A DNA stretch of 64,000 nt from Patescibacteria group bacterium (GTDB lineage: Bacteria; Patescibacteriota; WWE3; UBA101185; UBA10185). The position numbers and the translations under genes are program-made. Under the pieces are notes generated by a model. The model had not been told where the DNA came from. It worked only from the letters and a program-made list of their open reading frames with translations, and made no database searches. This document shows, in pieces, positions 1 through 64,000 of this stretch. The stretch is taken from assembly GCA_041658075.1 (NCBI GenBank), contig JBBAAW010000001.1:24778-88777 (forward strand), read 5' to 3'. Numbering within the stretch: the first letter of the stretch is position 1; every line of letters starts with the position of its first letter.

Positions 1-26
1 AGAAAAAAATTCAGAACGCTAAAACA

Positions 27-563
27 GTGCTTTTTATGGGCAACATTCAACCTCATCAGGGTATTGACTTGATGATCGACTCATTTGCGGAGGCGAGAAA
101 GGCCTATCCAAATTTGACATTGGAGATAGTTGGGAGGGGTCCTTATACAGAATCCGCACAACAAAAAGTGTCCGATGCCGGTCTGTCATCTTGTGTGATA
201 TTTCATGGTTTTGTGGACGATGAAAACAAGGTGGACGAAATTTATAAAAGATCTTTAGTTGGCATGGCACTATATCACCCAGAACTCTCAAGTTTCACAA
301 AGCTTTCTGACCCTGGAAAGATTAAGGACTACCTTTCTGCTGGTCTTCCTGTAATTACAACAAATGTTTTCCCTTTCTCCAAGGAGCTGGCGGAAAGCGG
401 CGCCGGGATTGTAGTCTCTTACGAAAAGGGTTCGGTTGTAGATGCCTTGAAGAGGATTCTTAATCCAAATAATGCAGAGGTTTTCAGAGGGGCTGCTTTA
501 AAACTTGCAAATAAATATCTTTGGGACCTAGTTCTTGATAGAACATTAGAACAGACTAATTAG
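27..563 (+). CDS. Glycosyltransferase family 1 (GT4), C-terminal part; probably 5'-truncated by the window edge
   Basis: C-terminal GT1 signature (E..GKIKDYLSAGLPVITT). The ORF runs from the window start. Confidence 0.55.
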   Translation: MLFMGNIQPHQGIDLMIDSFAEARKAYPNLTLEIVGRGPYTESAQQKVSDAGLSSCVIFHGFVDDENKVDEIYKRSLVGMALYHPELSSFTKLSDPGKIKDYLSAGLPVITTNVFPFSKELAESGAGIVVSYEKGSVVDALKRILNPNNAEVFRGAALKLANKYLWDLVLDRTLEQTN

Positions 564-1798
564 ATCTTGTTTTGTATGTTTTCAAATACTTTGCGAAAGT
601 TTTCTCGATAGTCATACTTTTCTGCTGCATCTGTGACCCCCTTGAGTAGATTATTATACCTGTTGTTATCACTTAGAACATCTACTAATGTTTTAGCTAT
701 ATCAACTGAATCAAAATTAGCAAGAACTCCGGCACCAAGATCCCGGAGCTCGTCTCCAAGGGACGGTCCGCCGTTAGTCATAATAACAGGTAGGCCGGCC
801 CGTAAATACTCTTTGGGTTTAGACACATCGGCATACATGGAAACATTCTCCTTCTCTGGTTTATATAGAGCCAGCCCGATTTTGGCTTGTCTAATAATTT
901 TTATGGCATCCTCAGTTTTTTCAACGAACCCTTTAAAGTCCACATTACTTTCTATGTTTAACTGCTTAGCCATTTCCTGGTATTTTTTGACCGCTGTTTC
1001 ACTTCCGCCCACAAAAGTAATTTTGACATTGGGCATTGCTTTTACCATAAGTGCTAAGGCTTCTAAAGCCACGTCTACCCCGGCGTTTGCGTCCAGTCGT
1101 CCTATATAGGCCAAGGAGTTTTCATTTCTTACAGTTTTCAAATTTTCAAGCGACTCATTTTTGTCTATAGTAACCGCCGGAGCGACAAAATATGATTTTG
1201 CTGTCAGTCCATTTTCTAAATCCCACTCCCGTGTTTTTTGATTGGCATACCAAACTACATCATTTTTTATGCCAACCTTTCTAAGTAATAGTTGGATAAG
1301 CACAAAGATTTTATCCACGAGTTTTATTATTGCGTTATCAGAATTAAGGTAGTACGGCTTGATTTTACGATCAAAGATGGGCAGTACATCACCGCTCATA
1401 AATACAGTTTTATGTACTCGACCTAGAATCTTATAGATCCACATTACAAAAGACCCAAAGCTAGTCTCTCCGATGCCTAAATCAAAAACCCCTCTATTTC
1501 TAGTGAGCTTGCAGGCGGCGTATGTGTTAAGAATATACTGCAGCATAAACGCCATGTAGGAAGGGATCTTAAGTGAAGACCTAAATTTTAATGTAGTCTT
1601 TTGCCCCACTTCATCTAGGACAAACGCCTCATATTCAATCCCGCTTTTAGATAGCGACACAGAGGGGAGCTTTATAACGGTGAGTTTATAATCAGTGTTT
1701 TCGGCAAGATACTTTGATAGAAAATTTAGTGGCGGTGTTCCATAGAAATTGACTACATACAATATTCTTATGTTTGTATTTAGATTACTTTTTTGCAT
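560..1798 (-). CDS. Glycosyltransferase family 1 (GT4)
   Basis: 412-aa ORF with C-terminal GT1 motifs (EYLRAGLPVIMTNGGPSLGDEL). Overlaps its neighbours by 4 and 14 nt. Confidence 0.75.
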   Translation of the reverse strand: MQKSNLNTNIRILYVVNFYGTPPLNFLSKYLAENTDYKLTVIKLPSVSLSKSGIEYEAFVLDEVGQKTTLKFRSSLKIPSYMAFMLQYILNTYAACKLTRNRGVFDLGIGETSFGSFVMWIYKILGRVHKTVFMSGDVLPIFDRKIKPYYLNSDNAIIKLVDKIFVLIQLLLRKVGIKNDVVWYANQKTREWDLENGLTAKSYFVAPAVTIDKNESLENLKTVRNENSLAYIGRLDANAGVDVALEALALMVKAMPNVKITFVGGSETAVKKYQEMAKQLNIESNVDFKGFVEKTEDAIKIIRQAKIGLALYKPEKENVSMYADVSKPKEYLRAGLPVIMTNGGPSLGDELRDLGAGVLANFDSVDIAKTLVDVLSDNNRYNNLLKGVTDAAEKYDYRENFRKVFENIQNKI

Positions 1799-2396
1799 CC
1801 ATCACCATGTAAATTTCTGCCGCTCCACCTACTAAATAACACCAGAATCTTTCAAACAATTCGGGCGACAAATTAATTAGAAAGTTCACCCCCAAGATTA
1901 TTGGTTTTAGTATTAATCCTGCCAGTGGAGGCCAGTCGGGGGCAACAATATACTTCATGTACCATTCCTCATTAGGCCAGGTATAGAAATACCTGATTTT
2001 ACGTGTGACAATGTTGAATCGCGCCCCAGAATAGCCCCATTTTTTGTAATCCCGTTTGGCGTCGAAAATATCAAAGCAGTATATTGAATAAGCTCTTTTA
2101 TGTGTAATGTCGCCCCAGGCATATAAGCTGCTAAAATGCGGAACTCTAAGATATAATCGACCCTTAGGTTTAAGTATTCTGTAAACTTCTTCAATAACTC
2201 TTACTGGATCATCCAAGTGTTCTAATACATGGTACATGTGGATTTCGTCAGCATAATTGTCCGTAAAAGGATATGGTGTTTGGTTCAAATCATGAACTAT
2301 GTCCACGGTATCTTTTTTTATTATATCTACACCTATTGAGCCTGGGATTCTTGAATTATTACAACCTAGATTTAATATTACCTTGCTCATGTTCAC
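1785..2396 (-). CDS. Class I SAM-dependent methyltransferase (Methyltransf_11-like)
   Basis: ILNLGCNN...VDI motif I region and YHVLEHLDDP motif typical of type-11 methyltransferases. Confidence 0.6.
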   Translation of the reverse strand: MNMSKVILNLGCNNSRIPGSIGVDIIKKDTVDIVHDLNQTPYPFTDNYADEIHMYHVLEHLDDPVRVIEEVYRILKPKGRLYLRVPHFSSLYAWGDITHKRAYSIYCFDIFDAKRDYKKWGYSGARFNIVTRKIRYFYTWPNEEWYMKYIVAPDWPPLAGLILKPIILGVNFLINLSPELFERFWCYLVGGAAEIYMVMDAKK

Positions 2397-2400
2397 GATT

Positions 2401-3516
2401 CTATATCAAGCTAACCGACCTGTACAGGTTATTAAGTAATCTACTTTTATCGTTTTCCTTTGCCCAATTAAGCGCTTTATCTCTCATGTCAGAATAAAGG
2501 TTGGTGTCCGACATTAATCTTTCCAGACCTTCCGCAAGCTCTTTGACATTTTCGCAAAGTATTAACAAGCCTCTCTCGTAAGCCTCAACAGCTGTTGATA
2601 TATTTCTGTTGCACACAACGGGCAAACCCGATGCAGCGTATTCTCGAATTTTTAAAGAGTCGGCGTATTTTTCAAATGATTTTACGTTTTCGTACCAGGC
2701 TACACCGATATAAGATTTTGACATTATTTTTATGTTAGTTTGATAGTCAACAAGACCGTGTAATATTACTATATTTTCTAAATTACGCCGGCTTGCTTTT
2801 CCAATAACATTTAATTTTATTGACGGAAACTTTTCCTTTAACAACGACGTTAAATCCAGCAACATGTCGATTTCGGTGTCACTAATGTTAGATTTTGTAT
2901 AAACTAACTCGTAACGATCTTTCTCTTTTGGGTCTATACGCGCGGCATGTTCATAATCAGGGGAGTTTGGCAAGAATACTGCTCTATCCGGATTTTTAAC
3001 GCGTGGCTGTACAATTTCCCGCATGTTTTTGCTTACATATGTTACAAAAGATGCGTGAGCAATGGAGAAATAGTAAATTTTTCTATAGAAAGCATCAAGC
3101 AATTTTATTTCAAATCGACATTCTGAAAAATCTACGGCATGAAACTGCACAGGCGTTTTTCTCAGGAGACTAACGACATAAGCTGACACAAAGTTGAGTG
3201 GATCTACGGCAATAATTAGGTCAATTTTCCCATACGAGAGAGTTTTAAAAATATTAAACACTATTTCGATTGGCCACCTGATTACGCCGGAAAATGGGAT
3301 TTTGTACTCCCGGATTTGTTCTCCGTTTTTTATTCTTGAGCTGTGTACTCCGGCAAGCGGATGCTCAATAAATATTACTTCAAATCCTGTATTCTCGAGA
3401 AAGGAGGTAACATAGTCTATTCCTCCTGGTTTGATTCCCGTTGCCGTGAATATTCTGTGTACAAGGATAACTACTTTTTTTCTTGTTGTTGGTGTTGTCA
3501 TAATGTCTTGTTCCAA
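2401..3516 (-). CDS. Glycosyltransferase family 1 (GT4)
   Basis: C-terminal GT1 domain (KIREYAASGLPVVCNRN). Confidence 0.7.
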   Translation of the reverse strand: MEQDIMTTPTTRKKVVILVHRIFTATGIKPGGIDYVTSFLENTGFEVIFIEHPLAGVHSSRIKNGEQIREYKIPFSGVIRWPIEIVFNIFKTLSYGKIDLIIAVDPLNFVSAYVVSLLRKTPVQFHAVDFSECRFEIKLLDAFYRKIYYFSIAHASFVTYVSKNMREIVQPRVKNPDRAVFLPNSPDYEHAARIDPKEKDRYELVYTKSNISDTEIDMLLDLTSLLKEKFPSIKLNVIGKASRRNLENIVILHGLVDYQTNIKIMSKSYIGVAWYENVKSFEKYADSLKIREYAASGLPVVCNRNISTAVEAYERGLLILCENVKELAEGLERLMSDTNLYSDMRDKALNWAKENDKSRLLNNLYRSVSLI

Positions 3517-5270
3517 ACTTCGAGCAGGAACATTCTCCAGAGTAAATATTCCTTTTGCATTTTTATGGGTCCAAAACAGTTAAAATCTAATGAACTTTCA
3601 AGAGTTTTCCTTCCTACGATACCAGATGTTAATGAGTCCGCACCCAATATATAAGATCTTACTTTGTCGATATTGTTAGTTAATACATCAAACATTGGTA
3701 GCATAAATCCCCGCTTTTTTCTTGTGGTTACATCAGACGGAAGGTATTTTTCGGCTACTTTTCTCAATATGTATTTTTCATTTGAACCATTCATACTGAA
3801 TGTCTCACCTTTTATCTTGTATTTATTTGGAAGACTAAATGCGTACTCCACGATTCGATGGTCCAAATAGGGAACTCTAGCCTCAACGGATGCGGACATT
3901 GTTGCCTTGTCTACCTTCATAAGAAGGTGGTTTGGGAGCTGTATATTTACCTCAACCGAAGAGATGGTTCTAAAAACATCATCTTGCTTGTTTTGCTTGA
4001 AAATTGAATTCCAGTAGGATATGTACCTTGGTGTTTTAAAGGAGATATTTCTTGATATTGCATAGTAGTAGGCAGTCGCTTTTAAAGGTGTGGGTAGAAT
4101 AGAAAAAGGAAGCTTTGAAAGCCCAAACCACGAATAACCTCCAAATATTTCATCCGACCCCTCACCCAAAAGAATAACCGTGATGCCTTGCCGCTTTAAT
4201 TCTTTACAAAGTATCGCTGTAGATATCACCCCCCCGTCAAAAGTACCCATGTCATCAAATATCGGGGCGTAACTCTCAATATTATTGATTATGTTTTTAG
4301 TGTCAATAAACACTTCGTGGTGATCTGTTCCTAAATACTCAGCAACTTTTGCCGCATTCTGACTTTCATTGAATTTATGATCGAACCTCGCGGTATATGT
4401 TTTTATCTTATTACTCGTTGAGTTCTGGGCATACGCAGCTATTAATGACGAATCCAGTCCTCCAGACAACAGTATTCCCACAGGCACATCGGAGACCATG
4501 TGCTCCATAACAGATGTCTTTAGCAAGTCATCCAGTTTTTCCACTGCTTCTTCGAACGTATCTTTACTGTTTTCATTTATTCGAGGTAAGGACCAATACC
4601 TTCTATTAGTTATCTGTTTGGACTTTGCCTCCCATTTTAAATAACAACCGGGTTCCACCTTTTTGATATTTTTAAACAAAGTGTTTATTCGATCCGGTAG
4701 AAACATGAACCCGAGTAATAGTTCAACTTTGTCGCGATCAACATTTTCTTTCAGACTATAGTCAGGTACCGCTTTAAAAGCTTTTACTTCACTTGAAAAG
4801 AAAAGGCAACCCTCTTTATTTAAGTAATAGAGGGGTTTTATTCCAATTCTGTCCCTAACTAAAAACGCCGTCTCTTTTTTATAGTCGTATAAAGCAATGG
4901 CGAACATCCCCCTAAGTTTTTCAAAAACCCCCTCGCCCCATTCTCTATAACCATGCAGAATTACTTCCGTATCGGACTCGGATTTAAATTGATAGCCTTT
5001 TCCCGCCAGCTCTTTTTTAAGATCTTTAAAGTTATATATTTCCCCGTTTTGACAAACCGCAACCGATTTATCCATGTTTTGCATGGGCATTCTACCTTTT
5101 TCAGAAAGATCAATAATACTTAATCTTTTAGACCCCAAGGAGATTTTTCTATCAAAGTCTTCCAGAATACCCTGGTCGTCCGGTCCTCTATGGTGAATCA
5201 AGTCCAGCATATTTTGAGTAACGCCACGATACTTTTGATTCACATTTATTATTCCGGCAATTCCACACAT
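3498..5270 (-). CDS. asnB: Asparagine synthase (glutamine-hydrolysing)-family amidotransferase, likely amidating a sugar carboxylate
   Basis: N-terminal MCGIAGI (Cys2 nucleophile), SGGLDSS PP-loop, 590 aa. Lies inside a glycan locus. Confidence 0.85.
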   Translation of the reverse strand: MCGIAGIINVNQKYRGVTQNMLDLIHHRGPDDQGILEDFDRKISLGSKRLSIIDLSEKGRMPMQNMDKSVAVCQNGEIYNFKDLKKELAGKGYQFKSESDTEVILHGYREWGEGVFEKLRGMFAIALYDYKKETAFLVRDRIGIKPLYYLNKEGCLFFSSEVKAFKAVPDYSLKENVDRDKVELLLGFMFLPDRINTLFKNIKKVEPGCYLKWEAKSKQITNRRYWSLPRINENSKDTFEEAVEKLDDLLKTSVMEHMVSDVPVGILLSGGLDSSLIAAYAQNSTSNKIKTYTARFDHKFNESQNAAKVAEYLGTDHHEVFIDTKNIINNIESYAPIFDDMGTFDGGVISTAILCKELKRQGITVILLGEGSDEIFGGYSWFGLSKLPFSILPTPLKATAYYYAISRNISFKTPRYISYWNSIFKQNKQDDVFRTISSVEVNIQLPNHLLMKVDKATMSASVEARVPYLDHRIVEYAFSLPNKYKIKGETFSMNGSNEKYILRKVAEKYLPSDVTTRKKRGFMLPMFDVLTNNIDKVRSYILGADSLTSGIVGRKTLESSLDFNCFGPIKMQKEYLLWRMFLLEVWNKTL

Positions 5271-5271
5271 G

Positions 5272-6219
5272 TTATTTACTTGCCTCCACCTTTACCATTG
5301 GCCAGAACATGGGCAAGTTTTCTGCCATCCACGTAACAACATTTCTGACTATTGGATTCTTTATATATTCAAATACTAACCTTGTTTTAAAGTGGCTTAC
5401 AACGACTTTTCTAAAGCCCGCCTGTTTATGTAACCTTATTAAGTTCGACGAAGTGAAGGAAAGTTCATACCCAAACTTCATATGTCGCGATTTTAGCACT
5501 TTGATGTGAATGAATTCCGCTAGCTGTTTTAGCATCGGTACGTTTGGAATATTGCCCCACATTTGCCTATAAGTAAGCGATCCTAGATTTAGATAGGGAA
5601 CTGTATTAAAGGTTTTTCCATTGTCTTTTAGCACTCTATACATTTCGGAAACGGCCTTTGAAGTGTCCTTAAAGTGTTCTAGTACGCCACCGCCATAAAT
5701 TAGATCAACACACGAGCTGCTTAGGGGCATATACTTAATGTCGCCATGAATTAAAAGGTAGTTATCTATCCCTTCTTGATCCAGCAGTTTTTGGGCCAAC
5801 ATTAATGCTTCAAGCGAAAAATCCACCCCAATGACAAGCTTGACCTCCCGAGCTATTTGACTGGCAAAAAACATTGGTCCGCAACCGATTTCTAAGAAAA
5901 CCTTATTTTTGTTTAGGGTTTCATTTTCTGTTAACTGCGGATAGACATAGGAAAAATCCTCAGTGACGTACGCTTGAAGGCGCTCCTTTATATAGTGACT
6001 CTCTAGGTTTGAATAATATTGGTTCCATTTAGCTATTGAGAGGTCCAGATCCTTTTCTGCAGAGTTTAAAAAGCTATAAATTTTACCAATTTTTATATAC
6101 TTCTTTTCAATATTGCACTTGGCACATCTTAGGAATTCTTTTCCCTCGTCAAAAAGTTGACTATGACAGTATGGGCAGGCTATTAAAGTGTTCTTCACTG
6201 AAGTAGGCTTCTGTTCCAT
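5272..6219 (-). CDS. SAM-dependent methyltransferase with N-terminal zinc-ribbon (CxxC...CxxC)
   Basis: CPYCHS...CAKCN zinc ribbon. LEIGCGPMFFASQIAREV motif I, VIGVDFS motif II. Confidence 0.65.
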   Translation of the reverse strand: MEQKPTSVKNTLIACPYCHSQLFDEGKEFLRCAKCNIEKKYIKIGKIYSFLNSAEKDLDLSIAKWNQYYSNLESHYIKERLQAYVTEDFSYVYPQLTENETLNKNKVFLEIGCGPMFFASQIAREVKLVIGVDFSLEALMLAQKLLDQEGIDNYLLIHGDIKYMPLSSSCVDLIYGGGVLEHFKDTSKAVSEMYRVLKDNGKTFNTVPYLNLGSLTYRQMWGNIPNVPMLKQLAEFIHIKVLKSRHMKFGYELSFTSSNLIRLHKQAGFRKVVVSHFKTRLVFEYIKNPIVRNVVTWMAENLPMFWPMVKVEASK

Positions 6220-7265
6220 TCTATGGTTCTTTTTAAACCTTCTTTTAACGACACTTTGGGACTATACTTTAGCAGTTTCTCGGCCTTTTCAATGTTGGGG
6301 TGAACCCTGGAAGGTGCGTCCACAACGTGGCTTTTATCTGAGTTTTCCTTTACACTCACACCCTCCTTTATTCCGCACAGCTCGTGAATTATTTCTGCTA
6401 GATGTTTTATAGTAACTTCCTCTTTATTATTGGCCACATTAACCGGATCCGCATTAAGGTTTGAAAACAGCAAACGGAAAAATAAAACCGTGGCATCTGA
6501 GACATAACAATAGCACCTTGTATCCAGTCCCTTGTTGAGCATTTGAATGGGTTTCTTTTCGAGTCCGGACTTCATAAATTCGGCCATGACTCTTCTATCT
6601 CCCACCTTTAGCCCAGGACCGTATACAATAAATGGTCTGGCAATCTTAATGGGGACACCGAATTTTTTAAAGTAGATATTACATAATGTTTCGCTTAATC
6701 TTTTAGATTCGGCGTAGCAGGCACGAGGCGCTAAGGGGGAAACGTTTCCGTTATATGTTTCTGGTGTTGGAATATTTTCTGGTGTTGGATTTCCGTAAAT
6801 TTCACCGGAACTCATGTAAAGGATACTTGAAACCTTATGCTCTTTAGAGTATTCCAGAATCCATCTAATACCCTTAACATTAACATCCAGGGTTCCAAGA
6901 GGGTCGCTCTCAAAAAAAGCTGGTGCAGATCTACCGGCGGCATGAACTATATAATCAACTTTCCTCTTTGTTTCGTAAGGATTTATAGAATCGTGCTTCA
7001 CAAACATTACATCTTTTCTTCCCAATAGATAACCCAATCTCCCGTTTTTATCCATTCCTGACCTTTGCAAACCTATGACTTTAGCAGGCTCTTTTTTTGG
7101 ATTTTTGTCGTTAAAATATAAGATGGTTTCAACCAGGTAGCTGGCGAGTAATCCCTCCGGACCTGTAATCAGAAAGGTCTTACCAAGAATCTTTTCTTTT
7201 TCACTTTTTAACTCGTTGTAAATTTCTTCTAAATCTTTGCGAATTATTTCTGACGCTTTTTGCAT
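6195..7265 (-). CDS. NAD-dependent epimerase/dehydratase (extended SDR) acting on a nucleotide sugar
   Basis: Rossmann fold LITGPEGLLASYL. Catalytic Y..ESK-like motif (YAESKRLSE). Confidence 0.75.
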   Translation of the reverse strand: MQKASEIIRKDLEEIYNELKSEKEKILGKTFLITGPEGLLASYLVETILYFNDKNPKKEPAKVIGLQRSGMDKNGRLGYLLGRKDVMFVKHDSINPYETKRKVDYIVHAAGRSAPAFFESDPLGTLDVNVKGIRWILEYSKEHKVSSILYMSSGEIYGNPTPENIPTPETYNGNVSPLAPRACYAESKRLSETLCNIYFKKFGVPIKIARPFIVYGPGLKVGDRRVMAEFMKSGLEKKPIQMLNKGLDTRCYCYVSDATVLFFRLLFSNLNADPVNVANNKEEVTIKHLAEIIHELCGIKEGVSVKENSDKSHVVDAPSRVHPNIEKAEKLLKYSPKVSLKEGLKRTIEWNRSLLQ

Positions 7266-8179
7266 TTTTGTAGTACCTTTCTGTAAATTGATTCTCCGTC
7301 CAGTCCAAGGTATTGATACAGCTCCTGCTTGTGACCGTAAATGTCAAGGTACTTATCGTCTATACCAATACGAGTAAGCATGGGCTTTGTACCGGCTGGT
7401 AATTCGGCAACCAATTCGGCTATCACAGACCCCAGCCCGCCAATTACGCTATGTTCTTCAACGGTGAATAGATATTTTGCCTTACTGATGATGTTTATAA
7501 TCTCCTTATTCAGAGGCTTTATAGTGTTTATACCCACTACTGTGGGATCTATTCCTTTCTTTGTTAATCTCTCTTCGGCCAATAAGCTTTCTTTTACTGT
7601 CTCTCCAAAGGAGATAATTACCACTTGACTGTTTCCCCTGCGAGCGATTCTATAATCTGCGAATTTGTTATTGTTTGTTTGGTTTTCGGTTTGTTCTGGC
7701 AAGTTCAGCGTCAGCCTAATATAAGTTGGTCCGTCTATTCGAGCGGCTTCTCTAAGTGTCTTTTCGGTTCCCTCTGCATTTTCCGGGGTAAATATTCGCA
7801 TTCCGGGAATTGTTCTCATGATGGCAATATCCTCAATTGAATGGTGGGTGGCACCCAGGGAACTGTAGGAGACTCCGCTTCCTATTCCTACAATTTTTAC
7901 ATTTGCGCTATGGCAGCCAACCCCCACGCGTATTTGGTCAAAGACTCTGGATGTAATAAACGGCGTTATAGTATATGCAAATGGTTTCCACCCATCAAGA
8001 GCCATTCCTGCCGCCGCGCTGATCATTGCAGCCTCGGAAATTCCCACATTAAAAAATCTGTCCGGGTATTTATCCTTAATCTTTCTAAGAAGAAAGGCAC
8101 CGATATCACCCAGGAACAATACCACTTTGGGATCTTCATCAAACAACTTCTCTATTGTTTTAACAAAGGTTTTTCTCAT
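7244..8179 (-). CDS. Transketolase, C-terminal (pyrimidine-binding + C-terminal) subunit of a split transketolase
   Basis: FNVGISEAAMISAAAGMALDGWKPFAYTITPF signature. The ORF track start at 8305 is a TTG extension; the internal ATG at 8179 gives a 20-nt overlap with the upstream subunit gene. Confidence 0.8.
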   Translation of the reverse strand: MRKTFVKTIEKLFDEDPKVVLFLGDIGAFLLRKIKDKYPDRFFNVGISEAAMISAAAGMALDGWKPFAYTITPFITSRVFDQIRVGVGCHSANVKIVGIGSGVSYSSLGATHHSIEDIAIMRTIPGMRIFTPENAEGTEKTLREAARIDGPTYIRLTLNLPEQTENQTNNNKFADYRIARRGNSQVVIISFGETVKESLLAEERLTKKGIDPTVVGINTIKPLNKEIINIISKAKYLFTVEEHSVIGGLGSVIAELVAELPAGTKPMLTRIGIDDKYLDIYGHKQELYQYLGLDGESIYRKVLQKCKKRQK

Positions 8180-9029
8180 AGTGTTTTTCTTGTAGGTCAA
8201 GCTCTTCCATTGCTTTAAGATATTCTTCTTCCGTTGGAATTCCGGTATGCCATTTGTTATCGTTTTCCATAAACGGTATACCTTTTCCTTTAACTGTGTG
8301 GGCAATCAAAGCTGTAGGTTTACCTTTGATTAACGGACATTTAATTAGTGCGCCATAAATTTTGTTAATATCATGTCCTTCCACATCTAGAGTTTCCCAA
8401 CCAAAAGCCGACCATTTTAACTTTAGGTCATGTGGATCTTGCACGGCAACAGCACTCCCACTTGATTGCATTTCGTTATTGTCCAATATAACTACCAGAT
8501 TATCCAACTTTTGGTGAGAGGCTATAGCTGCCGCTTCCCATGTTGACCCCTCGTTGCATTCTCCATCTCCAACCACGCAAAATATCTTGCGGTGCGACTT
8601 TTCTAATTTTGCCGCCATGGCAAACCCCACACCCATGGGAAATCCATGTCCTAAAGAACCGGTGGATACTTCAACGCCTGGAATTTTATTATGGTCAGGG
8701 TGGCCGCCAAGGATTCCATTTCTTGTGCAAAACTTTTCAAGCTCATCCATAGGGAAAAATCTCCGTCTCGCCAACACAGAATACAAAGATACACAGCCGT
8801 GCCCTTTACTAAGAATAAATCTATCCCTTTCTTTATTTGATAAATCCCGCTTATCTATCTTGAGAATTTTTGAATAAAGTACTACCAGCATTTCTACTAT
8901 AGACATAGCCGCCCCAATATGTCCGTCTTTAGATCCGTAGATCATTCTTATTACATCTCGTCTTACTTGAATGGCCAGCTTCTTGAGCTTTGTTATTTCC
9001 GCTTTATTCATGTTCATATTCTGTTTCAT
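8160..9029 (-). CDS. Transketolase, N-terminal (ThDP-binding) subunit of a split transketolase
   Basis: GHIGAAMSIVEML...SKGHG...GSLGHGFPMGVGFA thiamine-diphosphate binding motifs. Confidence 0.85.
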   Translation of the reverse strand: MKQNMNMNKAEITKLKKLAIQVRRDVIRMIYGSKDGHIGAAMSIVEMLVVLYSKILKIDKRDLSNKERDRFILSKGHGCVSLYSVLARRRFFPMDELEKFCTRNGILGGHPDHNKIPGVEVSTGSLGHGFPMGVGFAMAAKLEKSHRKIFCVVGDGECNEGSTWEAAAIASHQKLDNLVVILDNNEMQSSGSAVAVQDPHDLKLKWSAFGWETLDVEGHDINKIYGALIKCPLIKGKPTALIAHTVKGKGIPFMENDNKWHTGIPTEEEYLKAMEELDLQEKHYEKNLC

Positions 9030-10195
9030 TTTTTTAACAAGCTACAAAGCAACTCAAGCTCGCCTTTTGTTAGTTCAGGGTTATTAGCAATGTAAAAGCC
9101 ATTTTCGTGAACTAATTCGCTTACGGGTGTTTCGTATGTTTTTGAAATGTATTTTTTAAAGAAGGGCTGTCTTGTTATATTTCCCGCGATAACAGGTCTA
9201 ATTTCAATGTCGTGCTTTATGAACCTATCGCGGTATTTTCTATACAAAACTTTAGTCTTAAAAATTAAGGGATAGGTAAAGTTAGAAACCAGCGACATAT
9301 AAGGTACATTGTAATGATATAAGTGATTGTTGCTATTGGCTGTCTTTTCGTATAGTTTATAGTTACTTTCTCTTTTGCCAACAACCTCATCCCAATAATT
9401 TATCTGTACATTTCCAATAAAACCCTGGATATCTGTAGGTCTAACATTATAGGCTAGGTCGTAAAAAGTATATTTGGACACAAACGGATCAATTTTGTGT
9501 TTTTTTATTAGATCGGTGCGCGCTTTCTCGGGAATGTTTCTGTCCCACCCATGGGCCCTCACCATACAAAGCATGTGGTAAAATTCCTCATCATCCGTAC
9601 ACACCATGCCCCCTTCAATTGTGGACAAGTGGTGTCCAACATAGGTTGAGAAAGTTGAAGCAAACCCAAAGTTTCCTAATAATGTACTGCCGATTTTTGA
9701 ACCTAGTGCTTCGCAATTGTCCTCTATAAGAATTATTTTGTTTTCCTTACAGAACGACGCTATTTTATTTAGTTCTCCGCCAAACCCCAAAACATTAGTA
9801 ACAAAAAGAGCCTTAAACTTATCTTTACTATAGGAGGCTTTGATGGTCTTAACGGAAATGTTTAAACTCTCAAGTTCGCAGTCAACGGGGATAGGTTCAA
9901 GACCCAGCTGTATGAGGGGCATTACATTTGTAGCCCATGTTATTGTTGAAAACCCAACTTTATCCCCCTTTGATATTTTACCCGTATTTAACAATGCTTG
10001 AATGAGTGCTAAATTTGCGGCACTTCCGTTAGAGACAAACAACGCGTATTTTCTACCTTGTTTTTCTGCAAACAGCCTTTCAAACTTTCTACACTCATCG
10101 TACATACTTAATATATCGGCCTTTTTGATAAACTCGGCCAGTTTTTTCTTTGTTTCTTTCTCTTTGTAAAATGTTGAACGAATTAGCTTTAGCAT
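9026..10195 (-). CDS. DegT/DnrJ/EryC1/StrS-family PLP-dependent nucleotide-sugar aminotransferase
   Basis: 389 aa, fold-type I aminotransferase pattern. Sits in an operon with gmd. Confidence 0.75.
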   Translation of the reverse strand: MLKLIRSTFYKEKETKKKLAEFIKKADILSMYDECRKFERLFAEKQGRKYALFVSNGSAANLALIQALLNTGKISKGDKVGFSTITWATNVMPLIQLGLEPIPVDCELESLNISVKTIKASYSKDKFKALFVTNVLGFGGELNKIASFCKENKIILIEDNCEALGSKIGSTLLGNFGFASTFSTYVGHHLSTIEGGMVCTDDEEFYHMLCMVRAHGWDRNIPEKARTDLIKKHKIDPFVSKYTFYDLAYNVRPTDIQGFIGNVQINYWDEVVGKRESNYKLYEKTANSNNHLYHYNVPYMSLVSNFTYPLIFKTKVLYRKYRDRFIKHDIEIRPVIAGNITRQPFFKKYISKTYETPVSELVHENGFYIANNPELTKGELELLCSLLKK

Positions 10196-10198
10196 AAG

Positions 10199-11254
10199 TT
10201 AGTAGTTGAGGTATCCGTTGTTTAACCCTTCGTTTTTGATATCAAACTCGACCATTTCTTTGACCAGTTCTTTAAAGTTGTGTCTAGGTTTCCAACCAAG
10301 GATTTTTCTGGCCTTTGAAGGGTCACCAAGCAAAAATTCAACTTCGGAAGGTCTAAAGTATTGTGGGTCGATTTTAACATATGTCTTCTTTGTTTTTGTA
10401 TCATAACCTATTTCTTTTAGCCCCTTGCCGGTCCATTTTATTTTGATTCCAATATGTTCAAACGCCAGCTCCACAAACTCCTTTACGGTGTGGGTTTCTC
10501 CTGTGGCTACAATAAAGTCATCCGGTTCTTTGTGTTGCATCATTAGATACATCGCTTCCACATAATCCTTTGCGTGTCCCCAATCTCGAGACGTATGGAT
10601 GTTACCCAGATACAATATCTTTTGTTTTTTATGGAAAATGTCAGCTACAGCTCTGGTGATTTTTCTAGTCACAAAAGTTCTACCTCTCCTTGGCGACTCG
10701 TGGTTAAAAAGTATTCCATTGCAAGCAAAAGTCCCGTAACTATCGCGGTAGTTTTTAACCGTCCAATAAGAAAAAACCTTTGATATGGCATAGGGAGATT
10801 GGGGGTTAAAGGGGGTAGTTTCCTTTTGAGGAGTTTCAAGAACTTTTCCAAACATTTCGCTTGAGGAAGCTTGATAAAATTTGGTTTGTGGACTTGTGTG
10901 CCTAACGGCCTGTAACAACCTTAGCGTTCCCAGAGCATCTACATCGCAGGTGTATTCGGGAATATTAAAGCTTACGCCAACGTGACTCTGTGCTCCTAGA
11001 TTGTATATCTCGGTTGGTTTGAGTCGGGCGACAAGTTCTATAAGACTGGATGAATCTGAAAGATCGCCGTAATGAAGCTGCACATCCCCTGAAGAGAAGT
11101 TCTTCTCAATTATATGGTCTATTCTGGATGAATTAAAAAGGCTGGTTCTTCTACGCAAACCATGGACCTGATACCCTTTTTGTAAGAGTAGCTCCGCCAG
11201 GTATGATCCGTCCTGTCCAGTTATTCCTGTAATAAAAGCTCGTTTTTGTGTCAT
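10199..11254 (-). CDS. gmd: GDP-mannose 4,6-dehydratase
   Basis: N-terminus [33 protein letters not shown] is the canonical GMD signature. 351 aa. Confidence 0.9.
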
Positions 11255-11347
11255 AAGCTAATCTTAAAAGCGACTTGTAAATAGTATAGTAATTCATGCA
11301 ATAACGCAACACTAAGTGAAAGACTTTCTTGCTTAGGAAGTGTAAGA

Positions 11348-12292
11348 CTAAACGTTACTAGAGGGCTGTTTACTAAGATGACCTTTGGGGTTACTTTCAT
11401 CAACTAGATACCGGGCAAATTGCATAACCTCTACCAGTATGGTTTCCCTCTGCATACGACGCTTTTCGATAAAATCTCCAGCTAGCGTTTCCTCCATTGC
11501 TTTTTGCTTCGGCGGATAGGAAAAGGGAATATCCACACCAACAACTTTCCTATCAGAATGAAGTGCAGCTAATACAGGAAAAAAGTCAAAATTTGTGTAT
11601 CGTTCCGGATTGGCTCCTCCTCGCCTTTTTGCCCATTCCGGATCATCGACTTGATATCGCTCCATAAACATCCTTACTAGTTCTGGATCGTTTCTGAATG
11701 CTTTCACTCCAAAAAACCAATCGAATTGAGTGTCCGTGGGGAGGATCCCCAGATGTTGAGCAATCCTGTTGCACCACCTATTTCCAAACTCTTCTGATTC
11801 CACCTGAAAGCTTGGATATGTTGTCCTGAATAGGGACGGGTCGCGTCCGGCCATTACTATATCGGCTTCCCCTCTGGCTATGGGATCCACCAATTGCGAT
11901 ATGTAAGGTATTACTTCAGTTTTTTCTGCTTGAATCAACAGAAGGACTCTCGGATTCAGATCAACGGACTTTTCCAGCGCTTCTCTTTTAGCCTCTACCA
12001 TGCCAGGCTTTTCCTGTGCGAGAACTTTTACTCCCATACGCTCTAAAGTTTCAAGGTATTCTTTTGAGCTTCCACCATCTACAACTACAACTTGGTAGTC
12101 GCCTTCTACTGCTTGTCTGAATGTATCAATGGAAGCGTTTCCGCGCGCGGAGTCGGCATTAGTTATATCCGTTTGACTTGATTGCCAATTTTTGTAGAAC
12201 GTGGTGGCAAAAACAACTACATCATGGGGGTTTAACTTCTCATAACTTTGTTGAGACTCATTTCCTACGTTAGTTAACTGAGTTGCTAGCAT
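11348..12292 (-). CDS. Hypothetical protein, possibly a GT-A-like Rossmann fold (VVVVDGGSS)
   Basis: 314-aa ORF with no recognisable family. GC content is intermediate (~46%) compared with its neighbours. Confidence 0.35.
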   Translation of the reverse strand: MLATQLTNVGNESQQSYEKLNPHDVVVFATTFYKNWQSSQTDITNADSARGNASIDTFRQAVEGDYQVVVVDGGSSKEYLETLERMGVKVLAQEKPGMVEAKREALEKSVDLNPRVLLLIQAEKTEVIPYISQLVDPIARGEADIVMAGRDPSLFRTTYPSFQVESEEFGNRWCNRIAQHLGILPTDTQFDWFFGVKAFRNDPELVRMFMERYQVDDPEWAKRRGGANPERYTNFDFFPVLAALHSDRKVVGVDIPFSYPPKQKAMEETLAGDFIEKRRMQRETILVEVMQFARYLVDESNPKGHLSKQPSSNV

Positions 12293-12335
12293 GCACGCAT
12301 TTTAGTATGAAATATAGCGGAAAACAAGAACAAAG

Positions 12336-13150
12336 TTATTTCTCTAGAATAATCCGATGAGATAGATAGCGTCCAAAGACCTGGGCCGCACCCATATCGG
12401 GAATGTAAACCTTTACCCTATTTTCATCAGAGTCGGGCAAGTCCTCAAGGCGCAGGGTTACACCTTGCTCGTCTAGGAACTTCGCCACTTGCTCATCTTT
12501 CACAAGCGCTTCGTAATGGGGATCATAAAATTCCCAGCTTTTAGTTGTTTCGTTGTACCTCATTTTGGGAGAGGTAGGACCTATAAATGCTTTCCCGCCA
12601 TGCTTTAGCACACGGCATATATCCATGATTCCTTCCTGCCAAATTTCTTTATTATGAATGTGCTCGGCTACATGGAATACTAATATGGTGTCAAAAGTTT
12701 CGTCTACAAAAGGTAAATCGTTCAAGAGCCCCGCCACCCCCATTAGTTTTGTTTGGTATTTACGAGCGGCTGATATTATTGCCGTGTTTCTGTATTTCTG
12801 AAACATAAAATCAGGACTTAACTCAAACACTTTTGCCCCGCAGTCTCTTTCTCTCAATTCTGTGGCTATCTTGACTTCAGAGCCGGCACCAAGATCCAAT
12901 ATAACTTTATCGTTTAAATCACTTTCGCTGAATCCAAGTGCATTTTGATATTGTTCTAGGGTTCGTCCGCCTTCAGGCACGGTCACATTTTTGTGGTCTA
13001 TGGTTCCAGCCTCCCAACCCTTCCCTCCCTTTATCACCTCATGCACGGCATCTTCTGAGGGTTCGCTCGTACTGTTTTTACCGGCAAAAGTATCTCCGAT
13101 TCTTCTTTCGAATTCAACAATGCTTTCAACAAATTTCATGTTCATTTGAT
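12336..13150 (-). CDS. Class I SAM-dependent methyltransferase
   Basis: ILDLGAGSEV motif I, FHVAEHI motif. Start taken at the internal ATG (MNMKF), because the upstream extension overlaps the divergent promoter region. Confidence 0.6.
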
Positions 13151-13209
13151 AATAAAGGAAAAGTCTAATTTTCTCAATTTGTATGCACATTATTACAACC
13201 CTATAGTAT

Positions 13210-13238
13210 TTGACGATATAGACTTTTTGGCGTAAAAT
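13210..13238 (+). promoter_or_regulatory. Sigma70-type promoter TTGACG-17nt-TAAAAT, followed by SD AGAGGTG, driving the GC-rich ORF
   Basis: Near-consensus -35 and -10 with a 17-nt spacer, read directly from the sequence. SD lies 5 nt before the ATG at 13289. Confidence 0.5.
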
Positions 13239-13288
13239 AGCCGTATCTAGCAATCCAGCTAGTCTTGAAAACAAAATAGAGGTGAAAA

Positions 13289-14032
13289 ATGGACGCGTAT
13301 CTGCGTGCACTTGAGCAACAGTTGGAGCCGCTGTACCACATTCCCCATGTCGTTGGGGGGCACGAGATCAGTCATGTGAGGATGATGTTGGCGCGAGCTA
13401 AAGGGGTGCTTGAGGCGATCAGCCGATACTACCCCGGCCTCGACCCGGCAGACGATGGAACTTTCACAGAGCTTCTTGCCGCTATTTGGTGGCACAACGT
13501 CGACCGGGTTCGGGAGTGGAAAGTAGATGTACAGAAAGCGGGGGGTGACGAGCCTTATGTGCTGATGCAGCTCGCTGACAGTCCTTTCGAAAACGACGCG
13601 CGTGCGCGCATCGCGTACGCGGTGGCAAACCACTCTCAGAGGGAGTGTCAAATCGGTGAACATCCCTGGTTGCTGGTTGCCTTGATGGACCTGGACAAGA
13701 TGGTCAGGCTATTCCCGCTCAATGTCATCGAAGGGGCACAACACCAGCTCGAGGATAACCCGATATACGATCCGGAACCGGAACACCTCTTCGACTACAA
13801 GAAGGCACGCCGAAGCTTATGGCGCGCATTCATGTGGAACTTGGAGTGGGTGCCCATGCTTTCTTGTGACGAGGTGCGTGCGTTGATTGAGAAAGCACAC
13901 TTCCGTGCGTTCATCGACTTCCTGCGGGCTCTGGGGGCTGACATCGCGGAGCGTGAGGGAGTGCCGAACGGAGTCGAAGGGCAGATTGAACTAGCTCTGG
14001 GTGAATATTACCAGGAGTTTGCCTGCTCGTGA
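13289..14032 (+). CDS. Hypothetical protein encoded in a GC-rich (~58%) island
   Basis: 247-aa ORF with strong promoter and SD. Compositionally foreign. No family recognised (His-rich N-terminus HVVGGHEISH). Confidence 0.5.
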   Translation: MDAYLRALEQQLEPLYHIPHVVGGHEISHVRMMLARAKGVLEAISRYYPGLDPADDGTFTELLAAIWWHNVDRVREWKVDVQKAGGDEPYVLMQLADSPFENDARARIAYAVANHSQRECQIGEHPWLLVALMDLDKMVRLFPLNVIEGAQHQLEDNPIYDPEPEHLFDYKKARRSLWRAFMWNLEWVPMLSCDEVRALIEKAHFRAFIDFLRALGADIAEREGVPNGVEGQIELALGEYYQEFACS

Positions 14033-14145
14033 ACTTGCCTAACCGGTGGCAAGGGGGGCTACCTACAACAAAAGCATAATCTTTGTTGCAAGGGGCCTCC
14101 AATTCTTTTCATTGGATTGACAGAAGCAGGCATTAAAGCCAAAAT

Positions 14146-17100
14146 GTGAGGATAAAATCGCCTGATAGCAAGAACATGACAAAGGTGCCCGGTAAAATTC
14201 TCATCTTTTTTCAAGCCTACAAAAGTTTCTTATCCAGACATCCCGTTGTTTCATTAATACTAAATATCCTCTGGCCGCTTCTTATCTTTCTGTGGGTTGT
14301 TTTTATCAACCGTTTTCCACAGGGCTACATTTATGTTAGTGGAGATTTTGCTCAGCCAATAAACATAGAAAACATTTTCAAAAACCTTTTTTACACTTGG
14401 GGTAATGGTATATCAGCTCCCAGCGAGGGAGGATTCTTCTCCTGGTTTGCGGCTTCTCCGTATTATTTTATCTTCTATCTTCTGCCCCACAAACTGGGTC
14501 TTAACGACACTAATATTTTGTCGTACGTACTTTTTCTTTTCTTATCACTTTCCTACTTTTCCTTCTTGTTGGCCTTAAAACTTATCTTCAAAGAAAAACT
14601 TACTGTTTTTACCAGAGTTTTTTCGCTTATCTATTCAATAAACCTCACAACTATATATTTCTACACTTACACGTGGGGTTTTTCACACCAAGTTTTTTTA
14701 TATATAACCCTTCCTTTATTGGGTGCGGTATTCTACCGTTACATTTCTAAACCTTCCCTTAATAATACGTTAGCCTTTCTTGTCTTGCTCTTTTTGTCTA
14801 TCCCCGGTTTTACTAATGTAGCGTTTTTCGTTTCTTTATGTCTATTTTTTTGTCTATTTTTGGCTTTTTCTATTCTGTTAAAAGTCGTTGTTATAAATAG
14901 GAAACTTGTTTTATCATTATTAATTCTTTCGATACTTTCTCTGCTGACTCTATCAGTTTGGGTTGCGCCTACTTACATGGCTTTACGGGGCGAATTATCG
15001 AGTTTGGCCGGTGGAATGTTTAACTTTAATCTATGGCTCAGAACCCAGTCGGCGGATATCTTGTCCATCCTGATAGGTTTACCAGGTTATGGAGGGTTCT
15101 TTCCGTTTTCTCACAACCGTTGGTTTCTTTATCTGTTTCCGTTTATTCCAATACTTCTACTTGTAGTGTTTTTAATAAAGTCAAAGAATGAACCCGCCGT
15201 TTTGCGTAAAAGACTGTCTTTAGTCTTGCTTTCAATCTGTGTTATTTTTATGTTTCTAATAAAAAAAGGGCAAGGTCCATTTGGCGAACTCACTTTAAAG
15301 GTTTTTTCCGTTATTCCTCTTTTATCTATATTTAGAAGCTACGAAAAAATCGCTCTTTTTATGCCTTTTTTGATGCTTACTGCCATTTACGGTCTCATAC
15401 CCTTAAAATTTACCGCTAACAAATATATCTACGTTGTTTTAGTGGCGACTTTGTTTGCAGGAGCTCCATTTTTAATGGGTGGCATTCAAACTAAATACAG
15501 CATAACTTTGGGCGACGATCCTACAAAGGACTACACAACTTCAAAGTATTCTGGTTTAGTTAAAATTCCTTCCGACTACTATAAAATCGCCGATATTGTG
15601 AATGCAGATACTCAGGATTCAAAGGTTCAGGATCTGCCATTCAGTGTGTTGAACACACCTGCGTGGGTAAATTACATAAAATGGAAATTAATTGGATTTA
15701 ACGTTACACAGAATCTTTTGGTAAAGCCCACCATTGGACAAAATGCCTCACAGCTAAACTTATTTAACTGGTCGCCCACTGCAGAATTTAATGGGACTCG
15801 TTTAAATCCAGAGTGGTATATAAAACTGCTTTCATACTTTAACGTTTCCCACCTTATTTACCATAAAGGTGTGGCCGATCAGTTTATCTCTCAGTCACTG
15901 CCTAAAGTTCAGGAATTAGAAAAGGAGGGTTTAATATCTAATCTATATGATGGAGAGTCTGCCTCTCTTTACAAGGTGGACGATAAATATGTTCTGCCTA
16001 GTTTTTACGTTCCCAAAGAAACATTGTTTGTGTATGACGAATTAAGATTTTTTCCGTACCTACTCCTTGTTCCGGATTACGACAAACAAACAAACTACCT
16101 TTTTAAAGAGGTTAACAAACCGACTTTGGATGAACAAAATACGAAGACAGTTGTAATATTGGAGGAACTCATCTCTTTGGATACTCTTATGGATAACACA
16201 TGGAGTCCAGCGTGGGTATGGCCCCCACAGAATGACTCCAAGGATCAAGTTGACATTCAATTGCTAAATATTGTACGGGTGGCGTTTGAGATGAAGTCGC
16301 AAAACCTATACCATAACCAACCACTGCAGGGAGAAATAGCCTTCGCACTGCAAGGATTAAAGTTGGCCGTGGAAGAAGAACTAAAGACGCGTACCCAGGT
16401 TACAGAACGTAATAAAATTATCGAAAAAGTTCTTAAGAATCTTATAATGGTTAATGTTGAGTATGGCGACCAGGGAGATGTCCACAACTTTTTTCTTTCT
16501 CTTCTGTATAATTTTGACTCTTGGGCGTTAGTAAAAGGCTGCATGTTCAGCTGCTACCCTATGGAAATTCCGGAGACCGGGGATTACGAAATCCTTGTTG
16601 AAAACTTAGACGATGCCGCCAAAAACGCAAGAATCTATTTTAAAGATAGAAACACGGGCGCTACTTTGTCCGGAGAAGCTACTCAAAACCTAAGTAAATC
16701 GAATAACGACTATGTAAATTACGGAGTTATATCCTTTACTAAGGGTAACTCTTTGTTTTTAGATTTTTACCATCGGTCGCAGATATTTCTCAAGATGTCG
16801 GAGTGGAAAAAGGAGACTGTGGACGGAAAAAACAGTATAAGCAGAGAGCTGTTAAATTTAGAACCAAATCGGAGATATCAGGTTTCCATTAAATACAATG
16901 GAGATTTAGATTCAGTTTCTTTTACGATTGTTGAGGATAGCTCTGTTCCAAATGCATCGGTACTACAGTTGGGAGAGATCTTAAAAAAGACGGGGCAGGA
17001 CCCATTCTTCTTTGCAGGAAATGTCGGTGGAACAAGCAAGCTTTATCTTTACAACAAGGACGGAAAGGATATTAACTCTTTAGATATTGGCGATATAAGG

Positions 17101-17523
17101 GTGGAGGAGATCTTTAGTCCCAAAATAATTCTGAAACAAACTAAAACATCAATCGGCACATCTCCGGAGAGTCCGGAAATACAAATAAAAAAGGTTAATC
17201 CAACCAAATACCTTATTTTAGTTAGCAAAGCAACCGGTCCGTATTCTCTGGTATTTAGTGAAAGTTTTCATAGTCAATGGAAGCTGTATCTTAAGGGAAA
17301 AGAGATAGCTAAGGATAATCATTTTGTGGCAAACGGCTACGCTAACTACTGGGTAATCAACCCCCAAGATACGGAGAATCTAAGTTCGTATGATCTTGTA
17401 GTGGAATACAGACCCCAAATTCTATTTTATTATGGCGCAATAATTTCCCTTTCGACTTTGTTTCTTCTCTTTTTAGTACTATGTCTAAGAAAAATTATCC
17501 AAAAAGGAAAAACTTATGAGTAA
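14146..17523 (+). CDS. Giant integral membrane protein (1125 aa), GT-C/AftD-like architecture: ~11 N-terminal TM helices, a large extracytoplasmic domain, a C-terminal TM anchor
   Basis: Hydrophobic N-terminal 450 aa, soluble middle part, C-terminal TM (IISLSTLFLLFLVLCL). The only long plus-strand gene inside the minus-strand cluster. Confidence 0.5.
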   Translation: MRIKSPDSKNMTKVPGKILIFFQAYKSFLSRHPVVSLILNILWPLLIFLWVVFINRFPQGYIYVSGDFAQPINIENIFKNLFYTWGNGISAPSEGGFFSWFAASPYYFIFYLLPHKLGLNDTNILSYVLFLFLSLSYFSFLLALKLIFKEKLTVFTRVFSLIYSINLTTIYFYTYTWGFSHQVFLYITLPLLGAVFYRYISKPSLNNTLAFLVLLFLSIPGFTNVAFFVSLCLFFCLFLAFSILLKVVVINRKLVLSLLILSILSLLTLSVWVAPTYMALRGELSSLAGGMFNFNLWLRTQSADILSILIGLPGYGGFFPFSHNRWFLYLFPFIPILLLVVFLIKSKNEPAVLRKRLSLVLLSICVIFMFLIKKGQGPFGELTLKVFSVIPLLSIFRSYEKIALFMPFLMLTAIYGLIPLKFTANKYIYVVLVATLFAGAPFLMGGIQTKYSITLGDDPTKDYTTSKYSGLVKIPSDYYKIADIVNADTQDSKVQDLPFSVLNTPAWVNYIKWKLIGFNVTQNLLVKPTIGQNASQLNLFNWSPTAEFNGTRLNPEWYIKLLSYFNVSHLIYHKGVADQFISQSLPKVQELEKEGLISNLYDGESASLYKVDDKYVLPSFYVPKETLFVYDELRFFPYLLLVPDYDKQTNYLFKEVNKPTLDEQNTKTVVILEELISLDTLMDNTWSPAWVWPPQNDSKDQVDIQLLNIVRVAFEMKSQNLYHNQPLQGEIAFALQGLKLAVEEELKTRTQVTERNKIIEKVLKNLIMVNVEYGDQGDVHNFFLSLLYNFDSWALVKGCMFSCYPMEIPETGDYEILVENLDDAAKNARIYFKDRNTGATLSGEATQNLSKSNNDYVNYGVISFTKGNSLFLDFYHRSQIFLKMSEWKKETVDGKNSISRELLNLEPNRRYQVSIKYNGDLDSVSFTIVEDSSVPNASVLQLGEILKKTGQDPFFFAGNVGGTSKLYLYNKDGKDINSLDIGDIRVEEIFSPKIILKQTKTSIGTSPESPEIQIKKVNPTKYLILVSKATGPYSLVFSESFHSQWKLYLKGKEIAKDNHFVANGYANYWVINPQDTENLSSYDLVVEYRPQILFYYGAIISLSTLFLLFLVLCLRKIIQKGKTYE

Positions 17524-17896
17524 AAAGCATCACAAAGATCAGCCGTTAGTGGAGAGTTACACGGACTCTGTATTGGAGAGCGGGATGTTCTGGTTATTTG
17601 CGTCAATTACCTTTGTGGTATTTCTTGAAATGCTTTTCTTTCCCAAAGTTCCTGATCTTTTAGAGCTACTGCTAATATTGCTGTGGCGATTTTCTGTGGA
17701 GAAAAATAAACATCCTCAAAAGATATTAACAGTCTCGGTTTGCGTAATAACACTATTTATCCCCTTCCTTTTAATGATTGGTCGATCCGATCTGGCAAAG
17801 GAATTTGCTATTTGGATGTTTTATATTTTCATTGGCGAGGTTGGTTTGGAGGCATGGAAAATAATAAAACAGGGTTGGAGACCCGATGTCAAATAA
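17516..17896 (+). CDS. Small membrane protein (3 predicted TM helices), translationally coupled to the giant gene
   Basis: ATGAGTAA start/stop overlap. Hydrophobic segments. Confidence 0.4.
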   Translation: MSKKHHKDQPLVESYTDSVLESGMFWLFASITFVVFLEMLFFPKVPDLLELLLILLWRFSVEKNKHPQKILTVSVCVITLFIPFLLMIGRSDLAKEFAIWMFYIFIGEVGLEAWKIIKQGWRPDVK

Positions 17897-17990
17897 TTAC
17901 TAAATTTGTGAGTCTTATACCCACTTGCCGTTTTCCATGAAAACCCTGACAAATCTGTATGATATGCCAGAATGTTTAACAACATCGACA

Positions 17991-19097
17991 TCACTGCTTC
18001 CATCCTTTCCTGCTGGCTTCTGCCTTTTTAAACAGTCCGGCGATGGTTCCTAACGCATACATCCATAAAGTAATCTCGCATGCTAGTGGATGAAAAAACC
18101 AAGCAGGATCCCGTTTTTTAGTGTAGCCTTTTACAGCCTCATACAATAAGGGAAAAACCGTTAAACAACTTAGTAAGAACTTTATCATTCCGAACTTATT
18201 CATTACTGCAGATACAAACAAAGAAATTACCCCCTGCACCTTCTCTGTAATTACAGCTTTTCCCGTTCCTAACTCATCTTTAGCCTCCCATTCAAAATCC
18301 CGATTTTTAGCAACAAATTTAGAATATAAAAGATCACTAATTCGTCTTCGTTGTTTCCTGGCAAATTTTTTGATATCACTTTCACAAAAAGTATGGATAA
18401 TTCCATTTTTTACTTTAATAAAAGTTACGGCGCCGTTTTTCTTTAGGGATTTTGCAACGATGTCTATATCAAACAAGTAGTCTCCTTTTGCGGCTTCCTT
18501 TAAAAAACCGGTTCTGAAAACAGTTCCGTTCGCACCGATCGTTGGTAGACCCCTTTTGTCAAATTTCACCACAAGGTACCCCCCTTTATCAACTTCTTCA
18601 TGCGGAACTTCAGTCCACCTTCCTGTAAGTAGGTTCATTCGGTCATAATCTCCCAAAAAGTGTACAAAGGGATCGTTCATTCCTATCAAGGCGCAATATC
18701 TGGCAATAAAACCATCCTGGGCGCGCCAGGTGTATTCCCAAGGCTCGCTTCCAACGGCTTCAGGTTCCTTTATTAAGGGATCTATCATATCCCTCATCCA
18801 ATTTGTATCAGGCAAAATGTTATCCGAATCTATTAAGACAACAAAATCCCCGGTAGCGGCCCGTAAGGCAGCCATTTTCCCCGCTTCCCCCGTTTTTAGT
18901 TTATTTTCCACGACTTTAGCCCCGTATTTAAATGCAATATCTAAGGTTTTGTCTTTTGAGCCCCCGTCGGCAACGATAATCTCTATTTTCTCTTTTGGAT
19001 AATTTTGAATGGAGATAGATTTAAGGCACAATTCAAGAACCGATGCGGCGTTTAGTGTAGGAATTAAAACAGAAACTTTAGGTTTAGAATCGCTCAT
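17991..19097 (-). CDS. Glycosyltransferase family 2 with C-terminal TM helices
   Basis: VSVLIPTLNAA...DGGSKDKT...DSDN GT-A motifs. Confidence 0.75.
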   Translation of the reverse strand: MSDSKPKVSVLIPTLNAASVLELCLKSISIQNYPKEKIEIIVADGGSKDKTLDIAFKYGAKVVENKLKTGEAGKMAALRAATGDFVVLIDSDNILPDTNWMRDMIDPLIKEPEAVGSEPWEYTWRAQDGFIARYCALIGMNDPFVHFLGDYDRMNLLTGRWTEVPHEEVDKGGYLVVKFDKRGLPTIGANGTVFRTGFLKEAAKGDYLFDIDIVAKSLKKNGAVTFIKVKNGIIHTFCESDIKKFARKQRRRISDLLYSKFVAKNRDFEWEAKDELGTGKAVITEKVQGVISLFVSAVMNKFGMIKFLLSCLTVFPLLYEAVKGYTKKRDPAWFFHPLACEITLWMYALGTIAGLFKKAEASRKGWKQ

Positions 19098-20679
19098 TTT
19101 TAGTGGGAACCAGGTGGCTAAACATACTTCTCCCCGCGTCGATCCAAAACTTAGGTGACAGCATATTCACCTTGGTTTGGTTTTTATCAAAGTCGAGCAA
19201 ATGTCCCAAGAGTCGTTTAGCACTCATAGCATAAAACTTAACATCATCTACTTTTCTTATAGACAGAATTTTGCGGACAAAATACTGCGGCGTAAAAAAG
19301 CTCGAATACAGCTCCTGCGTCATTTCAAAAAGCCTGGCCTCCGCAAAAGGAATCTTCATAACCGGTTTTCTCATGTCAAACTCCCCGTAATCTTTAGGAT
19401 CCACGGCAAACAAGCCTTTTTCCACGCATTCTTTATACAAAGGTGTTCCCGGATAGGGGATAACAATAGTGGCCTGCATGGTGTCAACGTAACCCTTTTT
19501 AAACAAACTCTTGGCTAGTGCAATAGTGTTTTGTGCCATTTCTTCCGTTTCCCATGGATAGCCCAGCATTACGGTAATATGTGGCTCCAAGCCGGCCTTT
19601 TTAGCCATTCGCACGCCTTCTTCTATTTGTTCCACTTTTAGACCTTTGTCCAGTTTGTCCAGCGTTTCCTGATTTGCGCTCTCCATGCCGTATAAAATAA
19701 AGCGGAAGTTAGCCTTACCCATTAAGTCGTAATAGTCTTGCGACAGGGCATTAAGGCGCATATTACAGCTAAAAACCACTTTTTTGTTATAACCGGACTC
19801 TATGAGAAGCTCGCAAAACTTTTTTAGGGGTGGACCAACAAAGAGCGTTCCCGCGTCGTCAAAAATTTCTTTGACTTTATACTTGTCGACAACATATTTA
19901 ACCTCCGCAAAGAGTCGTTCCGGTGAGAACCGGCGATAGGTTCCTTGCGGATTTAGAGTGTGATCCCAAACGCAAAAAGTGCAGCGACCCCACCAGCAAT
20001 CTCTGCCGGAATACATGTAGGTGGCGGGAGTGTATTTGTAGTTGCCGTTGGTGTAGGCGTAAAGCTCCCATTTGGTAAGATCGCGATCGACAAAGGGAAG
20101 CTCGTCCAGATTATGCTTTTGGACTAGTGGGCCGGATACCCAAAAAGCGCCTTCTTCTTTTGCCATATCGCCAAGTTTTATCTTAGTGTCACCTTTTCTG
20201 CCCCAAATCCCGCCCGGCAAAACCGTGCCTTTGGTAATGGAGTCGGCAAGGTCGCTAAGCATAAAGTCATAGTCGCCACCGGTAAGTATATAGTCAACCT
20301 GGCAGTTGTTTAGCGTTTCTTTAGGATCTTGTGTTACATGGTCGCCAACCATAGCAATTAACATGTTGGGAAGTTTTTCTTTAAGTTCGTTCACGATTTT
20401 CCAGTGTTGTTTTGCCACAGGAGCCTTGGTTTCCAGCATTAATAAGTCAGGCGACTCTTTTTGAAGTTCATCGAGCCATTGGACGTAAGTTTGTTTTGAA
20501 GCAATGCCGTCCATCCAAACCACGTCATACCCACGCTCTTTTGCCAGCGACGCAGCATAAGCCGGAACCATGGGGTAAATGTAAGTTGGGGCGTTAAAAT
20601 ATTGAAATTGACGATTTTGAGTAAGAAGCGGTGTTCCTTTTGGCGACTCTATAGGAGGATATCCTATGGCGATTTTCAT
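19084..20679 (-). CDS. Class-B radical SAM enzyme: N-terminal cobalamin-binding-like domain + radical SAM core
   Basis: MVGDHVTQDP...YILTGGDYDF B12-domain-like region. Cys cluster CWWGRCTFC (Cx4Cx2C). Start set at MKIAIGYPP; the longer ORF start at 20847 runs into GC-rich foreign DNA. Confidence 0.55.
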   Translation of the reverse strand: MKIAIGYPPIESPKGTPLLTQNRQFQYFNAPTYIYPMVPAYAASLAKERGYDVVWMDGIASKQTYVQWLDELQKESPDLLMLETKAPVAKQHWKIVNELKEKLPNMLIAMVGDHVTQDPKETLNNCQVDYILTGGDYDFMLSDLADSITKGTVLPGGIWGRKGDTKIKLGDMAKEEGAFWVSGPLVQKHNLDELPFVDRDLTKWELYAYTNGNYKYTPATYMYSGRDCWWGRCTFCVWDHTLNPQGTYRRFSPERLFAEVKYVVDKYKVKEIFDDAGTLFVGPPLKKFCELLIESGYNKKVVFSCNMRLNALSQDYYDLMGKANFRFILYGMESANQETLDKLDKGLKVEQIEEGVRMAKKAGLEPHITVMLGYPWETEEMAQNTIALAKSLFKKGYVDTMQATIVIPYPGTPLYKECVEKGLFAVDPKDYGEFDMRKPVMKIPFAEARLFEMTQELYSSFFTPQYFVRKILSIRKVDDVKFYAMSAKRLLGHLLDFDKNQTKVNMLSPKFWIDAGRSMFSHLVPTKNERF

Positions 20680-20764
20680 GAAATCGATTATAGCAGATTT
20701 GAAATAGGGGTTTGGTACCACTCCGCAGACGCGACAAATTATTTTGTCCGCGGAGTGGCCCGTT

Positions 20765-21502
20765 TCAGCCCATGATCTCGGCGATCGATTGCCGAAGCTG
20801 CGAAAGGTATCGCACAGCTTGGGCACGCGTGCCAAAGGTTGGAGCAACTTCGAGCACGATTGACACCTGGGTCTTTGTCTGTGTTGCCAGCAGGCGCAGC
20901 ATGTCCTGTAACTCGCCTTTAGTTTGTCCTGCCAGCAAACTTGAGATCTCCGGCCCCACTGGGTGGACGTGGATCAGGGCGATTTGGTCTTTCCACTTTT
21001 CAAGTAGTCTCTTCCATTGGAACGGGGAGGGGTCCCCGTTTCTGTAGGGTCGGCGCGTGTGCCAGGTGTCCCAACACAAACTGGCAAGTCCGGTGGTAGG
21101 CAGTCCGCCCTCGGGATGCAGCTCATAGACCGATTGTCTCTCTCTGGAGTCGTGAGAGACGTGCAAGGCATTCTGGAAACATCGGCCGAAGATCTGCGGA
21201 TCCATGGGGTCCCTGCCGAATACTACCCAATCGATGGGCAGTGGGTGATCTTCTCCAGCCCGCCCTGTAACCCGTTGTACAACCTTCCAAAGGGAGCCGT
21301 AATTCCAAGCTCCTTCCCAAGCAATTACTCCTCTGTTAGGTAGCCGTCTTACGGAATCCATGCTCCATCCCCGCAAAGGGAGGAGCTGAAGTCCGTTGAA
21401 TCCGGCATCAACGGCCATCTGGTAGGCCCTGACCGGCCCACCCGATCCCAGACTCCATGGAACCAACGACGCGACGCTCACATCGAACCTCCTCGTACCC
21501 AT
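20765..21502 (-). CDS. Xylose-isomerase-like TIM-barrel (sugar phosphate isomerase/epimerase family) protein in a GC-rich (~57%) island
   Basis: LCWDTWH (cf. LDxGH metal-site motif of PF01261). Strong SD AAGGAGAG 6 nt before ATG (MGTRR). Extended -10 TGTTATAAT upstream. Confidence 0.5.
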   Translation of the reverse strand: MGTRRFDVSVASLVPWSLGSGGPVRAYQMAVDAGFNGLQLLPLRGWSMDSVRRLPNRGVIAWEGAWNYGSLWKVVQRVTGRAGEDHPLPIDWVVFGRDPMDPQIFGRCFQNALHVSHDSRERQSVYELHPEGGLPTTGLASLCWDTWHTRRPYRNGDPSPFQWKRLLEKWKDQIALIHVHPVGPEISSLLAGQTKGELQDMLRLLATQTKTQVSIVLEVAPTFGTRAQAVRYLSQLRQSIAEIMG

Positions 21503-21572
21503 GCTGTGCTCTCCTTTCATTCTTCCCACTAATTCCGCCGTGCGTGTTTGCTGATAATATTATAACAAATAT

Positions 21573-21992
21573 TCAGGTTATATGCGTTGTGAGTATAAAA
21601 GTAACTATTCCAACTTCTTGATTCGCAAACAGTTTAATACGATCGTTTGAAAATGACCACAACCATTTTATTCCCCAACCGGTTCCGATGCTATCTAAGA
21701 TAAAATGTGAACATACGCATGTAATAAACATTAAGGCCAATTTGTAGTCAGAAGCTAAAAGTATTAACAGGGAAAGAGATATATAGAGCAAGGAGTAGTG
21801 TGTAATTTCTCTGTGAAACCCGTGCTCTTTACCCCCAAGCCTTTTCCGTTGAAGTAATTCAATAAGGATATCCACATCGGGCAGATAGTTAAAGAAGATA
21901 ATAATCAGTAAAAACGGCAGAGTTAGTTTAAAGCCAAAAATAGAAGAAAATAGTGTGGAAAATATGAAGGCAACTCCGAGATGAGTGAACAC
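21573..21992 (-). CDS. DUF457/YdjM-like membrane-bound metal-dependent hydrolase
   Basis: N-terminal MFTHLG, conserved His residues (HREITH, CSHFILD), 4 hydrophobic segments. Confidence 0.45.
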   Translation of the reverse strand: MFTHLGVAFIFSTLFSSIFGFKLTLPFLLIIIFFNYLPDVDILIELLQRKRLGGKEHGFHREITHYSLLYISLSLLILLASDYKLALMFITCVCSHFILDSIGTGWGIKWLWSFSNDRIKLFANQEVGIVTFILTTHIT

Positions 21993-22043
21993 ACTTAGGA
22001 TTATATCAATAATCAGCCGGTATAACGCACAGGCCTATAGAAT

Positions 22044-22072
22044 TTTACTATTGGCGTGAGGTTTTATATAAT
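22044..22072 (+). promoter_or_regulatory. Sigma70-type promoter TTTACT-17nt-TATAAT upstream of the small GC-rich ORF
   Basis: Perfect -10 TATAAT. Downstream SD GAGGAGGTG and a GTG start at 22114. Confidence 0.45.
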
Positions 22073-22113
22073 AAGTACACAAGCTCGATTAACTCTTGCC
22101 GAGGAGGTGTATC

Positions 22114-22314
22114 GTGGAGATTGCGAGGCTTTCGTGGTCATATGTTATCGACTGTACTTTCGTGCTTTTCGCGGTCTGGTATTTGCGGAGGTTCTTTGTT
22201 GCGGTCTCTGAGAGCGAGGCCGGAATTTATTGGAACGGACCGGCAGTGGTTGGGATTGTGGGCACGATGATGTGGATTCCAATTATCTGCACAATCATCG
22301 ACTGGTTCTTATGA
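22114..22314 (+). CDS. Small (66-aa) two-TM membrane protein in a GC-rich patch
   Basis: Strong SD GAGGAGGTG 5 nt before GTG. Hydrophobic helices. ~58% GC. Confidence 0.4.
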   Translation: MEIARLSWSYVIDCTFVLFAVWYLRRFFVAVSESEAGIYWNGPAVVGIVGTMMWIPIICTIIDWFL

Positions 22315-22407
22315 GCCCCTGCTCCGAGATGTCGAAAAGGCGTCAGACAAGACTGAAGGGTGCAACCGAAGCTGGCTCAGCGGCCAACTATCGAATGTAC
22401 CCTTCTT

Positions 22408-23418
22408 TCAACCGCCTATATAATTTCCGGATTTTGCGTCGACCCCGCGGAGTTGAAGTTTTGGTTTTATTAATAACCCGTGGATAAAATTTAGTCCATA
22501 TACTACGTGCGTCAAAAAGATTCCCAAGCCTGTGTAAAGTGCTAGCTTTAAATGTCGCTCGACCATAAAAACTTTAAATATTTCTAAAGTCAACAAAGCT
22601 AAGTATGCTGTGACGCAAACTCCGTAAAAATACCAAAGCAATGGAATGACGACGCAGATAAAAGGTCCGAGAAATAAACCTAATACAAAGGCTGACGGAG
22701 CAAAGTAAGAAGGGAGTCGCGAAGTTTCCGGAAAGATCCTTGCAAACTGTCCACGATGTCTTCCGTAACGGGAAATTTGTTTTAGATGCGGTATAAAAAC
22801 ATTTCGACGATGGTGATAGACCACGGGTTTGGGGCTGTACAAAAAGGGTCTGCCGTAGGTTTTTACAAGATCTAGGCAAAGTTTGGTGTCTTCCCCGGGC
22901 CAAAAGTCTGCTAGGAACCCTCCAACCTTTTCAAATGCTTCCTTTCTAACAAAGAGATTGACTGATGGGTAGTCGACTATCTGTTTTCCCCGTAACGGCA
23001 CGTGTCTATATTTGGTCCCTGCACTCGTCAGCCATGATTCTAGAATCTTTCCCGAACACTTTTCTAGAAGTTTGGCATCTGGTGGCGTTATAGCAGGACC
23101 GCCTAAAGCGTAAACCTGGGGATCGCTAAATATAGTTGCCGCCTCGTTCAGCCAGTTTGGGGTTGGGTAAGCATCGTCGTCCAGAAAAACCAGCACGTCT
23201 CCGCTTGCCATGCATGCGCTAAAGTTTCTTTTTTCTCCTGGTGCCGTCTTTCCCGGGCAGATGAGTGAAAAGCGACTGTCATTGAACTCGTACTGCTCCT
23301 TAGAATCTGTAGTAATAAGAACCTCAAAGTTCTGGTAGTTAAGTTTCTTTAGGTTGGTAATACTTTCTAGCAGAAAGTTGTTAATAGCTCTAATAGTGAT
23401 AATTATGGAAAACTTCAT
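22408..23418 (-). CDS. Glycosyltransferase family 2 with C-terminal TM helices
   Basis: FSIIITIRA...FEVLITTD...[11 protein letters not shown] motifs. Confidence 0.75.
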
Positions 23419-24371
23419 ATTTTGCTCTTAAAATACTCTACGGTCTTTTTGAGTCCTTCGTTAAGTTTTATCTTTGGTTCCCAATTCAACACTTTTTTGG
23501 CCAAAGAAATATCAGGTTTGCGTTGTTTGGGATCGTCGGCCGGTAAATCATTATAAATTATTTTCGATTTGGAATCCGTTAGAGCAATCACTTTTTCTGC
23601 TAACTCTTTTATGGTGAATTCGCCCGGATTTCCAATATTTATTGGCCCTGTATGACTTGGGTTGTTCATCATTTTGTATATGGCGGAGATTAAATCGTTC
23701 ACATAACAAAACGATCTGGTTTGCGAGCCGTCGCCGTAAATTGTGATAGGTTTGTTTTTTAGCGCCTGTATAATAAAATTAGATACCACGCGGCCATCAT
23801 TTACGGCCATTCTTGGTCCATAAGTGTTAAATATTCTTACAACACGTATTTCCACATTGTGCTGGCGATGGTAATCAAAAAATAAGGTTTCTGCTACGCG
23901 CTTTCCTTCGTCATAGCACGCCCGCGGACCAATGGTGTTTACATTTCCTCTGTACGACTCCGGTTGGGGATGCACATCCGGATCGCCGTAAACTTCTGAT
24001 GTTGACGCCTGCAGAATGCGCGCTTTGTGTTTTTTAGCCAGTCCAAGCATGTTTATTACACCTATCGTGTTGGCCTTAATAGTCCTTATAGAATTATATT
24101 GGTAATGCACGGGCGATGCGGGACAAGCCAAGTTGTAAATTTGATCGACCGTGATGTTATCCAAAAACAGTGGCTCAATAATGTCATGATTTATAAAAGT
24201 AAAATTGGGATTTTGAGTTAGGTGGTGAATGTTTTGCTTACTACCGGTAAAAAGGTTATCAATGCAGATAACTTTTTCGCCTTTTTCTAAAAGGTATTCG
24301 CACAGGAAACTGCCTAAAAAGCCTGCTCCACCTGTAACTACAATGTTTTTACGATCAATTTTCTTTTCCAT
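23415..24371 (-). CDS. uxs: UDP-glucuronate decarboxylase (UDP-xylose synthase)-type SDR
   Basis: [43 protein letters not shown]. These are the UXS/ArnA-decarboxylase family signatures. Confidence 0.75.
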
Positions 24372-24398
24372 AGCGTTATTTTAAGCACCCATCCGTAC

Positions 24399-25202
24399 CT
24401 ATCCAAGCTCTCCGGTGTTTATGCGCATTTCTAGGTCTTTGTCGTAAACCCACTTGCGTTTGCTATCGTCGCTATAAAAATTAAGAATCCTTAACCGATA
24501 AAAGATGGCTAGGGTGTCTAGGATCATAGCTTGGATGTGTTTGTCAAAAATTATTAACGTAGAAAACGAAGTGTTATCAAAGCCCAGCCTTACTTTTACG
24601 GGCGCTTCGTAGATACGGTTAAAGCCAAGATTTTTTGCTACCGCCAGTATTTCTATATCAAAGGCAAACTGCTTAACCAGCAAGCGTGGTAAGACTTTTT
24701 CTAACACTTGGCGTTTGTAAACCTTTAAACCCGTTTGAGTGTCTTTTAAATTGAGTCCAAAAAGAATTTTTACCATCATATAATAAACAAAACTATATAC
24801 TTTACGCATTAAAGGATACTTGTTGACTTGGGAAACTGGGTGTTTTTTGCTGGCCACTACGATATCCGCGTTATACCATTCCATGTGTTCTAAAAGCATG
24901 GAGATTCCATTGGGGTCAATGTCCATTCCCGCGTCGATAAAGGAAATATAGTCACCGGTGGCGCGAGCCATTCCGTAGCGAACCGCGTAACCCTTGCCTT
25001 TATTAATATCGTATTTATAAACCTGCAAATTTGGTCGTTTGACTTTTTTAGCCTCTTTATAGGAGTCGTCGGGCGAGCCGTCTACAACGGCAACTACTTC
25101 ATATTCCCAACGGGTTTTGCTCATGGTGTCGCAAATATTTTCTAGGTCGACTTCAATTGTTTTTTCTTGTTTATAAACTGGAATGATTATCGACACCTTC
25201 AT
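24399..25202 (-). CDS. Glycosyltransferase family 2 (Dpm1/polyprenyl-phosphate glycosyltransferase-like)
   Basis: VSIIIPVYKQEKTI...VVDGSPDDS. Confidence 0.75.
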   Translation of the reverse strand: MKVSIIIPVYKQEKTIEVDLENICDTMSKTRWEYEVVAVVDGSPDDSYKEAKKVKRPNLQVYKYDINKGKGYAVRYGMARATGDYISFIDAGMDIDPNGISMLLEHMEWYNADIVVASKKHPVSQVNKYPLMRKVYSFVYYMMVKILFGLNLKDTQTGLKVYKRQVLEKVLPRLLVKQFAFDIEILAVAKNLGFNRIYEAPVKVRLGFDNTSFSTLIIFDKHIQAMILDTLAIFYRLRILNFYSDDSKRKWVYDKDLEMRINTGELG

Positions 25203-26487
25203 GCAGAGATTTTACAACATAAATAGTTATAAATAAACAGGCGATTCCGGTCGACAATATATTTGCTTTAATGATGCTGTAGATGTTGTTATGAAGGAAG
25301 CTAATAAGTATGTATTGAAGGACACAGGCTGGGATTATAAATAGAAAGGCTTTGGTTTTATTTATTGCCAAAAGAAACATGGACAGAAAGGTGATCAAGA
25401 TATAGAAGGCGACAAAGACGGCAAAAAGTGGCAGATAAGTAACGGATTCGGTAAATTTCCCTCTAAACATTATGGAGTTGATCGCTTGGGGGAATATGGC
25501 GTAGCATAAAATTCCTCCAACAATCAGCAGTAGCTGAAGCGATAGGAATTTTAGAAAGCGACCTTTAAAGTTGCCACTTGATGCATAAAGATGGGAAATT
25601 TGTGGAAACATAACTACCTGAACAATACTGGCGCCAAACAAAAAAACCTTACTCATGGTAACTACGCCGGCGTAAATTCCCGCGTCGTATGGGGTAAAAA
25701 AATGTTTGACCATTACAACATCAGTGTTGTTTAAAAGGGTTATTCCGGAGTTTATAAAAAATACCGGTACGCTAAAGAGTAGAAGCCCCCTGTAAAGATG
25801 AGTAAGTTTTTTGTCGACAAGATTTTGAGGTGGATTTAAACCCACCCTAAAATTCTTCTTAAGAAGCAGGATCGACACAAAGAAGCTTAGAATCCCAACC
25901 ACTGTTAAACCGGCATATGCCCCCGCAACGGCAAAACCAGCGTAAACCAAGCCAAGCGGGATTACAAGTCGTAAAAATTGTGAAACTAAAGAAAGAAAAG
26001 CAAACGCCTTAAATCTTAGTAAGCCCTGCAGGTAAGAAAATGTGGCGACATTTAGAAAAGAAAATGCCAGAAAGATTGCAAAAACATAAATTACAGAAGT
26101 GCGATCAATGTTTAAGTAGGTAGAGACTTGATTGTTTAACAGGATAAAAATTAACGATATAGCCATTCCAAACGCCAAAGAAAGATTTGTGAAGTTCCAA
26201 AAGAACTTCCTTAGAGTGTAAAAGTTCTTTTGAGCGAGAAGTTTAGTAACTTCTCTAATGAGGGAGGTAGCTATGGCTCCGGCGGGAATGCCAAAGATAA
26301 TGGAAAGTGAGAGAAAAGCGTTAAAAGTTCCAAAGTCTTCAATGGAAAGCAAATGTCCTAAGCCAATTTGTAGAAGATAGCTAAAAATACTGCCTAAAAA
26401 AACTCCTATGGTAACAATAAAAGTTCCGCTTAAAACAGGATTATCTGCTATGAATTTTAGTTTAGAGATCATATCTTTGATAAACAT
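25171..26487 (-). CDS. Wzx-like oligosaccharide flippase (MOP superfamily), ~12 TM
   Basis: Polytopic membrane protein with polysaccharide-biosynthesis-protein topology. Start uncertain (ORF track extends to 26583, overlapping the next gene). Confidence 0.6.
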   Translation of the reverse strand: MFIKDMISKLKFIADNPVLSGTFIVTIGVFLGSIFSYLLQIGLGHLLSIEDFGTFNAFLSLSIIFGIPAGAIATSLIREVTKLLAQKNFYTLRKFFWNFTNLSLAFGMAISLIFILLNNQVSTYLNIDRTSVIYVFAIFLAFSFLNVATFSYLQGLLRFKAFAFLSLVSQFLRLVIPLGLVYAGFAVAGAYAGLTVVGILSFFVSILLLKKNFRVGLNPPQNLVDKKLTHLYRGLLLFSVPVFFINSGITLLNNTDVVMVKHFFTPYDAGIYAGVVTMSKVFLFGASIVQVVMFPQISHLYASSGNFKGRFLKFLSLQLLLIVGGILCYAIFPQAINSIMFRGKFTESVTYLPLFAVFVAFYILITFLSMFLLAINKTKAFLFIIPACVLQYILISFLHNNIYSIIKANILSTGIACLFITIYVVKSLHEGVDNHSSL

Positions 26488-28168
26488 TGTACAGTTTAAC
26501 GCTACGTAGGTAGATCGAATCGAGGTAGATAAGTTTAAAACGCTTTTCTTGGTTGGAGTAATCGTCCCAAACAGGGTAGACAAAGTATGTGGTTCTTCTG
26601 GCGTTGGGAGTTAAGTCCTCGATTGTTGCCCATCCGCCAATTTTTCTAATAAACGGCCAAATTTGCGTGTAGTATTTTTCCGGAAAAGCCACGGTTAATT
26701 TGTGCGACAACTCTTTCTGATTGTCAAAAGACTGTCCTTGGGTAAAAGGTCCGAGCTTGTTTGTTTTCATTAAGTCAACAAAATAGTGGGCGATTTGATG
26801 CTGACCAATAATCCATTTTGGTTCCAGCGTATAAATTCCCTTGGAAAGTCCGCCAAACATGGGGTTGTAGTAGGAAAAATAATCTGGAGTTAAAGAAAGA
26901 CTCTGTTGGGCGATAAAAAAGATAAACAGCGAGAAAGCAAGGATCGAGATATATGTTTGCGCATGTTTAAGAGTATCTCTCTTAAAAATTTTGTGAGCGA
27001 CTTGCGGGATGACGATAAAGATCAGCCATGTATAGAAAAATCCCGCCATCAAACTTATAGATGCAAGAGATGGGAGGATATAGCGGTCCAGTTTTTTGGT
27101 AGGGATACTAATTTCGATCAGGTATCCAATCGTAAAAATAATCCCAAGAAGTACAAATCTTTTTGTTTTCTCTGCATCAAAGTGCTGGGTGATTTTCTTA
27201 AAGAAAAAAGCAAAAAACAAGATTCCCGTAACGAGAAATAGTGAGAATTTATATGCTATAACTACAAAATAATAAAAGGGCCCAGGGTTTTCTGTATATT
27301 TTCCTAAGAAAATTTGTCCGTGACCGCCTTCTACGCCAACCTCTTTAACCCCTTTGATAAAAACATAATCTAAAGTTCCAACTGGGTTTACCCACATAGA
27401 CGGCCATAAAATAAAATATGTGGCCATTATTCCAAGGATCCATAAGGCCGATAATTTAACCGTGTTCTTTATATTTTTCCTTTGGTACAAAAAGATCGAC
27501 AGGACGGAAAAAGGAATTATAAAAATGGCAGAGGATTTAGTAAGAATGGCTAGACCTGCAAATATGGCCGAAATAACAAGTCGTCTGGTTTTTTTGTCAT
27601 TTGCATAATTTTCCAAAAAATAATACAGCCACACAAAACTTGCGAGCATAAAAGAGGTCATCAAAGCCTCCAAATGAATAACGCGAGTTAAGGCATAAAA
27701 GAAGGGCTCAAATGACACGAGCCATAAAGATACAAAGGCATATTTTTCCCCAAAGAGTTTTTTTAGGGGATAAAAAACTAAAGTGAGAGTAAAACCTGTC
27801 GTTATGACAACTAAAAGCTTTTGGAAAAAATGAAGAGTAAAAACTACTCCTACCGGATCGACAGCTTCGTTAGGGCAAGTAATTACAGCGCAATAAAGTC
27901 CCTGTAATTTTACCCCCGCCGTTCCTACCCACATTAGCGTTACACCTGGATGATACTTTTGTAATGTCTTGTCAAAGTCTAAATTAAAAATTCCGCTCCC
28001 AAAGTCGTAAATTCTAGCTTTCCACTTCCACACATCCGTGTTAAACATTTCCGTGCCAAGGTACGGGGCGCGGGAAAGGCAAAAAACTATAAAAAACAAA
28101 ATCTCGTAGCGGTATCTTTTCGTCAACTCTAAGAATCTTATATGGAGTTTCACGGGGTTATTGAACAT
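26462..28168 (-). CDS. GT-C fold membrane glycosyltransferase (PMT_2/ArnT-like), paralog A
   Basis: Polytopic. YHPGVTLMW motif shared with the 29433-30992 paralog. Acidic residues in the first loop. Confidence 0.5.
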   Translation of the reverse strand: MFNNPVKLHIRFLELTKRYRYEILFFIVFCLSRAPYLGTEMFNTDVWKWKARIYDFGSGIFNLDFDKTLQKYHPGVTLMWVGTAGVKLQGLYCAVITCPNEAVDPVGVVFTLHFFQKLLVVITTGFTLTLVFYPLKKLFGEKYAFVSLWLVSFEPFFYALTRVIHLEALMTSFMLASFVWLYYFLENYANDKKTRRLVISAIFAGLAILTKSSAIFIIPFSVLSIFLYQRKNIKNTVKLSALWILGIMATYFILWPSMWVNPVGTLDYVFIKGVKEVGVEGGHGQIFLGKYTENPGPFYYFVVIAYKFSLFLVTGILFFAFFFKKITQHFDAEKTKRFVLLGIIFTIGYLIEISIPTKKLDRYILPSLASISLMAGFFYTWLIFIVIPQVAHKIFKRDTLKHAQTYISILAFSLFIFFIAQQSLSLTPDYFSYYNPMFGGLSKGIYTLEPKWIIGQHQIAHYFVDLMKTNKLGPFTQGQSFDNQKELSHKLTVAFPEKYYTQIWPFIRKIGGWATIEDLTPNARRTTYFVYPVWDDYSNQEKRFKLIYLDSIYLRSVKLYNVYQRYDL

Positions 28169-28171
28169 AGT

Positions 28172-29359
28172 TCAAAACATTTTAACATTTTTCTCAATGT
28201 AGCCACCATAAATTGTACTGGACCGTTTGTTTTCAAGGTCGACAATATTAGAAATAGATAGAATTAAAGAGGGCAAGAGTATAATGCTAGTAAGAATAAC
28301 TTTGTAATATGTTCTTTTAAACTTGTCGACAATTAAAGAAAGCGCCCAGCCCAATACCAAAAAGAAATAAGGGTAAATGATTATGTAGTAGTGCGAGCGG
28401 TTTTTTTCCAACCCCGATACATAAAAAGTCAAAGCTAGAAATATTGCTGTTGTGAGCAGAATGATGATGTAGACGCGTTTTTGTTTTTGTTTGACTAGTT
28501 TAACACCAAGGATAACGAGTCCTGTTAGTAAAATTGCCCATGCACCGTAACCTAAGTCGTGGGGTAATTTTGTTGACATGGCAGATAAAAATTGCCCGAT
28601 TTGATTTACAAGCGATACTTTTCCCACATTGGTAAATTGCCAAAGCGCACCCTGCGGTCCGTCTGTTCTAATAAAAGTTTTGTAATCAAACAGGGCGTAG
28701 GGAGTGCCGATGAGAAAACCAATGATAGTAAAAATTGTAAGCTTAACAACATCGCCCACTCTTTTTACTAGAGGTTTGGATTGATGCAGTAAGTAATAAA
28801 GGGCAATAAAAAGTCCGCCCAAAATGCCGTTGTATTTGGTTGACGCGGAAAAACCCAAAAAAAGTCCGGACAAAATTGGTGAGACGGTAGAGAAAAAAAG
28901 CGACCATGAAAGGAAAAATAACATAGGGACATCAACGAGCGCGTAGTGGGATTGTCGAACATGCAAAGGTGCCAGAGATAAAAAGACCGATGCGAATAAA
29001 CCCGCATTTTTATTAACAAGTCTTTTTATCCAAAGATAGATTGGAATTATCGTTAAGGCCCCCAATGTGGCGGAGAAAATGCGCGAAATTAAATAAAAAA
29101 TTAAGTTGTCGTTGTAAATAATGGGGGCAACCTGTGCTACTGAGAGATGAAACCCCAACGATGTAATTAGATCGCGCATTTTGGCAAAAACCATATATAC
29201 AAAATAATTAAGGTAAAAGTATAAATGAGGCCAGTCAAAGTGATGGGGATTGGAATCAAACCTTATACCCAGCGCGGATCTTACAACCGCAGGCTCGTCG
29301 GGGTGGTAGATATATGGAAAACCGTGATCGATGGCAATCAGGCGTACGATTAGTGCCAT
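28172..29359 (-). CDS. GT-C fold membrane glycosyltransferase (PMT_2/ArnT-like)
   Basis: YHPDEP first-loop motif. Multi-TM. Confidence 0.5.
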   Translation of the reverse strand: MALIVRLIAIDHGFPYIYHPDEPAVVRSALGIRFDSNPHHFDWPHLYFYLNYFVYMVFAKMRDLITSLGFHLSVAQVAPIIYNDNLIFYLISRIFSATLGALTIIPIYLWIKRLVNKNAGLFASVFLSLAPLHVRQSHYALVDVPMLFFLSWSLFFSTVSPILSGLFLGFSASTKYNGILGGLFIALYYLLHQSKPLVKRVGDVVKLTIFTIIGFLIGTPYALFDYKTFIRTDGPQGALWQFTNVGKVSLVNQIGQFLSAMSTKLPHDLGYGAWAILLTGLVILGVKLVKQKQKRVYIIILLTTAIFLALTFYVSGLEKNRSHYYIIIYPYFFLVLGWALSLIVDKFKRTYYKVILTSIILLPSLILSISNIVDLENKRSSTIYGGYIEKNVKMF

Positions 29360-29432
29360 TAGAAAAATTATGATGATGGACTTAACCGCAACGGGTGGGA
29401 TTGCCGTGACGATGTCTTTCGGAATGACAATT

Positions 29433-30992
29433 TTAAAGTTTTTTATAGATCCTCCAAAATTCTAGTCCATTGATATACATTCCGTCATCCTGGACAAATT
29501 TAAACTTACCCTCCAAAACGTTTTGTGACATCTCCTCATTCGGTCCTAAGATAATCAGATCGTACTTGGAAGTTCCGATTTCCCTAATGTCAAACAATTT
29601 TGAATTTGGATAAATCATGGACATAGGTTTCTTATCTATAAAACCCAGCCCAACATCATTACCGTATTTTTTTACTAGTCGACTTTTTAATTCTGAAACT
29701 CCAATCCCAAAAGGTTTTTGTCCAATGAGTTTGTTGGCGTTTTCTGCCGAGCCAAAAAGCGGATTAGTATAAGTAAAGTAATAAGGGTAAAGCTTGATTA
29801 ACGGGTACAAGGCGCCGATTCCCGTAACGAGAACCAGCGATAAATACAGTGCGCCTTTATAATATCGGTCCTTTAGCTCTGTAAATGTTTGGGTAATTAC
29901 AATCGCCGATACTATTCCCAGCAGAGGAAAAAGCGGAACCATGTAGCGGTCGATCTTTTTTGATGCTGCCGTCATTCCTAAAAAATAGGCTAGATAAAAC
30001 ATTGTAAGGTAAAGCAAAAACACCTTGTCCACCCTCTGGTATCTGTGATAGTCTCTAACTATTTGAAAAATAAAGAACCCGATCCCCAACCAAATGAGTG
30101 GGGAGGTTTTTAACGCTAAAACTAAAGGATAGAAGCTCAGACCTGCTGTATCCGTTGTATCTCCCATAACAACCTGCTCGTGCCCGCGCCGTGTTCCTAT
30201 TCGTAGGCCCTCATTATAAATGTCGCTCAAAACAAATTTGGGATTGACCCATAAAGCCGGGAAGAGAATAAATATTGTGGCAATGGAGGAGAGTAACAAC
30301 GCGCTCAGATACACCATCGGCCATTTTCTATCTAAGCGGTTTCTTAATGTCGCTACGACTAAAAAAGCCAATATAAATCCCAGCGATAATAGACCCACGC
30401 TCTTAGTGAGAAACGCCAAGCCTGCAGAAACCCCGCAAAAAATCACGTTGGTGAGTGACCAACGCATATAACATTTATATCCATAAGTTAAAGATAAGAT
30501 AACGAAGAGGGTGAGCAGTACATCCATGTGTAAGATTCGCGAGTTTCCTAAGAAAAAGGGTTCAAAGGTAAAAATTGATACGGCTAAGAGTGATTTTTTA
30601 AGTCCTAAAACTTCTTTTAGTGCCAAGATTAGAACTATCGAAAGAGCCAACTGCGTTAACACAAGTGAATACTTAGCGATCTGATGAAGTTGTAAAAAAT
30701 TATCTTGATTATAGACTCTAATTCCAGGATCGATTTGTCTGGCAATTTCTATGGGGATTCCCATTATCCACATCAAAGTTACTCCTGGGTGATAGTGCTG
30801 ATAGGTTTTTAGAAAATTGCCACTTTTTAACCCTACAATAAACTGCTCAGATCTAAAATGCCAATTTACCGCATCGGGATTTATTTCGTCATAACCTAAG
30901 AAAGGGATTCTCGTTATGAGAAAAGCCAAAGAAAACGTTATTACAGCCAGAATTTTTTTAGTCTTTATTGAAAGCATATAAAACGCCGCCAA
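29433..30992 (-). CDS. GT-C fold membrane glycosyltransferase (PMT_2/ArnT-like), paralog B
   Basis: GYDEINPDA and YHPGVTLMW motifs. Multi-TM. C-terminal soluble part. Confidence 0.5.
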   Translation of the reverse strand: MAAFYMLSIKTKKILAVITFSLAFLITRIPFLGYDEINPDAVNWHFRSEQFIVGLKSGNFLKTYQHYHPGVTLMWIMGIPIEIARQIDPGIRVYNQDNFLQLHQIAKYSLVLTQLALSIVLILALKEVLGLKKSLLAVSIFTFEPFFLGNSRILHMDVLLTLFVILSLTYGYKCYMRWSLTNVIFCGVSAGLAFLTKSVGLLSLGFILAFLVVATLRNRLDRKWPMVYLSALLLSSIATIFILFPALWVNPKFVLSDIYNEGLRIGTRRGHEQVVMGDTTDTAGLSFYPLVLALKTSPLIWLGIGFFIFQIVRDYHRYQRVDKVFLLYLTMFYLAYFLGMTAASKKIDRYMVPLFPLLGIVSAIVITQTFTELKDRYYKGALYLSLVLVTGIGALYPLIKLYPYYFTYTNPLFGSAENANKLIGQKPFGIGVSELKSRLVKKYGNDVGLGFIDKKPMSMIYPNSKLFDIREIGTSKYDLIILGPNEEMSQNVLEGKFKFVQDDGMYINGLEFWRIYKKL

Positions 30993-31848
30993 CTAGGCTT
31001 ACTCCAAGTCGCAAAAGATGAAACAAAACCGAGGCACTTAACGCAATATCAGCAGTAAGTCCCGGAATGGGTTGAGCAATAAGTTGAATATACAAAGCGT
31101 CTTGTACGCCAATTCCGTTTATGGAAGGAATAAAGAAACTGGCTAATATAATTAATGGGAAAATAAACAGAGCATAAAATGGAGAAAAATGTGCGCCAAC
31201 CGAAGCGAAGACAAAGTACTGAGCAAAAATTGAGCAAAGTTGAACGATAAAGGAGGTTAGAAAGGCAATAAACAGGACTTTGGGTGACTTTCTGTAAGCA
31301 GAAATTGAGTCGTAAATTTTTTGAAGTTTCTTTATTTTTTTTGATGCAAAACCTAAGCAAATGTAACCAATGGGGATGCCTGCAAGTACAGCCAAGAAGA
31401 TCAATACCCCCCACAGTCCCAACAGTTTAATAAGTGCTGCCGACGATATGCAGACAAGCGCCGCCACTCCAGTAAAGCGTTCCATAAATGTAGCGGTAAA
31501 AGCGTCTGTAGTGCTTCCAAGCTTCTTTCCCAGTTTTACAACCTTGTACACATCTCCACCTACGCTGGTGGGCATAAAATTGTTGAAGAACGAGCCTATA
31601 AAGTAAAGTGACGTAAGATACTTTACGCTTACGTGACTAGTGTCAGAATGAATTAAAAGTTTTTTCCACCGCACGGAACTTACAAAATAGTTAAGTACAA
31701 TTAGTCCCACAATAAGTGGGATAAACCACGGATTCATCATGGAAATATTTTGGATCAGCTGTTTTTTGTCGACCTTAAAAAGAATTACCGCCAATAATAT
31801 GATCGACACCGCGATTTTTAGAACGGTCTTTTTAGATATTTTTGCCAT
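30958..31848 (-). CDS. UPF0104 / lysylphosphatidylglycerol-synthase-TM-region family membrane protein (flippase-like)
   Basis: SSVRWKKLL and TSVGGDVYK motifs characteristic of PF03706. Confidence 0.7.
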   Translation of the reverse strand: MAKISKKTVLKIAVSIILLAVILFKVDKKQLIQNISMMNPWFIPLIVGLIVLNYFVSSVRWKKLLIHSDTSHVSVKYLTSLYFIGSFFNNFMPTSVGGDVYKVVKLGKKLGSTTDAFTATFMERFTGVAALVCISSAALIKLLGLWGVLIFLAVLAGIPIGYICLGFASKKIKKLQKIYDSISAYRKSPKVLFIAFLTSFIVQLCSIFAQYFVFASVGAHFSPFYALFIFPLIILASFFIPSINGIGVQDALYIQLIAQPIPGLTADIALSASVLFHLLRLGVSLVGGVLYAFNKD

Positions 31849-33266
31849 AGACTTTTAAAGTCAACAAAATTTGACACTTTTACTGCCCAAACATAAAGAG
31901 CAGTAAGAAGTATAAACGACGCCATCTTTATGGGCAAACTTTGAATGTTTGACGCAAAAGAAATTACTAATGCTTGAGCAATTAAAGTATAATGCTCGTG
32001 AGTAAAAAGCCACACTCCCAACCTGGCCTTGCTCAGCAATATAGACATCAGGAGAGACACAGCGGTTCCAAAGCACATAGCGTACGACATTGATGTTAAG
32101 GGGTTAACGAGTCGTCTTGTTCCAAAATAAAATGCGATTGTAGAAACCAGCATCATGATAAATATAAGCGTCATCTCTCTGCCCATCTTTGCTGGTACTA
32201 AAACACTCGACTTGATAATGTCCAAGAAGGAGTAGAAGACAAAGGCAAAAACTATCGGCAGGATTAATATTATTGCTTGGGAATATTTATTAAAGAGTCC
32301 CACAATCTGCACTACTTCTTTACTCCAGAAAATCGCTGTAAAAGCCAAAGGCAATATAAAAACAAAGATTTTATTAAAGTTTTTTCTAAAATAGTCTGTG
32401 AAATCTACTCTGTTGTTTTGATATTTATCAGAGAAAACTGCCAAGTTAACATCTGTAACTGCATCCGATACCGCCAGAATCTTTTTTGCGTAAAGCATGG
32501 CAAAACCAAAAATTCCCACTACTTCCGCAGTTACAGAAAGTCCCAATAAATTTGGTCCAATATTTTCCCAATTAGTGTAGATAATTTTCACTAAAAATAT
32601 TGCCATAGAAATTGAAAATAACTCTTTAAATAAGGTCATAAACTCTTTTATTGATGGCATCTCAAACCAGTCGCGTAAAGGTCTAAAGGCAAGAAATGCC
32701 AAAGAAATGGAACTTACAATATTAAAGGTCAGTAACGCATAAAAATATCCGTTAACTTTATAAAACCAAATTAAAGGCAAATATAGCGCCAGCGATACCA
32801 AGGATATTGCTGCTTGGTATATAAAGAGTCGCTTAAATTTTTTCATACCGCTAATTACGGCATTAAAAATTCCTTGAACTCCCTGCGCTACCATAACAAA
32901 GGCATAAATTCTAATTAAATTAATAATCTCCGGGTTATTATACTTCTGTGATAAGAAGCCAGCAGACACAAAAAGACCCACAGCCAGGGGTAGGGAAATC
33001 ATGTATCTAATTACCGTGGAAGTAAAAAAGATTTGGAAGACTTCCTTGGAAGTCTTCGCTCCGGCAATTTCTCTAGTGCTGGCTCCCGCGAGTCCCAAAT
33101 GTTGATAAATCCCCAGAGCGCTACCAAGAGAAAGCGCGGTTCTAATGGTTCCCCATTCGCCTACGCTTAAGATTTTTAAAATAAAGTAACTTTGCAAGAT
33201 GCCCACCGCCATAGCGGTCATTCTTGAGATAAAGCTAATTATCTGCCATTTTCCTAGGTCTTTCAT
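31818..33266 (-). CDS. Wzx-like flippase / polysaccharide biosynthesis protein (MOP superfamily)
   Basis: 482-aa polytopic membrane protein of MOP-type. Confidence 0.55.
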   Translation of the reverse strand: MKDLGKWQIISFISRMTAMAVGILQSYFILKILSVGEWGTIRTALSLGSALGIYQHLGLAGASTREIAGAKTSKEVFQIFFTSTVIRYMISLPLAVGLFVSAGFLSQKYNNPEIINLIRIYAFVMVAQGVQGIFNAVISGMKKFKRLFIYQAAISLVSLALYLPLIWFYKVNGYFYALLTFNIVSSISLAFLAFRPLRDWFEMPSIKEFMTLFKELFSISMAIFLVKIIYTNWENIGPNLLGLSVTAEVVGIFGFAMLYAKKILAVSDAVTDVNLAVFSDKYQNNRVDFTDYFRKNFNKIFVFILPLAFTAIFWSKEVVQIVGLFNKYSQAIILILPIVFAFVFYSFLDIIKSSVLVPAKMGREMTLIFIMMLVSTIAFYFGTRRLVNPLTSMSYAMCFGTAVSLLMSILLSKARLGVWLFTHEHYTLIAQALVISFASNIQSLPIKMASFILLTALYVWAVKVSNFVDFKSLWQKYLKRPF

Positions 33267-35401
33267 TTCACCTCCATGTTGCCTAAATAAATACTTCTAG
33301 TTCTAATATTATTGCTCATGCCCACAAAAGCGTGGTAAGCGCCGGGATCGACCGCAGTGGGAACTGTTAGGTCGACGTTTTCAATGTAATAGCGACCTTC
33401 ACCCCAGTCCTTAATGTTTACTAGTCCGTATGACGGGATGTTAGCGCTTTGATAAATTTCCCCCGTTTCGCTATTTATAAAAGAGGTAAAAATTACATAA
33501 TCGTCGGGTTTCTTAGACTCTTTTCTATACACAAATGTAGCCTTAGATGGATTGCCACGTGTAACTGTCCTTGGTATTTCAAAATCGGCAAGAAATAAGT
33601 CCTCAAAAATCTCTAACTTCTGATCCGGCGCATACTTATAACGTTCCTGCATGGGAAGTTTGAGCGACTTTGTTTGGGCAGACCCTTTTTTAAAGACAAA
33701 AAGATTGCCGCACCCCGCCACATTTTGATAATTGGGGTTTGTAATCATGTCGCTCACCACATCCCGCACCAACGATATATCCGAATCCAAAATGCGCATA
33801 ATCTTCTGCGAGAAGACATCCACAATTATATAATCTGCCTTGGAATAAAGGGCGGGGAAGATAGCATAAGTTTCTCTTTGCGCAAGGTGCGCGCCAAGGT
33901 AATCAGGACCGGAAATGGGGGCGGTAGGGGGGATGATGTCCATAATTATTTTTGCGCACTCGCGATCTTTGTTTTCCAAGCCGGAAATTTTAAATCTGTC
34001 GCCAAGCTTCAAATTTTTACTAAAATTTACCTCGCGGTCAAATTTGGCGTAAGCGATGGAAGAAACCCTTTTTGATACCGCCTGCGTGAGCCATAAAAAA
34101 ACTGGATTGTTGAATTTGTAAGTTGTGTAAATGTTTGACACTAAAACTGCCAACGCTAAAATGCTTACCACTACGTTAGGGTGGCTAGGTAAGAATTTTA
34201 AGTGCTTCTTTCCCGCCACGACGAGCTGCGAAAGGGTGGCAATGGCAAAAATAGTCGACAGGAACACTACGGGTATAATCATGGAAACCCTGTGATTTGA
34301 TATTTCCGCAGTTCCAATTCCTCCGGCGGTAGTGGCATAGTTTATTAAAAGGTCGGGAATGGCGATAATTAAAATTTGCGGTGCCAAAAACGGTAAAAAC
34401 AAAGAGGGAGCAAAAGTTTTATTAAAGTTGTCCAGCTTATCGCCACCAAAAATAATATTCACCAGACGCTTTGGATCTGTTACCATTCCCAGTAAAATAC
34501 TTCCGTAAGAGTCGCCTAAATCCTGATACCGCCCCAAGAAATAATTTGATTTAATAACATCGCTTGTGAGTTCGGTGTCTACACCGACCTCCTGCGTAAA
34601 GTTTGTATAACTTTCAATGCGGTAGTGAGTGTTTTTAGGAATAATGATAAAAAAAGCCGTTATTAACCACATCAAACCCACAACGAGAAGACCAAATAAA
34701 TTTTTTGCCATTGGATGACTCAAATACGCGCGAATCCATTTAGTCGACAATAATTTAAAACCTTGTGGAAAAGGCGTCCGATAAATTAATCCAAACACGC
34801 ACAGTAAAATTATATATAACGGAAGTTGCTCCTTCCCGCTCATGGTGACTATGGCGCTAATCCAAAGTCCTACTTTATTCTTTCTCTCTAGAAAATAAAA
34901 CGAGAGCAAAAAGAAGGGGATAGCGGCAGAAACTCCGTGAAAACCTGTTTGAGTATTTAAATAGCCAAGCGCAGGATAAAAAAGATAAGCCAGAGATAAC
35001 AATGTTGCTGCAAAGTTGGATCTTAAATTCATTTTAGCTATTTTAAATAGGACTAACGGCGCCAAAACTGTAGTCAAAAAAAGTTGAGCAAATACCAAAG
35101 TTAGGGGATGAGGAATAAGTGCAAAGATAGGTACAAACAAAAGAAGAATTGGATCCACATGACTCATGGACCAGCGGGGAACATTGCCACCAAAGTAATC
35201 GGTTAGATACAAAGGCCGGCCCTGTAGGGTATTCCAAATCATTTGCGTCATATTTCCAAGGTCAAACTTTCCAAAGTCAAAATTGTTATAGCGGAAAATA
35301 TTTATTCTTACGGAAATTACGCAAACTACCGCGGACATCGCTAATACGATTAGTATACCTAAAAGCTCTTTGTTGATTTTGTTGAAAATTTTTGCCAACA
35401 T
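33263..35401 (-). CDS. Large membrane protein, DUF2079-like (GT-C-like), N-terminal multi-TM + C-terminal soluble domain
   Basis: FDLGNMTQMIWNTLQG motif after the first TM. 712 aa. Confidence 0.4.
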   Translation of the reverse strand: MLAKIFNKINKELLGILIVLAMSAVVCVISVRINIFRYNNFDFGKFDLGNMTQMIWNTLQGRPLYLTDYFGGNVPRWSMSHVDPILLLFVPIFALIPHPLTLVFAQLFLTTVLAPLVLFKIAKMNLRSNFAATLLSLAYLFYPALGYLNTQTGFHGVSAAIPFFLLSFYFLERKNKVGLWISAIVTMSGKEQLPLYIILLCVFGLIYRTPFPQGFKLLSTKWIRAYLSHPMAKNLFGLLVVGLMWLITAFFIIIPKNTHYRIESYTNFTQEVGVDTELTSDVIKSNYFLGRYQDLGDSYGSILLGMVTDPKRLVNIIFGGDKLDNFNKTFAPSLFLPFLAPQILIIAIPDLLINYATTAGGIGTAEISNHRVSMIIPVVFLSTIFAIATLSQLVVAGKKHLKFLPSHPNVVVSILALAVLVSNIYTTYKFNNPVFLWLTQAVSKRVSSIAYAKFDREVNFSKNLKLGDRFKISGLENKDRECAKIIMDIIPPTAPISGPDYLGAHLAQRETYAIFPALYSKADYIIVDVFSQKIMRILDSDISLVRDVVSDMITNPNYQNVAGCGNLFVFKKGSAQTKSLKLPMQERYKYAPDQKLEIFEDLFLADFEIPRTVTRGNPSKATFVYRKESKKPDDYVIFTSFINSETGEIYQSANIPSYGLVNIKDWGEGRYYIENVDLTVPTAVDPGAYHAFVGMSNNIRTRSIYLGNMEVK

Positions 35402-35410
35402 GTGTTTTAG

Positions 35411-36094
35411 TTAATCAAAGAACCTAAACTTAATAAGTGTTTTTACGGCATGTACGCCGTCACGCCAGGTAATTTTTTTACCTTCCTTCCACGAGCGACC
35501 TTTGTAAGAAATTGGCACTTCCACAATTTTCATGCCCGACTTTAGTATTTTAGAGGTAATTTCTGGTTCAAAATCAAATCTGTTGGCCTTTAAGTTGAGC
35601 GATCTTACAAAGTCGCCGGGCAAAAGTTTGTAGCAGGTTTCCATGTCGGTAAGGTGAGTGCCGTACAAAAGATTGGTAAGTATAGTTAGAAGGCGGTTGC
35701 CAAAATAGTGCAGGTTTGTCATGTCTTCGTAGTCGCCCGCAAAACGCGAACCATAAACAACTTGCGCGCCCTTTTCAACTTCTGCCACAAGTTTTTTGTA
35801 ATCCTGCGGATCGTATTCCAAGTCTGCATCTTGCACAATTACATAATCGCCTGTGGTATGTTTGTAGCCCTCTCGTACTGTAGCGCCTTTGCCATGATTT
35901 TTTGGATTGAGAATAATTGTTAGGTGGGGCTTTTCTTTTGCCATTTTGGTTAAGATCTCGCGCGAGCCGTCCTTTGATCCGTCGTCCACAATAACAATTT
36001 CTTTATCAATTCCGTCCACTTTTTCCACTAAGTTCACAAGCTTTGTAAGAGTTTTTTCTTCGTTATAGCAAGGTATTACAATAGAAAGTTTCAT
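35411..36094 (-). CDS. Glycosyltransferase family 2 (Dpm1-like polyprenyl-phosphate glycosyltransferase)
   Basis: LSIVIPCYNEEKTL, VDDGSKDGS, QDADLEYDP. Confidence 0.8.
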   Translation of the reverse strand: MKLSIVIPCYNEEKTLTKLVNLVEKVDGIDKEIVIVDDGSKDGSREILTKMAKEKPHLTIILNPKNHGKGATVREGYKHTTGDYVIVQDADLEYDPQDYKKLVAEVEKGAQVVYGSRFAGDYEDMTNLHYFGNRLLTILTNLLYGTHLTDMETCYKLLPGDFVRSLNLKANRFDFEPEITSKILKSGMKIVEVPISYKGRSWKEGKKITWRDGVHAVKTLIKFRFFD

Positions 36095-37620
36095 CTTTGT
36101 ACTTTAAGTAACCAAGTAAAGAACATTTTACCACCCGTGGTGTGTTTTGACTCTTTAACAAGCTCGAGGTAAGGGCGTTTTTTCAAGTCGATTTCTAGAT
36201 TTGGGTTAAATTCATTTGTTAGGATTATATAATCAACGCGATTTTCCTGCAGATAGTCTTGTGCTAAGTATTTTTTGTCATCCAAGTTTTTGTATTCCGA
36301 CTCCGGAAGGTACCAGTTCACAATGCTTGCTGTGTCGTTATGAATAATTTTCCTGTCTGCCAAGGCGGATTCATGTAACAAGAAAGTGGAAATTTCTTTG
36401 ATACTGCGATAAATATCTTTATGTAGGTAGATGATTGATGCAGAAAGCGCGAGCATGGAGAGAATCGATGCGACGATAAAAAGCTTACGCTGGTTTAGCA
36501 CTATCGCTAGGATTCCTGCAATCGACATTGACGAAACAAAAATAAAAACTGCCGTGTGCGGACCCAGAAACTGCAACCGCAGATGGTTTTGGGCGATGAT
36601 ATAAACCGCGGTTAAGACGATCGATGCTATTCCCGCCCCGCTGGCGTGGGGTGACGGGGATGATGGGGGTGACCAGAATGACGATACAAAAGCTATAACG
36701 AGGAAGGGGATGATGGGGATAAAAAGTCGGGGAACTGCGGCTGGCCAGGCTAAAATTAGGAGCGATTCTAGTAAAACAAATGTAAAAACATGCGGATATT
36801 TCTTTAAAACGCTGGGTAAATTTATCAACGGTTTCTTGGCGAAAAGTGTGGCGATGAAGGCACTCGCTGGGATGATGCCTAAAACAAAAATGTATGAGAC
36901 CAAATAAGTCAAAAGCATTTCAAAATCGTATTTTCTTCCCACCGTTTCTTCAAAATATGAGGAGGTGAGAGGATTTCTATAAATTAGCCACGGAATTGCC
37001 ACAGTTATAGTTGCTAGGGAAAAAGCCATTGACATCTTTGTCATTCGTGCTTTAGTCACGACGAGTATTCCTACGAGTGTCGCCACTGCCAATAAATAGC
37101 CCTCAAATCGGGTTAAAATTCCTAAACCACAAATAAGTCCCATAACGGTTAGGTACAATATCGATTGCCTACTCCCGCCAGCTTGTTTTTCTCGCCACAA
37201 CTCAAAAACATAGAAACACAGCAGGACTAAAAGGCTAAAAGGCACATCAGCGTAAATTCTTAACGACCAATAAAGATAGACAGGATTTAACGCCAGCAGG
37301 ATAAGGGCAATAATTTGCTGATTCTGCGTCATCAAGTATTTTTTGGATAGTCTGTAGAACACGAAAAGCGAAACCAAACTAACGGCAAGCATAGTGATTC
37401 GTCCCCATACTACCGCGTCGATGGTGTTTGGTCGAACGGCTAGTAGAATCGAGAACAGTGGCGGTCGTTTTTCATCGCTTGGATAGGAGAAGTGTTGGAC
37501 AAAATTACTTGCGCGGAGAATTCTGTAAGAGTCGCCCCATTCTGCGGAGTTCACATTAATAAGTAGCGCGCGTGCAACTAAAATCAACACTAATACAACA
37601 ATATAGACCCGCTTTTTCAT
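36091..37620 (-). CDS. GT-C fold membrane glycosyltransferase (PMT_2/GT39-like)
   Basis: DEKRPPLFSIL first-loop motif. 509-aa multi-TM. Confidence 0.55.
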   Translation of the reverse strand: MKKRVYIVVLVLILVARALLINVNSAEWGDSYRILRASNFVQHFSYPSDEKRPPLFSILLAVRPNTIDAVVWGRITMLAVSLVSLFVFYRLSKKYLMTQNQQIIALILLALNPVYLYWSLRIYADVPFSLLVLLCFYVFELWREKQAGGSRQSILYLTVMGLICGLGILTRFEGYLLAVATLVGILVVTKARMTKMSMAFSLATITVAIPWLIYRNPLTSSYFEETVGRKYDFEMLLTYLVSYIFVLGIIPASAFIATLFAKKPLINLPSVLKKYPHVFTFVLLESLLILAWPAAVPRLFIPIIPFLVIAFVSSFWSPPSSPSPHASGAGIASIVLTAVYIIAQNHLRLQFLGPHTAVFIFVSSMSIAGILAIVLNQRKLFIVASILSMLALSASIIYLHKDIYRSIKEISTFLLHESALADRKIIHNDTASIVNWYLPESEYKNLDDKKYLAQDYLQENRVDYIILTNEFNPNLEIDLKKRPYLELVKESKHTTGGKMFFTWLLKVQR

Positions 37621-37637
37621 GCATTGATTTTAACACT

Positions 37638-38840
37638 TTACTTAACAGGGGTATTTTTTAAGGCAAAGTCGTACACTTTTTCCATTTCCTTAGCCTTTTC
37701 CATCCACGAGTAAAGTCCCACAATCTTATTTTGATCTACATAGGTCTTATTTCCGTCAATAATTTCCATAATCTTTTGCGCTATATGTTTTGGTTCTAAA
37801 TTATCTAAGTAAAAAAGCCCGGTAATTTCTTCTTTGATTTTAAAACCTGAAACCAAGGCTGGAGTTCCACAAGAGAGACTCTGTAAAACGACTTTTGGCA
37901 AACCCTCAAATGACGACGGCAAAACAAAAATATTCGCTGCCTGAAAAGCAATGGCAGTTTCCGGATACGGGGTGTACCCAGCCTTTATAACACGGTTGTT
38001 TAGATTTTTATCCCTAACCATCGTACTAATTTTTGCCAAGTATTCCTTGTCGCCTGAACCTACCAAAAAAAGTTTGTAGAATGGCGGTAGAAATTCTAAA
38101 GCGTTAACCAGTAAGTGTATGTTTTTTCGCTCTGTCATGACCCCATGATTTAAAACAATAATATCGGTTGGATCAAGTCCAAGATCGCGATTGATTTTTT
38201 CTTTTTCTTCCTTACCTACGGTTTTAAAAAGATTTGTATTTACGCCAGTTTCGACTACAAAACATTTGTCCGGATCCGCGTTGTAATACTTTACAGCTTC
38301 GTCTTTATTTTGCTGACTTACGAAAACGCACGCCGATGCCGCTTTTACCGCCCATTTATCCGAACGTTCTGCCAAAGGCCAAGAAATGTATTTGGAATAA
38401 AGTTTAACTGCCGATCTTTTTTCTTCCAGCGCGCCCTGTCTGCCTGCCGTTGTATTATGAAAGTGTACTACTAAGGGTATTTTAAGTTCGTTAGACCAAG
38501 GAAATATCTTCTTTAGAAAGGCACGGTAGGCATATAGCCAAATACCAAAATGTCCGTGCGAGTGAATTAGATCTGGTTTGTTTTCAAAGCGCCAATATAG
38601 ATAGTATAAAAAAACCAGGGGGGAGATTAAAAGACTTAAAGTTGCCGGAACAGGCTCCCGGATAAAAGTTCTAAACTTGCAGTTGGGTAGTTTTTCTATT
38701 GGACCTGCAAAGGGCCACCGCCCGCAGAAGATATCAAATGTATACCCGTGTTTTAACTGGGCTTGGGTCATTTCATATGGTGCCGGCGAAAGCCCGCTCC
38801 AGGGCGGTGGCCAGTCATAAACTATTCGTAAAATCTTCAT
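37638..38840 (-). CDS. Glycosyltransferase family 1 (GT4)
   Basis: FEGLPKVVLQSLSCGTPALVS. Confidence 0.7.
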   Translation of the reverse strand: MKILRIVYDWPPPWSGLSPAPYEMTQAQLKHGYTFDIFCGRWPFAGPIEKLPNCKFRTFIREPVPATLSLLISPLVFLYYLYWRFENKPDLIHSHGHFGIWLYAYRAFLKKIFPWSNELKIPLVVHFHNTTAGRQGALEEKRSAVKLYSKYISWPLAERSDKWAVKAASACVFVSQQNKDEAVKYYNADPDKCFVVETGVNTNLFKTVGKEEKEKINRDLGLDPTDIIVLNHGVMTERKNIHLLVNALEFLPPFYKLFLVGSGDKEYLAKISTMVRDKNLNNRVIKAGYTPYPETAIAFQAANIFVLPSSFEGLPKVVLQSLSCGTPALVSGFKIKEEITGLFYLDNLEPKHIAQKIMEIIDGNKTYVDQNKIVGLYSWMEKAKEMEKVYDFALKNTPVK

Positions 38841-40021
38841 AGTATCTTTTCGTAACTGTCGATCATTTTATCCAAGGTAAACTCTTTTTCAGCTTTTATT
38901 CTACCATCTAATCCCATGCTTTTTGCTAATTCACGGTTTTGAACAAGTTCCAGGATTTTGCTTTTCAGGGTGTCGATATCTAACTTGGCTAAAAGGAACC
39001 CGTTTGATTTATTAGCTACCGCGTCTTTATTTCCACCCATATCGGTTGCAATAATTGGCAAACCGGCAAAACAAGCTTCTACCAGCGTCATGGGAAAACC
39101 TTCCACGCGTTTGGTTGGCAAAACAAAAACATCGTTGCAGGAGTACATTTCCACTGCTTTTTCATAAGGTAATTTTCCGTAAAAAAGTACCTTCTGGCTC
39201 ATTCTATATTGTCGGCTTAAACTTTTTAACTCTTCCAAAAACGGCCCATCTCCAATAATGTTCACAAAAATACCGTCAATATCTTTACACGCCAATAACA
39301 ACTCCCGAAGACCTTTTGACTCCTCGATTCGTCCAATGTATAAGACCTTAAACGGCTCGCCATCTTTATCGTCGTCCCAATTCTTGGGAGGAATTTTAGA
39401 TCCGTCAATTCCGTTATGAATAACGGTGATCTTTTTTTCCGGCGCAAAAGTTTCATTTATAATCGACTCTTTTACAGCGCTGGAAACCGCCACAATCTTA
39501 TTACAACCGTTAATGTATTGCCTTTGTCGGCCAAAATAATTTACCATGCCAAACGCTAAACTTTTGGCCGATTTAACTACATCGCCCGTATTTTTCGCGG
39601 AATTTAATAGTGTTTTCATCTCGCTGCCAATGGTTCCATGAGAAATTCCAACGATATTAATGCCCAGCTTGCGTTTTCTTTTTATGACTCCTAGACCTGC
39701 CGAACTTTGGCTAATTACCGCATCAAAAGGTTTTTCTTGGTGGAATTTGAGAAATTCCTGGTATGATTTATTGAACCAATTATTTTTGTCTATCGATGCC
39801 AGAAGCATGTGATACACGCACGGTACAAAAACATATTTGACCGTCGTGGCGGAACCCGCACTATCCATTGTCGTGGCGGTCTTATCCACCATAGCAGGGG
39901 AGAACATTACGATTTCGTGTCCCCGATTCGCCAAACCCTCACATAATACTTTGTTCTGTGTTTCGAGTCCGCCATAGCCTTTATTAAATGTTGTCGATTT
40001 TATAAAAACTGCAATTCTCAT
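38837..40021 (-). CDS. Glycosyltransferase family 1 (GT4)
   Basis: EGFPMTLVEACFAGLPIIATDMGG. Confidence 0.75.
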   Translation of the reverse strand: MRIAVFIKSTTFNKGYGGLETQNKVLCEGLANRGHEIVMFSPAMVDKTATTMDSAGSATTVKYVFVPCVYHMLLASIDKNNWFNKSYQEFLKFHQEKPFDAVISQSSAGLGVIKRKRKLGINIVGISHGTIGSEMKTLLNSAKNTGDVVKSAKSLAFGMVNYFGRQRQYINGCNKIVAVSSAVKESIINETFAPEKKITVIHNGIDGSKIPPKNWDDDKDGEPFKVLYIGRIEESKGLRELLLACKDIDGIFVNIIGDGPFLEELKSLSRQYRMSQKVLFYGKLPYEKAVEMYSCNDVFVLPTKRVEGFPMTLVEACFAGLPIIATDMGGNKDAVANKSNGFLLAKLDIDTLKSKILELVQNRELAKSMGLDGRIKAEKEFTLDKMIDSYEKIL

Positions 40022-41247
40022 ACTAATAAACTCTCCAATTGACCGATGTTATCGTAGATGTTAAACATCTTGATGGCTTTGGCGTAAGCGTTTTGGGATA
40101 ATTTGTTGGCGAGATCTTTATCCAGAAGCAACTTCTCGATGGCGTTAGCAATGGCTTGGGGATTTTTTTGTTCAATGATAATTCCTGTGACGCTATCCTC
40201 AATGAGATCGGTGATACCACCGGCGTCTGTGGAGACTATTGGAAGCCTAGCCATAGCCGCCTCGATAACCACCGTGGGCACGCCGTCCACATCACCTGCG
40301 CCGGTTTCAACACTAGGCAAAACAAAAATATCCGCTACTTTATAGTACTCCAGAACCTCTTTAAACGCTGTGCCTTTACCCTCGCCGTGAATAAAAACGA
40401 CATCCCCTAACCTCAAAACGTCGATCATTTTAACCAGCTCTTGGTACAAATCTCCTGGTCCTACCAGGTCAACCCTGTGCGCAAACCCTTTATCGCGTAG
40501 AATTTTACTAGCCTCAATCATGTATTTAAACCCCTTTTTCTCTACTAACCGCGTTCCCCCCAAAAAAATTGCTGGAACATCCCACTTAGGCATTTTGGGA
40601 GGACTTTCAAATATTTTAGAATCAATTCCATGATAGATAAGTTTGACTTTTGACTTGTCGACCTCGCCACCCGCTATTTCCAAAGCCTTCTTGTAAGCGT
40701 AAGAATTGCAAATGCTAACGAATATTGCAGATTCGATTTTTTGCGGAATCAGCTCACCTTCCATAAAAACATCGCGAGCGTGGGCGGAAATGCTAAAAGG
40801 TATGTCTAAAATGTGCGACGCTATAAGTGCGGTTGTTGACGGCCACGATAGAAAATGCGCGTGAATGTGTTGGGGTTTAAGATCGGCAATTGTCTTTGTG
40901 TACCCTAGGGATTTTAGAAGAAAGTACATTTTGGAAAAAAAGCTCCGATTAGGCAACTCTAGCGCCAATTTATAACATCGGGTAACTTCTTTTGGGCAAG
41001 TGATTACATAATAGAGTCCACCTAGAAAATCTGCTAATCTAAGTCGTTTATAGACAGTTTGCTTTAACACTTCTTCCGATGTACTGCCTGTGGCTTTGCT
41101 TAGAGATAAAACCGTGATGTCCAGATTGTCCCACTCAATCAGTTTTGATATTTCACGCTCAATAAAAGTCTCACTGATTCGAGGGAATTCAGATATAAAG
41201 TACAAAATCCGCTTTTTGGCACCTTCTTCCATGTGTGTATTATGCAA
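40018..41247 (-). CDS. Glycosyltransferase family 1 (GT4)
   Basis: GVPTVVIEAAMARLPIVSTDAGG. Confidence 0.75.
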   Translation of the reverse strand: MHNTHMEEGAKKRILYFISEFPRISETFIEREISKLIEWDNLDITVLSLSKATGSTSEEVLKQTVYKRLRLADFLGGLYYVITCPKEVTRCYKLALELPNRSFFSKMYFLLKSLGYTKTIADLKPQHIHAHFLSWPSTTALIASHILDIPFSISAHARDVFMEGELIPQKIESAIFVSICNSYAYKKALEIAGGEVDKSKVKLIYHGIDSKIFESPPKMPKWDVPAIFLGGTRLVEKKGFKYMIEASKILRDKGFAHRVDLVGPGDLYQELVKMIDVLRLGDVVFIHGEGKGTAFKEVLEYYKVADIFVLPSVETGAGDVDGVPTVVIEAAMARLPIVSTDAGGITDLIEDSVTGIIIEQKNPQAIANAIEKLLLDKDLANKLSQNAYAKAIKMFNIYDNIGQLESLLV

Positions 41248-41268
41248 TTTTGCTTTGACGATGTAAAA

Positions 41269-42633
41269 CTACTTTCCGTTTCTCAAAATTGCCGTTGACA
41301 CTATATCTCCATCTTCGGTATAGCCGTTGGTGCGTTTGCCAACCGCAATATAAATAAAGCCCGCGCCTTCTACAGCTTTTTGATCAAGTAGGTTTCTAGC
41401 GTCAAACAATAGTACACCCTTCATAAGTTTTTTGGACTTGGCAAGATCGAGCGACTTAAACTCATTCCATTCTGTAAAGATGCACAAAGCATCTACACCT
41501 TCCAGAGCGTCGTACATGTCCTTGGAGTAATAAATACCATCATGACCTAAAACCTTTTTAGTGTTCTCCATGGCAGCAGGATCGTACACCCGTAGTTTAG
41601 CTCCGTGACCTCTAATCATGTGTATCATTTTAATAGCGCCCGATTCTCTAATGTCGTCCGTATCGCCCTTAAAGGCCAAGCCCAGTACCCCAAAAGTATA
41701 ACCCGATAAATTGTCGTCCATAGCTTTGGTGATTTTTTTCATGAAGTTGAATTTTTGGAGTTCGTTGACTTCCATAACGGAGCGCAGCAGTTTAAAGTCG
41801 TACGCCTGATCCGTGGAAGTTTTGTACAAAGCGGCTACATCTTTGGGGAAACAGCTTCCTCCATAACCCACACCTGTGGCGTTTAAAAAAGCCCGCCCAA
41901 TTCTTTTGTCCAAGCCCACACCTTCTGCTACCACCTGAACATTGGCGCCCGCTCGTTCGCAAAGCTGACCAATCTCGTTAATAAAAGAAATCTTAGTGGC
42001 AAGCAAAGCGTTGGAAGCGTATTTGATCATTTCCGCGCTTCGCAGGTCGCATTCCACTATAGGAGCATCAAAGTCTTTGTAGAGTTCCCTCATAACCTTT
42101 AACCCGCGTTCACTTTTTGCACCCACCACTATTCTATTAGTGTTTCTCATGTCCTCGATAGCCGTACCTTCGCGTAAAAATTCGGGATTGGAGACCACAT
42201 CAAATTCTGTACCCTTGGGCATATTTTCTTGCACGGCGTGCTCTATCCGCTCGTTTGTTCCAACCGGTACAGTGCTTTTTGTCACTATAACTTTATACCC
42301 GTTAAGATTCTGTCCTATTTCCTTTGCTACCGCCATAACGGCCGTAAGATCTGCAGCTCCCGTGTCACCTTGAGGAGTTCCCACGCAAATAAAAATAACA
42401 TTCGACTCTTTAACGCCTTCCGCAGTAGAGGTGGTAAATTTTAGTCGACCTTCTTTAACATTTTTTAAGACAATCTCATCAAGTCCGGGTTCATAAATAG
42501 GCATTACACCTTTTGTAATTTTGTCGATTTTCTCTTTATCTTTGTCTACACCGATCACTTGATTTCCAATATCAGAGAAAATCGCTGCCCCAACTAACCC
42601 AACATAACCTGTTCCAATAACACAAATTTTCAT
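41269..42633 (-). CDS. ugd: UDP-glucose 6-dehydrogenase
   Basis: MKICVIGTGYVGLV NAD site. GGSCFPKD catalytic Cys motif. 454 aa. Confidence 0.9.
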   Translation of the reverse strand: MKICVIGTGYVGLVGAAIFSDIGNQVIGVDKDKEKIDKITKGVMPIYEPGLDEIVLKNVKEGRLKFTTSTAEGVKESNVIFICVGTPQGDTGAADLTAVMAVAKEIGQNLNGYKVIVTKSTVPVGTNERIEHAVQENMPKGTEFDVVSNPEFLREGTAIEDMRNTNRIVVGAKSERGLKVMRELYKDFDAPIVECDLRSAEMIKYASNALLATKISFINEIGQLCERAGANVQVVAEGVGLDKRIGRAFLNATGVGYGGSCFPKDVAALYKTSTDQAYDFKLLRSVMEVNELQKFNFMKKITKAMDDNLSGYTFGVLGLAFKGDTDDIRESGAIKMIHMIRGHGAKLRVYDPAAMENTKKVLGHDGIYYSKDMYDALEGVDALCIFTEWNEFKSLDLAKSKKLMKGVLLFDARNLLDQKAVEGAGFIYIAVGKRTNGYTEDGDIVSTAILRNGK

Positions 42634-43409
42634 ATATATGCAACTTCGCGCTTTGGTAAAGCGTAAGCTCCCTTTAAGCCTAAAATTTTAATACGCAAAA
42701 CATCCCGTGCCATTTTATAAGAGTTAGCGAGGATGTTTAGACGGGTTGTTGGTACATAATTCCATTTTACAGGTATGTCTTTAATTTTATATCCCATTTG
42801 TCTGGCGCAGTATAAAACCTCCACATCAAAAGCACCAAAAAAAGGTCTGTCTATTTGAGGTAAATTGTCGCCGTATACTATCAGATGACTGAAGACTTTT
42901 CTGGCCACATCCCCTTTAAATAATTTAAATCCGCACTGTGTGTCTTGAAAGTCTAAGCCGATGACGGTTTTTACCAAAAGATTGAAAACTCTACCCATAA
43001 TATGTCTGTATAATGGTTCGTCCTGTCTTTCTGCCCCAATACCCTCACGGGAAGCTATGGCGATATCAAAGTCATTATCGTTTATCCATGTGGCAAGTCT
43101 CTTTAATTCTTCCAATGGGGTTGCCATATCGGCGTCCATCATTAAAACCATCTTGCCCGATGATTTTAACACGCCGGTTCTTATTCCTGCGGCCTTGCCT
43201 TTATGGACATTTTTTACGAGCTTTATTTCCGGGTGGTCTTTAGCGTATTCTTCAACAACCTCGGCAGTTTTATCTTTGGATCCGTCGTCCACCACAACAA
43301 TCTCAAACGCCGGTGCAAACTGATTCATAAAAGAAAGGGTTTGCGTTAATGTTTTAGTTATTCGCGATTCTTCGTTGTACGCGGAAATTACTATTGAATA
43401 GTCAATCAT
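42630..43409 (-). CDS. Glycosyltransferase family 2
   Basis: YSIVISAYNEESRI, VVDDGSKDKT, DADM. Confidence 0.75.
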   Translation of the reverse strand: MIDYSIVISAYNEESRITKTLTQTLSFMNQFAPAFEIVVVDDGSKDKTAEVVEEYAKDHPEIKLVKNVHKGKAAGIRTGVLKSSGKMVLMMDADMATPLEELKRLATWINDNDFDIAIASREGIGAERQDEPLYRHIMGRVFNLLVKTVIGLDFQDTQCGFKLFKGDVARKVFSHLIVYGDNLPQIDRPFFGAFDVEVLYCARQMGYKIKDIPVKWNYVPTTRLNILANSYKMARDVLRIKILGLKGAYALPKREVAYI

Positions 43410-43417
43410 TACGTTCC

Positions 43418-44542
43418 TTATTGCATCCTTTTTCGCCAGATAATTCTACTATATATCATATAATTCCACACCAACCCAAATGCTACGCCAATTAAAAATC
43501 CCGCGTTGGCCACTACTGCTTTGTCGCCCAAGGCTTTAACAAAAAGGTCAACCAGCTGACTCCTAAACAAGATTGGAATGATGGATAACACAGTGTAGAC
43601 AACAAAAGTACCTAAGATTTTCACCAACCCGTTAATTCTTCTTTCTCCAAACGACCAGATATTATTTAAAGTAAAAGTGACCATTATAGCAATAAGTCCG
43701 GAGATTACGGCAGAAAGGGAAGAGTCAAAAAGTGTTACTCTAAAAACATTAAAAAGGGTAGCGTCGGTTATAAAGCCTGCTACGCCTACACACAAAAATT
43801 TCACCAGGTTTTTGTTTTCATTAATTCTTATGGAAAGTACGACTTTAAGCGAGTCAAGCGCGTTATTACTTTGCATTTTGGAGTCGCCCCTGTCGCGCAA
43901 ACCAAACTCAATGGGAACCTCCGCAACTTTGGCGTTTAATTTATACATTTTGTAGAGAAGGTCAATTTTGTAGGCAAAGCCTTTGGACCGAACAGACTCC
44001 AAATCAAGTCGATCCAGATAATTTTTTACGCGTGACGCTTTAAAGCCGGAAGTAAAATCAGAAACGTTGTATATACCCAAAACTATTTTGGAAAAGATGT
44101 TGCCTCCCACACTCCAAAATTTTCTATTTAAACCCCATTCTTTGGGGATAGAACCACCCTTGGTAAAGCGGGATCCTATTACATAGTCGTAACCCTGCTC
44201 TATTTTTTCTACAAAGCGGGGAATATCGTTGGGATTGTGCTGAAAGTCGGCGTCCATTTCTATTACGACATCTGGGTACAGATTTTGCAGGGCGTATTTA
44301 AAGGCGTAAATATAAGCTCCGCCCAGTCCGGATTTTTCTTTTTCCATTAACAGATGGACATTGGGGTGTTTTTGCGACAATTCTTTTACCGCCTCACCAG
44401 TCCTGTCTGGTGAGTTTCCGTCGACCACTAAAATATGACACTCGTGGTGGGGTATTTTGACAAATGCCTCCAAGATAGCAGGTATGACTTTTTTGATATT
44501 TTCTACCTCGTTATAGGTTGGTATAACAACAATAATTTTCAT
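43418..44542 (-). CDS. GT2 polyprenyl-phosphate glycosyltransferase (Dpm1/Ppm1-like) fused to a C-terminal GtrA-like membrane domain
   Basis: IIVVIPTYNEVENI, VDGNSPDRT. C-terminal 4-TM GtrA-like region (KFLCVGVAGFITD). Confidence 0.75.
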   Translation of the reverse strand: MKIIVVIPTYNEVENIKKVIPAILEAFVKIPHHECHILVVDGNSPDRTGEAVKELSQKHPNVHLLMEKEKSGLGGAYIYAFKYALQNLYPDVVIEMDADFQHNPNDIPRFVEKIEQGYDYVIGSRFTKGGSIPKEWGLNRKFWSVGGNIFSKIVLGIYNVSDFTSGFKASRVKNYLDRLDLESVRSKGFAYKIDLLYKMYKLNAKVAEVPIEFGLRDRGDSKMQSNNALDSLKVVLSIRINENKNLVKFLCVGVAGFITDATLFNVFRVTLFDSSLSAVISGLIAIMVTFTLNNIWSFGERRINGLVKILGTFVVYTVLSIIPILFRSQLVDLFVKALGDKAVVANAGFLIGVAFGLVWNYMIYSRIIWRKRMQ

Positions 44543-44796
44543 ATCAATGATATACTGACAAAAAGCATGGCAAAGACAAAAAGCGAGAGTGAAATGTACT
44601 CAAACATCACATGCCTGTTGAGTCTTTGCTCTAAAAGCCCGTGAATTATACCCCAAGAGCTATAAAAAACACAGCCGAAAAAAGCGCTTACCATTTGATA
44701 AGTGGGATTTTGGTAAAAGTATAGGAAAAAGAAAAAGCTAGACAAAAGCCCAAAAGCCAAAATTAAATAATGATATAAATGCGAGCTTCTATCCAT
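44539..44796 (-). CDS. Small membrane protein (2 TM), hypothetical
   Basis: 85-aa hydrophobic ORF overlapping its neighbour by 4 nt. Confidence 0.35.
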   Translation of the reverse strand: MDRSSHLYHYLILAFGLLSSFFFFLYFYQNPTYQMVSAFFGCVFYSSWGIIHGLLEQRLNRHVMFEYISLSLFVFAMLFVSISLI

Positions 44797-45699
44797 CTAA
44801 ATTATCCTTCCGGGTCCCAAGGAAAAATAAACCGCACTAATAGCAAAAATTAAAAAGAGCATATGGGCAAAAGAATGACCTGTAAATTTTAAGATAGCAT
44901 GTTTTCTTGAGTACCACATATCTAAAGCAAATAAAATAAAAACGAGCGATGCGAAGCTCACTAAAAATGTTTTGGTAGTGGAATATACGTTGACCCCATG
45001 GGGCGATGGCTGCGGCGGCACTTGGATGGCGGGGGCAGTTTTTTCCGTAGGTGTAGTATTGACGGTTGGTGCTGTAGCAGGGCGTGTTACGGCGTTTTGG
45101 TCGGCACCCTTAACCGCCACTTGTGCGGGCGCGCCACGGGTTTTTCCAAACATCTGTATTACTAAAGTAGTTTCGTAGTCGTCCAAAACGCCATTGATTA
45201 CCGCAAACCCAACATCGGTGTATTTATCGCTAATTAAATTTTCCCTATGTGACGGCGATTTATACCACGCATCCACCACATCCTTTGATGCGCCAAAGTT
45301 CTTAGCCAAATTCTCTCCTGCGTACAAGTAGTCGTAATCTTGTCCCACAATAAAACTCCACGGATCTGTTCCATCCGGGGCAACATGCGCCCAATAATTA
45401 TGTTTAAACATATACTCGGCTTTTTTTTGGGCGGCAGTAGTAAGCTTGGAATTTATTGTTAACCCACTCACACCAGCAGTCGATCTTTTATTATTGGTGT
45501 ATTTTAATAAGTCGCTAATATTTATATTGCTGGCATAACTTAATACACCCGGCAAAACGGCGGGAATTTCCTTAAAGAAAGTGAAAAAAGTCAAAAGGGT
45601 TAACGAATACAACAAAACGGCTTTACTTTGCAGTAGCGTGGCTCTTTTCTTATGTATTGGATGCGGAAGTATGTGGTGCTTTAAGCGTTTAATATGCAT
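44797..45699 (-). CDS. CAP (SCP/PR-1-like) domain protein with N-terminal TM, Pro/Thr-rich linker and C-terminal TM
   Basis: HNYWAHV...GENLA...AWYKSPSHRENL CAP motifs. Confidence 0.6.
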   Translation of the reverse strand: MHIKRLKHHILPHPIHKKRATLLQSKAVLLYSLTLLTFFTFFKEIPAVLPGVLSYASNINISDLLKYTNNKRSTAGVSGLTINSKLTTAAQKKAEYMFKHNYWAHVAPDGTDPWSFIVGQDYDYLYAGENLAKNFGASKDVVDAWYKSPSHRENLISDKYTDVGFAVINGVLDDYETTLVIQMFGKTRGAPAQVAVKGADQNAVTRPATAPTVNTTPTEKTAPAIQVPPQPSPHGVNVYSTTKTFLVSFASLVFILFALDMWYSRKHAILKFTGHSFAHMLFLIFAISAVYFSLGPGRII

Positions 45700-45770
45700 T
45701 GATTTTTATTATACACTTGCTTGCAATATTTTTGACACTCCTCTGACAATATGGTAGTGTACTACTTGGA

Positions 45771-45795
45771 ACCCCCCAAGTCGGCGGGTTTTTTA
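45771..45795 (+). terminator. Hairpin + T6 in the greA leader (possible attenuator / leader sRNA terminator)
   Basis: ACCCCCCaagtcGGCGGGT stem followed by TTTTTT, located between the putative promoter and the greA SD. Confidence 0.3.
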
Positions 45796-45832
45796 GTCTG
45801 CAGGATGCAGACAACTGTCAAAAGGAGTCAAA

Positions 45833-46315
45833 ATGAACCGTTCTATCAAGGATGTTAATGTTAACATCATTCTAACCAAAGAAGGGCTTGCAGAGCTCAA
45901 AAAAGAGCTAAAAAATTTAATAGACGTTAAGCGACCGGAAGTGGTGCAAAAAATTTCCATTGCACGGGACATGGGCGACCTTTCTGAAAACGCAGCCTAC
46001 GTTTCTGCCAGAGACGAGCAAGCTTTTATAGAAGGTCGAATTGCTGAGCTGGAAGAGATTGTAAAAAACGCGGTGGTTTCTAGCGGCGCGCCTGTAAAAG
46101 GAGTGATTTCTGTGGGTTGCAAAATTAGAGTTCATGTAGACGGGGTGGAAGAAGAATTTTGTTTGGTTGGCGGACCGGAAGCTGACCCTAAAGAAAAAAA
46201 GATTTCTCACGAGTCACCACTTGGTAAGGCTTTAATGGGTAAAAAAGTTGGCGACAAGGTGGAGATAGAAGCTCCCATAGGCAAGCTCGTTTACACAATC
46301 CTTTCTGTAAGCTAA
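45833..46315 (+). CDS. greA: Transcription elongation factor GreA
   Basis: Coiled-coil N-terminal domain with DLSENAAY motif. 160 aa. SD AAAGGAG. Confidence 0.85.
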   Translation: MNRSIKDVNVNIILTKEGLAELKKELKNLIDVKRPEVVQKISIARDMGDLSENAAYVSARDEQAFIEGRIAELEEIVKNAVVSSGAPVKGVISVGCKIRVHVDGVEEEFCLVGGPEADPKEKKISHESPLGKALMGKKVGDKVEIEAPIGKLVYTILSVS

Positions 46316-46324
46316 AATCGGCAC

Positions 46325-47803
46325 ATGTCATCACTAAGAGAATTGCGTGAAGCCAAATTGGAAAAGTTGCGTGGGCTTATTGAGTTGGGTGTGGATCCCT
46401 ATCCCCCCTTTAATTTTCGTTTTCAAAAAATTGGGGAAGTTTGTACTGATTTTGACTCTCTTGTTGGAAGGAAAGTCTCTGTTGCAGGAAGAATTCGATC
46501 ATTAAGAGCTCACGGTAAGGTATCTTTTATTGACATCGAGGATTACTCGGGAAGAATCCAGCTTATCGTAAAATCTGACAATTTGATAAGCGCCGATTAC
46601 AAGAATAATTTACTCGGATACATAGACTTGGGTTTAATTGATGTTGGTGATTTTGTCTCTGTTTTGGGAAATGTTATAAAGAGTGTAAGCGGTGAGAAAT
46701 CCGTTGAAGTAACAGAACTAAGATTTTTAAGTAAATCCTTGCGTCCCATACCCAGTGATTGGGAAGGTTTAAAAGATGTAGAAGAAAGATATCGACTAAG
46801 ATATCTGGATTTTTTGGTAAACAGGGGTTCGCGTGAAGTGCTTGACAAGAGATGGACAATCGTTCAAGAGACTAGGACTTTTCTTTGGAAGGAGGGGTTT
46901 TTGGAGGTTGAAACACCGATACTTCAACCTCTTTACGGTGGAACTAACGCCAAACCTTTTGTTACCCACTTCAATTCTTTAGATAGTGATTTTTATTTAA
47001 GAGTTGCTCCGGAATTGTACTTAAAAAGACTTATTGTTGGCGGTTATGAAAAGATCTTTGAGATAGCCCGTAACTTTAGAAACGAAGGCATCGACCATAC
47101 CCATTTTCCCGAATTTACTATGCTTGAGTGGTATGAAGCTTATTCTGACTACAACAGGGTTATGGACTTGGCCGAGGCCCTGTTAAAGCATTTAGTCCAA
47201 AAGATTCACGGCTCTTTAAAACTTACTGTAAAAGGTGTGGAAGTAGATGTTTCTGGTAATTGGCCAAGGATTACCGTAGATCAAGCTTTAATGGATTATT
47301 TGGGTATAGACTGGATTAGTGCATCGGATGAAGAGGCTAAAGCTCTTCAGAAAAAATTCAATGTATCTGTGAGGGGAACTTGGAGTAAGGATAAAGCTCT
47401 TTTTGCAATTTATGATCATGATATTACCCCTAAACTCGTTAATCCAACGTGGGTGATTGATTACCCTTTGGGAGTAAGCCCACTTTCCCGAATTCACAGA
47501 TCAAAATCAACAAGGGCAGAAAGATTTGAAGGGTATATCGGCGGTGTAGAGATTTTTGATGGTTGGACGGAGATTGCCTCTGGTCCTGAGCAAAGAGCAC
47601 GTTTTGAAAAAGAGCAAAAAAACATGAAGGATGGCGACACCGAGGCTATGTTATTGGATGAAGATTTTATTGAAGCATTGGAGTATGGGTGTCCACCGCT
47701 TGGGGGAATTGGTTTTGGTATAGACAGAATGGTTATGTTCTTAACCGATACATGGGCTATTAAAGACGTATTAAGTTTTCCAACTTTAAGACCTAAAAAT
47801 TAG
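46325..47803 (+). CDS. lysS: Lysine--tRNA ligase (class II)
   Basis: OB-fold N-terminus. FRNEGIDHTHFPEFTMLEWY motif 2. 492 aa. Confidence 0.9.
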   Translation: MSSLRELREAKLEKLRGLIELGVDPYPPFNFRFQKIGEVCTDFDSLVGRKVSVAGRIRSLRAHGKVSFIDIEDYSGRIQLIVKSDNLISADYKNNLLGYIDLGLIDVGDFVSVLGNVIKSVSGEKSVEVTELRFLSKSLRPIPSDWEGLKDVEERYRLRYLDFLVNRGSREVLDKRWTIVQETRTFLWKEGFLEVETPILQPLYGGTNAKPFVTHFNSLDSDFYLRVAPELYLKRLIVGGYEKIFEIARNFRNEGIDHTHFPEFTMLEWYEAYSDYNRVMDLAEALLKHLVQKIHGSLKLTVKGVEVDVSGNWPRITVDQALMDYLGIDWISASDEEAKALQKKFNVSVRGTWSKDKALFAIYDHDITPKLVNPTWVIDYPLGVSPLSRIHRSKSTRAERFEGYIGGVEIFDGWTEIASGPEQRARFEKEQKNMKDGDTEAMLLDEDFIEALEYGCPPLGGIGFGIDRMVMFLTDTWAIKDVLSFPTLRPKN

Positions 47804-47816
47804 TAGAAAGGAAAAT

Positions 47817-48419
47817 ATGTTTACAAAACAAAACGCTTTAGATTTATTGCATGAGCATATGCAAAATGTGAATTTGCGTAGGCACTGCTACTCAGTGGGT
47901 AAGGTTTTAGCCGTATTTTATGACTACTTCAAGGAAAAAGGGATCCCGGCAAATTTTTCTGATATGGGAAATTTGAGTAGGGAAGAATGGGAAATTGTAG
48001 GTATACTACATGACGCAGATTGGGAAGTTACCGCTAAAGATGAGTTGAATCACACAAGAACTCTACTGAATTGGGTAAAAGACCGAGATTTGCCGGAAGA
48101 AGCGCTTAATGTTTTTAAGTCGCACAACAATAGGACAACTGGACTGCGAGAGCCCCAAACTTTACTAGAATGGACTTTGGAGTGTTTAGATGAGCTTACT
48201 GGCTTTATGGTGGCTGTGGCGCTAATGATGCCGTCCAAAAAGCTAGAAGAAGTTACAGTGGAAAGCGTAGTTAAAAAGTTTGCCAAAAAAGACTTTGCCA
48301 AGGCCGTAAACAGGGATCAGATAACGCAATGTGAACAGAAGTTAGGCATTCCTGTAAATGACTTTGTGACGATCACGCTAAAAACTATGCAGGACAACCA
48401 CGAGTTGTTGGGTCTATAA
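47817..48419 (+). CDS. HD-domain phosphohydrolase-like protein
   Basis: H...HD pattern (LRRHCYSV..., GILHDADWE). Confidence 0.5.
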   Translation: MFTKQNALDLLHEHMQNVNLRRHCYSVGKVLAVFYDYFKEKGIPANFSDMGNLSREEWEIVGILHDADWEVTAKDELNHTRTLLNWVKDRDLPEEALNVFKSHNNRTTGLREPQTLLEWTLECLDELTGFMVAVALMMPSKKLEEVTVESVVKKFAKKDFAKAVNRDQITQCEQKLGIPVNDFVTITLKTMQDNHELLGL

Positions 48420-48426
48420 TTAGGGT

Positions 48427-49767
48427 ATGTTAGACATTAAATTCATAAGGGAAAATTCAGAGAAAGTTAAAGAGAATATAAAGAATCGTGGATTGGCGGG
48501 CCCACAGTTTGAGGTGGACGACTTTTTAAGAGTCGACGAGAAGAAACGATACGTGATGACGGAAATCGAAGGGTTGCGTGCGTTGAGAAATAAGTTGTCG
48601 GATGCTACGGGCAAGCCCTCGCCGGAAGCCATTGAAGAAGTCAAAAAAACTAAAGAGCAAATAAAGGTTTTGGAGGTCGACTTGGAGGAACTTAATAAGA
48701 AATGGCAGTGGCACATAGATTGGTTTCCCAACATGCTCGATGAGAGTGTTCCTGCGGGAAAAGACGAAGATGGCAATGTGGAGGTAAAAGCGTGGTCGCC
48801 GGATCGGAGTTACTTTGCTAAAGATGAGCTGGGTAAAAAAGACTTTTCTAAAGAATGGATGCCAAAGTTAGCTTTTGAGGGTAAGGATCATTTAGATCTG
48901 GGCGAGTCGCTGGATATTATTGACAACAAACAAAGCGCTATTGTTTCCGGGAGTCGATTTGTATATTTAAAAAATGAAGCCTCACTTTTGCAGTATGCTC
49001 TTTTTGAGCACTTAAAGGCTAAGCTCCTCGCGGAGGGGTTTATTCCCATGGTAGTACCGCTGATGGTGCGCAAAGAAGCCCTTTTTGGAAGCTCCCATTT
49101 TCCGGGTGATGAAGAACAGGTTTATCGGGTCGACAAAAAAGGTTTGGAAGAACAAACGGATTTATATTTGGTAGGATCGTCAGAGCCATCGCTTTTTGCC
49201 TACTATATGGGGAAAACCGTACTGGAAAAAGACTTGCCCCAAAAGTTTTTTGCCGTTACTACATGTTTTAGAACGGAAGTTGGTTCTTGGGGTAAGGATG
49301 TGCGTGGTATTAAGCGCGTCCACCAGTTTGACAAGTTAGAGATGGACTTAATTTGTCACCCAAACGAGTCGGAAAAGATGCACGCGTATTTGTTATCCAT
49401 TAATGAATGGTTTTTGCAGTCGTTGGAGATTCCGTATCATGTTATCTTAAAATGCTCGGGTGATGCGGGTTACTTTGCCACTTCTAAACAATACGACTTT
49501 GAAGCTTGGCTGCCGTTTAGTAAAGAGTATATAGAGCTTGGAACTGATACTAACGCTAAGGACTATCAAGCCCGTAGATACAACACAAAGTTTAAGACCC
49601 GCCAGGGGGAAACCGACTTTGTTCATAATGTTAACGACACGGGCTGTGCGGTGGGTAGAACTCTAGTAGCAATACTGGAAAACTATCAGCAACAGGATGG
49701 AAGCGTAGTAGTGCCAAGAATCTTGCGTCCGTACCTAAATGGTCTTGAGATAATTAAGCCAAAATAG
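48427..49767 (+). CDS. serS: Serine--tRNA ligase
   Basis: N-terminal coiled-coil arm (MLDIKFIREN). Class II core motifs. 446 aa. Confidence 0.9.
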   Translation: MLDIKFIRENSEKVKENIKNRGLAGPQFEVDDFLRVDEKKRYVMTEIEGLRALRNKLSDATGKPSPEAIEEVKKTKEQIKVLEVDLEELNKKWQWHIDWFPNMLDESVPAGKDEDGNVEVKAWSPDRSYFAKDELGKKDFSKEWMPKLAFEGKDHLDLGESLDIIDNKQSAIVSGSRFVYLKNEASLLQYALFEHLKAKLLAEGFIPMVVPLMVRKEALFGSSHFPGDEEQVYRVDKKGLEEQTDLYLVGSSEPSLFAYYMGKTVLEKDLPQKFFAVTTCFRTEVGSWGKDVRGIKRVHQFDKLEMDLICHPNESEKMHAYLLSINEWFLQSLEIPYHVILKCSGDAGYFATSKQYDFEAWLPFSKEYIELGTDTNAKDYQARRYNTKFKTRQGETDFVHNVNDTGCAVGRTLVAILENYQQQDGSVVVPRILRPYLNGLEIIKPK

Positions 49768-49781
49768 TAATATAAGGACAA

Positions 49782-50471
49782 ATGACTATCTTTGACGGCA
49801 TTAAAATGCCAAAAACCGTATACGAGGTCGACTCAGAATTTAATGGAAAAATTAGTGTAGTAGAAATTGGTTCCACAAGAAGATTATATGTAGACGGGAT
49901 AATACAGTCAGTGAGTTGGGATTCTCCTAATGCCAGTAGACAGGTCTGGGGGCGGTTGGTGGAAAACCTACACGATCAAGCGCCCGATTTAAAGAAGGTT
50001 ATGGTTTTAGGTTTGGGTGGTGGTTCCATGCAGCATTTATTAACAAAAAAATTTCCGGGAGTTCATCTTACCAGCGTGGAAATTGACAAAGTTATGGTGG
50101 ACGTGGCTAAAAAGTATTTTACGTTGGATGAGATCCCAAATCACAGAATTATTGTGGCCGACGCTTTAAAGGTGATTTCCGTGCCGGAAGAGTATGGAAT
50201 TCCCCAACAAAGCTTTCAAGCAGTAATTGTAGATATTTATTGTGGTCAAAAGTACCCTGATTTAGGTACCAGCGGGAATTTTTTTGCCGGAGTTAAGAAT
50301 TTAGTGATACCAGGTGGTTTAGTGGTTTTTAACCGAGTATATTTAGAACATCATCAGGAGCAGGTTAATCAGTTTATTGACTCTTTAGAAGGCTTCTTTA
50401 GCAATGTAAAATCCGTGATTATTGCCGGTCGTACCAACTCAGACAACGTTATTGTCTTCTGCCGGGTTTGA
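49782..50471 (+). CDS. Spermidine-synthase-like (polyamine aminopropyltransferase family) protein
   Basis: VLGLGGGSMQHLL...SVEIDKVMVDVAKKYF resembles the SpeE fold. Confidence 0.5.
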   Translation: MTIFDGIKMPKTVYEVDSEFNGKISVVEIGSTRRLYVDGIIQSVSWDSPNASRQVWGRLVENLHDQAPDLKKVMVLGLGGGSMQHLLTKKFPGVHLTSVEIDKVMVDVAKKYFTLDEIPNHRIIVADALKVISVPEEYGIPQQSFQAVIVDIYCGQKYPDLGTSGNFFAGVKNLVIPGGLVVFNRVYLEHHQEQVNQFIDSLEGFFSNVKSVIIAGRTNSDNVIVFCRV

Positions 50472-50555
50472 CACTATAGGTCTTTTATTGTAAAATACAC
50501 CGTTGTTATAAAATTTCTCCCTGTCTAACTAATTAAATATGCAAAGGTTTTTGCT

Positions 50556-51218
50556 ATGCAAATAGATCTACAAACAAATGAACAATTAACAAACGTACTT
50601 CACAGTGCGGAGAATATTGCGATCATTCCAGCTAAAGGTGCGGGTGTTGATGCCTTCTGTGCCGGTGTTGCTGTGCATATCATGCTAAAGAGTTTAGACA
50701 AGAACTCAAAAATTTTGTATCCGGGAAGCATGCCGGAAAGCTGTAAAGATCTTTTTGTAAATATTCTTAAAGAGTCGGACATTATAACTACTTTTGCTCA
50801 AAGACAACTTACGGTTTCTATTGACTATTCAGGGGAGCACGACGCTAAAGCCTGGTATGAGCCGGAAGGGGAAACTTTAAAGGTAAAACTTGCGCCTGTG
50901 AGTAAAGATTTTGACCCCGCTTTAAAGGTTCGAGCCAAACTTGATACGGGTTTTGATTTTGATACCGCTATAATTTTAGGTGCTAATGAGCTTGAAGATT
51001 TAGGCTATGTTTATGCTGAAATTCAGCGCGACTTGGCCAAAGCCACCATTATAAATATTGCTAACTCCAGCAAGAATAATAGATTTGGGAGCATAAATGT
51101 GATTGATGCTACCTGTGATTCAGTAAGCCAGTTAATAATTAAAAGAGCTCCGCTTTGGGAGTTAAACATAACTACTCAGGCTGCTCAGGCTTTGCTTTTG
51201 GGGATTACACAGAAATAG
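50556..51218 (+). CDS. Hypothetical protein, possibly a degenerate or truncated DHH-family-like domain
   Basis: IAIIPAKGAGVDAFCAG and C-terminal LLLGITQK weakly resemble NrnA motifs, but the catalytic Asp/His residues are absent. Confidence 0.3.
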   Translation: MQIDLQTNEQLTNVLHSAENIAIIPAKGAGVDAFCAGVAVHIMLKSLDKNSKILYPGSMPESCKDLFVNILKESDIITTFAQRQLTVSIDYSGEHDAKAWYEPEGETLKVKLAPVSKDFDPALKVRAKLDTGFDFDTAIILGANELEDLGYVYAEIQRDLAKATIINIANSSKNNRFGSINVIDATCDSVSQLIIKRAPLWELNITTQAAQALLLGITQK

Positions 51219-51570
51219 TTAACGTTTCGGAAACAAGGTCGCCTATTTCAAATGTACAGAAAGTAGGAAACCGGTCAGTAAGAACAGTTTGTAGGGTAAA
51301 AGAATCGATGAGTTTCAGCCCTTTATAGAGAATATAGTCTGTTGAGGTACCGTCGGCTGCTGTTGGGTTGTCTATCCCTACAATTTCTAAACCTTTAGCA
51401 ATAAACTCTGGAAACAGGTTGCTGTATTCTTTAGGTGGGTAGTTAAAGTCTTGATTAGCATAAGTAGATTGTAGCACGAGCATGAGACGGTAAGCGAGGA
51501 TTTTATAGGTTTGGTTCTCTTCACTTCGATGACCAAGCTGTTATTGCTTTGTGCATGTTATAATTGCCCC

Positions 51571-52545
51571 ATGAAAATAATGGTTACTGGGTGTGCCGGG
51601 TTTATCGGTTCCCATCTATCCGAGAGACTTACAAGTTTGGGACATGAAGTTATTGGTGTAGATAAATTCTCGGATTACTACCCCGTCTTTCTCAAAGAAC
51701 TTAATGCAAAAGATTTAGAGTCTAAAGGTGTAAAAATATACAAGCGCGATATATTAACCAGCGATTTAACCGATATTTGTAAAGACATTGATTTTGTATT
51801 TCATCTTGCCGCCACGCCTGGGATTTCAGATAAAATACCTTACGAAGAGTATTTAAATAACAACGAACTGGCTACCTTTAAACTTCTTCAGCATTTTAGG
51901 AAGTCGCCGAATTTAAAATGCTTTTTTAATATCTCTACCTCCTCGGTTTATGGTGCTTTTGCGACTGACGCAGAAAACGCGGATCCAAAACCCACCTCTT
52001 ATTATGGTGTTACTAAACTTGCCGCGGAGCAACTTGCTTTATCATATAGCCGTGAGGAAGGTTTCCCTGCTTGTTCATTTAGATTGTTTTCTGTGTATGG
52101 AGAAAGAGAAAGACCCGATAAATTTTATCCAAGATTGATTATGGCTTTGTTGGAAGGTAGGGAGGTCCCTCTTTATGAGGGCAGCGAAAAGCATATTAGA
52201 AGTTATACTTATATTTCCGATATAATTGATGGTTTTATACTTGGGCTTGATAAATATAAAAAATGTTGTGGTGAAATCTTCAATTTGGGGACTGATAAAA
52301 CTAACACAACAGGTGATGCTATGCGCATTGCTCAAGAAATTGTGAATAAGCCACTAAAGATAAAAAGATTGCCAAAGAGAACTGGCGATCAAGAAAAAAC
52401 TTCCGCAAATATTGAAAAGATAAAAAGAGTATTAGGATACGCGTCGGATACTACACTAGAAGAAGGATTGGAAAAGGATATCAGCTGGTTTAAGAATAGG
52501 ATACTTGGGAAATATAACTATTGGGAAGAGGTTTTTGGAAAATAG
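51571..52545 (+). CDS. NAD-dependent epimerase/dehydratase (GalE-like SDR)
   Basis: MKIMVTGCAGFIGSHL. YGVTKLAAE catalytic motif. Start chosen at the internal ATG. Confidence 0.75.
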   Translation: MKIMVTGCAGFIGSHLSERLTSLGHEVIGVDKFSDYYPVFLKELNAKDLESKGVKIYKRDILTSDLTDICKDIDFVFHLAATPGISDKIPYEEYLNNNELATFKLLQHFRKSPNLKCFFNISTSSVYGAFATDAENADPKPTSYYGVTKLAAEQLALSYSREEGFPACSFRLFSVYGERERPDKFYPRLIMALLEGREVPLYEGSEKHIRSYTYISDIIDGFILGLDKYKKCCGEIFNLGTDKTNTTGDAMRIAQEIVNKPLKIKRLPKRTGDQEKTSANIEKIKRVLGYASDTTLEEGLEKDISWFKNRILGKYNYWEEVFGK

Positions 52546-52549
52546 GTCT

Positions 52550-53527
52550 ATGAACGAAGAACTGAACGCTAAAAAAATTTCAATTGTTATTCCTTGTTAC
52601 AACGAGGAAAAAAATATAAATCGTACTTTGGATGGGCTTTTAGCTCTGGTTAAGAACGACTCAATTTTGTCAAAATATAATAGCCAGATTATTGCAGTAG
52701 ACGACGGTAGCAAAGATGGCACTTGGAAAATAATCAGCAATTACGCCCAAAAAGAGTTAACAATAAAAGGCGTACGACTGATGGGAAATTTTGGACAGAG
52801 TTGTGGCTATCAAGCGGGTTTTGACGCCTCGGATGGAGACTTTGTTCTAACGGTTTCTGCGGATTTGGAAATTCCGCTTGAAAATTTGTCTAAAGTGGTG
52901 GAGCTTTTAGAACAAGGCTACGACTTTGTTAATACTAATCGAAAGAACCGTTGGGGCGGGGAGAAAAAAGCAAAAAGCGGCATGGCCAACAAGATTATCA
53001 GCAAAGTTTCAGGTGTTTCCATGCAGGATCGGGGTTCCGGAATGAAGGGTTTTGCCCGCGTTTTAGTGGACAATATAAAGTTTTATGGCGACATGCACAG
53101 ATTTATTCCGGATTACTTAACCGTTTACCATGCCAAAATGATTGAGTTTGATGTGGAGTTTAAAGATCGCGATTTTGGTGTTTCAGCCTACAAGGGTAGT
53201 AAACGAACTGTTCAGGTTTTGTTGGACATTATAACTCTGGCCTTTATGCTTAAATTTGCCAGAAAGCCTTTTAGCATGATGCCGGGAAGGCTTTTTGGGT
53301 TTACTGGGGCGATTATTTCAGGCTTTGGCGGTATGGGTATGTTGTATCTGTTTGTTTTAAAAATCTTAGGTCAGAGTATTAGTAACAGGCCTCTGCTTAT
53401 CGCTTCAGTTTTAATGTTAGTTGTAGGTGTTCAATTGGTTATGACTGGGTTATTAGGCGAACTCATGATGCGAGTATATTTTGAATCCTCAGGTCGTAAA
53501 ACCTACGCGGTTAGAGAAACTTGTTAG
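52550..53527 (+). CDS. Glycosyltransferase family 2 with 2 C-terminal TM helices (Dpm1/GtrB-like)
   Basis: ISIVIPCYNEEKNI, VDDGSKDGT, SADLE. Confidence 0.75.
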   Translation: MNEELNAKKISIVIPCYNEEKNINRTLDGLLALVKNDSILSKYNSQIIAVDDGSKDGTWKIISNYAQKELTIKGVRLMGNFGQSCGYQAGFDASDGDFVLTVSADLEIPLENLSKVVELLEQGYDFVNTNRKNRWGGEKKAKSGMANKIISKVSGVSMQDRGSGMKGFARVLVDNIKFYGDMHRFIPDYLTVYHAKMIEFDVEFKDRDFGVSAYKGSKRTVQVLLDIITLAFMLKFARKPFSMMPGRLFGFTGAIISGFGGMGMLYLFVLKILGQSISNRPLLIASVLMLVVGVQLVMTGLLGELMMRVYFESSGRKTYAVRETC

Positions 53528-53529
53528 TT

Positions 53530-53765
53530 TTTTCACATTGAAATGAACTGGGGGCTGAGATTGTCAAACGTCTGTGTATGACGTATCTCAGTCCCCGCCC
53601 GCCTGCGAGAGCGTCTAGCTGAAACTAGTCGCCCCACCCTCCCTTGCACAGCGTGCCCCCGCAATGAACACCTCTGTTGCACCCATCGCAACCGCAATTG
53701 CAGGAGCCGTGCACTCCACTTAGGTGGGTGAAAGTGTGAACGACCGCTGTTGCGGTCGTTTTTCC
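53530..53765 (+). ncRNA. Candidate structured ncRNA or long 3'UTR (GC-rich, several hairpins, ends at the intrinsic terminator)
   Basis: 11-bp hairpin at 53551-53596. Long-range CCCACC/GGTGGG complementarity. No ORF on either strand. Confidence 0.25.
53739..53765 (+). terminator. Rho-independent terminator (9-bp stem AACGACCGC/GCGGTCGTT, loop TGTT, T-run)
   Basis: Perfect hairpin followed by TTTTT, read directly from the sequence. Confidence 0.55.
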
Positions 53766-54274
53766 GGAACGCACTCGACTTCGACTACGACGTCTCATTA
53801 CAGCACCTCCTGATAAGAGATTGTGCGAATTATATCATAAGAACAATTGGTACGATTAAAGAGTTGGTCAAATTTGAGGAGGAACTGGGGAGTGCGGGCT
53901 ATCAAATAAATGATCTTTTGACAGTAATCGCAGCTCCCCGTTGCCGACCTTTTATCAGTCACACCGCACACCCGTTGGTTGCGATTCCGCAGTGCGCTCC
54001 TATGTCACACCGGGTACACCCGCAGGAGCAGCCTCCCTTCAATGTGTGCAAAAGGCGATGGAGATGTTCCATCACGTGGGAAAACGTTAAGATATGCACA
54101 GCACTCCTCCTGTTTAGAGATTACATGGATTATATCACAAAGATAGCTGGTAGAATTCACAGGAAGTGTACACTATAAACGTACGCTGTCAAAATGGCGG
54201 AGGGTGTGGGACGTACTTGGAACTTTCTTTTCGGATTATAGTAAATACTGCACTGTTTTGCTAAAATAATTGAC

Positions 54275-54775
54275 ATGGTAGACCAAGAACAGTGTTGTAA
54301 GAACCTAATAAACAACTTGAATACGAATAACGCAGATTATAAGCTGTTTGAACATAGAGTGGCTTTAACATACGAAGATTTACAGGCAGTACAAAGAGAG
54401 GCGGGTTTTATAGGTGCTGAAGGTAAATGTATGGTTTTGAAATCTGAATTAGGTTTCATAGTTTATGTTACTTTGCAGGGTAAAAGAGTTGACTTGGAAA
54501 GAATAAAAAACACTCTTGGAGTTAAAAAAATTCGCTTAGCACTTCCTGAAGAATTAAAAGAATATTTTGGGGCAGAACCCGGGTGTGCATATCCTTTTGG
54601 ATTCTCTGAACAAGTAGATATTTATGTTGACCCTAACATCTACAAACAAGAGTGGTTTCTTTTCAGCCCTGTATACCCATCTAAAACAATTCAGGTAAAA
54701 GGTACTGATTTAGAAAAAGTTTTCTCATCTTTAAACAACAAAGTAACTATAGTCACAAATTTCAATCAAGCATAA
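54275..54775 (+). CDS. YbaK/ProX-like aminoacyl-tRNA trans-editing (deacylase) domain protein, paralog 1
   Basis: KCMVLKS (conserved Lys) and GCAYPFG (GxxP) align with the paralog at 60734-61222. Confidence 0.5.
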   Translation: MVDQEQCCKNLINNLNTNNADYKLFEHRVALTYEDLQAVQREAGFIGAEGKCMVLKSELGFIVYVTLQGKRVDLERIKNTLGVKKIRLALPEELKEYFGAEPGCAYPFGFSEQVDIYVDPNIYKQEWFLFSPVYPSKTIQVKGTDLEKVFSSLNNKVTIVTNFNQA

Positions 54776-54830
54776 AATTATCTTCACTTTGGAACTGATG
54801 CGCTTAATCTGGGTGTCTTGTTTTGATACA

Positions 54831-54920
54831 TGGCGGAGGGTGTGGGATTCGAACCCACGCGCAGCTTTGACACCGCGACGGTTTAGCAAACCGTTGCCGT
54901 AACCACTTGGCTAACCCTCC
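54831..54920 (-). tRNA. tRNA-Ser (anticodon GCT), type II with long variable arm, CCA encoded
   Basis: Cloverleaf folded by hand: acceptor GGAGGGT/ACCCTCC, anticodon loop TTGCTAA, variable arm CGCGGTGTCAAAGCTGCGCG, T-loop GGGTTCGAATCCC, discriminator G. Confidence 0.85.
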
Positions 54921-55037
54921 TCGTTTTGGTGGGGCTATTATTCCGAAGCTATTATACTATGAAATAACAGAGCATAGGTGGTCGCTTGCTCACCCATGGT
55001 ACGTGACGAACGTTGCGGCGGGAGATATACTCGTTTA

Positions 55038-56657
55038 ATGAAAAAGGTTAAGAAAGTTCTTAAGAAGATAGAACCCCAAAAAGCACCGCTAAATAATTTT
55101 AAAGACATTATTAATTTTTATCGACTCAATTGGACAATTCTTTTGCTCATCGTAGTAATTGCAACCATTGCTTATGCCAATAGTTTGGGTGGGCAGTTTG
55201 TTTCTGCTGACGACATATCATCCATAGTTCAAAATCAACGTTTGCGAGACTTTCCTAATGTTGTAAAGTCGCTAAACTTTACTTCTTCATATGCCTCCGC
55301 CTTGATTAACGTTTTTGGCGTAGTTCCGTTGCCATTTCATTTAACTGCTCTGTTAGTCCACATTCTAAACGCCTTTTTGGTTTTGCTTCTAACTTATATC
55401 TTATTTGGTAGAAGGCCTGCCTTATACGCGTCTCTAATATTTTCTGTGCTCCCAACCGGAAGCGAGGCCCTTTTTTGGATATCCGGCATGGTGTATATGT
55501 TTATCACCTTTTTTTCACTACTTTGTATTAACCTTTATTTCATTTACCGGTCGACAAAAAATTGGCGATTTCTCGCTCTGTCGGTTTTTATCTATTTAAT
55601 CGCGCTTATTCTTATGCAGACTCCGTGGATGTTAACGGTCCCATTCATTATTTTCTCTTTGGACCTTTTTACCGTTTCACCAATATTAAACTTATTAAAC
55701 TTGCGGAAAGCCGGAAATTTTATCCTTTTATTAAAAGATCGGTGGAGCTATGCTATTTATCTTTTGTGTCTGGCGGTTTTTTGGTTGGTTTGGATAGGCG
55801 GTCAATACTCAAAACGTGTAACCGGACTTGTTTTAGACTATTACAGTTCTTCCGATTCTACGCCCTTAATAAAGCGTTTGCCTTACACAATTTACAAGAC
55901 AGTAGAGTTATATATTTTTCCCAATCGGTTAAGTTTCTTTCATGAGGAAGATTTGACTACGGATATGTACGTTTACATGATCGCTGTGTCCGCACTATTA
56001 ATGTTCTTGATCGTGTATCTGATCTACAAAAAGTCAAAATATGCGGGTCTTGTTTTGGCAATAGCGGCCTCCGTTGCCCCTACATTCAGTCCCGTACAAG
56101 TGGCTTGGTTTGTTGCAGAACGCTATCTTTATCTTGGCTCCGCCCTTTTTGCCATGATTTTGTCGCTCATAATTATTAAAGTTGACTATAGGTATACTAT
56201 TAAGAATTTAGCTAATTACATTTTAGTAACGCTCCTTCTTTTGTATTCGGTGCGTTTGTTTATTAGAGCAGGTGACTTTAAATCCAGCAAAACCCTGTGG
56301 ACGGCCACGCAAAAAACCGCGCCTATTAGCTACCGTGTTTACAACAATCTAGGAGATGTTTACTCCAACGAACAAAATTGGGAAATGGCTATAGCAAGCT
56401 TTAAAACGGCCATACAAATCGCACCTAATTACTACGATGCTATTCATAATCTAGGTTATACTTATATGTTAATGGGCGACTACGAAAACGCCAAGAAATA
56501 TTTGCTGGAGTCGTATCAGATAAATAACAACCTTTATCAGGCTGTGGAAAAACTAGGTCAGATTGAGCTTAAGCAGGGGAACAAGGAAAAAGCAAAAGAG
56601 TATTTCAATAAAGCCTTGGAAATAAACCCAAACCTCACGGGACTGCCAAAGTTATAG
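55038..56657 (+). CDS. TMTC-like protein: N-terminal multi-TM (GT-C/DUF1736-like) domain + C-terminal TPR repeats
   Basis: ~9 TM helices, then 4-5 TPR units (AIASFKTAIQIAPNYYDAIHNLGYTYMLMGDYENAKKYL...). Start set at MKKVKK. Confidence 0.55.
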   Translation: MKKVKKVLKKIEPQKAPLNNFKDIINFYRLNWTILLLIVVIATIAYANSLGGQFVSADDISSIVQNQRLRDFPNVVKSLNFTSSYASALINVFGVVPLPFHLTALLVHILNAFLVLLLTYILFGRRPALYASLIFSVLPTGSEALFWISGMVYMFITFFSLLCINLYFIYRSTKNWRFLALSVFIYLIALILMQTPWMLTVPFIIFSLDLFTVSPILNLLNLRKAGNFILLLKDRWSYAIYLLCLAVFWLVWIGGQYSKRVTGLVLDYYSSSDSTPLIKRLPYTIYKTVELYIFPNRLSFFHEEDLTTDMYVYMIAVSALLMFLIVYLIYKKSKYAGLVLAIAASVAPTFSPVQVAWFVAERYLYLGSALFAMILSLIIIKVDYRYTIKNLANYILVTLLLLYSVRLFIRAGDFKSSKTLWTATQKTAPISYRVYNNLGDVYSNEQNWEMAIASFKTAIQIAPNYYDAIHNLGYTYMLMGDYENAKKYLLESYQINNNLYQAVEKLGQIELKQGNKEKAKEYFNKALEINPNLTGLPKL

Positions 56658-56776
56658 AGGACTATCTAACCCGTTACGCGCTTGCGCTTTTGGGTTCTTC
56701 GCCTTATGTCTTTTCTCTTTTGCGCATCGCGCTTCTTCTTTTTTAGTGCCATAATCTTTCCGTCATGACGCCCCCG

Positions 56777-57136
56777 TTAACTAACCAGCTTAACGGAAAA
56801 CTTCATTCTTTTTACATTTCCGTCGGCGTCAACTATCTCTAATGTACCGTTATCCTTATAATAGTCAACCAATTCCTGTGAGAGAATTTCACGGTTATCC
56901 TTAATCTCTTGCATCTTTTCTTTAATTTCCTCCTGATAACCTTTAATCACCGCCGTGCTCGTTATTTTATCCTTTTTTTCTTTTCGGCTCTTTTTAGTTT
57001 CTTCGTCCTCTTCCAACATTTTACTGTAATTGGGATCATCCATGAGCGCATCTTCTAAGTCGCCTTTAAGTTTGTTGATCTCGTGTATTAGGTCGTCCAA
57101 AATTTTAAGTCGCTTTTGAATTACACCGTTTTCCAT
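56777..57136 (-). CDS. Hypothetical charged coiled-coil protein
   Basis: 119-aa Lys/Glu-rich ORF. No family recognised. Confidence 0.35.
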   Translation of the reverse strand: MENGVIQKRLKILDDLIHEINKLKGDLEDALMDDPNYSKMLEEDEETKKSRKEKKDKITSTAVIKGYQEEIKEKMQEIKDNREILSQELVDYYKDNGTLEIVDADGNVKRMKFSVKLVS

Positions 57137-57164
57137 GTTGACAGGCTACATTATTTGAACGACT

Positions 57165-57191
57165 TTGGCAAGGCTAGTTTCGTAGTATAAT
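57165..57191 (+). promoter_or_regulatory. Putative promoter for tRNA-Pro (TTGGCA-15nt-TATAAT), followed by an 8-bp inverted repeat TTCGTCAT-N12-ATGACGAA
   Basis: Perfect -10 TATAAT ~40 nt upstream of the tRNA 5' end. Confidence 0.35.
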
Positions 57192-57231
57192 AACCTTCGT
57201 CATTACGGTCTTGTCATGACGAAAGGTCACG

Positions 57232-57307
57232 CGGGGTGTGGCGCAGTTGGTAGCGCGCCAGTATGGGGTACTGGAGGCCCGCGGTTCGAGCCCGCGCACC
57301 CCGACCA
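57232..57307 (+). tRNA. tRNA-Pro (anticodon GGG), CCA encoded
   Basis: Acceptor CGGGGTG/CACCCCG, D-arm GCGCAGTTGGTAGCGC, anticodon loop ATGGGGT, T-arm CGCGGTTCGAGCCCGCG, discriminator A. Confidence 0.85.
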
Positions 57308-57322
57308 TTGTATAATTGAAAA

Positions 57323-58060
57323 GTGATAAGAAAACTTGCCGTATTTTTAATCGTATCAATAGTTTTAGCCGGCGGTTACTTGGTTCTCACTTACGCAAAT
57401 TTTTACAACAACATCGGAGAGAAAAACTTGCAAAGTCCATTTAATCAAAATATTTTTACGCTAGTGAATCCTCAAAAAGAAGGCATTGTTAAGTATGTAG
57501 CATTGGGTGACAGTCTAACAGCGGGAGTTGGTAGCGATGATATAAAGTTGACCCTTGTTTACCAAATGGCATTAAATCTTTCTAAACAGTTTGGCAGAGT
57601 AGATGTTGTTAATCTAGCTCAACCCGGGGCAACCAGTGAGGATCTTATTGTTGATCAGTTAGCCGTTGCCATCAATGAGAAACCCGATCATGTAACTTTG
57701 TTAATAGGGATAAACGACATTCATAATAAAGTTAGGGTGACGGATTATAAAAATCGTTTGTCTTATACCTTCGACGAGCTACTAACCAAAACAAGCGCAC
57801 AGATAATTTTAATCAACCTTCCATACCTTGGAGCTTCCGACGTTATACCCTTTCCGTTTAGCAATATATTGGACGCAAGAACCAAACAATTTAATAAAGT
57901 CATTGAGGAGCTTGGGCACAACGATCGGATTAAACTAATCGACCTGTATATACCGTCACGCCAGCCGTTTTCAGAAAATCTAAGTTACTACGCTTCCGAT
58001 CATTTTCATCCGTCCGGCGAGGGCTATATGTTTTGGGGAAAAGTAATTAATGCAGATTGA
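57323..58060 (+). CDS. SGNH/GDSL-family hydrolase (esterase/acylhydrolase) with N-terminal TM anchor
   Basis: VALGDSLTAGVGSD (block I GDS), GINDI (block III), DHFHPSGEGY (DxxH block V). Confidence 0.7.
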   Translation: MIRKLAVFLIVSIVLAGGYLVLTYANFYNNIGEKNLQSPFNQNIFTLVNPQKEGIVKYVALGDSLTAGVGSDDIKLTLVYQMALNLSKQFGRVDVVNLAQPGATSEDLIVDQLAVAINEKPDHVTLLIGINDIHNKVRVTDYKNRLSYTFDELLTKTSAQIILINLPYLGASDVIPFPFSNILDARTKQFNKVIEELGHNDRIKLIDLYIPSRQPFSENLSYYASDHFHPSGEGYMFWGKVINAD

Positions 58061-59049
58061 ACTGTCATCCCAGACCATTTTCTTCATTGTGCTGTTATTA
58101 TTAGTGGTTGTTCTTACCATTAAAAAAAGTGTCAAAGGAGGCGGATTCAGCACGACTCTTACCAACGGGCTAAAGGGTGTAGCAATTCTCATGGTGATTT
58201 TTAGTCACGTTGGGTATTTTCTAACCTCAGACCACACTTTTTTATACCCACTTTCTGTGGCTGGCGGTATTGGGGTAAACGTTTTTCTTCTTCTTTCCGG
58301 TTTTGGTTTTACGACTTCTGCTTTAAAATCTAGCATAAGTCTTAAGGAATTTTACTTTAAACGACTTAAAAAGATTTTTATTCCTATGTGGGTAGTTTTG
58401 GGTCCGTTACTTATTTTGGACTTTCTTGTTTTAGGTCGACATTATGGATTCAAGACCGTTTTAGATAGTTTCTTGGGGTGGTTTCCCAGAGCAGATGTTT
58501 TTTTGGACATAGATTCGCCGCTTTGGTATTTTACCGCCATACTGTTTTATTACTTACTTTTTCCTTTGATATTCTCCAAACGGCAGCCGTTTTTATCAGC
58601 GATTTTGATGCTCCTTTTAGGTTGTATTTTAGTCGATTTAAAACTGCCTGTAGTTGTGGACGTGCTTAAACTTTACAAACTGCATTACATGGCTTTTCCT
58701 TTTGGAATGCTTTTAGCGATTTTGTTAAGACAGCGATTAACTATTCCGACAGTTGCTTCACGCCCGATATTATTAACCGTTAAGTTTGCTGATAGTATTT
58801 TTTCTTAAAAGTTATTACTCCCGTTTCTTGACTTTGTTGGGTGCTTATTCTTACGAAATATATCTAGTTCACTGGCCTTTAATAAGTCGCTACGACTTTT
58901 TATACAATCGGTTTCCTGCCTCACTAGCTACCTTTTTATATCTTGTCGTTCTATTGGTATTAGCGGTTACTCTAAAATTTCTAACCAGCCGACTTATTGG
59001 ATTATCTGTCTGTTCTGATAAAATACATGTCGATGGCAAATATTCTTAA
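58050..59049 (+). pseudogene. Acyltransferase family 3 (membrane O-acyltransferase) gene split by a 1-nt frameshift in a T6 homopolymer (58798-58803)
   Basis: ORFs 58050-58808 and 58786-59049 carry the N- and C-terminal AT3 parts (GLKGVAILMVIFSH ... GAYSYEIYLVHWP). Deleting one T joins them in frame. Confidence 0.55.
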
Positions 59050-60727
59050 AATTAACCTTAGTGACAAAAGTTATAAATTAGCCTCGATCGATAAGAAGAT
59101 CATAAAAACCTATTTAGGCGGAAGAGGGCTGGGGGCATACTTATATTCCAAAAGCCCCAAAAAAGCGGAAGATCCTGATAACTCGGTTTTTATAGTTCCA
59201 GGGCTACTTACAGGAACAATGTTTCCTTCCTCAAGTAGAAGTTTTGTAGTTACATCTTCTCCTTTAACAAACTATTACACCGCCTCTTCTTTTGGAGGAA
59301 TGTTTGGGGCGTTTCTTAAACATTCCGGTATTTCTGTTTTGGAAATGTCGGGTCGTTCAAATACTTGGCACTATCTGGTTGTTGAAGACAGTAAGGTTGC
59401 GTTTAAGGATGCAAAGGACTTAATGGGAAAAACAGTGCTCGAAACACAGGAAATTCTGCAGAAGAAATTCAAAGACAGAAAAGTGTCGATAGCTGCAATA
59501 GGGCAGGGAGGAGAAAATTTAGTGAAATTTTCCTCTTTAATGTTCGATAAAAGAGCTGCGGGCAGAACCGGTACAGGTTGGCACTTTGGGTTTAAGAAGA
59601 TAAAGGCCATTGTTGTAGTAGGAGGCAATAATCTTGAAATATCTGAAAATCCTCAGAAGGTGCGGAAAATAATCAGAGAGTTGTTTTCAAAAAAGCTGGA
59701 GAATGACAAGAAAAAACCCGATTACGCCACATCTGCCTTCACGGAATGGTCAAACTTGGTTCAAACCTATCCGGCGAGTAATTATCGGAACAATTTTGTG
59801 TCGGGAAAGGACATCATTGGCTTAAGCGGTGACACACTCAAAAAGTTTGGAGTAAAGAAAGAGGCATGCTGGAGTTGCCCACTTGCCTGCACCAGAATTG
59901 TGAAGGATCAAAAGTTGCAGGAAGTAAAAGGTCCTGAATACGAAACTATTTGGGCACTTGGCGCAAATTGTGACAACTTTGACATGGGGGTTGTTATAAA
60001 GTGTAATCACCTATGTGACAGCTTTAGCTTGGATACTATAAGCACCGGAGGAGTTCTTGCCTGGTATAAGGAGTGTATTGACGTAGGGTTAGTAAGAGAT
60101 AAATGGTCTCCCGATAAAATGTATAAACTGATTGAAGAGACTGCCTTGCGTAAAGGAGTGGGTAAATACTTAGCTGACGGTGTTGTAGTTGCAGCAAAAC
60201 ATTTTGGTTTTGGTTCAGAACTGGTAGCGCACTCAAAAGGGTTGGAATTGCCCGCTTGGGATCCCAGATCGGCAATAGGGATGGCTGTTAGTTATGCTAC
60301 GTCTCCCACCGGCGGTGATCATTGCAAAGGTTGGACCGTAGCGGAAGATACGGCCGAGCCAAAAGTGCGCTTTTCTATCAAAGGCAAGGCGCAAAATGTC
60401 ATAAAGCAACAAAACCGGTCCGCCTTAATAGATTCTCTAGGGACCTGTATGTTCGCGGAATTTTTGTACGACTTGGATATTTGGTCCCAAATAATTTCTG
60501 CTTTTTTTGGCTGGAAAAAATCTTTGGTTGAATTAAACAAAGTGGGTGAAAAAGTATTTGATACTGAGTACAAAATAAATAAAAAGCTCGGGCATAAATT
60601 AAGTGAGAACACTCTTCCTAGTAAGATTATCGATTATGAAATCAAGGTGGATGGAGAAAAAGTCGTTCTCACCCGTAAAATGTTTACCGATATGATGAGG
60701 GATTATGTTAAACTTCGTGGTTGGTAG
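59034..60727 (+). CDS. Aldehyde:ferredoxin oxidoreductase (AOR)-family tungsto/molybdopterin enzyme
   Basis: AOR N-terminal domain pattern (ILKINLSDKSYKL...YLGGRGLGAYL). ~565 aa. Start chosen at MANILK. Confidence 0.6.
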
Positions 60728-60733
60728 GAATTT

Positions 60734-61222
60734 ATGGAATGTCATCTGGTTGTCCAGAAAATACGAGATTTATTGGAAAGCCGACAGATTAAATACGACT
60801 GTTTTGAACACGAGTCGGTACGTACCAGCGAGGAGGCGTCTAAGATTAGGTCGGGATATACTTTAAAACAGGGAGCCAAGGCTCTAGTGGTTAAGCTCTA
60901 TCTACGTGGTGGAGTAGAGAAGTTTGTGATGTTGGTGGTGCCGGGAGATGCAAAATTCGATAGCAAAAAAGTTAAAAAAATGTTTGACGCTAAAGATCTG
61001 CGGTTTGCCACGGAAAAAGAGGTTGGAGATATTACAGGCGGTGTGTTGGTGGGCGGGGTTCCGCCCTTTGGAAGTTTATTTGGTCTGCAAACTTATATAG
61101 ATCACGAAGTTGAGAAAAATGATCGGATAATTTTTAACGCGGGGGATAGAAGGGTTAGCGTTGCTCTTGCCATCAAAGATTACATATCCACTGAAAACCC
61201 TGTACCGGAGTCACTTGTCTAA
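60734..61222 (+). CDS. YbaK/ProX-like aminoacyl-tRNA deacylase, paralog 2
   Basis: GAKALVVK (catalytic Lys region), GGVPPFG (GxxP). 162 aa. Confidence 0.65.
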   Translation: MECHLVVQKIRDLLESRQIKYDCFEHESVRTSEEASKIRSGYTLKQGAKALVVKLYLRGGVEKFVMLVVPGDAKFDSKKVKKMFDAKDLRFATEKEVGDITGGVLVGGVPPFGSLFGLQTYIDHEVEKNDRIIFNAGDRRVSVALAIKDYISTENPVPESLV

Positions 61223-63879
61223 GCATGTTGAGTTTGAGGTTTAAACATTTTTGCCAAGTCGTAAATAACAGAAATTCCCAAACAAAATCCTGCTATCATA
61301 AGCCAATTTTTAATACCTATGGGTGCAGTTTCAAAAAATCCTGAAAGGGGTGTGTAGATTATTAAAAGTGTAGCAATAACGGATCCGATACCAGCCCAAA
61401 CCAAGGGCATGTTGACAAAAGGTGAACGGCTTAACACAGGTTTTCTAAACGACCTAAATGTAAATGCAGTAACTACCTCCACGCATATAAGTGCCGCGGT
61501 TACTGTAGTTGTGGCTTCCACTGCGGTTTGTTTCCAATGATTAAAGCTAAAGTAATTAGCTGTTAGAGCAAAGATTGACATCAGAATTCCGGCAAAGACA
61601 ATTGTTCCTACAGTGAATTTGTTTAGAATACTCTTTGCGTCATGTGGTTTGGCGAGCATTATATCGGGCGAGGTGGGGTTAAAACCTAACGTTATGGCAG
61701 GTATGCTGTCGGTTACCAGGTTCATAAACAGAATTTGAATGGCTGTCATTATTGGTACTTGCCAACCAAAGATAGGGGAAAGAATCACGCCAATAAATAA
61801 GATTACGAGTTCTGCAAAATTGCAGGCTAATTGGAAGGCCACGAACTTTTGAATGTTATTAAAAACTGATCGGCCCTCTTTAATGGCAGAGATTATTGTG
61901 GCAAAATTGTCGTCTTTTAGCGTTATGTCTGCAGCGGCGCGGGATACGTCTGTGCCATTTTTTCCCATAGCAATTCCCACGTGCGACTCTTTTAGCGCGG
62001 GTGCGTCGTTAACGCCATCACCCGTCATAGCCACGATGTGCCCCAATTGTTTTAGCGCTCTAACGATTCTAATCTTATGTTCCGGACGCACCCGCGCAAA
62101 AATTGCCACCGACTCTACCGCGCGCGCAAGTTCTGCGTCACTTAAGTCATCAATTTCCATACCTTCCAGCGCGCGTCCAGTCAAACCAACCTGCTTTCCT
62201 ATAGATACGGCTGTTTCAACATTGTCGCCGGTTATCATTTTTACGTCTATTCCCGCTACTCTGGCCGTTTCTATGGCTTTCCCTACCTCTTCTCGTGGGG
62301 GGTCCTCCAAGGCTAAAACTCCCAAAAATACCAGTTCATTTTCCTGGTAGGCCATGTTTTGTGAAACCACATTGTCGACTTTTTTATAAGCTAGCGCCAG
62401 CGTTCTATATGATCCGCGCGACATTTCGTTAACCAGCGTTTTTATAATATTCTTGTTCGACTCTGTGAGAGGGATTTCTTTACCGTCTTTTGCCAGGAGA
62501 GTGCTTTTTTGTAAAATAATCTCTGGGGCTCCTTTAGCGTAAATGAAGAAGTTACCAGTATTAACGTTTGCAAAGTTTCCTCTAGCTAATACCGACATCA
62601 TTTTCCGCTCCGAACTAAAAGGAATATCTTCTATCCGATCAGCGTTTAAATCCTCTTTATACACTCCAGCTTTGGCTGCTAAAACCAAAAGCGATCCTTC
62701 TGTGGGAGAGCCAACGACTTTTACTGTTGATCCGTTTTCCAACCTTTCTATCTTGGCATCGTTGCAAAGTACAGAGCAAAGCAGTAATTGCTGAAACTCG
62801 GGGGAGTTCGAGCGACCAGGCGTACCATCTCTGGGGACAATTTTTCCATTAGTATCAAATCCAGCCCCGCTTATGTCAAAAATATCATTGCCGCAAAAGA
62901 CCTGTTTGACTGTCATCTGTCCTGTAGTTATTGTGCCTGTTTTGTCACTACATATAACAGTTGTCTCTCCCAATGTTTCAATAACTCCCATTCTATTTAC
63001 TATGGCGTTTTGTTTGGCCATTCTTCCCGCTCCCACCGCCAAAGTTGTAGTTAATACCACAGGCAGCCCCTCCGGAAAAGATGATACAGACAGAGCTACA
63101 ACCAGAATTAAAATGTTGGTAATATTTATCCAATCTGTAGATGGGTTTCTGGTAAACATTAAGGCTCCGGTGGCAATAGATACAATTACTCCCACCACTA
63201 CCGTATATTTTCCAATGGAGTTAACCTGTTTTTGCAGAGTAAGTTCTTTTTCTGCGCCGGAGATTAGAGATGCGATTTTTCCAAATTTTGTATTCATTCC
63301 GGTATGAAGTATTTGCGCTATGCAATGTCCGCTTACAATAAAGGATCCCATGTAAACCATACTTTCCTCCCGACACTTTTCGGCATTTTCACAAATACCC
63401 TTTTCTACCTCCTTTGACTCTCCCGTTAGAATAGACTCGTTAACCAGTAGCGACTTTTGCTCAAGAACTGCACTATCGGCCGGAACCTTTTCCCCATTTC
63501 TCAAGAGCAGAATGTCGCCCGGTACCAAACTTATACTTTCCACTTGTTGCTCCCGCCCATCTCTGATAACCGTTGTGAATTGTGTGAGCATATTCTTTAA
63601 TGCCACAACAGCTTTCTCTGCTTTGTATTCTTGAATAAAACCAAAAACCACCACAACTATCACCACAGCAAAAAGTGTGTACATGGTTTCACTTTTTCCT
63701 ACAGCAAAGGAGATAACCGCTGATATCACTAATAGATAGATAATAAAGTTGCCCCTAATTTGTCTTAATAAAATTTTGAGAGGACTTGTTTTGTTTGACT
63801 CTTTTATTTGGTTTGGACCGTATTGGGCAAGCCTTTTTTGTGCCTCGCTTTGCGTGAGTCCTTTATAACCTTGGGACAT
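61219..63879 (-). CDS. Cation-transporting P-type ATPase (P2-type, Ca2+/Mg2+-ATPase-like)
   Basis: DKTGTIT phosphorylation motif, TGDGVNDAPALK hinge, TGES actuator region, 10 TM. 886 aa. Confidence 0.85.
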   Translation of the reverse strand: MSQGYKGLTQSEAQKRLAQYGPNQIKESNKTSPLKILLRQIRGNFIIYLLVISAVISFAVGKSETMYTLFAVVIVVVVFGFIQEYKAEKAVVALKNMLTQFTTVIRDGREQQVESISLVPGDILLLRNGEKVPADSAVLEQKSLLVNESILTGESKEVEKGICENAEKCREESMVYMGSFIVSGHCIAQILHTGMNTKFGKIASLISGAEKELTLQKQVNSIGKYTVVVGVIVSIATGALMFTRNPSTDWINITNILILVVALSVSSFPEGLPVVLTTTLAVGAGRMAKQNAIVNRMGVIETLGETTVICSDKTGTITTGQMTVKQVFCGNDIFDISGAGFDTNGKIVPRDGTPGRSNSPEFQQLLLCSVLCNDAKIERLENGSTVKVVGSPTEGSLLVLAAKAGVYKEDLNADRIEDIPFSSERKMMSVLARGNFANVNTGNFFIYAKGAPEIILQKSTLLAKDGKEIPLTESNKNIIKTLVNEMSRGSYRTLALAYKKVDNVVSQNMAYQENELVFLGVLALEDPPREEVGKAIETARVAGIDVKMITGDNVETAVSIGKQVGLTGRALEGMEIDDLSDAELARAVESVAIFARVRPEHKIRIVRALKQLGHIVAMTGDGVNDAPALKESHVGIAMGKNGTDVSRAAADITLKDDNFATIISAIKEGRSVFNNIQKFVAFQLACNFAELVILFIGVILSPIFGWQVPIMTAIQILFMNLVTDSIPAITLGFNPTSPDIMLAKPHDAKSILNKFTVGTIVFAGILMSIFALTANYFSFNHWKQTAVEATTTVTAALICVEVVTAFTFRSFRKPVLSRSPFVNMPLVWAGIGSVIATLLIIYTPLSGFFETAPIGIKNWLMIAGFCLGISVIYDLAKMFKPQTQHA

Positions 63880-64000
63880 GACCTCATTATACTTTAATTT
63901 ATCTTACAGCAAAGAACCTCTAGGCTATCGGTTCCATGCTCGCATTTGTTCTTGGATTCGTTCGGCAACGTAACCGCATGCTTCGAGAACTGTTTCCGCA

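Follow-up and report, generated by a model that had tools for sequence, protein, structure and literature searches.

Described counterparts of the locus analysed here are the mycobacterial assembly of LM, LAM and arabinogalactan and the 'three-component' systems of a polyprenyl-phosphate GT2, a flippase and a GT-C glycosyltransferase, a concept that also includes GT-C proteins with a carbohydrate-binding module (CBM) (PMC11127046). In GacI/J/K/L, for instance, a wall polysaccharide receives a side chain through the joint action of a GT2, a flippase of the Wzx family and a GT-C (10.1101/180810), and mycobacterial AftD binds its glycan acceptor via CBMs (10.1101/2019.12.22.885152). Multiple copies of Dol-P-mannosyltransferase occur in other CPR genomes (PMC4736985, PMC6031116), and a 2013 paper already described the abundance of glycosyltransferases in WWE3 and interpreted it in the same way (PMC3812714), so that the scale of glycosylation in a reduced genome, which a sequence-only reading of this DNA had called notable, is not a novelty. 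Within the window, the 64-kb stretch of DNA analysed, from a Patescibacteria MAG that is probably WWE3, the GT-C enzymes would use polyprenyl-phosphate sugars outside the membrane as in mycobacteria, and the locus resembles several three-component systems working on one polymer. What is new here is the conserved architecture of the locus and the AftD-like family.

A dense glycan-biosynthesis cluster fills positions 1-45,700, as the sequence-only reading had observed, and continues beyond the left edge of the window, which cuts the pathway region. However, its 40 genes, the majority glycan-related, are not the roughly 40 consecutive minus-strand genes described earlier: 36 lie on the minus and four on the plus strand, and a plus-strand block (13289-17896) breaks up the run. 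Overlaps or gaps below 30 nt were found at 32 of the 39 junctions, the remaining seven measuring 43-415 nt. The description needs correction. The gene counts that carried the earlier argument were inflated, and a supposed GtrA fusion was misread. Instead of at least seven GT4, Pfam identifies five complete genes and one C-terminal fragment on the plus strand (27-563); instead of at least eight Dpm1-type GT2, six GT2 exceed the Pfam cutoff and one divergent GT2-like protein (11348-12292) falls below it, four of these six to seven being Dpm1/DPMS-like candidate polyprenyl-phosphate sugar synthases by best-hit comparison. The earlier estimate of five to six GT-C proteins was sound: Pfam assigns five (four PMT_2, one DUF2079), and a sixth (14146-17523), detected by fold only, brings the totals to six in the region and seven in the window. 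Likewise present by Pfam are two MOP/Wzx proteins (25171-26583, 31818-33266), one UPF0104/LPG_synthase_TM protein (30958-31848), and gmd, ugd, uxs, an asnB-like gene, DegT and SDRs. Also encoded, but passed over in the sequence-only reading, are a split transketolase, three SAM methyltransferases, a B12-radical SAM enzyme, YdjM, a CAP-domain protein and two GC-rich ORFs without assigned function.

Rather than a single co-directional supercluster, the region consists of two units that differ in evolutionary behaviour, namely a lineage-conserved 20-gene core (22.4-45.7 kb), roughly half of the ~45 kb, and a patchily distributed accessory module (0-22 kb). The core comprises:

22408-23418, minus: membrane GT2 (Pfam Glyco_trans_2_3), last core gene; orthologues in L091 and L092
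23415-24371, minus: UDP-glucuronate decarboxylase (UXS; E 9e-120 to human UXS1)
24399-25202, minus: short Dpm1-like GT2, candidate synthase (PfDPMS, 1-201 against 23-218, E 7e-13)
25171-26583, minus: MOP/Wzx-family flippase (Pfam Polysacc_synt)
26462-30992, minus: three adjacent PMT_2-type GT-C (26462-28168, 28172-29359, 29433-30992; Pfam PMT_2 and PMT above cutoff)
30958-31848, minus: UPF0104/MprF-type flippase-like membrane protein (Pfam LPG_synthase_TM, 158 bits; NCBIfam 'flippase-like domain')
31818-33266, minus: MOP/Wzx-family flippase (Pfam)
33263-35401, minus: DUF2079 GT-C, anchor gene of the conserved core, with a beta-sandwich at the C-terminus (Pfam DUF2079)
35411-36094, minus: short Dpm1-like GT2 (AglJ model, 115 bits over 3-222; top PDB matches ArnC, DPMS)
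36091-37620, minus: PMT_2-type GT-C (Pfam)
37638-41247, minus: three adjacent GT4 (37638-38840, 38837-40021, 40018-41247; Pfam, orthologues)
41269-42633, minus: UDP-glucose 6-dehydrogenase family, ugd (Pfam, three domains)
42630-43409, minus: short ArnC/Dpm1-like GT2 (top PDB matches ArnC, DPMS, GtrB; NCBIfam)
43418-44542, minus: polyprenyl-phosphate hexose synthase, full length and of P. furiosus DPMS type, with a GT2 and a 4-TM domain (5mlz match)
44539-44796, minus: membrane ORF of 85 aa, flanked by the CAP and DPMS genes (ORF list; L091 and L092 have ORFs of 85-86 aa in this position)
44797-45699, minus: first core gene, a membrane protein with CAP/SCP domain and Pro/Thr-rich linker (Pfam CAP; locus head in L091 and L092)

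The synteny of this block in relatives, which the sequence-only reading had proposed to check, is clear: in L091, 20 of 20 tested core genes (22408 to 45699) are collinear at 56-86% identity, and in the WWE3 genome L092 most of the core is kept, with 17 full-length genes collinear at 36-65% identity. In L092, UGD is reduced to a fragment and UXS is absent, so that the UDP-Xyl branch is dispensable. An apparent 255-nt gap at 44.5 kb is closed, since the 85-aa membrane ORF fills the space. The DUF2079 protein has more than 380 homologues and is 81% identical to that of a WWE3 genome; its AF2 model (pLDDT 83) matches STT3, DPY19, EmbC and PglB in Foldseek at E 7e-7 to 9e-4, and its C-terminal domain resembles that of Wzt.

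The GT2 reported as fused to GtrA (43418-44542) aligns over 1-369 with residues 23-372 of the solved P. furiosus Dol-P-Man synthase (5mlz; E 2e-41) with the DAD motif aligned; this full-length match identifies an ordinary DPMS architecture, and a flippase fusion was rejected. For the three short GT2, the best matches (ArnC, DPMS, GtrB, AglJ or PpgS) span most of the catalytic domain, those of 24399-25202 in NCBIfam being PgfS, ArnC and PpgS. As all NCBIfam matches of the GT2 proteins lie far below the curated cutoffs, the three are candidates for polyprenyl-phosphate specificity by best-hit resemblance.

The accessory module comprises:

27-563, plus: C-terminal half of a GT4 whose start lies left of the window, convergent with the next gene (Pfam Glycos_transf_1, Glyco_trans_1_4)
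560-1798, minus: GT4 that closes the conserved accessory sugar module (Pfam; orthologues 40-71% identical in L082, L086 and L087)
1785-2396, minus: SAM methyltransferase (Pfam Methyltransf_11; orthologues 78-81% identical)
2401-3516, minus: GT4 (Pfam; orthologues in L082, L086 and L087)
3498-5270, minus: AsnB-like glutamine amidotransferase (Pfam Asn_synthase and GATase_7; orthologues found), probably for sugar-carboxylate amidation
5272-6219, minus: SAM methyltransferase (Pfam)
6195-7265, minus: UXS-like SDR, UDP-glucuronate decarboxylase paralogue (Pfam Epimerase; E 5e-45 to human UXS1)
7244-9029, minus: split transketolase-like ThDP enzyme, two genes (7244-8305, 8160-9029; Pfam Transket_pyr, Transketolase_C, Transketolase_N)
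9026-10195, minus: DegT-family sugar aminotransferase (Pfam)
10199-11254, minus: GDP-mannose 4,6-dehydratase, gmd (Pfam GDP_Man_Dehyd, 494 bits; NCBI name)
11348-12292, minus: divergent GT2-like protein (partial NCBIfam match to AglJ, E 3.7e-10; Pfam GT2 score of 19 bits, cutoff 23.3)
12336-13310, minus: SAM methyltransferase (Pfam)
13289-14032, plus: 247-aa ORF, 53% GC against a ~40% background, without Pfam or NCBIfam match; called as a gene in L085
14146-17523, plus: AftD-like GT-C glycosyltransferase, 1,125 aa (fold of structure model)
17516-17896, plus: 126-aa membrane protein (TM prediction), positionally conserved AftD-like partner
17991-19097, minus: GT2, not of the polyprenyl-phosphate type (Pfam; NCBIfam profile)
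19084-20847, minus: B12-binding radical SAM enzyme (Pfam; best NCBIfam match HpnJ at 170 bits, far below the cutoff of 578)
20765-21529, minus: 254-aa ORF, up to 56% GC, without Pfam or NCBIfam family match
21573-21992, minus: YdjM-family membrane protein (Pfam) in the accessory stretch, its link to the cluster not established

The order SDR, methyltransferase, AsnB, GT4, methyltransferase, GT4, AftD-like gene and small TM gene recurs in L082 and, minus the second methyltransferase, in L087, while in L086, where these genes are also present, the AftD-like gene is transcribed divergently, as it is here. At the position of the split transketolase, the WWE3 relative L082 encodes a YerE-type TPP enzyme (TPP_enzyme_N/M/C); with YerE as precedent (PMC4753412), the split ThDP enzyme is probably responsible for attaching a two-carbon branch to a keto-sugar. 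The AftD-like protein, which has no Pfam or NCBIfam match and is recognisable as a GT-C by fold only, is 34-65% identical to its counterparts in L082, L086 and L087 (L086, 65%), and G66-D67 in the first outside loop is invariant. Its model shows approximately 9-10 TM helices at the N-terminus and a TM anchor at the C-terminus, together with a soluble alpha/beta domain, a helical bundle and a beta-sandwich that matches CBMs; the fold strongly matches STT3, PglB and AglB. Small ORFs occupy the position of the 126-aa partner in all three relatives at 22-29% identity.

Synthases of polyprenyl-phosphate sugars occur here beside numerous GT-C proteins and candidate flippases. Combined with the absence of detectable Wzy, Wzz and WaaL (Pfam and NCBIfam, whole 64 kb), which the sequence-only reading had also noted, this is the signature of lipid-carrier-dependent glycosylation outside the membrane; this part of the earlier interpretation stands at the level of sequence and fold. 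Based on domain and fold identities, gene order and conservation, we consider it probable that a WWE3-like Patescibacterium carries here a cell-envelope glycan locus in two parts, in which GT-C enzymes assemble the glycan outside the membrane from polyprenyl-phosphate sugars. We propose the following hypothetical scheme for the core, in which (i) UGD and UXS would provide UDP-GlcA and UDP-Xyl; (ii) three GT4 and one membrane GT2 would act in the cytoplasm with nucleotide sugars on a lipid-linked primer; (iii) the full-length DPMS-type synthase and the three short Dpm1-like GT2 would place single sugars, each of presumptive identity, on polyprenyl phosphate as the putative carrier; (iv) the two MOP/Wzx proteins and the UPF0104 protein would carry lipid-linked intermediates, their presumed cargo, through the membrane; (v) five GT-C (four PMT_2, one DUF2079), putatively paired with the synthases, would add sugars to the growing glycan at the outer face. 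The accessory module would synthesise a heavily modified sugar, using GMD, DegT, the UXS-like SDR, the split ThDP enzyme, the AsnB-like amidotransferase, three SAM methyltransferases and the B12-radical SAM enzyme, with two to three GT4 and two GT2 as transferases; the divergently transcribed AftD-like GT-C and its small membrane partner would then probably attach this sugar or a short oligosaccharide to an extramembrane glycan acceptor. The beta-sandwich domains of the AftD-like and DUF2079 proteins, CBM-matching in the former, favour a glycan acceptor for these two GT-C. The pathway as seen is incomplete, since the window contains no initiating phosphoglycosyltransferase, polyprenyl-phosphate synthase or LCP-type ligase (Pfam and NCBIfam) and no identifiable acceptor. 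Besides this incompleteness, the sub-cutoff NCBIfam matches of the GT2 proteins and the dispensable UDP-Xyl branch, two points count against the explanation: the substrates that MOP/Wzx proteins classically flip are polyprenyl-diphosphate oligosaccharides, which would suit an en-bloc pathway instead, and the PMT_2 family contains true protein O-mannosyltransferases.

A rival reading is protein O-glycosylation, in which Dpm1-like synthases would feed polyprenyl-phosphate sugars to PMT_2 GT-C that glycosylate Ser/Thr residues in secreted, S-layer or pilin proteins, similar to actinobacterial Ppm1/Pmt and streptococcal PgfS/PgfM. This would be consistent with the PMT_2 and PMT matches above cutoff, with acidic DE-type motifs after TM1 in 28172-29359 and 29433-30992, with four GT2 that have PgfS as one of their top NCBIfam matches, and with the CAP-domain protein, which has a Pro/Thr-rich linker, keeps its position at the locus head in relatives and could be a substrate. 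Outside the cluster, the window also contains:

51511-53527, plus: SDR and, with two TM helices at its C-terminus (TM prediction), a full-length ArnC/GtrB-like polyprenyl-phosphate GT2 (Pfam; ArnC model over 21-338, 156 bits)
54978-56657, plus: 11-TM, PMT_2-like protein with TPR repeats (TPR by Pfam), seventh GT-C of the window

The TM-TPR protein has a 'SADD' motif after TM1, and its homologues carry PMT_2 and bear the JGI name protein O-mannosyl-transferase, which also fits O-glycosylation. However, ArnT-like lipid and glycan transferases likewise belong to PMT_2, a broad family; no known O-mannosylation system needs nearly as much as five to six different GT-C, three GT4, two Wzx and UGD/UXS; the CBM-like and DUF2079 beta-sandwiches point to glycan acceptors; and the CAP linker composition is not kept in L092. 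O-glycosylation is an unlikely account of the locus, and for a subset of the enzymes it would be compatible with the envelope glycan pathway.

An en-bloc Wzx-dependent route, in which GT4 and GT2 build an oligosaccharide on polyprenyl diphosphate, Wzx flips it and one or more GT-C act as oligosaccharyltransferase, ligase or polymerase in the manner of PglB and AglB, would draw on the two Wzx-family genes, the five to six cytoplasmic GT4, the strong STT3, PglB and AglB fold matches of both modelled GT-C, and the accessory module of the WWE3 relatives, which has no polyprenyl-phosphate GT2 within 10 kb. It would place the initiating enzyme, and possibly a divergent Wzy, elsewhere in the genome, and initiating enzymes are frequently encoded away from such clusters. 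Yet Wzy_C, Wzz and Bac_transf/WecA-type matches are zero throughout the 64 kb (Pfam and NCBIfam), and four to five polyprenyl-monophosphate sugar synthases would be left without a role in a purely en-bloc pathway, which makes this route improbable. An assembly artefact or chance juxtaposition of unrelated glycosylation genes, for which the strand switch at 13.3-17.9 kb and the two GC-rich ORFs (53-56% GC) could suggest joins, has next to no likelihood and is already refuted by independent contigs and conserved synteny: an ENA contig (L085, 93 kb) and Logan contigs (L001, L088, L089) from other assemblies span those points with gene order identical to the matching parts of the window, tblastn gives 100% identity to independently assembled loci for window genes from 27 to 28168, L086 shares the divergent arrangement, and the core is collinear in two other genomes, so that, over the stretches open to checking, a chimera is ruled out.

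In summary, a WWE3-like Patescibacterium with a tiny genome commits approximately 45 kb to genes that most likely build an extramembrane surface sugar polymer from lipid-carried sugars.

The gene content of positions 1-45,700, taken from an ORF listing in which start codons were those of the longest ORFs and from a Pfam scan of every ORF, comprises 40 genes, 36 on the minus strand and four on the plus strand. The sequence-only reading had described about 40 consecutive minus-strand genes forming a single co-directional supercluster; a plus-strand trio at 13,289-17,896 breaks this run, and the region resolves into two units, a conserved core of 20 minus-strand genes (22,408-45,699) and an accessory module (1-21,992). 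The close packing described by that reading holds for 32 of the 39 junctions, which overlap or measure 30 nt or less, and fails at the other seven, of 43-415 nt. An apparent 255-nt gap at 44.5 kb is occupied by an 85-aa membrane ORF. A promoter and terminator scan of the 415-nt gap gave a few terminator-like hairpins and no excess of promoter-like sites, and two tRNAs were the sole non-coding features detected with Rfam. To the left, the cluster continues past the edge of the window.

The enzyme types listed in that reading were recovered by Pfam, with lower numbers of GT4 and GT2 genes. Five complete GT4 genes and the C-terminal half of a sixth (27-563, plus strand, left edge) replace the at least seven proposed, and six GT2 genes, four of them with a Dpm1- or DPMS-like profile, the at least eight assigned to the Dpm1 type. 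Two Polysacc_synt (Wzx/MOP) proteins and one LPG_synthase_TM (UPF0104) protein correspond to the two Wzx and one UPF0104 expected; four PMT_2-type GT-C proteins and one DUF2079 protein were seen by Pfam, and modelled folds bring the GT-C enzymes of the flagged region to six, in line with the five to six anticipated. Further genes encode sugar enzymes (GMD, UGD, DegT, an AsnB-like amidotransferase and two further SDRs), a split transketolase, three SAM methyltransferases, a B12-binding radical SAM enzyme, YdjM and a CAP-domain protein. The SDR at 23415-24371 is a true UDP-glucuronate decarboxylase (UXS; E 9e-120 against human UXS1), the one at 6195-7265 a UXS paralogue (E 5e-45 against the same protein), and 11348-12292 encodes a sub-threshold GT2-like protein. 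Identity within paralogue pairs inside the window is always 38% or less, and therefore none of them is a recent duplication.

The contig is not chimeric, and an assembly artefact is excluded: a 93-kb ENA contig (L085) and three Logan contigs carry the window's genes in identical order over parts of the window, including each strand switch and the boundary to the housekeeping genes, and tblastn identity to these loci is 100% for the genes from 27 to 28168. For two window proteins the closest named relatives belong to candidate division WWE3 (81% identity for the DUF2079 protein, 63% for a TM-TPR protein); by LysRS, the nearest species-representative genome reaches no more than 63% identity. The two genomes closest by LysRS (L002 and L003) are labelled 'Saccharibacteria' (63%) and 'Gammaproteobacteria' (54%), labels that look unreliable because other window genes show WWE3 affinities.

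Features of the core discussed below:
22408-23418, minus strand: GT2 protein
23415-24371, minus strand: UXS
24399-25202, minus strand: short TM-less GT2
25171-26583, minus strand: Wzx (MOP)
28172-29359, minus strand: GT-C with DE motif
29433-30992, minus strand: GT-C with DE motif
31818-33266, minus strand: Wzx (MOP)
33263-35401, minus strand: DUF2079 protein
35411-36094, minus strand: short TM-less GT2
42630-43409, minus strand: short TM-less GT2
43418-44542, minus strand: DPMS-type GT2
44539-44796, minus strand: 85-aa membrane ORF

The first half of the core runs CAP, 85-aa ORF, DPMS, GT2, UGD, three GT4, GT-C and GT2, and the second half DUF2079, Wzx, UPF0104, three GT-C, Wzx, GT2, UXS and GT2. 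This order is kept in relatives: all 20 core genes tested are collinear in the related locus L091 (56-86% amino-acid identity), and 17 full-length genes are collinear in the WWE3 genome L092 (36-65%). Judged by gene order and sequence, the core is a lineage-conserved locus rather than a variable O-antigen-like island. A PDB sequence search with its best-conserved GT4 returned no informative relative. The alterations in L092 are as follows:
L092, 3261-3499 and 13655-14446: UGD reduced to a fragment, UXS missing, UPF0104 replaced by a methyltransferase
Since L092 has neither an intact UGD nor a UXS, the UDP-GlcA/UDP-Xyl branch is dispensable in some lineages.

The clearest link to polyprenyl phosphate is provided by the DPMS-type GT2, which aligns over residues 1-369 with residues 23-372 of the solved Pyrococcus furiosus Dol-P-Man synthase (5mlz; E 2e-41), places its MDADFQH segment with the DAD/DXD motif opposite MDADLQH, and has the same single-chain architecture of GT2 domain, interface helices and 4-TM domain. 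Pfam GtrA_DPMS_TM spans its residues 248-369; the GtrA fusion, or fused flippase, previously seen here was rejected, since this is the normal membrane domain of DPMS-type enzymes and the full-length match corresponds to ordinary DPMS architecture. The three short TM-less GT2s group together at 24-30% mutual identity, with best matches to ArnC, DPMS, GtrB, AglJ or PpgS across most of the catalytic domain, at NCBIfam scores that for all GT2 proteins lie far below the curated (equivalog) cutoffs. No polyprenyl-phosphate-type NCBIfam profile was found for the GT2s at 17991-19097 and 22408-23418. The predicted specificity for polyprenyl phosphate is well supported for the DPMS-type protein; for the three short GT2s we only infer it from their profile matches. 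By homology, the locus would thus contain the GT2 making a polyprenyl-monophosphate sugar that is characteristic of three-component systems (polyprenyl-phosphate GT2, flippase and GT-C). ORFs of 85-86 aa also occur at the CAP/DPMS junction in L091 and L092, and by analogy with GacJ and DPM3 the 85-aa ORF may serve the synthases as a small helper or anchor.

The GT-C enzymes were assigned from Pfam matches and models. The model of the DUF2079 protein (pLDDT 83, pTM 0.79) matches STT3A, yeast STT3, DPY19, EmbC and PglB (E 7e-7 to 9e-4), identifying it, at the level of predicted fold, as a GT-C; in Foldseek its C-terminal beta-sandwich resembles the C-terminal domain of Wzt. Its close homologues number more than 380, mostly in WWE3; a sequence search with the family profile found no solved structure, and DUF2079 is nowhere mentioned in the literature searched. 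Acidic motifs follow TM1 in the four PMT_2 proteins (Pfam above cutoff), the DUF2079 protein and a 1,125-aa protein of the accessory module (14146-17523, plus strand), so that, as in three-component systems, a GT-C fold whose first external loop bears an acidic residue is present. As in PMT/GT39 enzymes, Pfam PMT and PMT_2 score above cutoff and an acidic DE motif lies in loop 1 (residues 21-22 of 28172-29359 and 34-35 of 29433-30992), PMT_2 being a family that covers ArnT-like and glycan-directed enzymes besides protein-directed ones.

A seventh GT-C lies outside the flagged region, at 54978-56657; it combines 11 TM segments with TPR repeats, has homologues with PMT_2 and the JGI name protein O-mannosyl-transferase, and is encoded downstream of a full-length ArnC/GtrB-like GT2 (52505-53527). 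Both belong to a second small glycan gene set beyond the housekeeping genes; a further close grouping of genes encodes an aldehyde:ferredoxin oxidoreductase and two distinct proteins with YbaK/aminoacyl-tRNA editing domains:
51511-58808, plus strand: SDR, ArnC/GtrB-like GT2 with two C-terminal TM, PMT_2-like 11-TM TPR protein, SGNH/GDSL hydrolase, then Acyl_transf_3 protein, with tRNA-Ser and tRNA-Pro interspersed
54275-54775, 58997-60727 and 60734-61222, plus strand: YbaK/editing-domain and aldehyde:ferredoxin oxidoreductase genes
The SGNH/GDSL hydrolase and the Acyl_transf_3 protein are possibly a glycan O-acetylation pair.

The sixth GT-C of the flagged region, the 1,125-aa protein, matches nothing in Pfam or NCBIfam, even at E<=5. 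Its predicted topology starts with about nine TM segments at the N-terminus, continues with about 640 soluble residues and ends in one C-terminal TM helix, and an AlphaFold2 model built from 18 homologues (pLDDT 79, pTM 0.74) shows one helical bundle, a CBM-like beta-sandwich region and the single C-terminal TM helix. The top Foldseek match is mycobacterial AftD (E 6e-14), followed by STT3, PglB, AglB and DPY19, and in the model the GT-C membrane domain and the soluble GT-C domain superimpose on those of AftD. Neither the full set of three CBMs nor the ACP-binding C-terminal bundle TM12-16 of AftD is present in the model, the AftD HMM PF11847 finds no match in the protein, and decaprenyl-phosphoarabinose (DPA) pathway genes were not noticed in the window. 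On its modelled fold, the protein is a divergent AftD-like GT-C, outside the AftD family by HMM. G66 and D67, which follow directly on the first long TM helix, show no variation across its family (A1); this is the site of the catalytic acid in GT-C enzymes.

A word-indexed search found 19 homologues of this protein, and the idea of a rare family was dropped when an exhaustive profile search yielded 6,958 clusters (50% identity) at E<=1e-3 and 1,358 at E<=1e-30; for A1, rarity judged from the word-indexed search alone was badly wrong. Some members are full-length and others shorter, at about 750 aa. One distant member, P0214, matches the family profile at E 6e-119 and also passes PF11847 GT-C_AftD (30.1 bits, cutoff 26), and others give weak CBM_4_9 matches. 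The family profile found no PDB chain by sequence, and A1 and DUF2079 are unrelated at the profile level (hhalign probability 1%). The AftD-like proteins are a large uncharacterised GT-C family. Neither the window nor the related loci encode AftD-like paralogues, and in the four loci examined the gene always stands beside the same unusual-sugar cassette.

This cassette is the accessory module. The WWE3 locus L082 shares the order SDR, methyltransferase, AsnB-like, GT4, methyltransferase, GT4, AftD-like gene and small TM protein, all co-directional; L087 has the same order minus the second methyltransferase, and L086 retains the accessory genes, the AftD-like one being divergent. The GT-C pair of the window and that of L086, its closest relative, are each transcribed divergently from the sugar genes. 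Identities of the AftD-like proteins across the three loci are 34-65%; the small TM partner is conserved in position and weakly in sequence (22-29%). At the place of the split transketolase (7244-9029, minus strand), L082 (1312-3120) encodes an acetolactate-synthase-like TPP enzyme with YerE-like domains, which suggests that the ThDP step has undergone non-orthologous replacement. YerE is a precedent for ThDP enzymes that add two-carbon branches to keto-sugars (PMC4753412). In the accessory module, the route would start from GDP-4-keto-6-deoxymannose or a UDP-4-keto-pentose, and its product is probably a branched, aminated, methylated and amidated sugar, whose exact identity is a guess.

Several other features of the module and its relatives were noted. 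At 17991-21529 (minus strand), a GT2, an HpnJ-like B12-radical SAM enzyme and a 254-aa protein without family adjoin in a layout loosely like that of the hopanoid side-chain genes HpnI/J/K, the radical SAM enzyme scoring 170 bits against an HpnJ cutoff of 578. Two ORFs without family match (13289-14032, plus strand; 20765-21529, minus strand) have 53-56% GC, compared with about 39-41% in the rest of the cluster, and no tblastn match in L082, L086 or L087; they may be recently acquired genes within the accessory half. Downstream of the AftD-like gene, L082 (13882-18737) and L087 (13813-21212) carry ORFs of 995-999, about 535 and 455 aa together with small ORFs of 80-84 aa, all without Pfam match; they do not occur in the window and are not AftD-like paralogues by HMM.

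Based on these assignments, which for donors, carriers and acceptors derive from homology and fold, we propose the following pathway as the most likely one, in which (i) UGD and UXS would supply UDP-GlcA and UDP-Xyl; (ii) GT4 enzymes and a membrane GT2 would build a lipid-linked primer in the cytoplasm; (iii) the DPMS-type and Dpm1-like GT2s would load single sugars onto polyprenyl phosphate; (iv) the flippase candidates, two MOP/Wzx proteins and one UPF0104 'flippase-like' protein, would carry lipid-linked species across the membrane; and (v) the five core GT-C enzymes would add sugars on the outside. The modelled CBM-like domain of the AftD-like enzyme favours a glycan acceptor, as does, more weakly, the beta-sandwich of the DUF2079 protein.

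For part of the set, the PMT_2 enzymes possibly serve protein O-glycosylation, in keeping with the DE motifs, the PgfS-like GT2s and the conserved CAP protein with a Pro/Thr-rich linker that heads the locus. This would leave the number and variety of enzymes unexplained, and the linker is disfavoured as a glycosylation target, its Pro/Thr-rich composition being lost in L092. A GT-C could also act as oligosaccharyltransferase in an en-bloc pathway that depends on Wzx, particularly for the accessory module, but four to five monophosphate-sugar synthases would then be left without a role. As in classical Wzx/Wzy O-antigen and capsule clusters, genes for gmd, DegT, ugd, methyltransferases, amidotransferase, GT4, GT2 and Wzx are grouped together, most of all in the accessory half, and Wzx flippases are present (Polysacc_synt and Polysacc_synt_3 in both Wzx proteins). 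GT-C enzymes and polyprenyl-monophosphate synthases predominate here, unlike in Wzx/Wzy clusters, and the absence of evident Wzy, Wzz and WaaL in the sequence-only reading was borne out: no Wzy, Wzz/PCP, WaaL, phosphoglycosyltransferase, ABC exporter or other export gene, or LCP ligase was found in the 64-kb window. No window ORF matches Wzy_C or Wzz and every polytopic membrane protein is otherwise assigned, with the reservation that divergent Wzy can escape HMMs. Bac_transf and Glycos_transf_4 likewise have no match in the 64 kb, and an initiating enzyme of the WecA, WbaP or PglC type could be encoded elsewhere in the genome.

In the proposed stepwise assembly from polyprenyl-phosphate sugars, the closest analogue in scale is that of mycobacterial and corynebacterial LM, LAM and arabinogalactan, with Ppm1, the GT4 enzymes PimA/B and the GT-C enzymes MptA/B, EmbA-C and AftA-D. 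Both would share cytoplasmic GT4 steps followed by many GT-C enzymes extending the product outside from polyprenyl-phosphate sugars. The 1,125-aa protein resembles AftD in its N-terminal GT-C membrane domain, soluble alpha/beta domain, CBM-like beta-sandwich and C-terminal return to the membrane, but with about 10% identity, one C-terminal TM helix (five in AftD) and one clear CBM-like domain (three in AftD). AftD has been proposed to hold a complex glycan acceptor by its CBMs (10.1101/2019.12.22.885152). In contrast to the actinobacterial systems, the locus belongs to an unrelated phylum, includes Wzx and UPF0104 proteins, shows no decaprenyl-phosphoarabinose genes and would use different sugars, UDP-Xyl and derivatives of GDP-4-keto-6-deoxymannose.

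The proposed logic of polyprenyl-phosphate GT2, candidate flippase and GT-C is shared with GtrA/GtrB/Gtr*, ArnC/ArnT, CsbB/GtcA/YfhO, GacI/J/K/L and the Citrobacter GT136 system. A Wzx/MOP- or MATE-family flippase for a monophosphate donor is known from GacK (10.1101/180810) and from the Citrobacter system, which also has a GT-C with CBM (PMC11127046), comparable to the modelled CBM-like domain of the AftD-like protein; the candidate counterpart of GacJ, a small membrane helper beside the synthase, is the 85-aa ORF. However, those systems add one side-chain sugar with one gene per type, whereas the lineage-conserved operon-like block here combines four to five synthases with three flippase candidates and with five to seven GT-C enzymes, and no separate backbone pathway is visible. 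Archaeal S-layer N-glycosylation (AglJ/AglD synthases, Wzx-like flippase AglR, GT-C AglS, AglB) offers a further likeness: the Dpm1-like GT2s have AglJ and a haloarchaeal Dol-P-hexose transferase among their best NCBIfam matches, at scores far under the equivalog cutoffs, the DPMS-type synthase matches an archaeal enzyme full-length, and STT3/AglB-like folds are present. In contrast, the locus belongs to a bacterium and has more GT-C enzymes than archaeal pathways, and a sequon-recognising WWDYG-type OST was not demonstrated.

The mechanism class and the richness of WWE3 in glycosyltransferases are already known. Kantor et al. 2013 reported glycosyltransferases as abundant 'particularly in the WWE3 genome' and suggested that they make polysaccharides, glycoproteins or a glycosylated S-layer; in the same paper, that first WWE3 genome is reported to have no peptidoglycan pathway that could be identified as complete (PMC3812714). 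Several Dol-P-mannosyltransferase copies have been described in Peribacteria and a saccharibacterium (PMC4736985, PMC6031116). As this richness was already published, our finding refines rather than overturns existing knowledge. New are the scale, the conservation in a reduced-genome lineage and a GT-C family invisible to annotation; no description of the 20-gene locus, the AftD-like family or GT-C enzymes in Patescibacteria was found in the literature searched. One far-reaching conjecture, which we consider improbable, is that the core represents the ancestral route by which WWE3/Katanobacteria make their main wall or membrane-anchored glycopolymer, with assembly taking place outside the membrane and drawing almost wholly on polyprenyl-phosphate sugars. 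It would then be an independent non-actinobacterial counterpart of arabinogalactan/LAM, and the polymer a structural envelope component in a lineage reported without a complete identifiable peptidoglycan pathway (PMC3812714).

Patescibacteria attach to other cells, so that their surface forms the contact zone with the host; to our knowledge, almost nothing is known of its composition. In summary, the locus is a concrete, lineage-conserved gene set that predicts a glycan built outside the membrane from lipid-phosphate sugars, and it names testable enzymes: the DPMS-type synthase, the three short Dpm1-like GT2s and the DUF2079 and AftD-like GT-C proteins. A large GT-C family has been missed by standard domain annotation, a point of consequence wherever glycosyltransferases are counted in uncultivated bacteria.

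Follow-up and report, generated by a model that had tools for sequence, protein, structure and literature searches.

The operon described here is predicted to direct the synthesis of a GDP-linked, C-4-branched 3,6-dideoxyhexose and its installation in a surface glycan, a reading to which we give a probability of about one half. It consists of ten genes on the minus strand, from 11254 to 560 of the window (the whole 64,000-nucleotide stretch analysed), in an uncultured Patescibacteria (CPR) bacterium. In the proposed pathway, GDP-mannose would be converted into GDP-4-keto-6-deoxymannose by Gmd, a step established for the family to which this protein was assigned. A ColD-type enzyme, recognized by its family and its catalytic histidine, would then remove the 3-hydroxyl and leave the ketone, giving GDP-4-keto-3,6-dideoxymannose. 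The transketolase-like subunits TktN and TktC would add a ThDP-bound two-carbon carbanion to the C-4 ketone, yielding a tertiary alcohol that bears an acyl branch. This C2 unit would most likely be dihydroxyethyl (glycolaldehyde), with hydroxypyruvate or a ketose as its donor, because all donor-holding transketolase histidines are retained. Subsequently, the short-chain dehydrogenase/reductase (SDR) SDR-A would turn the branch into a 1,2-dihydroxyethyl group by reducing its carbonyl, in a YerF-like step, MT1 and MT2 would O-methylate, and two GT4 enzymes would transfer sugars. According to a 2025 review, use of a ketone acceptor in vitro has not yet been shown for any transketolase-family enzyme (PMC12247030).

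The first gene, gmd (10199-11254), encodes a GDP-mannose 4,6-dehydratase of 351 aa (545 bits with the TIGR01472 equivalog model, whose cut-off is 415; PF16363, 4.4e-148). It is followed by the genes for the ColD-type GDP-4-keto-6-deoxymannose 3-dehydratase of the DegT family (9026-10195, 389 aa; PF01041, 2.5e-52), TktN, the ThDP-binding half of the transketolase (8160-9029, 289 aa; PF00456, 1.6e-49), TktC, with the pyrimidine-binding and C-terminal domains (7244-8179, 311 aa; PF02779 and PF02780), SDR-A, an extended SDR related to UDP-xylose synthase (6195-7265, 356 aa), the class I SAM methyltransferase MT1 (5272-6198, with another possible ATG at 6219; 308 aa; PF08241, 1.6e-18) and an AsnB-type glutamine amidotransferase (3498-5270, 590 aa; TIGR01536, 469 bits against 267; GATase_7 and Asn_synthase domains; N-terminus MCGIAG). 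The open frame of tktC spans 7244-8305, and the ATG at 8179 is most likely its true start. A preliminary description had listed eight genes between 3498 and 11254; seven of them were found at their coordinates, all on the minus strand, but the interval holds one methyltransferase gene and not two. Further methyltransferase genes lie outside it, upstream at 12336-13190 and downstream at 1785-2390. The operon in fact runs past 3498, adding a GT4-family glycosyltransferase (2401-3501, 366 aa; PF00534 and PF13439), the small methyltransferase MT2 (1785-2390, 201 aa; PF08241, 2.2e-10) and, as final gene, a second GT4-family glycosyltransferase (560-1798, 412 aa; PF00534, 1.7e-17).

The back-to-back arrangement with overlapping stops and starts was confirmed. 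The junctions range from a 3-nt gap between gmd and colD, through a 1-nt gap between MT1 and asnB and 4-nt overlaps at colD/tktN (the tktN start lying over the colD stop) and SDR-A/MT1, to overlaps of 20 nt at tktN/tktC and 22 nt at tktC/SDR-A. No minus-strand terminator-like site was found in positions 1-14200. The whole block, MT1 and asnB included, is kept in two diverged metagenome contigs, L001 and a JGI contig (TktC identity 65 and 51%, respectively), the identity to the L001 counterparts being 66% for AsnB, 58% for the GT4 at 2401-3501, 82% for MT2 and 70% for the GT4 at 560-1798. The ten-gene block is a real operon, and its co-transcription as a nucleotide-sugar operon, as first proposed, agrees with these tight junctions and with its conservation.

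From its sequence, the DegT-family protein is a ColD-type enzyme with predicted 3-dehydratase activity. Its best solved relatives are ColD/WbdK (6e-60), followed by E1 (2e-34), with perosamine synthase at only ~4e-19. His188 aligns with His188 of ColD, where aminotransferases carry the Schiff-base lysine, and this replacement is a hallmark of 3-dehydratases (PMC8987622). The C-x-C Fe-S motif is absent from the protein. A role as 4-aminotransferase was rejected on the basis of His188 and of ColD as the closest solved structure, and with it the earlier suggestion that Gmd and DegT make a perosamine-like GDP-4-amino-4,6-dideoxyhexose. The assignment matters because an aminotransferase would use up the 4-keto group needed by the ThDP enzyme, while a ColD-type enzyme would retain it and so provide a 3,6-dideoxy-4-keto acceptor of the same type as in yersiniose biosynthesis. 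Besides the window and L001, five more loci have His-type DegT 3-dehydratases within 10 kb of transketolase pairs of the non-canonical kind described below.

TktN and TktC match the two chains of a split transketolase, 6yak (N chain, 2.4e-72) and 6yaj (3e-44). The pair retains the ThDP/Mg motif, the activating Glu366 and all catalytic histidines, His428 included; TktN keeps GDG, Asn185 and the equivalents of His37, His77, His110 and His258, and has Cys for the canonical Arg101. In TktC, the sugar-phosphate and acceptor residues S345, H416, D424 and R474 (human numbering) are replaced by Ala or Phe, depending on the alignment, and by Gly, Leu and Leu, so that the acceptor Asp and three of the four residues that bind phosphate are missing from the pair. 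The resulting signature (R318, A or F345, E366, I389, G416, L424, H428, L474; canonically R, S, E, F, H, D, H, R) was scored in 83 loci, of which 63 were non-canonical and 15 canonical. All 15 canonical loci retain H, D and R at 416, 424 and 474, with Ser, Ala or Cys at 345, and the non-canonical signature was present in 119 of the 120 best metagenome matches. In a neighbour-joining tree (no support values), 64 non-canonical sequences formed one clade with no canonical member. The window protein falls inside it, apart from canonical transketolases. The clade spans at least 12 phyla and includes members from Bradyrhizobium, Herbaspirillum and Paenibacillus, genera which also have ordinary transketolases.

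All members of this clade whose neighbours were examined lie in nucleotide-sugar loci. An extended SDR is the upstream neighbour in 27 of 52 loci; on the downstream side, Zn-ADH (10), methyltransferase (9) and DegT (4) genes are among the neighbours. In Sulfurovum riftiae, a CDP-glucose 4,6-dehydratase gene (496 bits against 278) immediately precedes tktN, tktC and the gene for an SDR-A relative, and a Paenibacillus plasmid has the order rfbF-rfbG-MT-[SDR::TktN]-TktC-MT-GT. A GT10 gene (fucosyltransferase family) stands immediately before TktN-TktC-SDR in L008, L092 and L093, and Fcl-like genes adjoin ThDP pairs in L005 and L087; both kinds of neighbour point to GDP-6-deoxyhexose chemistry. 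Many of these GT10-TktN-TktC-SDR cassettes, which hold the closest relatives of the pair, have no adjacent dehydratase gene, and this counts against our reading. Given the loss of phosphate-binding and acceptor residues and the separate clade in nucleotide-sugar loci, the sequence data support a function other than that of the pentose-phosphate enzyme. The same two lines of evidence make the transfer of a C2 unit onto the 4-keto intermediate, already suggested in the preliminary description, the most sensible predicted role.

Judging by its motifs, SDR-A is a diverged relative of UDP-xylose synthase (UXS) and not a canonical one. It retains YxxxK but has SSGE instead of STSE and Ile instead of Asn176, and its score against the GDPFucSynFcl model (42.6 bits) indicates that it is not Fcl/ColC-like. 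Orthologues 57-58% identical lie downstream of the transketolase pairs in L008 and L093. Against the reductase role proposed for it, its closest characterized relative is a decarboxylase and not a ketoreductase, and the Glu of the T-S-E motif is retained. The N-terminal segment of MT1 is Cys-rich and Trm112-like, and its orthologue in L093 (42% identical) bears PF03966 (Trm112p). The AsnB-type protein also counts against our reading, as the proposed sugar offers it no carboxylate and its gene is nonetheless conserved in the block. As we tentatively suggest, it probably amidates a carboxylate in another part of the glycan, such as that of a uronic acid. This could perhaps be formed via the UDP-glucose 6-dehydrogenase-like gene at 41269-42633, in the same 45-kb glycan region and 30 kb from the operon; the presence of such a gene in the region is a further point against our reading.

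A second, convergent operon ends in the window with the C-terminal 178 codons of a 372-aa GT4 (27-563, plus strand). Most of it lies beyond the window and was read from L003 (window 1-18200 corresponds to L003 18200-1 at 99.995% identity), with the order MT, Fcl/ColC-like, E1alpha, E1beta, SDR-B and GT. The Fcl-family gene scores 474 bits, slightly below the cut-off of 500. E1alpha and E1beta form a pair of the pyruvate-dehydrogenase E1 type, accompanied by an SDR and a GT of their own; the transketolase pair shows only 25% identity to E1beta over partial length. SDR-B is 44% identical to SDR-A and lacks the Glu of the T-S-E motif.

Among the alternatives, we consider it unlikely that SDR-A acts like EvdS6 or ArnA, oxidatively decarboxylating a nucleotide-linked uronic acid to a 4-keto-pentose which the transketolase pair would branch at C-4 to a eurekanate-like sugar, with Gmd, ColD and the Fcl/ColC-like protein separately making GDP-colitose. 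Every enzyme would then have precedented chemistry. Human UXS1 is the best solved relative of SDR-A (5e-45), the TktN-TktC-SDR-A core is conserved even in L008 and L093 with no adjacent dehydratase, the window holds a UDP-glucose 6-dehydrogenase-like gene, and the paralogous SDR beside E1alpha/E1beta matches what has been proposed for eurekanate, made by EvdS6 together with EvdU5/EvdS3 (PMC10338323). However, the SDRs that accompany ThDP enzymes have no Ser in the T-S-E motif of UXS/ArnA (SSGE or SSGA) and no Asn176 equivalent (Ile, Val, His or Leu), SDR-B lacks even the Glu, and in L093 it is a genuine UXS-type paralogue (STSE, Asn) that adjoins Ugd. Moreover, in S. riftiae a keto sugar is already provided by the dehydratase encoded immediately before the pair and the SDR-A relative, the GT10 and Fcl-like neighbours suggest other chemistry, and the distance of the dehydrogenase gene from the operon is large.

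Pyruvate could instead be the donor, as it is for DXS or YerE, and acetaldehyde the C2 unit, giving a 4-C-acetyl and then a 4-C-(1-hydroxyethyl) sugar, a GDP-linked analogue of yersiniose; we regard this as rather unlikely. The characterized or genetically proven ThDP sugar-branching enzymes in the review all use 2-oxo acid donors (YerE, KbDH and the aldgamycin enzyme take pyruvate, ErwE takes longer acids; PMC12247030), and TktC also matches DXS models well (TIGR00204, 154 bits). Nevertheless, transketolase models score higher for both subunits (TktN 280 against 66 bits, TktC 182 against 154), the four N-half histidines are all retained, and the E1-type pair next door would make a second acetyl-transferring enzyme redundant.

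Decidedly improbable, in our opinion, is that GDP-L-colitose is the only product, needing no more than a reductase/epimerase (SDR-A or the neighbouring Fcl/ColC-like protein) besides Gmd and ColD, and that the transketolase pair serves an unrelated reaction, for example one that forms or cleaves a small ketose or hydroxy-ketone used in another part of the glycan. The known colitose pathway does begin with Gmd and ColD, and the Fcl/ColC-like protein next door could finish it, leaving the pair another substrate. But SDR-A is unlike Fcl/ColC, tktN and tktC stand between colD and the SDR gene with overlapping frames in an order kept in three diverged contigs, and across phyla their clade, wherever neighbours were examined, accompanies genes for sugar tailoring and for NDP-sugar 4,6-dehydratases. 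Finally, split transketolases are normal in many anaerobes and some CPR bacteria (that of L067, Peregrinibacteria, has the canonical signature), but a housekeeping pentose-phosphate enzyme placed by chance in a glycan locus is highly improbable given the replaced residues, the retention of H, D and R in all canonical loci of the same search, the clade without canonical members and its occurrence in genera with ordinary transketolases.

The preferred C-4-branching pathway can be compared with several known systems. In the colitose pathway (Gmd, ColD, ColC), gmd likewise accompanies a His188 ColD-type gene, and an Fcl/ColC-family gene is present in the neighbouring operon; here, however, colD is translationally coupled to the ThDP enzyme and not to ColC, and the in-operon SDR is UXS-related. 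The two-chain architecture is that of the Carboxydothermus hydrogenoformans split transketolase (6yak/6yaj), with which the pair shares its cofactor-binding and catalytic His/Glu residues, whereas the substrate channel of the pair has been remodelled (S345A/F, F389I, H416G, I/V421Y, D424L, R474L). The miharamycin and amipurimycin clusters of Streptomyces also have a two-gene transketolase among sugar-tailoring genes, a likeness drawn from their description, for which the proposed reaction is the attachment of a C2 unit, as a hydroxyacetyl branch, to a keto sugar; in the review, none of these enzymes has yet been assayed in vitro, and its 13 candidates are all from Streptomycetes (PMC12247030). 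In contrast to those actinomycete nucleoside-antibiotic clusters, the present genes belong to a Patescibacteria surface-glycan operon and to a multi-phylum clade. The PDH-E1-like heterodimers (alpha-KADH2: AviB1/B2, EvdU5/EvdS3 and the aldgamycin and kibdelomycin enzymes), which place an acetyl branch, often reduced afterwards, onto NDP-keto sugars, are likewise two-subunit enzymes that use ThDP, with NDP-4-keto sugars as their substrates; the convergent operon carries such a pair, whereas TktN/TktC is of the transketolase family.

The proposed pathway would share its logic with that of yersiniose A in Yersinia pseudotuberculosis (CDP-glucose 4,6-dehydratase, E1/E3 3-dehydrase, YerE and YerF), with a 4,6-dehydratase, a His-type PMP/PLP 3-dehydratase, ThDP-dependent C2 addition at C-4 and then a reductase (PMC12247030, PMC8987622). 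It differs in the nucleotide (GDP, not CDP), in a ColD-type dehydratase with neither Fe-S cluster nor E3 partner in place of E1, in a two-subunit transketolase-family enzyme where YerE is a single-chain, acetolactate-synthase-like flavoprotein, and in a C2 unit that is probably glycolaldehyde and not acetaldehyde. If the proposal is true, this organism would follow a yersiniose-like logic with different enzymes and on a different nucleotide.

Seven genes, all identified with Pfam and NCBIfam, lie back to back on the minus strand of the window. They encode Gmd (10199-11254; TIGR01472, 545 bits with a cut-off of 415), a DegT-family protein of the type of ColD, the GDP-4-keto-6-deoxymannose 3-dehydratase (9026-10195; PF01041, 2.5e-52), the N-terminal half (TktN, 8160-9029) and the C-terminal half (TktC, ORF 7244-8305, with ATG 8179 as the likely start) of a split transketolase, an extended SDR (SDR-A, 6195-7265), a class I methyltransferase (5272-6198) and an AsnB-type glutamine amidotransferase with the N-terminus MCGIAG (3498-5270). 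From gmd to asnB, the first and the last junction are gaps, of 3 nt and 1 nt respectively, and the four between them are overlaps of, in order, 4, 20, 22 and 4 nt. The nucleotide-sugar operon of the preliminary description is therefore largely right, except that it counted two methyltransferases and only one is found within 3498-11254. The same tight packing continues past the left border of that description, also on the minus strand, with a GT4 (2401-3501), a small methyltransferase (1785-2390) and a second GT4 (560-1798). Given this packing, and since a search of the minus strand across 1-14200 gave no terminator-like hairpin, the operon comprises ten genes, from 11254 to 560. The promoter scan was uninformative (34 sites, 33 expected).

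The ten-gene block gmd-colD-tktN-tktC-SDR-MT-asnB-GT-MT-GT recurs in the Logan contig L001, where TktC is 65% identical, and in a JGI contig in which TktC is 51% identical and an SDR domain is fused to TktN. In L001, gmd was called as only 162 aa (3628-4116) with duplicated domain matches, which may reflect a frameshift or an assembly error. Immediately upstream of gmd, also on the minus strand, there are genes for a 314-aa protein with a weak AglJ-like GT match (11348-12292; 39.7 bits) and for a methyltransferase (12336-13190). The near-identical contigs L003 and L004 carry both genes and L001 has neither, so they probably lie outside the conserved block.

The best solved relatives of the DegT protein were four ColD/WbdK structures (6e-60), followed by E1, the CDP-sugar 3-dehydrase (2e-34), and by perosamine synthases (about 4e-19). 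Replacement of the catalytic lysine of the aminotransferases by histidine is the defining mark of the sugar 3-dehydratases (PMC8987622), and the G-H-H of the window protein aligns with S-H188-H of ColD, its histidine also being numbered 188. E1 and SpnQ carry an additional four-cysteine [2Fe-2S] motif that ColD does not have (PMC8987622); checked by eye against that description, the window protein has no C-x-C or [2Fe-2S] cysteine cluster but seven scattered cysteines. His188 and the ranking of solved relatives thus rule out a perosamine-type aminotransferase, and the perosamine-like amino sugar that had been predicted from Gmd plus DegT must be abandoned. In view of its context, with gmd 3 nt upstream, the ColD-type enzyme is expected to act on GDP-4-keto-6-deoxymannose, so that Gmd and then this enzyme would yield GDP-4-keto-3,6-dideoxymannose. 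A 3-dehydratase in place of an aminotransferase strengthens the idea of branching because the 4-ketone survives.

TktN and TktC matched the N and C chains of the Carboxydothermus split transketolase with E-values of 2.4e-72 and 3e-44, respectively. The pair is not a single-chain acetolactate-synthase-like flavoprotein, the TPP_enzyme_C match being weak and partial. In human transketolase numbering, the ThDP/Mg2+ motif of TktN is kept (G-D-G plus N at the positions of D155 and N185), as are the activating Glu366 and His37, His77, His110, His258 and His428. Of the set R318, S345, H416 and R474, which contacts the substrate phosphate, R318 alone is kept: H416 is replaced by Gly and R474 by Leu, and at the S345 position one alignment gives Ala and another Phe. 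In addition, F389 is replaced by Ile, position 421 is Tyr, and the equivalent of D424 is Leu. In the yeast and human structures, the equivalents of S345, H416, D424 and R474 hold the phosphate and read the acceptor 2-OH. Judging from these residues, the pair is a catalytically competent but non-canonical transketolase.

Scanning GTDB with a single genome for each species gave 80 loci, and no close relative of the pair was found among these representative genomes, the best being 44% identical. Together with loci fetched earlier, 83 loci were scored for the active-site signature. Gly416 was present and Asp424 absent in 63 of them, most commonly as R-N-E-I-F-G-L-H-K, with L, M, A, N or E at position 424 over the non-canonical clade as a whole. 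Fifteen of the 83 were canonical (R-S/A/C-E-F/Y-F-H-D-H-R), all 15 keeping H416 and R474; among them are Clostridia, Geomonas, Bathyarchaeota and a Peregrinibacteria genome. With human transketolase as the root, a neighbour-joining tree without support values showed the 64 non-canonical sequences (63 loci and the window) as monophyletic with no canonical member. In it the window pair grouped first with L001 and L002, and next with one locus from Daviesbacteria and one from a gammaproteobacterial MAG. In that unsupported tree the window pair does not group with the housekeeping transketolases. On its active-site residues and its place in the clade, a housekeeping role was rejected. The preliminary description was thus right about the transketolase, and wrong about the amino sugar.

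The non-canonical signature was also present in 119 of the 120 best matches of a metagenome protein collection, and the clade occurs in polysaccharide loci of Bradyrhizobium, Verrucomicrobiota, Paenibacillus, Sulfurovum and many CPR bacteria. The two annotated records that were examined label it only as "transketolase family protein" or "transketolase C-terminal domain-containing protein". A search of plasmid proteins returned mostly split transketolases with generic names; the two records inspected, out of 494, both lay in sugar-tailoring contexts.

With respect to gene neighbourhoods, an extended SDR was immediately upstream of TktN in 27 of 52 loci, and the downstream neighbours included zinc alcohol dehydrogenases (10), methyltransferases (9), DegT proteins (4) and SDRs (4). 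The Sulfurovum riftiae locus runs from a sugar-1-phosphate nucleotidyltransferase through a CDP-glucose 4,6-dehydratase to TktN, TktC and SDR, the dehydratase being bona fide (496 bits, cut-off 278). A plasmid of Paenibacillus cellulosilyticus, on which the transketolase genes have generic names only, carries rfbF, rfbG, a methyltransferase, an SDR::TktN fusion, TktC, a TylF-type methyltransferase and a GT. Five more loci, belonging to Verrucomicrobiia, Gammaproteobacteria, Paenibacillus and Parcubacteria, have DegT proteins of the histidine (3-dehydratase) type at most 10 kb from their non-canonical pairs. The recurring pattern is one or more dehydratases, then the transketolase pair, then a reductase-like enzyme, the same logic as in yersiniose biosynthesis. 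A cassette GT10-TktN-TktC-SDR, with the fucosyltransferase family GT10 directly upstream of TktN, was found in one gammaproteobacterial MAG and two further metagenome contigs (L008, 780-4672; L092, 7104-10971; L093, 7104-10979). An Fcl-family gene follows TktC directly in the Daviesbacteria locus, and another immediately precedes the E1alpha gene of the operon neighbouring that of the window. The adjacent gmd and colD, the GT10 neighbours and the Fcl-family neighbours are evidence for a GDP-linked substrate of the transketolase. SDR::TktN fusions of 635 aa were observed in the JGI 3300072015 contig and in the Paenibacillus cellulosilyticus plasmid NZ_CP054609 (L090, 7097-9004). The fused SDR domain of the latter aligned with SDR-A at E = 8e-4 across only 80 residues and had no NCBIfam match at 1e-15; it is not a close homologue of SDR-A, on which the fusion therefore says nothing direct.

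A serious alternative is that SDR-A is a uronate decarboxylase which makes a 4-keto-pentose acceptor. Its closest solved relative is human UDP-xylose synthase (UXS, 5e-45), and the UXS-family decarboxylase EvdS6 of the everninomicin pathway supplies UDP-4-keto-xylose, the proposed acceptor of a PDH-E1-like branching enzyme (PMC10338323). The catalytic Tyr-x-x-x-Lys and Thr/Ser of extended SDRs are kept, ACYAESK and SSGE of SDR-A aligning with ACYDEGK and STSE of UXS. However, SDR-A and its orthologues in L008 and L093 have S-S-G-E in place of the S-T-S-E of UXS, and Ile in place of Asn176, so that the serine of T-S-E has become Gly. These orthologues follow transketolase pairs and are 57-58% identical to SDR-A, while the transketolase subunits are just 40-50% identical. 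The L093 contig offers an internal control: 8 kb from its transketolase-SDR cassette, a more distant SDR of true UXS type (191-2655), translationally coupled and directly before a UDP-glucose dehydrogenase gene, retains both STSE and the Asn. SDR-B, the paralogue of SDR-A beside the neighbouring E1 pair, is 44% identical to SDR-A and reads S-S-G-A, the Glu also being lost. The functional weight given here to the T-S-E serine and to the Asn176 equivalent, a sugar-pocket residue, follows from UXS and ArnA. The comparison weakens the decarboxylase alternative, which is kept as a rival, and we infer that SDR-A is a diverged UXS-family offshoot with an altered sugar pocket, which more probably reduces the branched product than decarboxylates a uronate.

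Convergent with the ten-gene operon is a second one, of which the window holds only the end of the closing GT4 (27-563, plus strand); the rest lies mostly outside it (L003, 17638-20957; L087, 164-6135). Its order is a Methyltransf_24 methyltransferase, an Fcl/ColC-like SDR, PDH-E1alpha-like and E1beta-like genes, SDR-B and the GT4. No E2 or E3 genes were seen within the retrieved stretch. The arrangement also accompanies the transketolase operon in L001 and the JGI contig. PDH-E1-like pairs are known acetyl-branching enzymes of actinomycete deoxysugars (PMC12247030), and by analogy the convergent operon looks like an acetyl-branching module of the actinomycete-antibiotic type in a CPR glycan locus. 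Two different ThDP enzymes, both accompanied by a paralogous SDR and a GT of their own, suggest two branches, one acetyl and the other probably glycolyl. Glycolaldehyde is favoured as the two-carbon unit of the transketolase pair because of this second ThDP module and the retained transketolase histidines. A further possibility is that Gmd and ColD merely feed a colitose pathway, a reading kept alive by the Fcl-like gene just outside the window (GDPFucSynFcl, 474 bits with a cut-off of 500). Inside the 64-kb window no ColC, the 5-epimerase/4-reductase of the Fcl family, was found, and SDR-A is ruled out for that function, reaching only 42.6 bits with the Fcl model.

The boldest reading, with a probability of about 35%, is that non-canonical two-subunit transketolases form a large, phylum-spanning and hitherto unstudied C-branching class which adds glycolaldehyde to NDP-4-keto-deoxysugars, giving here a GDP-3,6-dideoxy-4-C-glycolyl hexose beside an acetyl-branching module of E1 type. 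The glycolyl branch would then be reduced to 1,2-dihydroxyethyl and O-methylated. No report of a GDP-3,6-dideoxy-4-C-glycolyl or dihydroxyethyl hexose type was found for bacterial surface glycans. Although it belongs to the conserved block and seems to be active, the AsnB-type enzyme has no carboxylate to amidate in the proposed sugar; as a guess, its substrate could be a uronic acid formed with the help of the dehydrogenase at 41269-42633.

Enzymes of the YerE-like and PDH-E1-like kinds are known to attach carbon branches to nucleotide keto-sugars with ThDP, while branching by the transketolase family has been proposed for a few Streptomyces antibiotic clusters only and never shown in vitro (PMC12247030). 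The 13 split-transketolase candidates known to that review are all from Streptomycetes (PMC12247030). By function, the closest system is the yersiniose pathway; the analogy is functional only, YerE being a single-chain acetolactate-synthase-like ThDP flavoprotein whereas the window encodes a two-chain enzyme of the transketolase family. By enzyme family, the closest are the split transketolases proposed to act in miharamycin and amipurimycin biosynthesis, likened by description as two-gene transketolases in sugar-tailoring clusters. Papers that treat genes of the transketolase family in polysaccharide loci of bacteria (O-antigen, capsule, CDP-glucose, bradyrhizose, caryophyllose) were not found in a library that is incomplete and provides weak evidence on this point, the 2025 review being the only relevant literature for those contexts.

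The operon forms part of a larger glycan locus occupying the left 45 kb of the window, with GT2, GT4 and PMT_2-type GT-C proteins, flippases, a B12-radical SAM enzyme and a UDP-glucose dehydrogenase. Such a surface-glycan region, of about 45 kb, is unusually large for a CPR bacterium with a small genome. Positions 1-18200 match a section of a 92,968-nt ENA metagenome contig with 99.995% identity. The LysS gene (46325-47803) has a 100% identical counterpart among the proteins of a Patescibacteria MAG at NCBI, and its nearest named relatives are WWE3, with about 61% identity. Four PMT_2-type GT-C paralogues, a DUF2079 membrane protein, two flippase-like genes and an LPG_synthase_TM protein occupy 26462-30992, 33263-35401 and 36091-37620. 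The B12-binding radical SAM protein (19084-20847, minus strand) is HpnJ-like (170 bits, far under the cut-off), has a homologue two genes upstream of gmd in the JGI relative, and may be a sugar C-methylase or a rearranging enzyme. Divergent from the sugar genes, two plus-strand ORFs of 1125 aa (14146-17523) and 247 aa (13289-14032) had no Pfam match; Pfam-less proteins of a size similar to the former lie beside the transketolase operon in L001 (1078 aa) and near the transketolase pair in locus L005 (1155 aa). At 58997-60727 (plus strand), the first 230 or so residues of a 576-aa ORF match aldehyde:ferredoxin oxidoreductase (1.5e-39), covering only the N-terminal third of the model.

Since the transketolase relative directly follows the makers of GDP-4-keto-3,6-dideoxymannose, which is well defined and accessible, a clean biochemical test is possible, and the operon gives good, testable access to a large clade of enzymes that lacks annotation. 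If the function were confirmed, it would provide biocatalysis with a route to hydroxy-functionalised tertiary alcohols. With regard to the organism, the locus shows that CPR bacteria, in spite of their reduced genomes, devote genes to an elaborate chemistry of surface sugars. For the family, confirmation would entail the re-annotation of a large group of enzymes, and new branched sugars would then be expected in many glycans.

Follow-up and report, generated by a model that had tools for sequence, protein, structure and literature searches.

The GC-rich open reading frame (ORF) at positions 13289–14032 on the forward strand of the window, by which we mean the whole 64,000-nucleotide stretch of Patescibacteria DNA analysed here, is a genuine single-gene transcription unit, complete with promoter, a leader bearing a Shine-Dalgarno (SD) sequence, coding sequence and terminator, and it lies within a cell-surface glycan/NDP-deoxysugar biosynthesis locus. 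The reading that we favour, and which seems to us on balance the probable one, is that this gene is an old import into a long-standing slot, that its divergent alleles have been exchanged by homologous recombination among AT-rich relatives without being ameliorated, and that it encodes a hitherto unannotated HD hydrolase in the glycan locus.

The preliminary description of this region had given a GC content of approximately 58% for the 247-codon ORF; the ORF is present and its GC content is 56.6% compared to 40.6% for the whole window, which places it some 5 standard deviations above windows of 744 nt (mean 0.406, sd 0.032). The shift persisted upon recalculation in 100-nt windows, with values of 0.27–0.36 just upstream of the ORF, 0.53–0.62 inside and 0.43–0.37 downstream: both the rise and the fall match the ends of the ORF, namely the SD/start codon and the stop codon/terminator. 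Among 55 long ORFs (mean GC3 0.41, sd 0.06), only this gene (0.67) and a second one at 20765–21529 (0.62) are outliers in GC3. The codon usage (RSCU) of the ORF shows a correlation of −0.39 with that of host genes, lysine makes up 2.8% of the protein compared to 7.9% in the host, and alanine and arginine are enriched. In composition, codon usage and amino-acid make-up the gene looks foreign.

An abrupt step in GC content is also what would result if a fragment from a GC-rich organism had been mis-joined into an AT-rich contig during assembly, and this abruptness is the only feature that speaks for such a chimera. However, the identical gene with identical junctions was found in five independent assemblies from four samples (ERZ27247322, SRR8449812, ERZ27249422, JGI 3300028032 and SRR8449827), which stem from different pipelines and agree exactly over positions 12569–14204 or more. 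Five concordant assemblies from four samples exclude the chimera that the preliminary description had raised as a caveat; furthermore, the step falls exactly at functional signals, and the syntenic homologs in two related AT-rich genomes, L001 and L007, repeat the same AT-rich/GC-rich/AT-rich layout, such that we consider the probability of a chimera to be negligible. Equally far-fetched is a reading in which the island codes for no protein and is instead a structured non-coding RNA rich in GC, or else a spurious ORF as is common in GC-rich DNA. GC-rich islands of AT-rich genomes are often structured RNAs, folding of the transcript gives z = −3.9 relative to dinucleotide shuffles and a long antisense ORF is found at 13259–13663; nevertheless, Rfam matches in the window comprise only two tRNAs that are 40 kb away, the first, second and third codon positions have GC fractions of 0.67, 0.37 and 0.67, substitutions between the slot alleles fall mainly on third positions, pN (0.28) being far lower than pS (0.79), and the protein exhibits 56 homologs with invariant catalytic-type residues as well as a structure model (pLDDT 95.6) that resembles solved HD enzymes. 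The antisense ORF was rejected as a gene, as its length varies between alleles (140, 190, 102 and 55 codons), and is the usual by-product of a GC-rich coding sequence.

The sigma-70-type promoter (13210–13238, forward strand) consists of TTGACG (13210–13215), a 17-nt spacer and TAAAAT (13233–13238) and matches the consensus at 10 of 12 positions in a promoter scan, which bears out its earlier characterisation as near-consensus; in the alignment, the L007 allele shares the −10 element TAAAAT and displays TTTACA as its −35 element at equal spacing. The leader of approximately 45 nt contains a small hairpin (CTAGC-AATCCA-GCTAG; 13247–13262, forward strand), identified from the sequence and the MFE fold of the transcript, with the aligned site in L007 reading CTAGT-CATCTG-GCTAG. 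The SD sequence AGAGGTG, which had also been proposed, was confirmed at 13278–13284 (forward strand), 4 nt upstream of the ATG: it is the longest SD match amongst the 54 ORF starts examined, and TAGAGGTG is kept in L007, with L001 reading AAGGAGAGGG. The accompanying statement that clear SD sequences are missing from most host genes is roughly right, since the match at most of these 54 starts is 4 nt or none. A TA[ATC]AAT hexamer ending 6–10 nt upstream of the start codon was found for 13 of 54 ORFs, compared to 3% of random 22-nt windows, and this excess close to start codons suggests leaderless mRNAs in the host; in the literature on leaderless translation in Patescibacteria we found nothing specific to the present case.

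Downstream of the ORF, a two-hairpin terminator (14034–14110, forward strand) comprises a hairpin at 14034–14053, a long GC-rich stem with an inner hairpin at 14054–14100 and the T-rich tail AATTCTTTTC, with an MFE of −30.4 kcal/mol (z = −3.1 against shuffles). The L001 and L007 terminators exhibit the same outer-stem/inner-hairpin architecture, with 5 pairs changed on both sides in this comparison of only three sequences. An attC-like reading of these hairpins was rejected, as they are the terminator kept between the alleles. At the borders of the ORF no significant direct or inverted flanking repeats and no integron attC-like site were found, and the borders of the slot hold no mobility genes (integrase/transposase) or tRNA, with the neighbours being glycan enzymes; a search of viral contigs using the 247-residue protein returned no match.

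On its left-hand side, the gene shares a common intergenic promoter region with a divergently oriented class I methyltransferase gene (12336–13146, reverse strand; Pfam Methyltransf_11), the product of which is 92% identical in L007, where the divergent arrangement is kept. The most constant neighbour of the family is an NDP-sugar dehydratase resembling GDP-mannose-4,6-dehydratase (10199–11254, reverse strand; Pfam GDP_Man_Dehyd/Epimerase matches): a homolog with 53–93% identity lies 0–2 genes from the family member in L001, L007, L008, L013 and L014, and roughly 5 kb away in L012. To the right of the slot, the conserved neighbour is a 1115-residue multi-pass membrane protein (14176–17523, forward strand) that matches no Pfam model and has its own promoter (14117–14145). 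Its homologs are encoded downstream of the family member, immediately or almost so, in L001 (64%) and L007 (92%), and on the upstream side in L010 (45%). Genes for NDP-sugar dehydratases, epimerases, aminotransferases, glycosyltransferases or Wzy surround the family member in 9 of the 10 loci examined. In L081, the family member instead lies between nusG and rplK and adjoins nucleotide-metabolism genes, with no glycan locus present; thus, not every family member is tied to glycans, and the substrate could be a plain nucleotide.

Three alleles of the slot, which is bounded by the methyltransferase/dehydratase genes and the membrane protein gene, could be compared: those of the window, L007 and L001. 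In L007, the flanks are 92–93% identical at the amino acid level and 87–95% identical at the DNA level, whereas the gene itself is only 42–45% identical. The patch that has diverged from L007 (13169–14083) takes in the promoter, leader, ORF and the 5′ half of the terminator: in a blastn comparison with L007, the segments 12346–13168 (94.9%), 14084–14177 (87.2%) and 14257–15069 (86.7%) were aligned with only a 51-nt match between, and at the left patch boundary identity drops from 93% outside to 61% inside. The history of the gene is hence discordant with that of its flanks, and this mismatch, as read from the aligned sequences, constitutes direct evidence for horizontal exchange at the slot. 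As the divergent patch holds a homologous AT-rich promoter region, the immediate donor would be a related AT-rich genome. In the case of L001, the flanks are 57–79% identical and the gene approximately 57%: here the divergence of the gene equals that of the flanks, which fits co-descent, and an in-frame TAG suggests that the L001 allele may be a pseudogene. A search of metagenome and genome contigs with an 18-mer from the conserved right flank gave only chance matches in unrelated organisms, none of them encoding the family. The second GC-rich gene (20765–21529) behaves like ORF 13289–14032, as it lies within a 1.6-kb divergent patch whose flanks are 100% identical in a co-occurring strain; this patch also holds an AT-rich YdjM gene. 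With an RSCU correlation of 0.12 between them, an origin of both GC-rich genes from one donor is unsupported.

These comparisons bear upon the origin of the GC-rich gene, which the preliminary description had seen as a recent acquisition from a high-GC donor. The foreign composition and horizontal exchange stand, the latter relative to L007, whilst neither "recent" nor "high-GC donor" could be upheld. An import straight from a high-GC donor with too little time for amelioration would account for the GC content of 56.6% against 40.6%, for the anticorrelated codon usage and for the amino-acid composition of high-GC type; it would also suit a leader with a strong SD sequence amid many seemingly leaderless genes, as well as the family members of 49–54% GC contigs, which match their hosts in composition. 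However, the slot is not empty in the relatives, with a family member present in both L007 and L001, the latter gene having diverged as much as its flanks, and the window, L001 and L007 alleles all display 55–57% GC and a GC3 of 0.66–0.70 in contigs of 40–42% GC even though synonymous sites between them are saturated (pS 0.73–0.79). Furthermore, no GC-rich near relative is found among 1.84 billion representatives: the closest homologs (42–66% identity) are all located in AT-rich contigs of 34–42% GC, and the hosts that do match in GC content, L013 (54%) and L081 (49%), carry only homologs of approximately 31–36% identity. The alleles have a homologous AT-rich promoter and a homologous terminator, both of which have diverged together with the ORF, and the borders are devoid of the mobility genes, flanking repeats or tRNA noted above. 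We thus regard a recent import as decidedly unlikely.

According to the old-import reading, the slot would predate the split of at least three lineages, and its occupants would be highly divergent alleles that related AT-rich genomes have swapped through homologous recombination, a typical trait of surface-glycan loci. The most economical history would then be an old acquisition from a GC-richer lineage followed by circulation in the AT-rich clade with incomplete amelioration. The direction and age of this original transfer are inferred. Across the family, GC3 of the members exceeds that of their neighbours in 6 of 8 contexts, and the two GC-richer hosts show no such excess (L013, 0.60 vs 0.61; L081, 0.47 vs 0.51). 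An origin in a GC-richer lineage is suggested because the family members of the 49–54% GC genomes match their hosts. The saturation of synonymous sites nevertheless means that an old import should have ameliorated, which calls for either a very GC-rich source or a GC-maintaining force; repeated independent imports from unsampled GC-rich donors are possible. Literature on amelioration or biased gene conversion yielded nothing specific to the present case.

A GC-maintaining force could in fact explain the composition of the gene with no foreign leftover at all, either because selection acts on the coding sequence or its mRNA (on structure, on stability or on translation of a leadered message in a mostly leaderless organism) or through GC-biased gene conversion at a recombination hot spot. 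Such active maintenance, which we consider rather unlikely, would fit the GC3 of 0.66–0.70 kept in three alleles despite saturated dS, the coincidence of the GC step with the start and stop codons and the location of both GC-rich genes within recombination-exchanged patches. The native mRNAs were more stably folded than their synonymous-codon shuffles, with z-scores of −2.0 (window), −3.6 (L001) and −3.4 (20765–21529), while two host genes gave +0.2 and +0.3; however, the test comprised just 40 shuffles and these 2 controls, and the L007 allele reached only −0.9. When synonymous changes in the window lineage were polarised, the two directions balanced each other (3 vs 3, 4 vs 4 and 2 vs 7), with no GC-to-AT excess in counts that are far too small to decide the matter, whereas L007 shows such an excess (9:2 and 13:3). 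Regional gene conversion is argued against by the presence of the AT-rich YdjM gene within the exchanged patch around 20765–21529, more distant family members are much lower in GC3 (0.39–0.49), and the high-GC-type amino-acid composition points towards history and not mRNA-level selection. As a bolder proposal, which we advance only tentatively, the two single glycan-locus genes and their alleles could form a hypervariable, recombination-exchanged class with GC held some 16 points above that of the genome, by way of selection on a highly structured, leadered and SD-dependent mRNA in an otherwise mostly leaderless organism or of GC-biased gene conversion at recombination hot spots, and the family could be a functionally new HD branch, with an H-N-x-D motif, acting on NDP-deoxysugar intermediates.

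The protein had been described as having no recognisable family, and direct scans against Pfam and NCBIfam indeed gave no match at E-values of up to 10, with a PADLOC scan also empty; the family profile and fold comparison nevertheless point to a YpgQ/YedJ-type HD protein. A word-indexed homolog search returned the protein itself and one relative, and with the family alignment only 4 proteins scored; an exhaustive phmmer search then uncovered the family, with 56 representatives at E ≤ 1e-3 among the 1.84 billion. NCBI assigns the identical protein to a MAG of a Patescibacteria group bacterium. Escherichia coli YedJ (PDB ID: 3GW7) is the closest protein by sequence profile (E = 6.5e-13), aligning over nearly the full length including the C-terminal helices, and the model displays an all-alpha HD fold. 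The YpgQ/YedJ subfamily is the closest in both sequence profile and fold over the full length, and on this basis the 247-residue protein can be placed in a rare, unannotated and divergent branch of the HD-domain superfamily, with the YpgQ/YedJ phosphohydrolases as the nearest solved relatives. Pfam PF01966 is matched by only 7 of 32 family members (best E = 1.8e-4), the window protein not being one of them.

Across 32 aligned members, H29, H69, D72, H115 and D136 are invariant and H25, N70, R73 and R140 are kept in at least 90%, with all of these residues present in the window protein. H29 aligns to the histidine of the H-D-x-x-H motif in YedJ, 2pq7 and 3dto and is the counterpart of YpgQ H29, whilst D136 aligns to the aspartate of D-A-D-R-L in the same three proteins, which is the distal Asp ligand. 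The adjacent His-Asp dyad is absent: H69 is followed by N70, the HD of the target is aligned on the HN of the family in all three profile alignments, and the invariant D72 at +3 from H69 gives a dyad that reads H69-N70-x-D72. In the YedJ alignment, the family shows a residue other than Arg at the position equivalent to the substrate arginine (YpgQ R136, approximately 12 residues beyond the distal Asp), with R140 located at D136+4. In the predicted metal site, H29, H69, D72 (and/or N70) and D136 would hold a divalent metal, and the putative enzyme would cleave a phosphoester or pyrophosphate bond in a nucleotide, nucleotide-sugar or sugar-phosphate intermediate of the adjoining deoxysugar pathway. 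Since Asn takes the place of the Asp found in canonical HD dyads, this activity could also be altered or lost.

The surface glycans of Patescibacteria (CPR), which live attached to the cells of their hosts, are still poorly understood. In the locus described here, close relatives exchange individual genes of the glycan pathway in the form of strongly divergent alleles, a pattern as in O-antigen/capsule diversification under phage or host pressure. Sequence profiles and modelling now allow a fold and a likely chemistry to be assigned to a family that curated databases do not recognise, and flag an unusual change of the metal-binding dyad from HD to H-N-x-D. The strong GC excess, which has outlasted saturated synonymous divergence, is a caution that atypical composition alone cannot date a transfer; if this excess is actively maintained, the gene would offer a small and tractable case of gene composition held away from that of the genome.

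Amongst characterised HD enzymes, Bacillus subtilis YpgQ (PDB ID: 5DQV/5DQW) is an Mn-dependent (d)NTP pyrophosphohydrolase of the HD superfamily with approximately 14% identity to the window protein, which is some 40–60 residues longer and exhibits extra C-terminal helices. The YpgQ metal ligand D59 corresponds to Asn70, with the invariant Asp of the family following two residues on, and the YpgQ substrate arginine R136 would be without a counterpart by analogy with the YedJ alignment, the Arg of the family lying at D136+4; the context also differs, being nucleotide housekeeping for YpgQ and glycan biosynthesis for the window protein. The functionally uncharacterised YedJ (3GW7) and structural-genomics homologs 2PQ7, 3DTO, 3B57, 3DJB, 2PJQ and 2QGS have their fold in common with the window protein, but retain the canonical HD dyad and match Pfam HD, while the window protein matches no curated model. 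PenF from Streptomyces antibioticus, a YpgQ-like HD-domain nucleoside 5′-monophosphatase encoded in a biosynthetic gene cluster, offers a precedent for the recruitment of a YpgQ-like HD enzyme as a pathway phosphatase into a specialised sugar/nucleoside cluster (PMC11592144). PenF is likened here by description: unlike the window protein, it possesses the canonical H...HD...D motif (H27, H56, D57 and D128), and its pathway (pentostatin/vidarabine) is unrelated to the window locus.

At the level of the locus, the closest parallel is found in mosaic O-antigen and capsule loci, in which highly divergent alleles of atypical GC content are exchanged by recombination in conserved flanks. The window shares with these a surface-glycan locus, sharp divergent patches between near-identical flanks and an atypical composition. 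In the classical enterobacterial cases, however, the variable genes have a higher AT content than their genome, whereas the genes in the window are approximately 16 points GC-richer, reside in a Patescibacteria MAG and display the anomaly in single genes and not across the whole locus.

The GC-rich gene at 13289-14032 (+ strand) encodes a predicted HD-superfamily enzyme whose dyad reads H-N-x-D, and it sits in a hypervariable slot within a surface-glycan locus of this Patescibacteria genome. The 247-aa ORF has a GC content of 56.6% (0.67/0.37/0.67 at codon positions 1/2/3) in a window of 40.6% GC, in which stretches of the same length average 0.406 (sd 0.032), placing the gene ~5 sd out: the contrast reported in the preliminary description persists upon recomputation, with the original figures (~58% against ~38%) slightly too generous. 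The GC step follows the ORF boundaries (windows of 100 nt: 0.27-0.36 just upstream, 0.53-0.62 within, 0.43 dropping to 0.37 downstream), and only two of the 55 long ORFs in the window are GC3 outliers (mean 0.41, sd 0.06): this gene (0.67) and a second at 20765-21529 (0.62). Codon usage is anticorrelated with that of host genes, and the amino acid composition is of a high-GC type (Lys 2.8% vs 7.9% in the host, Ala 10.9% vs 6.1%, Arg 6.9% vs 4.0%). The promoter and Shine-Dalgarno sequence (SD) previously ascribed to the gene were both recovered: TTGACG-17-TAAAAT at 13210-13238, and AGAGGTG at 13278-13284, 4 nt 5' of the ATG, an SD match longer than at any other of the 54 starts compared. Both GC-rich genes are leadered with strong SDs; few of the 54 window ORFs exhibit an SD of at least 5 nt. 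A TAAAAT or TATAAT hexamer ends 6-10 nt upstream of the start codon, in most cases 6-7 nt, in 13 of these 54 ORFs (for example those starting at 12292, 20679, 21992, 24371, 25202, 37620, 46325, 48427, 57323 and 63879), compared with 3% of random 22-nt windows, which suggests that leaderless mRNAs are widespread in this genome.

An assembly chimera is ruled out, since the identical gene is present in each of five assemblies (ENA ERZ27247322 and ERZ27249422; Logan SRR8449812 and SRR8449827; JGI 3300028032), which come from four samples, and exact identity spans both GC junctions (at least 12569-14204). Comparison with the syntenic allele of L001 (SRR22388171), a contig from a more distant relative, reveals 83/68/140 differences at codon positions 1/2/3 (pN 0.28, pS 0.79), as is characteristic of purifying selection on a protein. 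NCBI lists the identical protein from a Patescibacteria group MAG, under the name hypothetical protein, and an Rfam scan at the gene matched no RNA family. A long antisense ORF over the gene was also considered and rejected: its length varies between alleles and it is not conserved.

Direct scans of the protein against Pfam, NCBIfam and PADLOC gave no match and a word-indexed homolog search returned one relative only; when 1.84 billion cluster representatives were searched exhaustively with phmmer, 56 proteins were retrieved at E<=1e-3, 40 of these at E<=1e-10. The members looked up each belong to tiny clusters, their sole name in any source being "hypothetical protein". In a 32-member alignment (consensus motifs GGHDxxH, LHNLDR, HxKKDD and RIADKxDR), H29, H69, D72, H115 and D136 are invariant and H25, N70, R73 and R140 near-invariant, with all nine residues retained in the window protein. 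The family profile matches solved structures from one HD-domain subfamily, namely E. coli YedJ (3gw7, 6.5e-13), 2pq7 (1.3e-11), 3dto, 3b57 and B. subtilis YpgQ (5dqv, 5e-9), and hence the earlier view that the protein belongs to no recognisable family cannot be maintained. The Mn-dependent (d)NTP pyrophosphohydrolase YpgQ binds its metal through H29, H58, D59 and D124 (PMC8177086). Each of the three printed profile alignments (YedJ, 2pq7 and 3dto) places the HD dyad of the structure on H69-N70 of the family, indicating that the canonical Asp is swapped for Asn: whereas the dyad of these structures is HD, that of the family is H-N-x-D, with the invariant D72 at +3. The family displays the HD fold and retains all but one of the four ligand positions, and it matches neither the strict motif nor the Pfam model. 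It thus forms a diverged branch of the HD superfamily that lacks annotation and has a modified dyad.

The slot is filled in both relatives. In L001, flanking proteins are 57-79% identical to those of the window and the family member ~57%, which fits joint descent of gene and flanks. The L001 allele (9833-10585) contains a TAG stop in frame (9975-9977), and the dehydratase gene next to it (9129-9667) is broken into pieces in different frames: either decay is under way at this locus, or the one Logan contig contains errors. In case of L007 (SRR22387966), from a close relative, the dehydratase, methyltransferase and membrane protein are 92.8%, 92.1% and 91.7% identical and flank DNA 87-95%, yet the slot gene is just 42-45% identical, with synonymous sites saturated. 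The diverged patch covers window 13169-14083, identity falling from 93% to 61% at its left boundary; within it, the AT-rich promoter, -10 box, small leader hairpin and SD are still homologous. The terminator, an unusual combination of outer GC stem and inner hairpin (window 14034-14110; L001 10598-10650; L007 ~3017-3075), is kept in all three alleles, though altered in sequence vs L007: its 3' half (TGCAAGGGGCCTC) is conserved and five pairs are altered on both sides, covariation that is anecdotal with three sequences only. No repeats, mobility genes or tRNAs were found at the patch borders. Such diverged coding sequence between ~92% identical flanks, together with the homologous promoter, argues for allele replacement by homologous recombination in one of the two close lineages, and the shared locus architecture and AT-rich promoter suggest that the immediate donor was a relative rather than a GC-rich organism.

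Most of the locus shows 100% identity in co-occurring strains (L004, L005, L006), with short patches of 87-96% identity at window 7816-8600 and 14615-14960, which indicates that recombination is frequent across the locus. The second GC-rich gene is a parallel case: another co-occurring strain (L077, ERZ27249422) matches the window at 100% on either side of 20750-22380 and differs within, this patch holding the GC-rich gene (67% aa identity, likewise 55% GC) together with a YdjM-like gene that is AT-rich (~78% DNA identity), so that once more a divergent GC-rich allele arrived with AT-rich neighbouring DNA. Of the recent horizontal acquisition from a high-GC donor initially proposed, the foreign-type composition and the exchange at the site (L007) therefore stand; the timing and the immediate donor do not.

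The window, L001 and L007 alleles have 55-57% GC and GC3 of 0.66-0.70 on contigs of 40-42% GC; the GC3 excess is smaller in more distant members (L009 +0.09, L010 +0.13, L012 +0.08, L014 +0.13) and absent in two GC-richer hosts (L013, 0.60 vs 0.61; L081, 0.47 vs 0.51). This fits a gene imported long ago from a GC-richer lineage and now circulating among AT-rich relatives; a recent import does not fit the slot, allele and composition data. With synonymous sites saturated between alleles, however, amelioration to GC3 ~0.4 should be far advanced, which is not the case. Active maintenance of GC, through selection or biased gene conversion, would account for the high GC3 of these three alleles, although we consider it unlikely. 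GC-rich mRNAs (window 13289-14029 and 20765-21526, L001, L007) fold at ~-0.39 kcal/mol per nt vs ~-0.22 in host genes, and three of the four are more stable than synonymous-codon shuffles (window z -2.0, L001 -3.6, second gene -3.4); L007, by contrast, gave no clear signal (z -0.9), nor did two host genes (+0.2, +0.3). This extra stability is only suggestive, given the small sample of shuffles and controls. Polarised synonymous changes (counts too small to decide) are balanced in the window lineage (3:3, 4:4, 2:7) and show a GC-to-AT excess in L007 (9:2, 9:3, 13:3). The old import remains our preferred reading.

The gene lies between a divergently transcribed methyltransferase (12336-13146, - strand) and a 1115-aa multi-pass membrane protein (14176-17523, +). 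The latter, which may be a large glycan-processing enzyme (only a guess), and a 126-aa membrane protein (17516-17896, +) have no Pfam match; both are found with the HD-like gene in the window, L001, L007 and L010 (45-92% identity). Other genes of the surrounding locus code for a GDP-mannose-dehydratase-like enzyme, a DegT aminotransferase, split transketolase subunits, epimerases, methyltransferases, an asparagine-synthase-like protein, a B12-radical-SAM enzyme and several glycosyltransferases. NDP-sugar or glycan genes surround the family member in nine of ten loci examined, and a homolog of the window dehydratase (53-93% identical) lies 0-2 genes away in L001, L007, L008, L013 and L014 and ~5 kb away in L012. 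The sole exception, L081 6610-7356 (49% GC contig), sits between nusG and rplK and adjoins thymidylate synthase, DHFR, dCMP deaminase and dNMP kinase genes, hinting at a nucleotide substrate. From these contexts we infer that the window protein may be a metal-dependent phosphohydrolase whose target is an intermediate of a deoxysugar pathway, either nucleotide-linked or phosphorylated, the substrate being a guess. PenF, a YpgQ-like nucleotidase within a biosynthetic cluster (PMC11592144), offers a precedent for recruitment of a YpgQ-like enzyme into such a cluster, as proposed here for the window gene.
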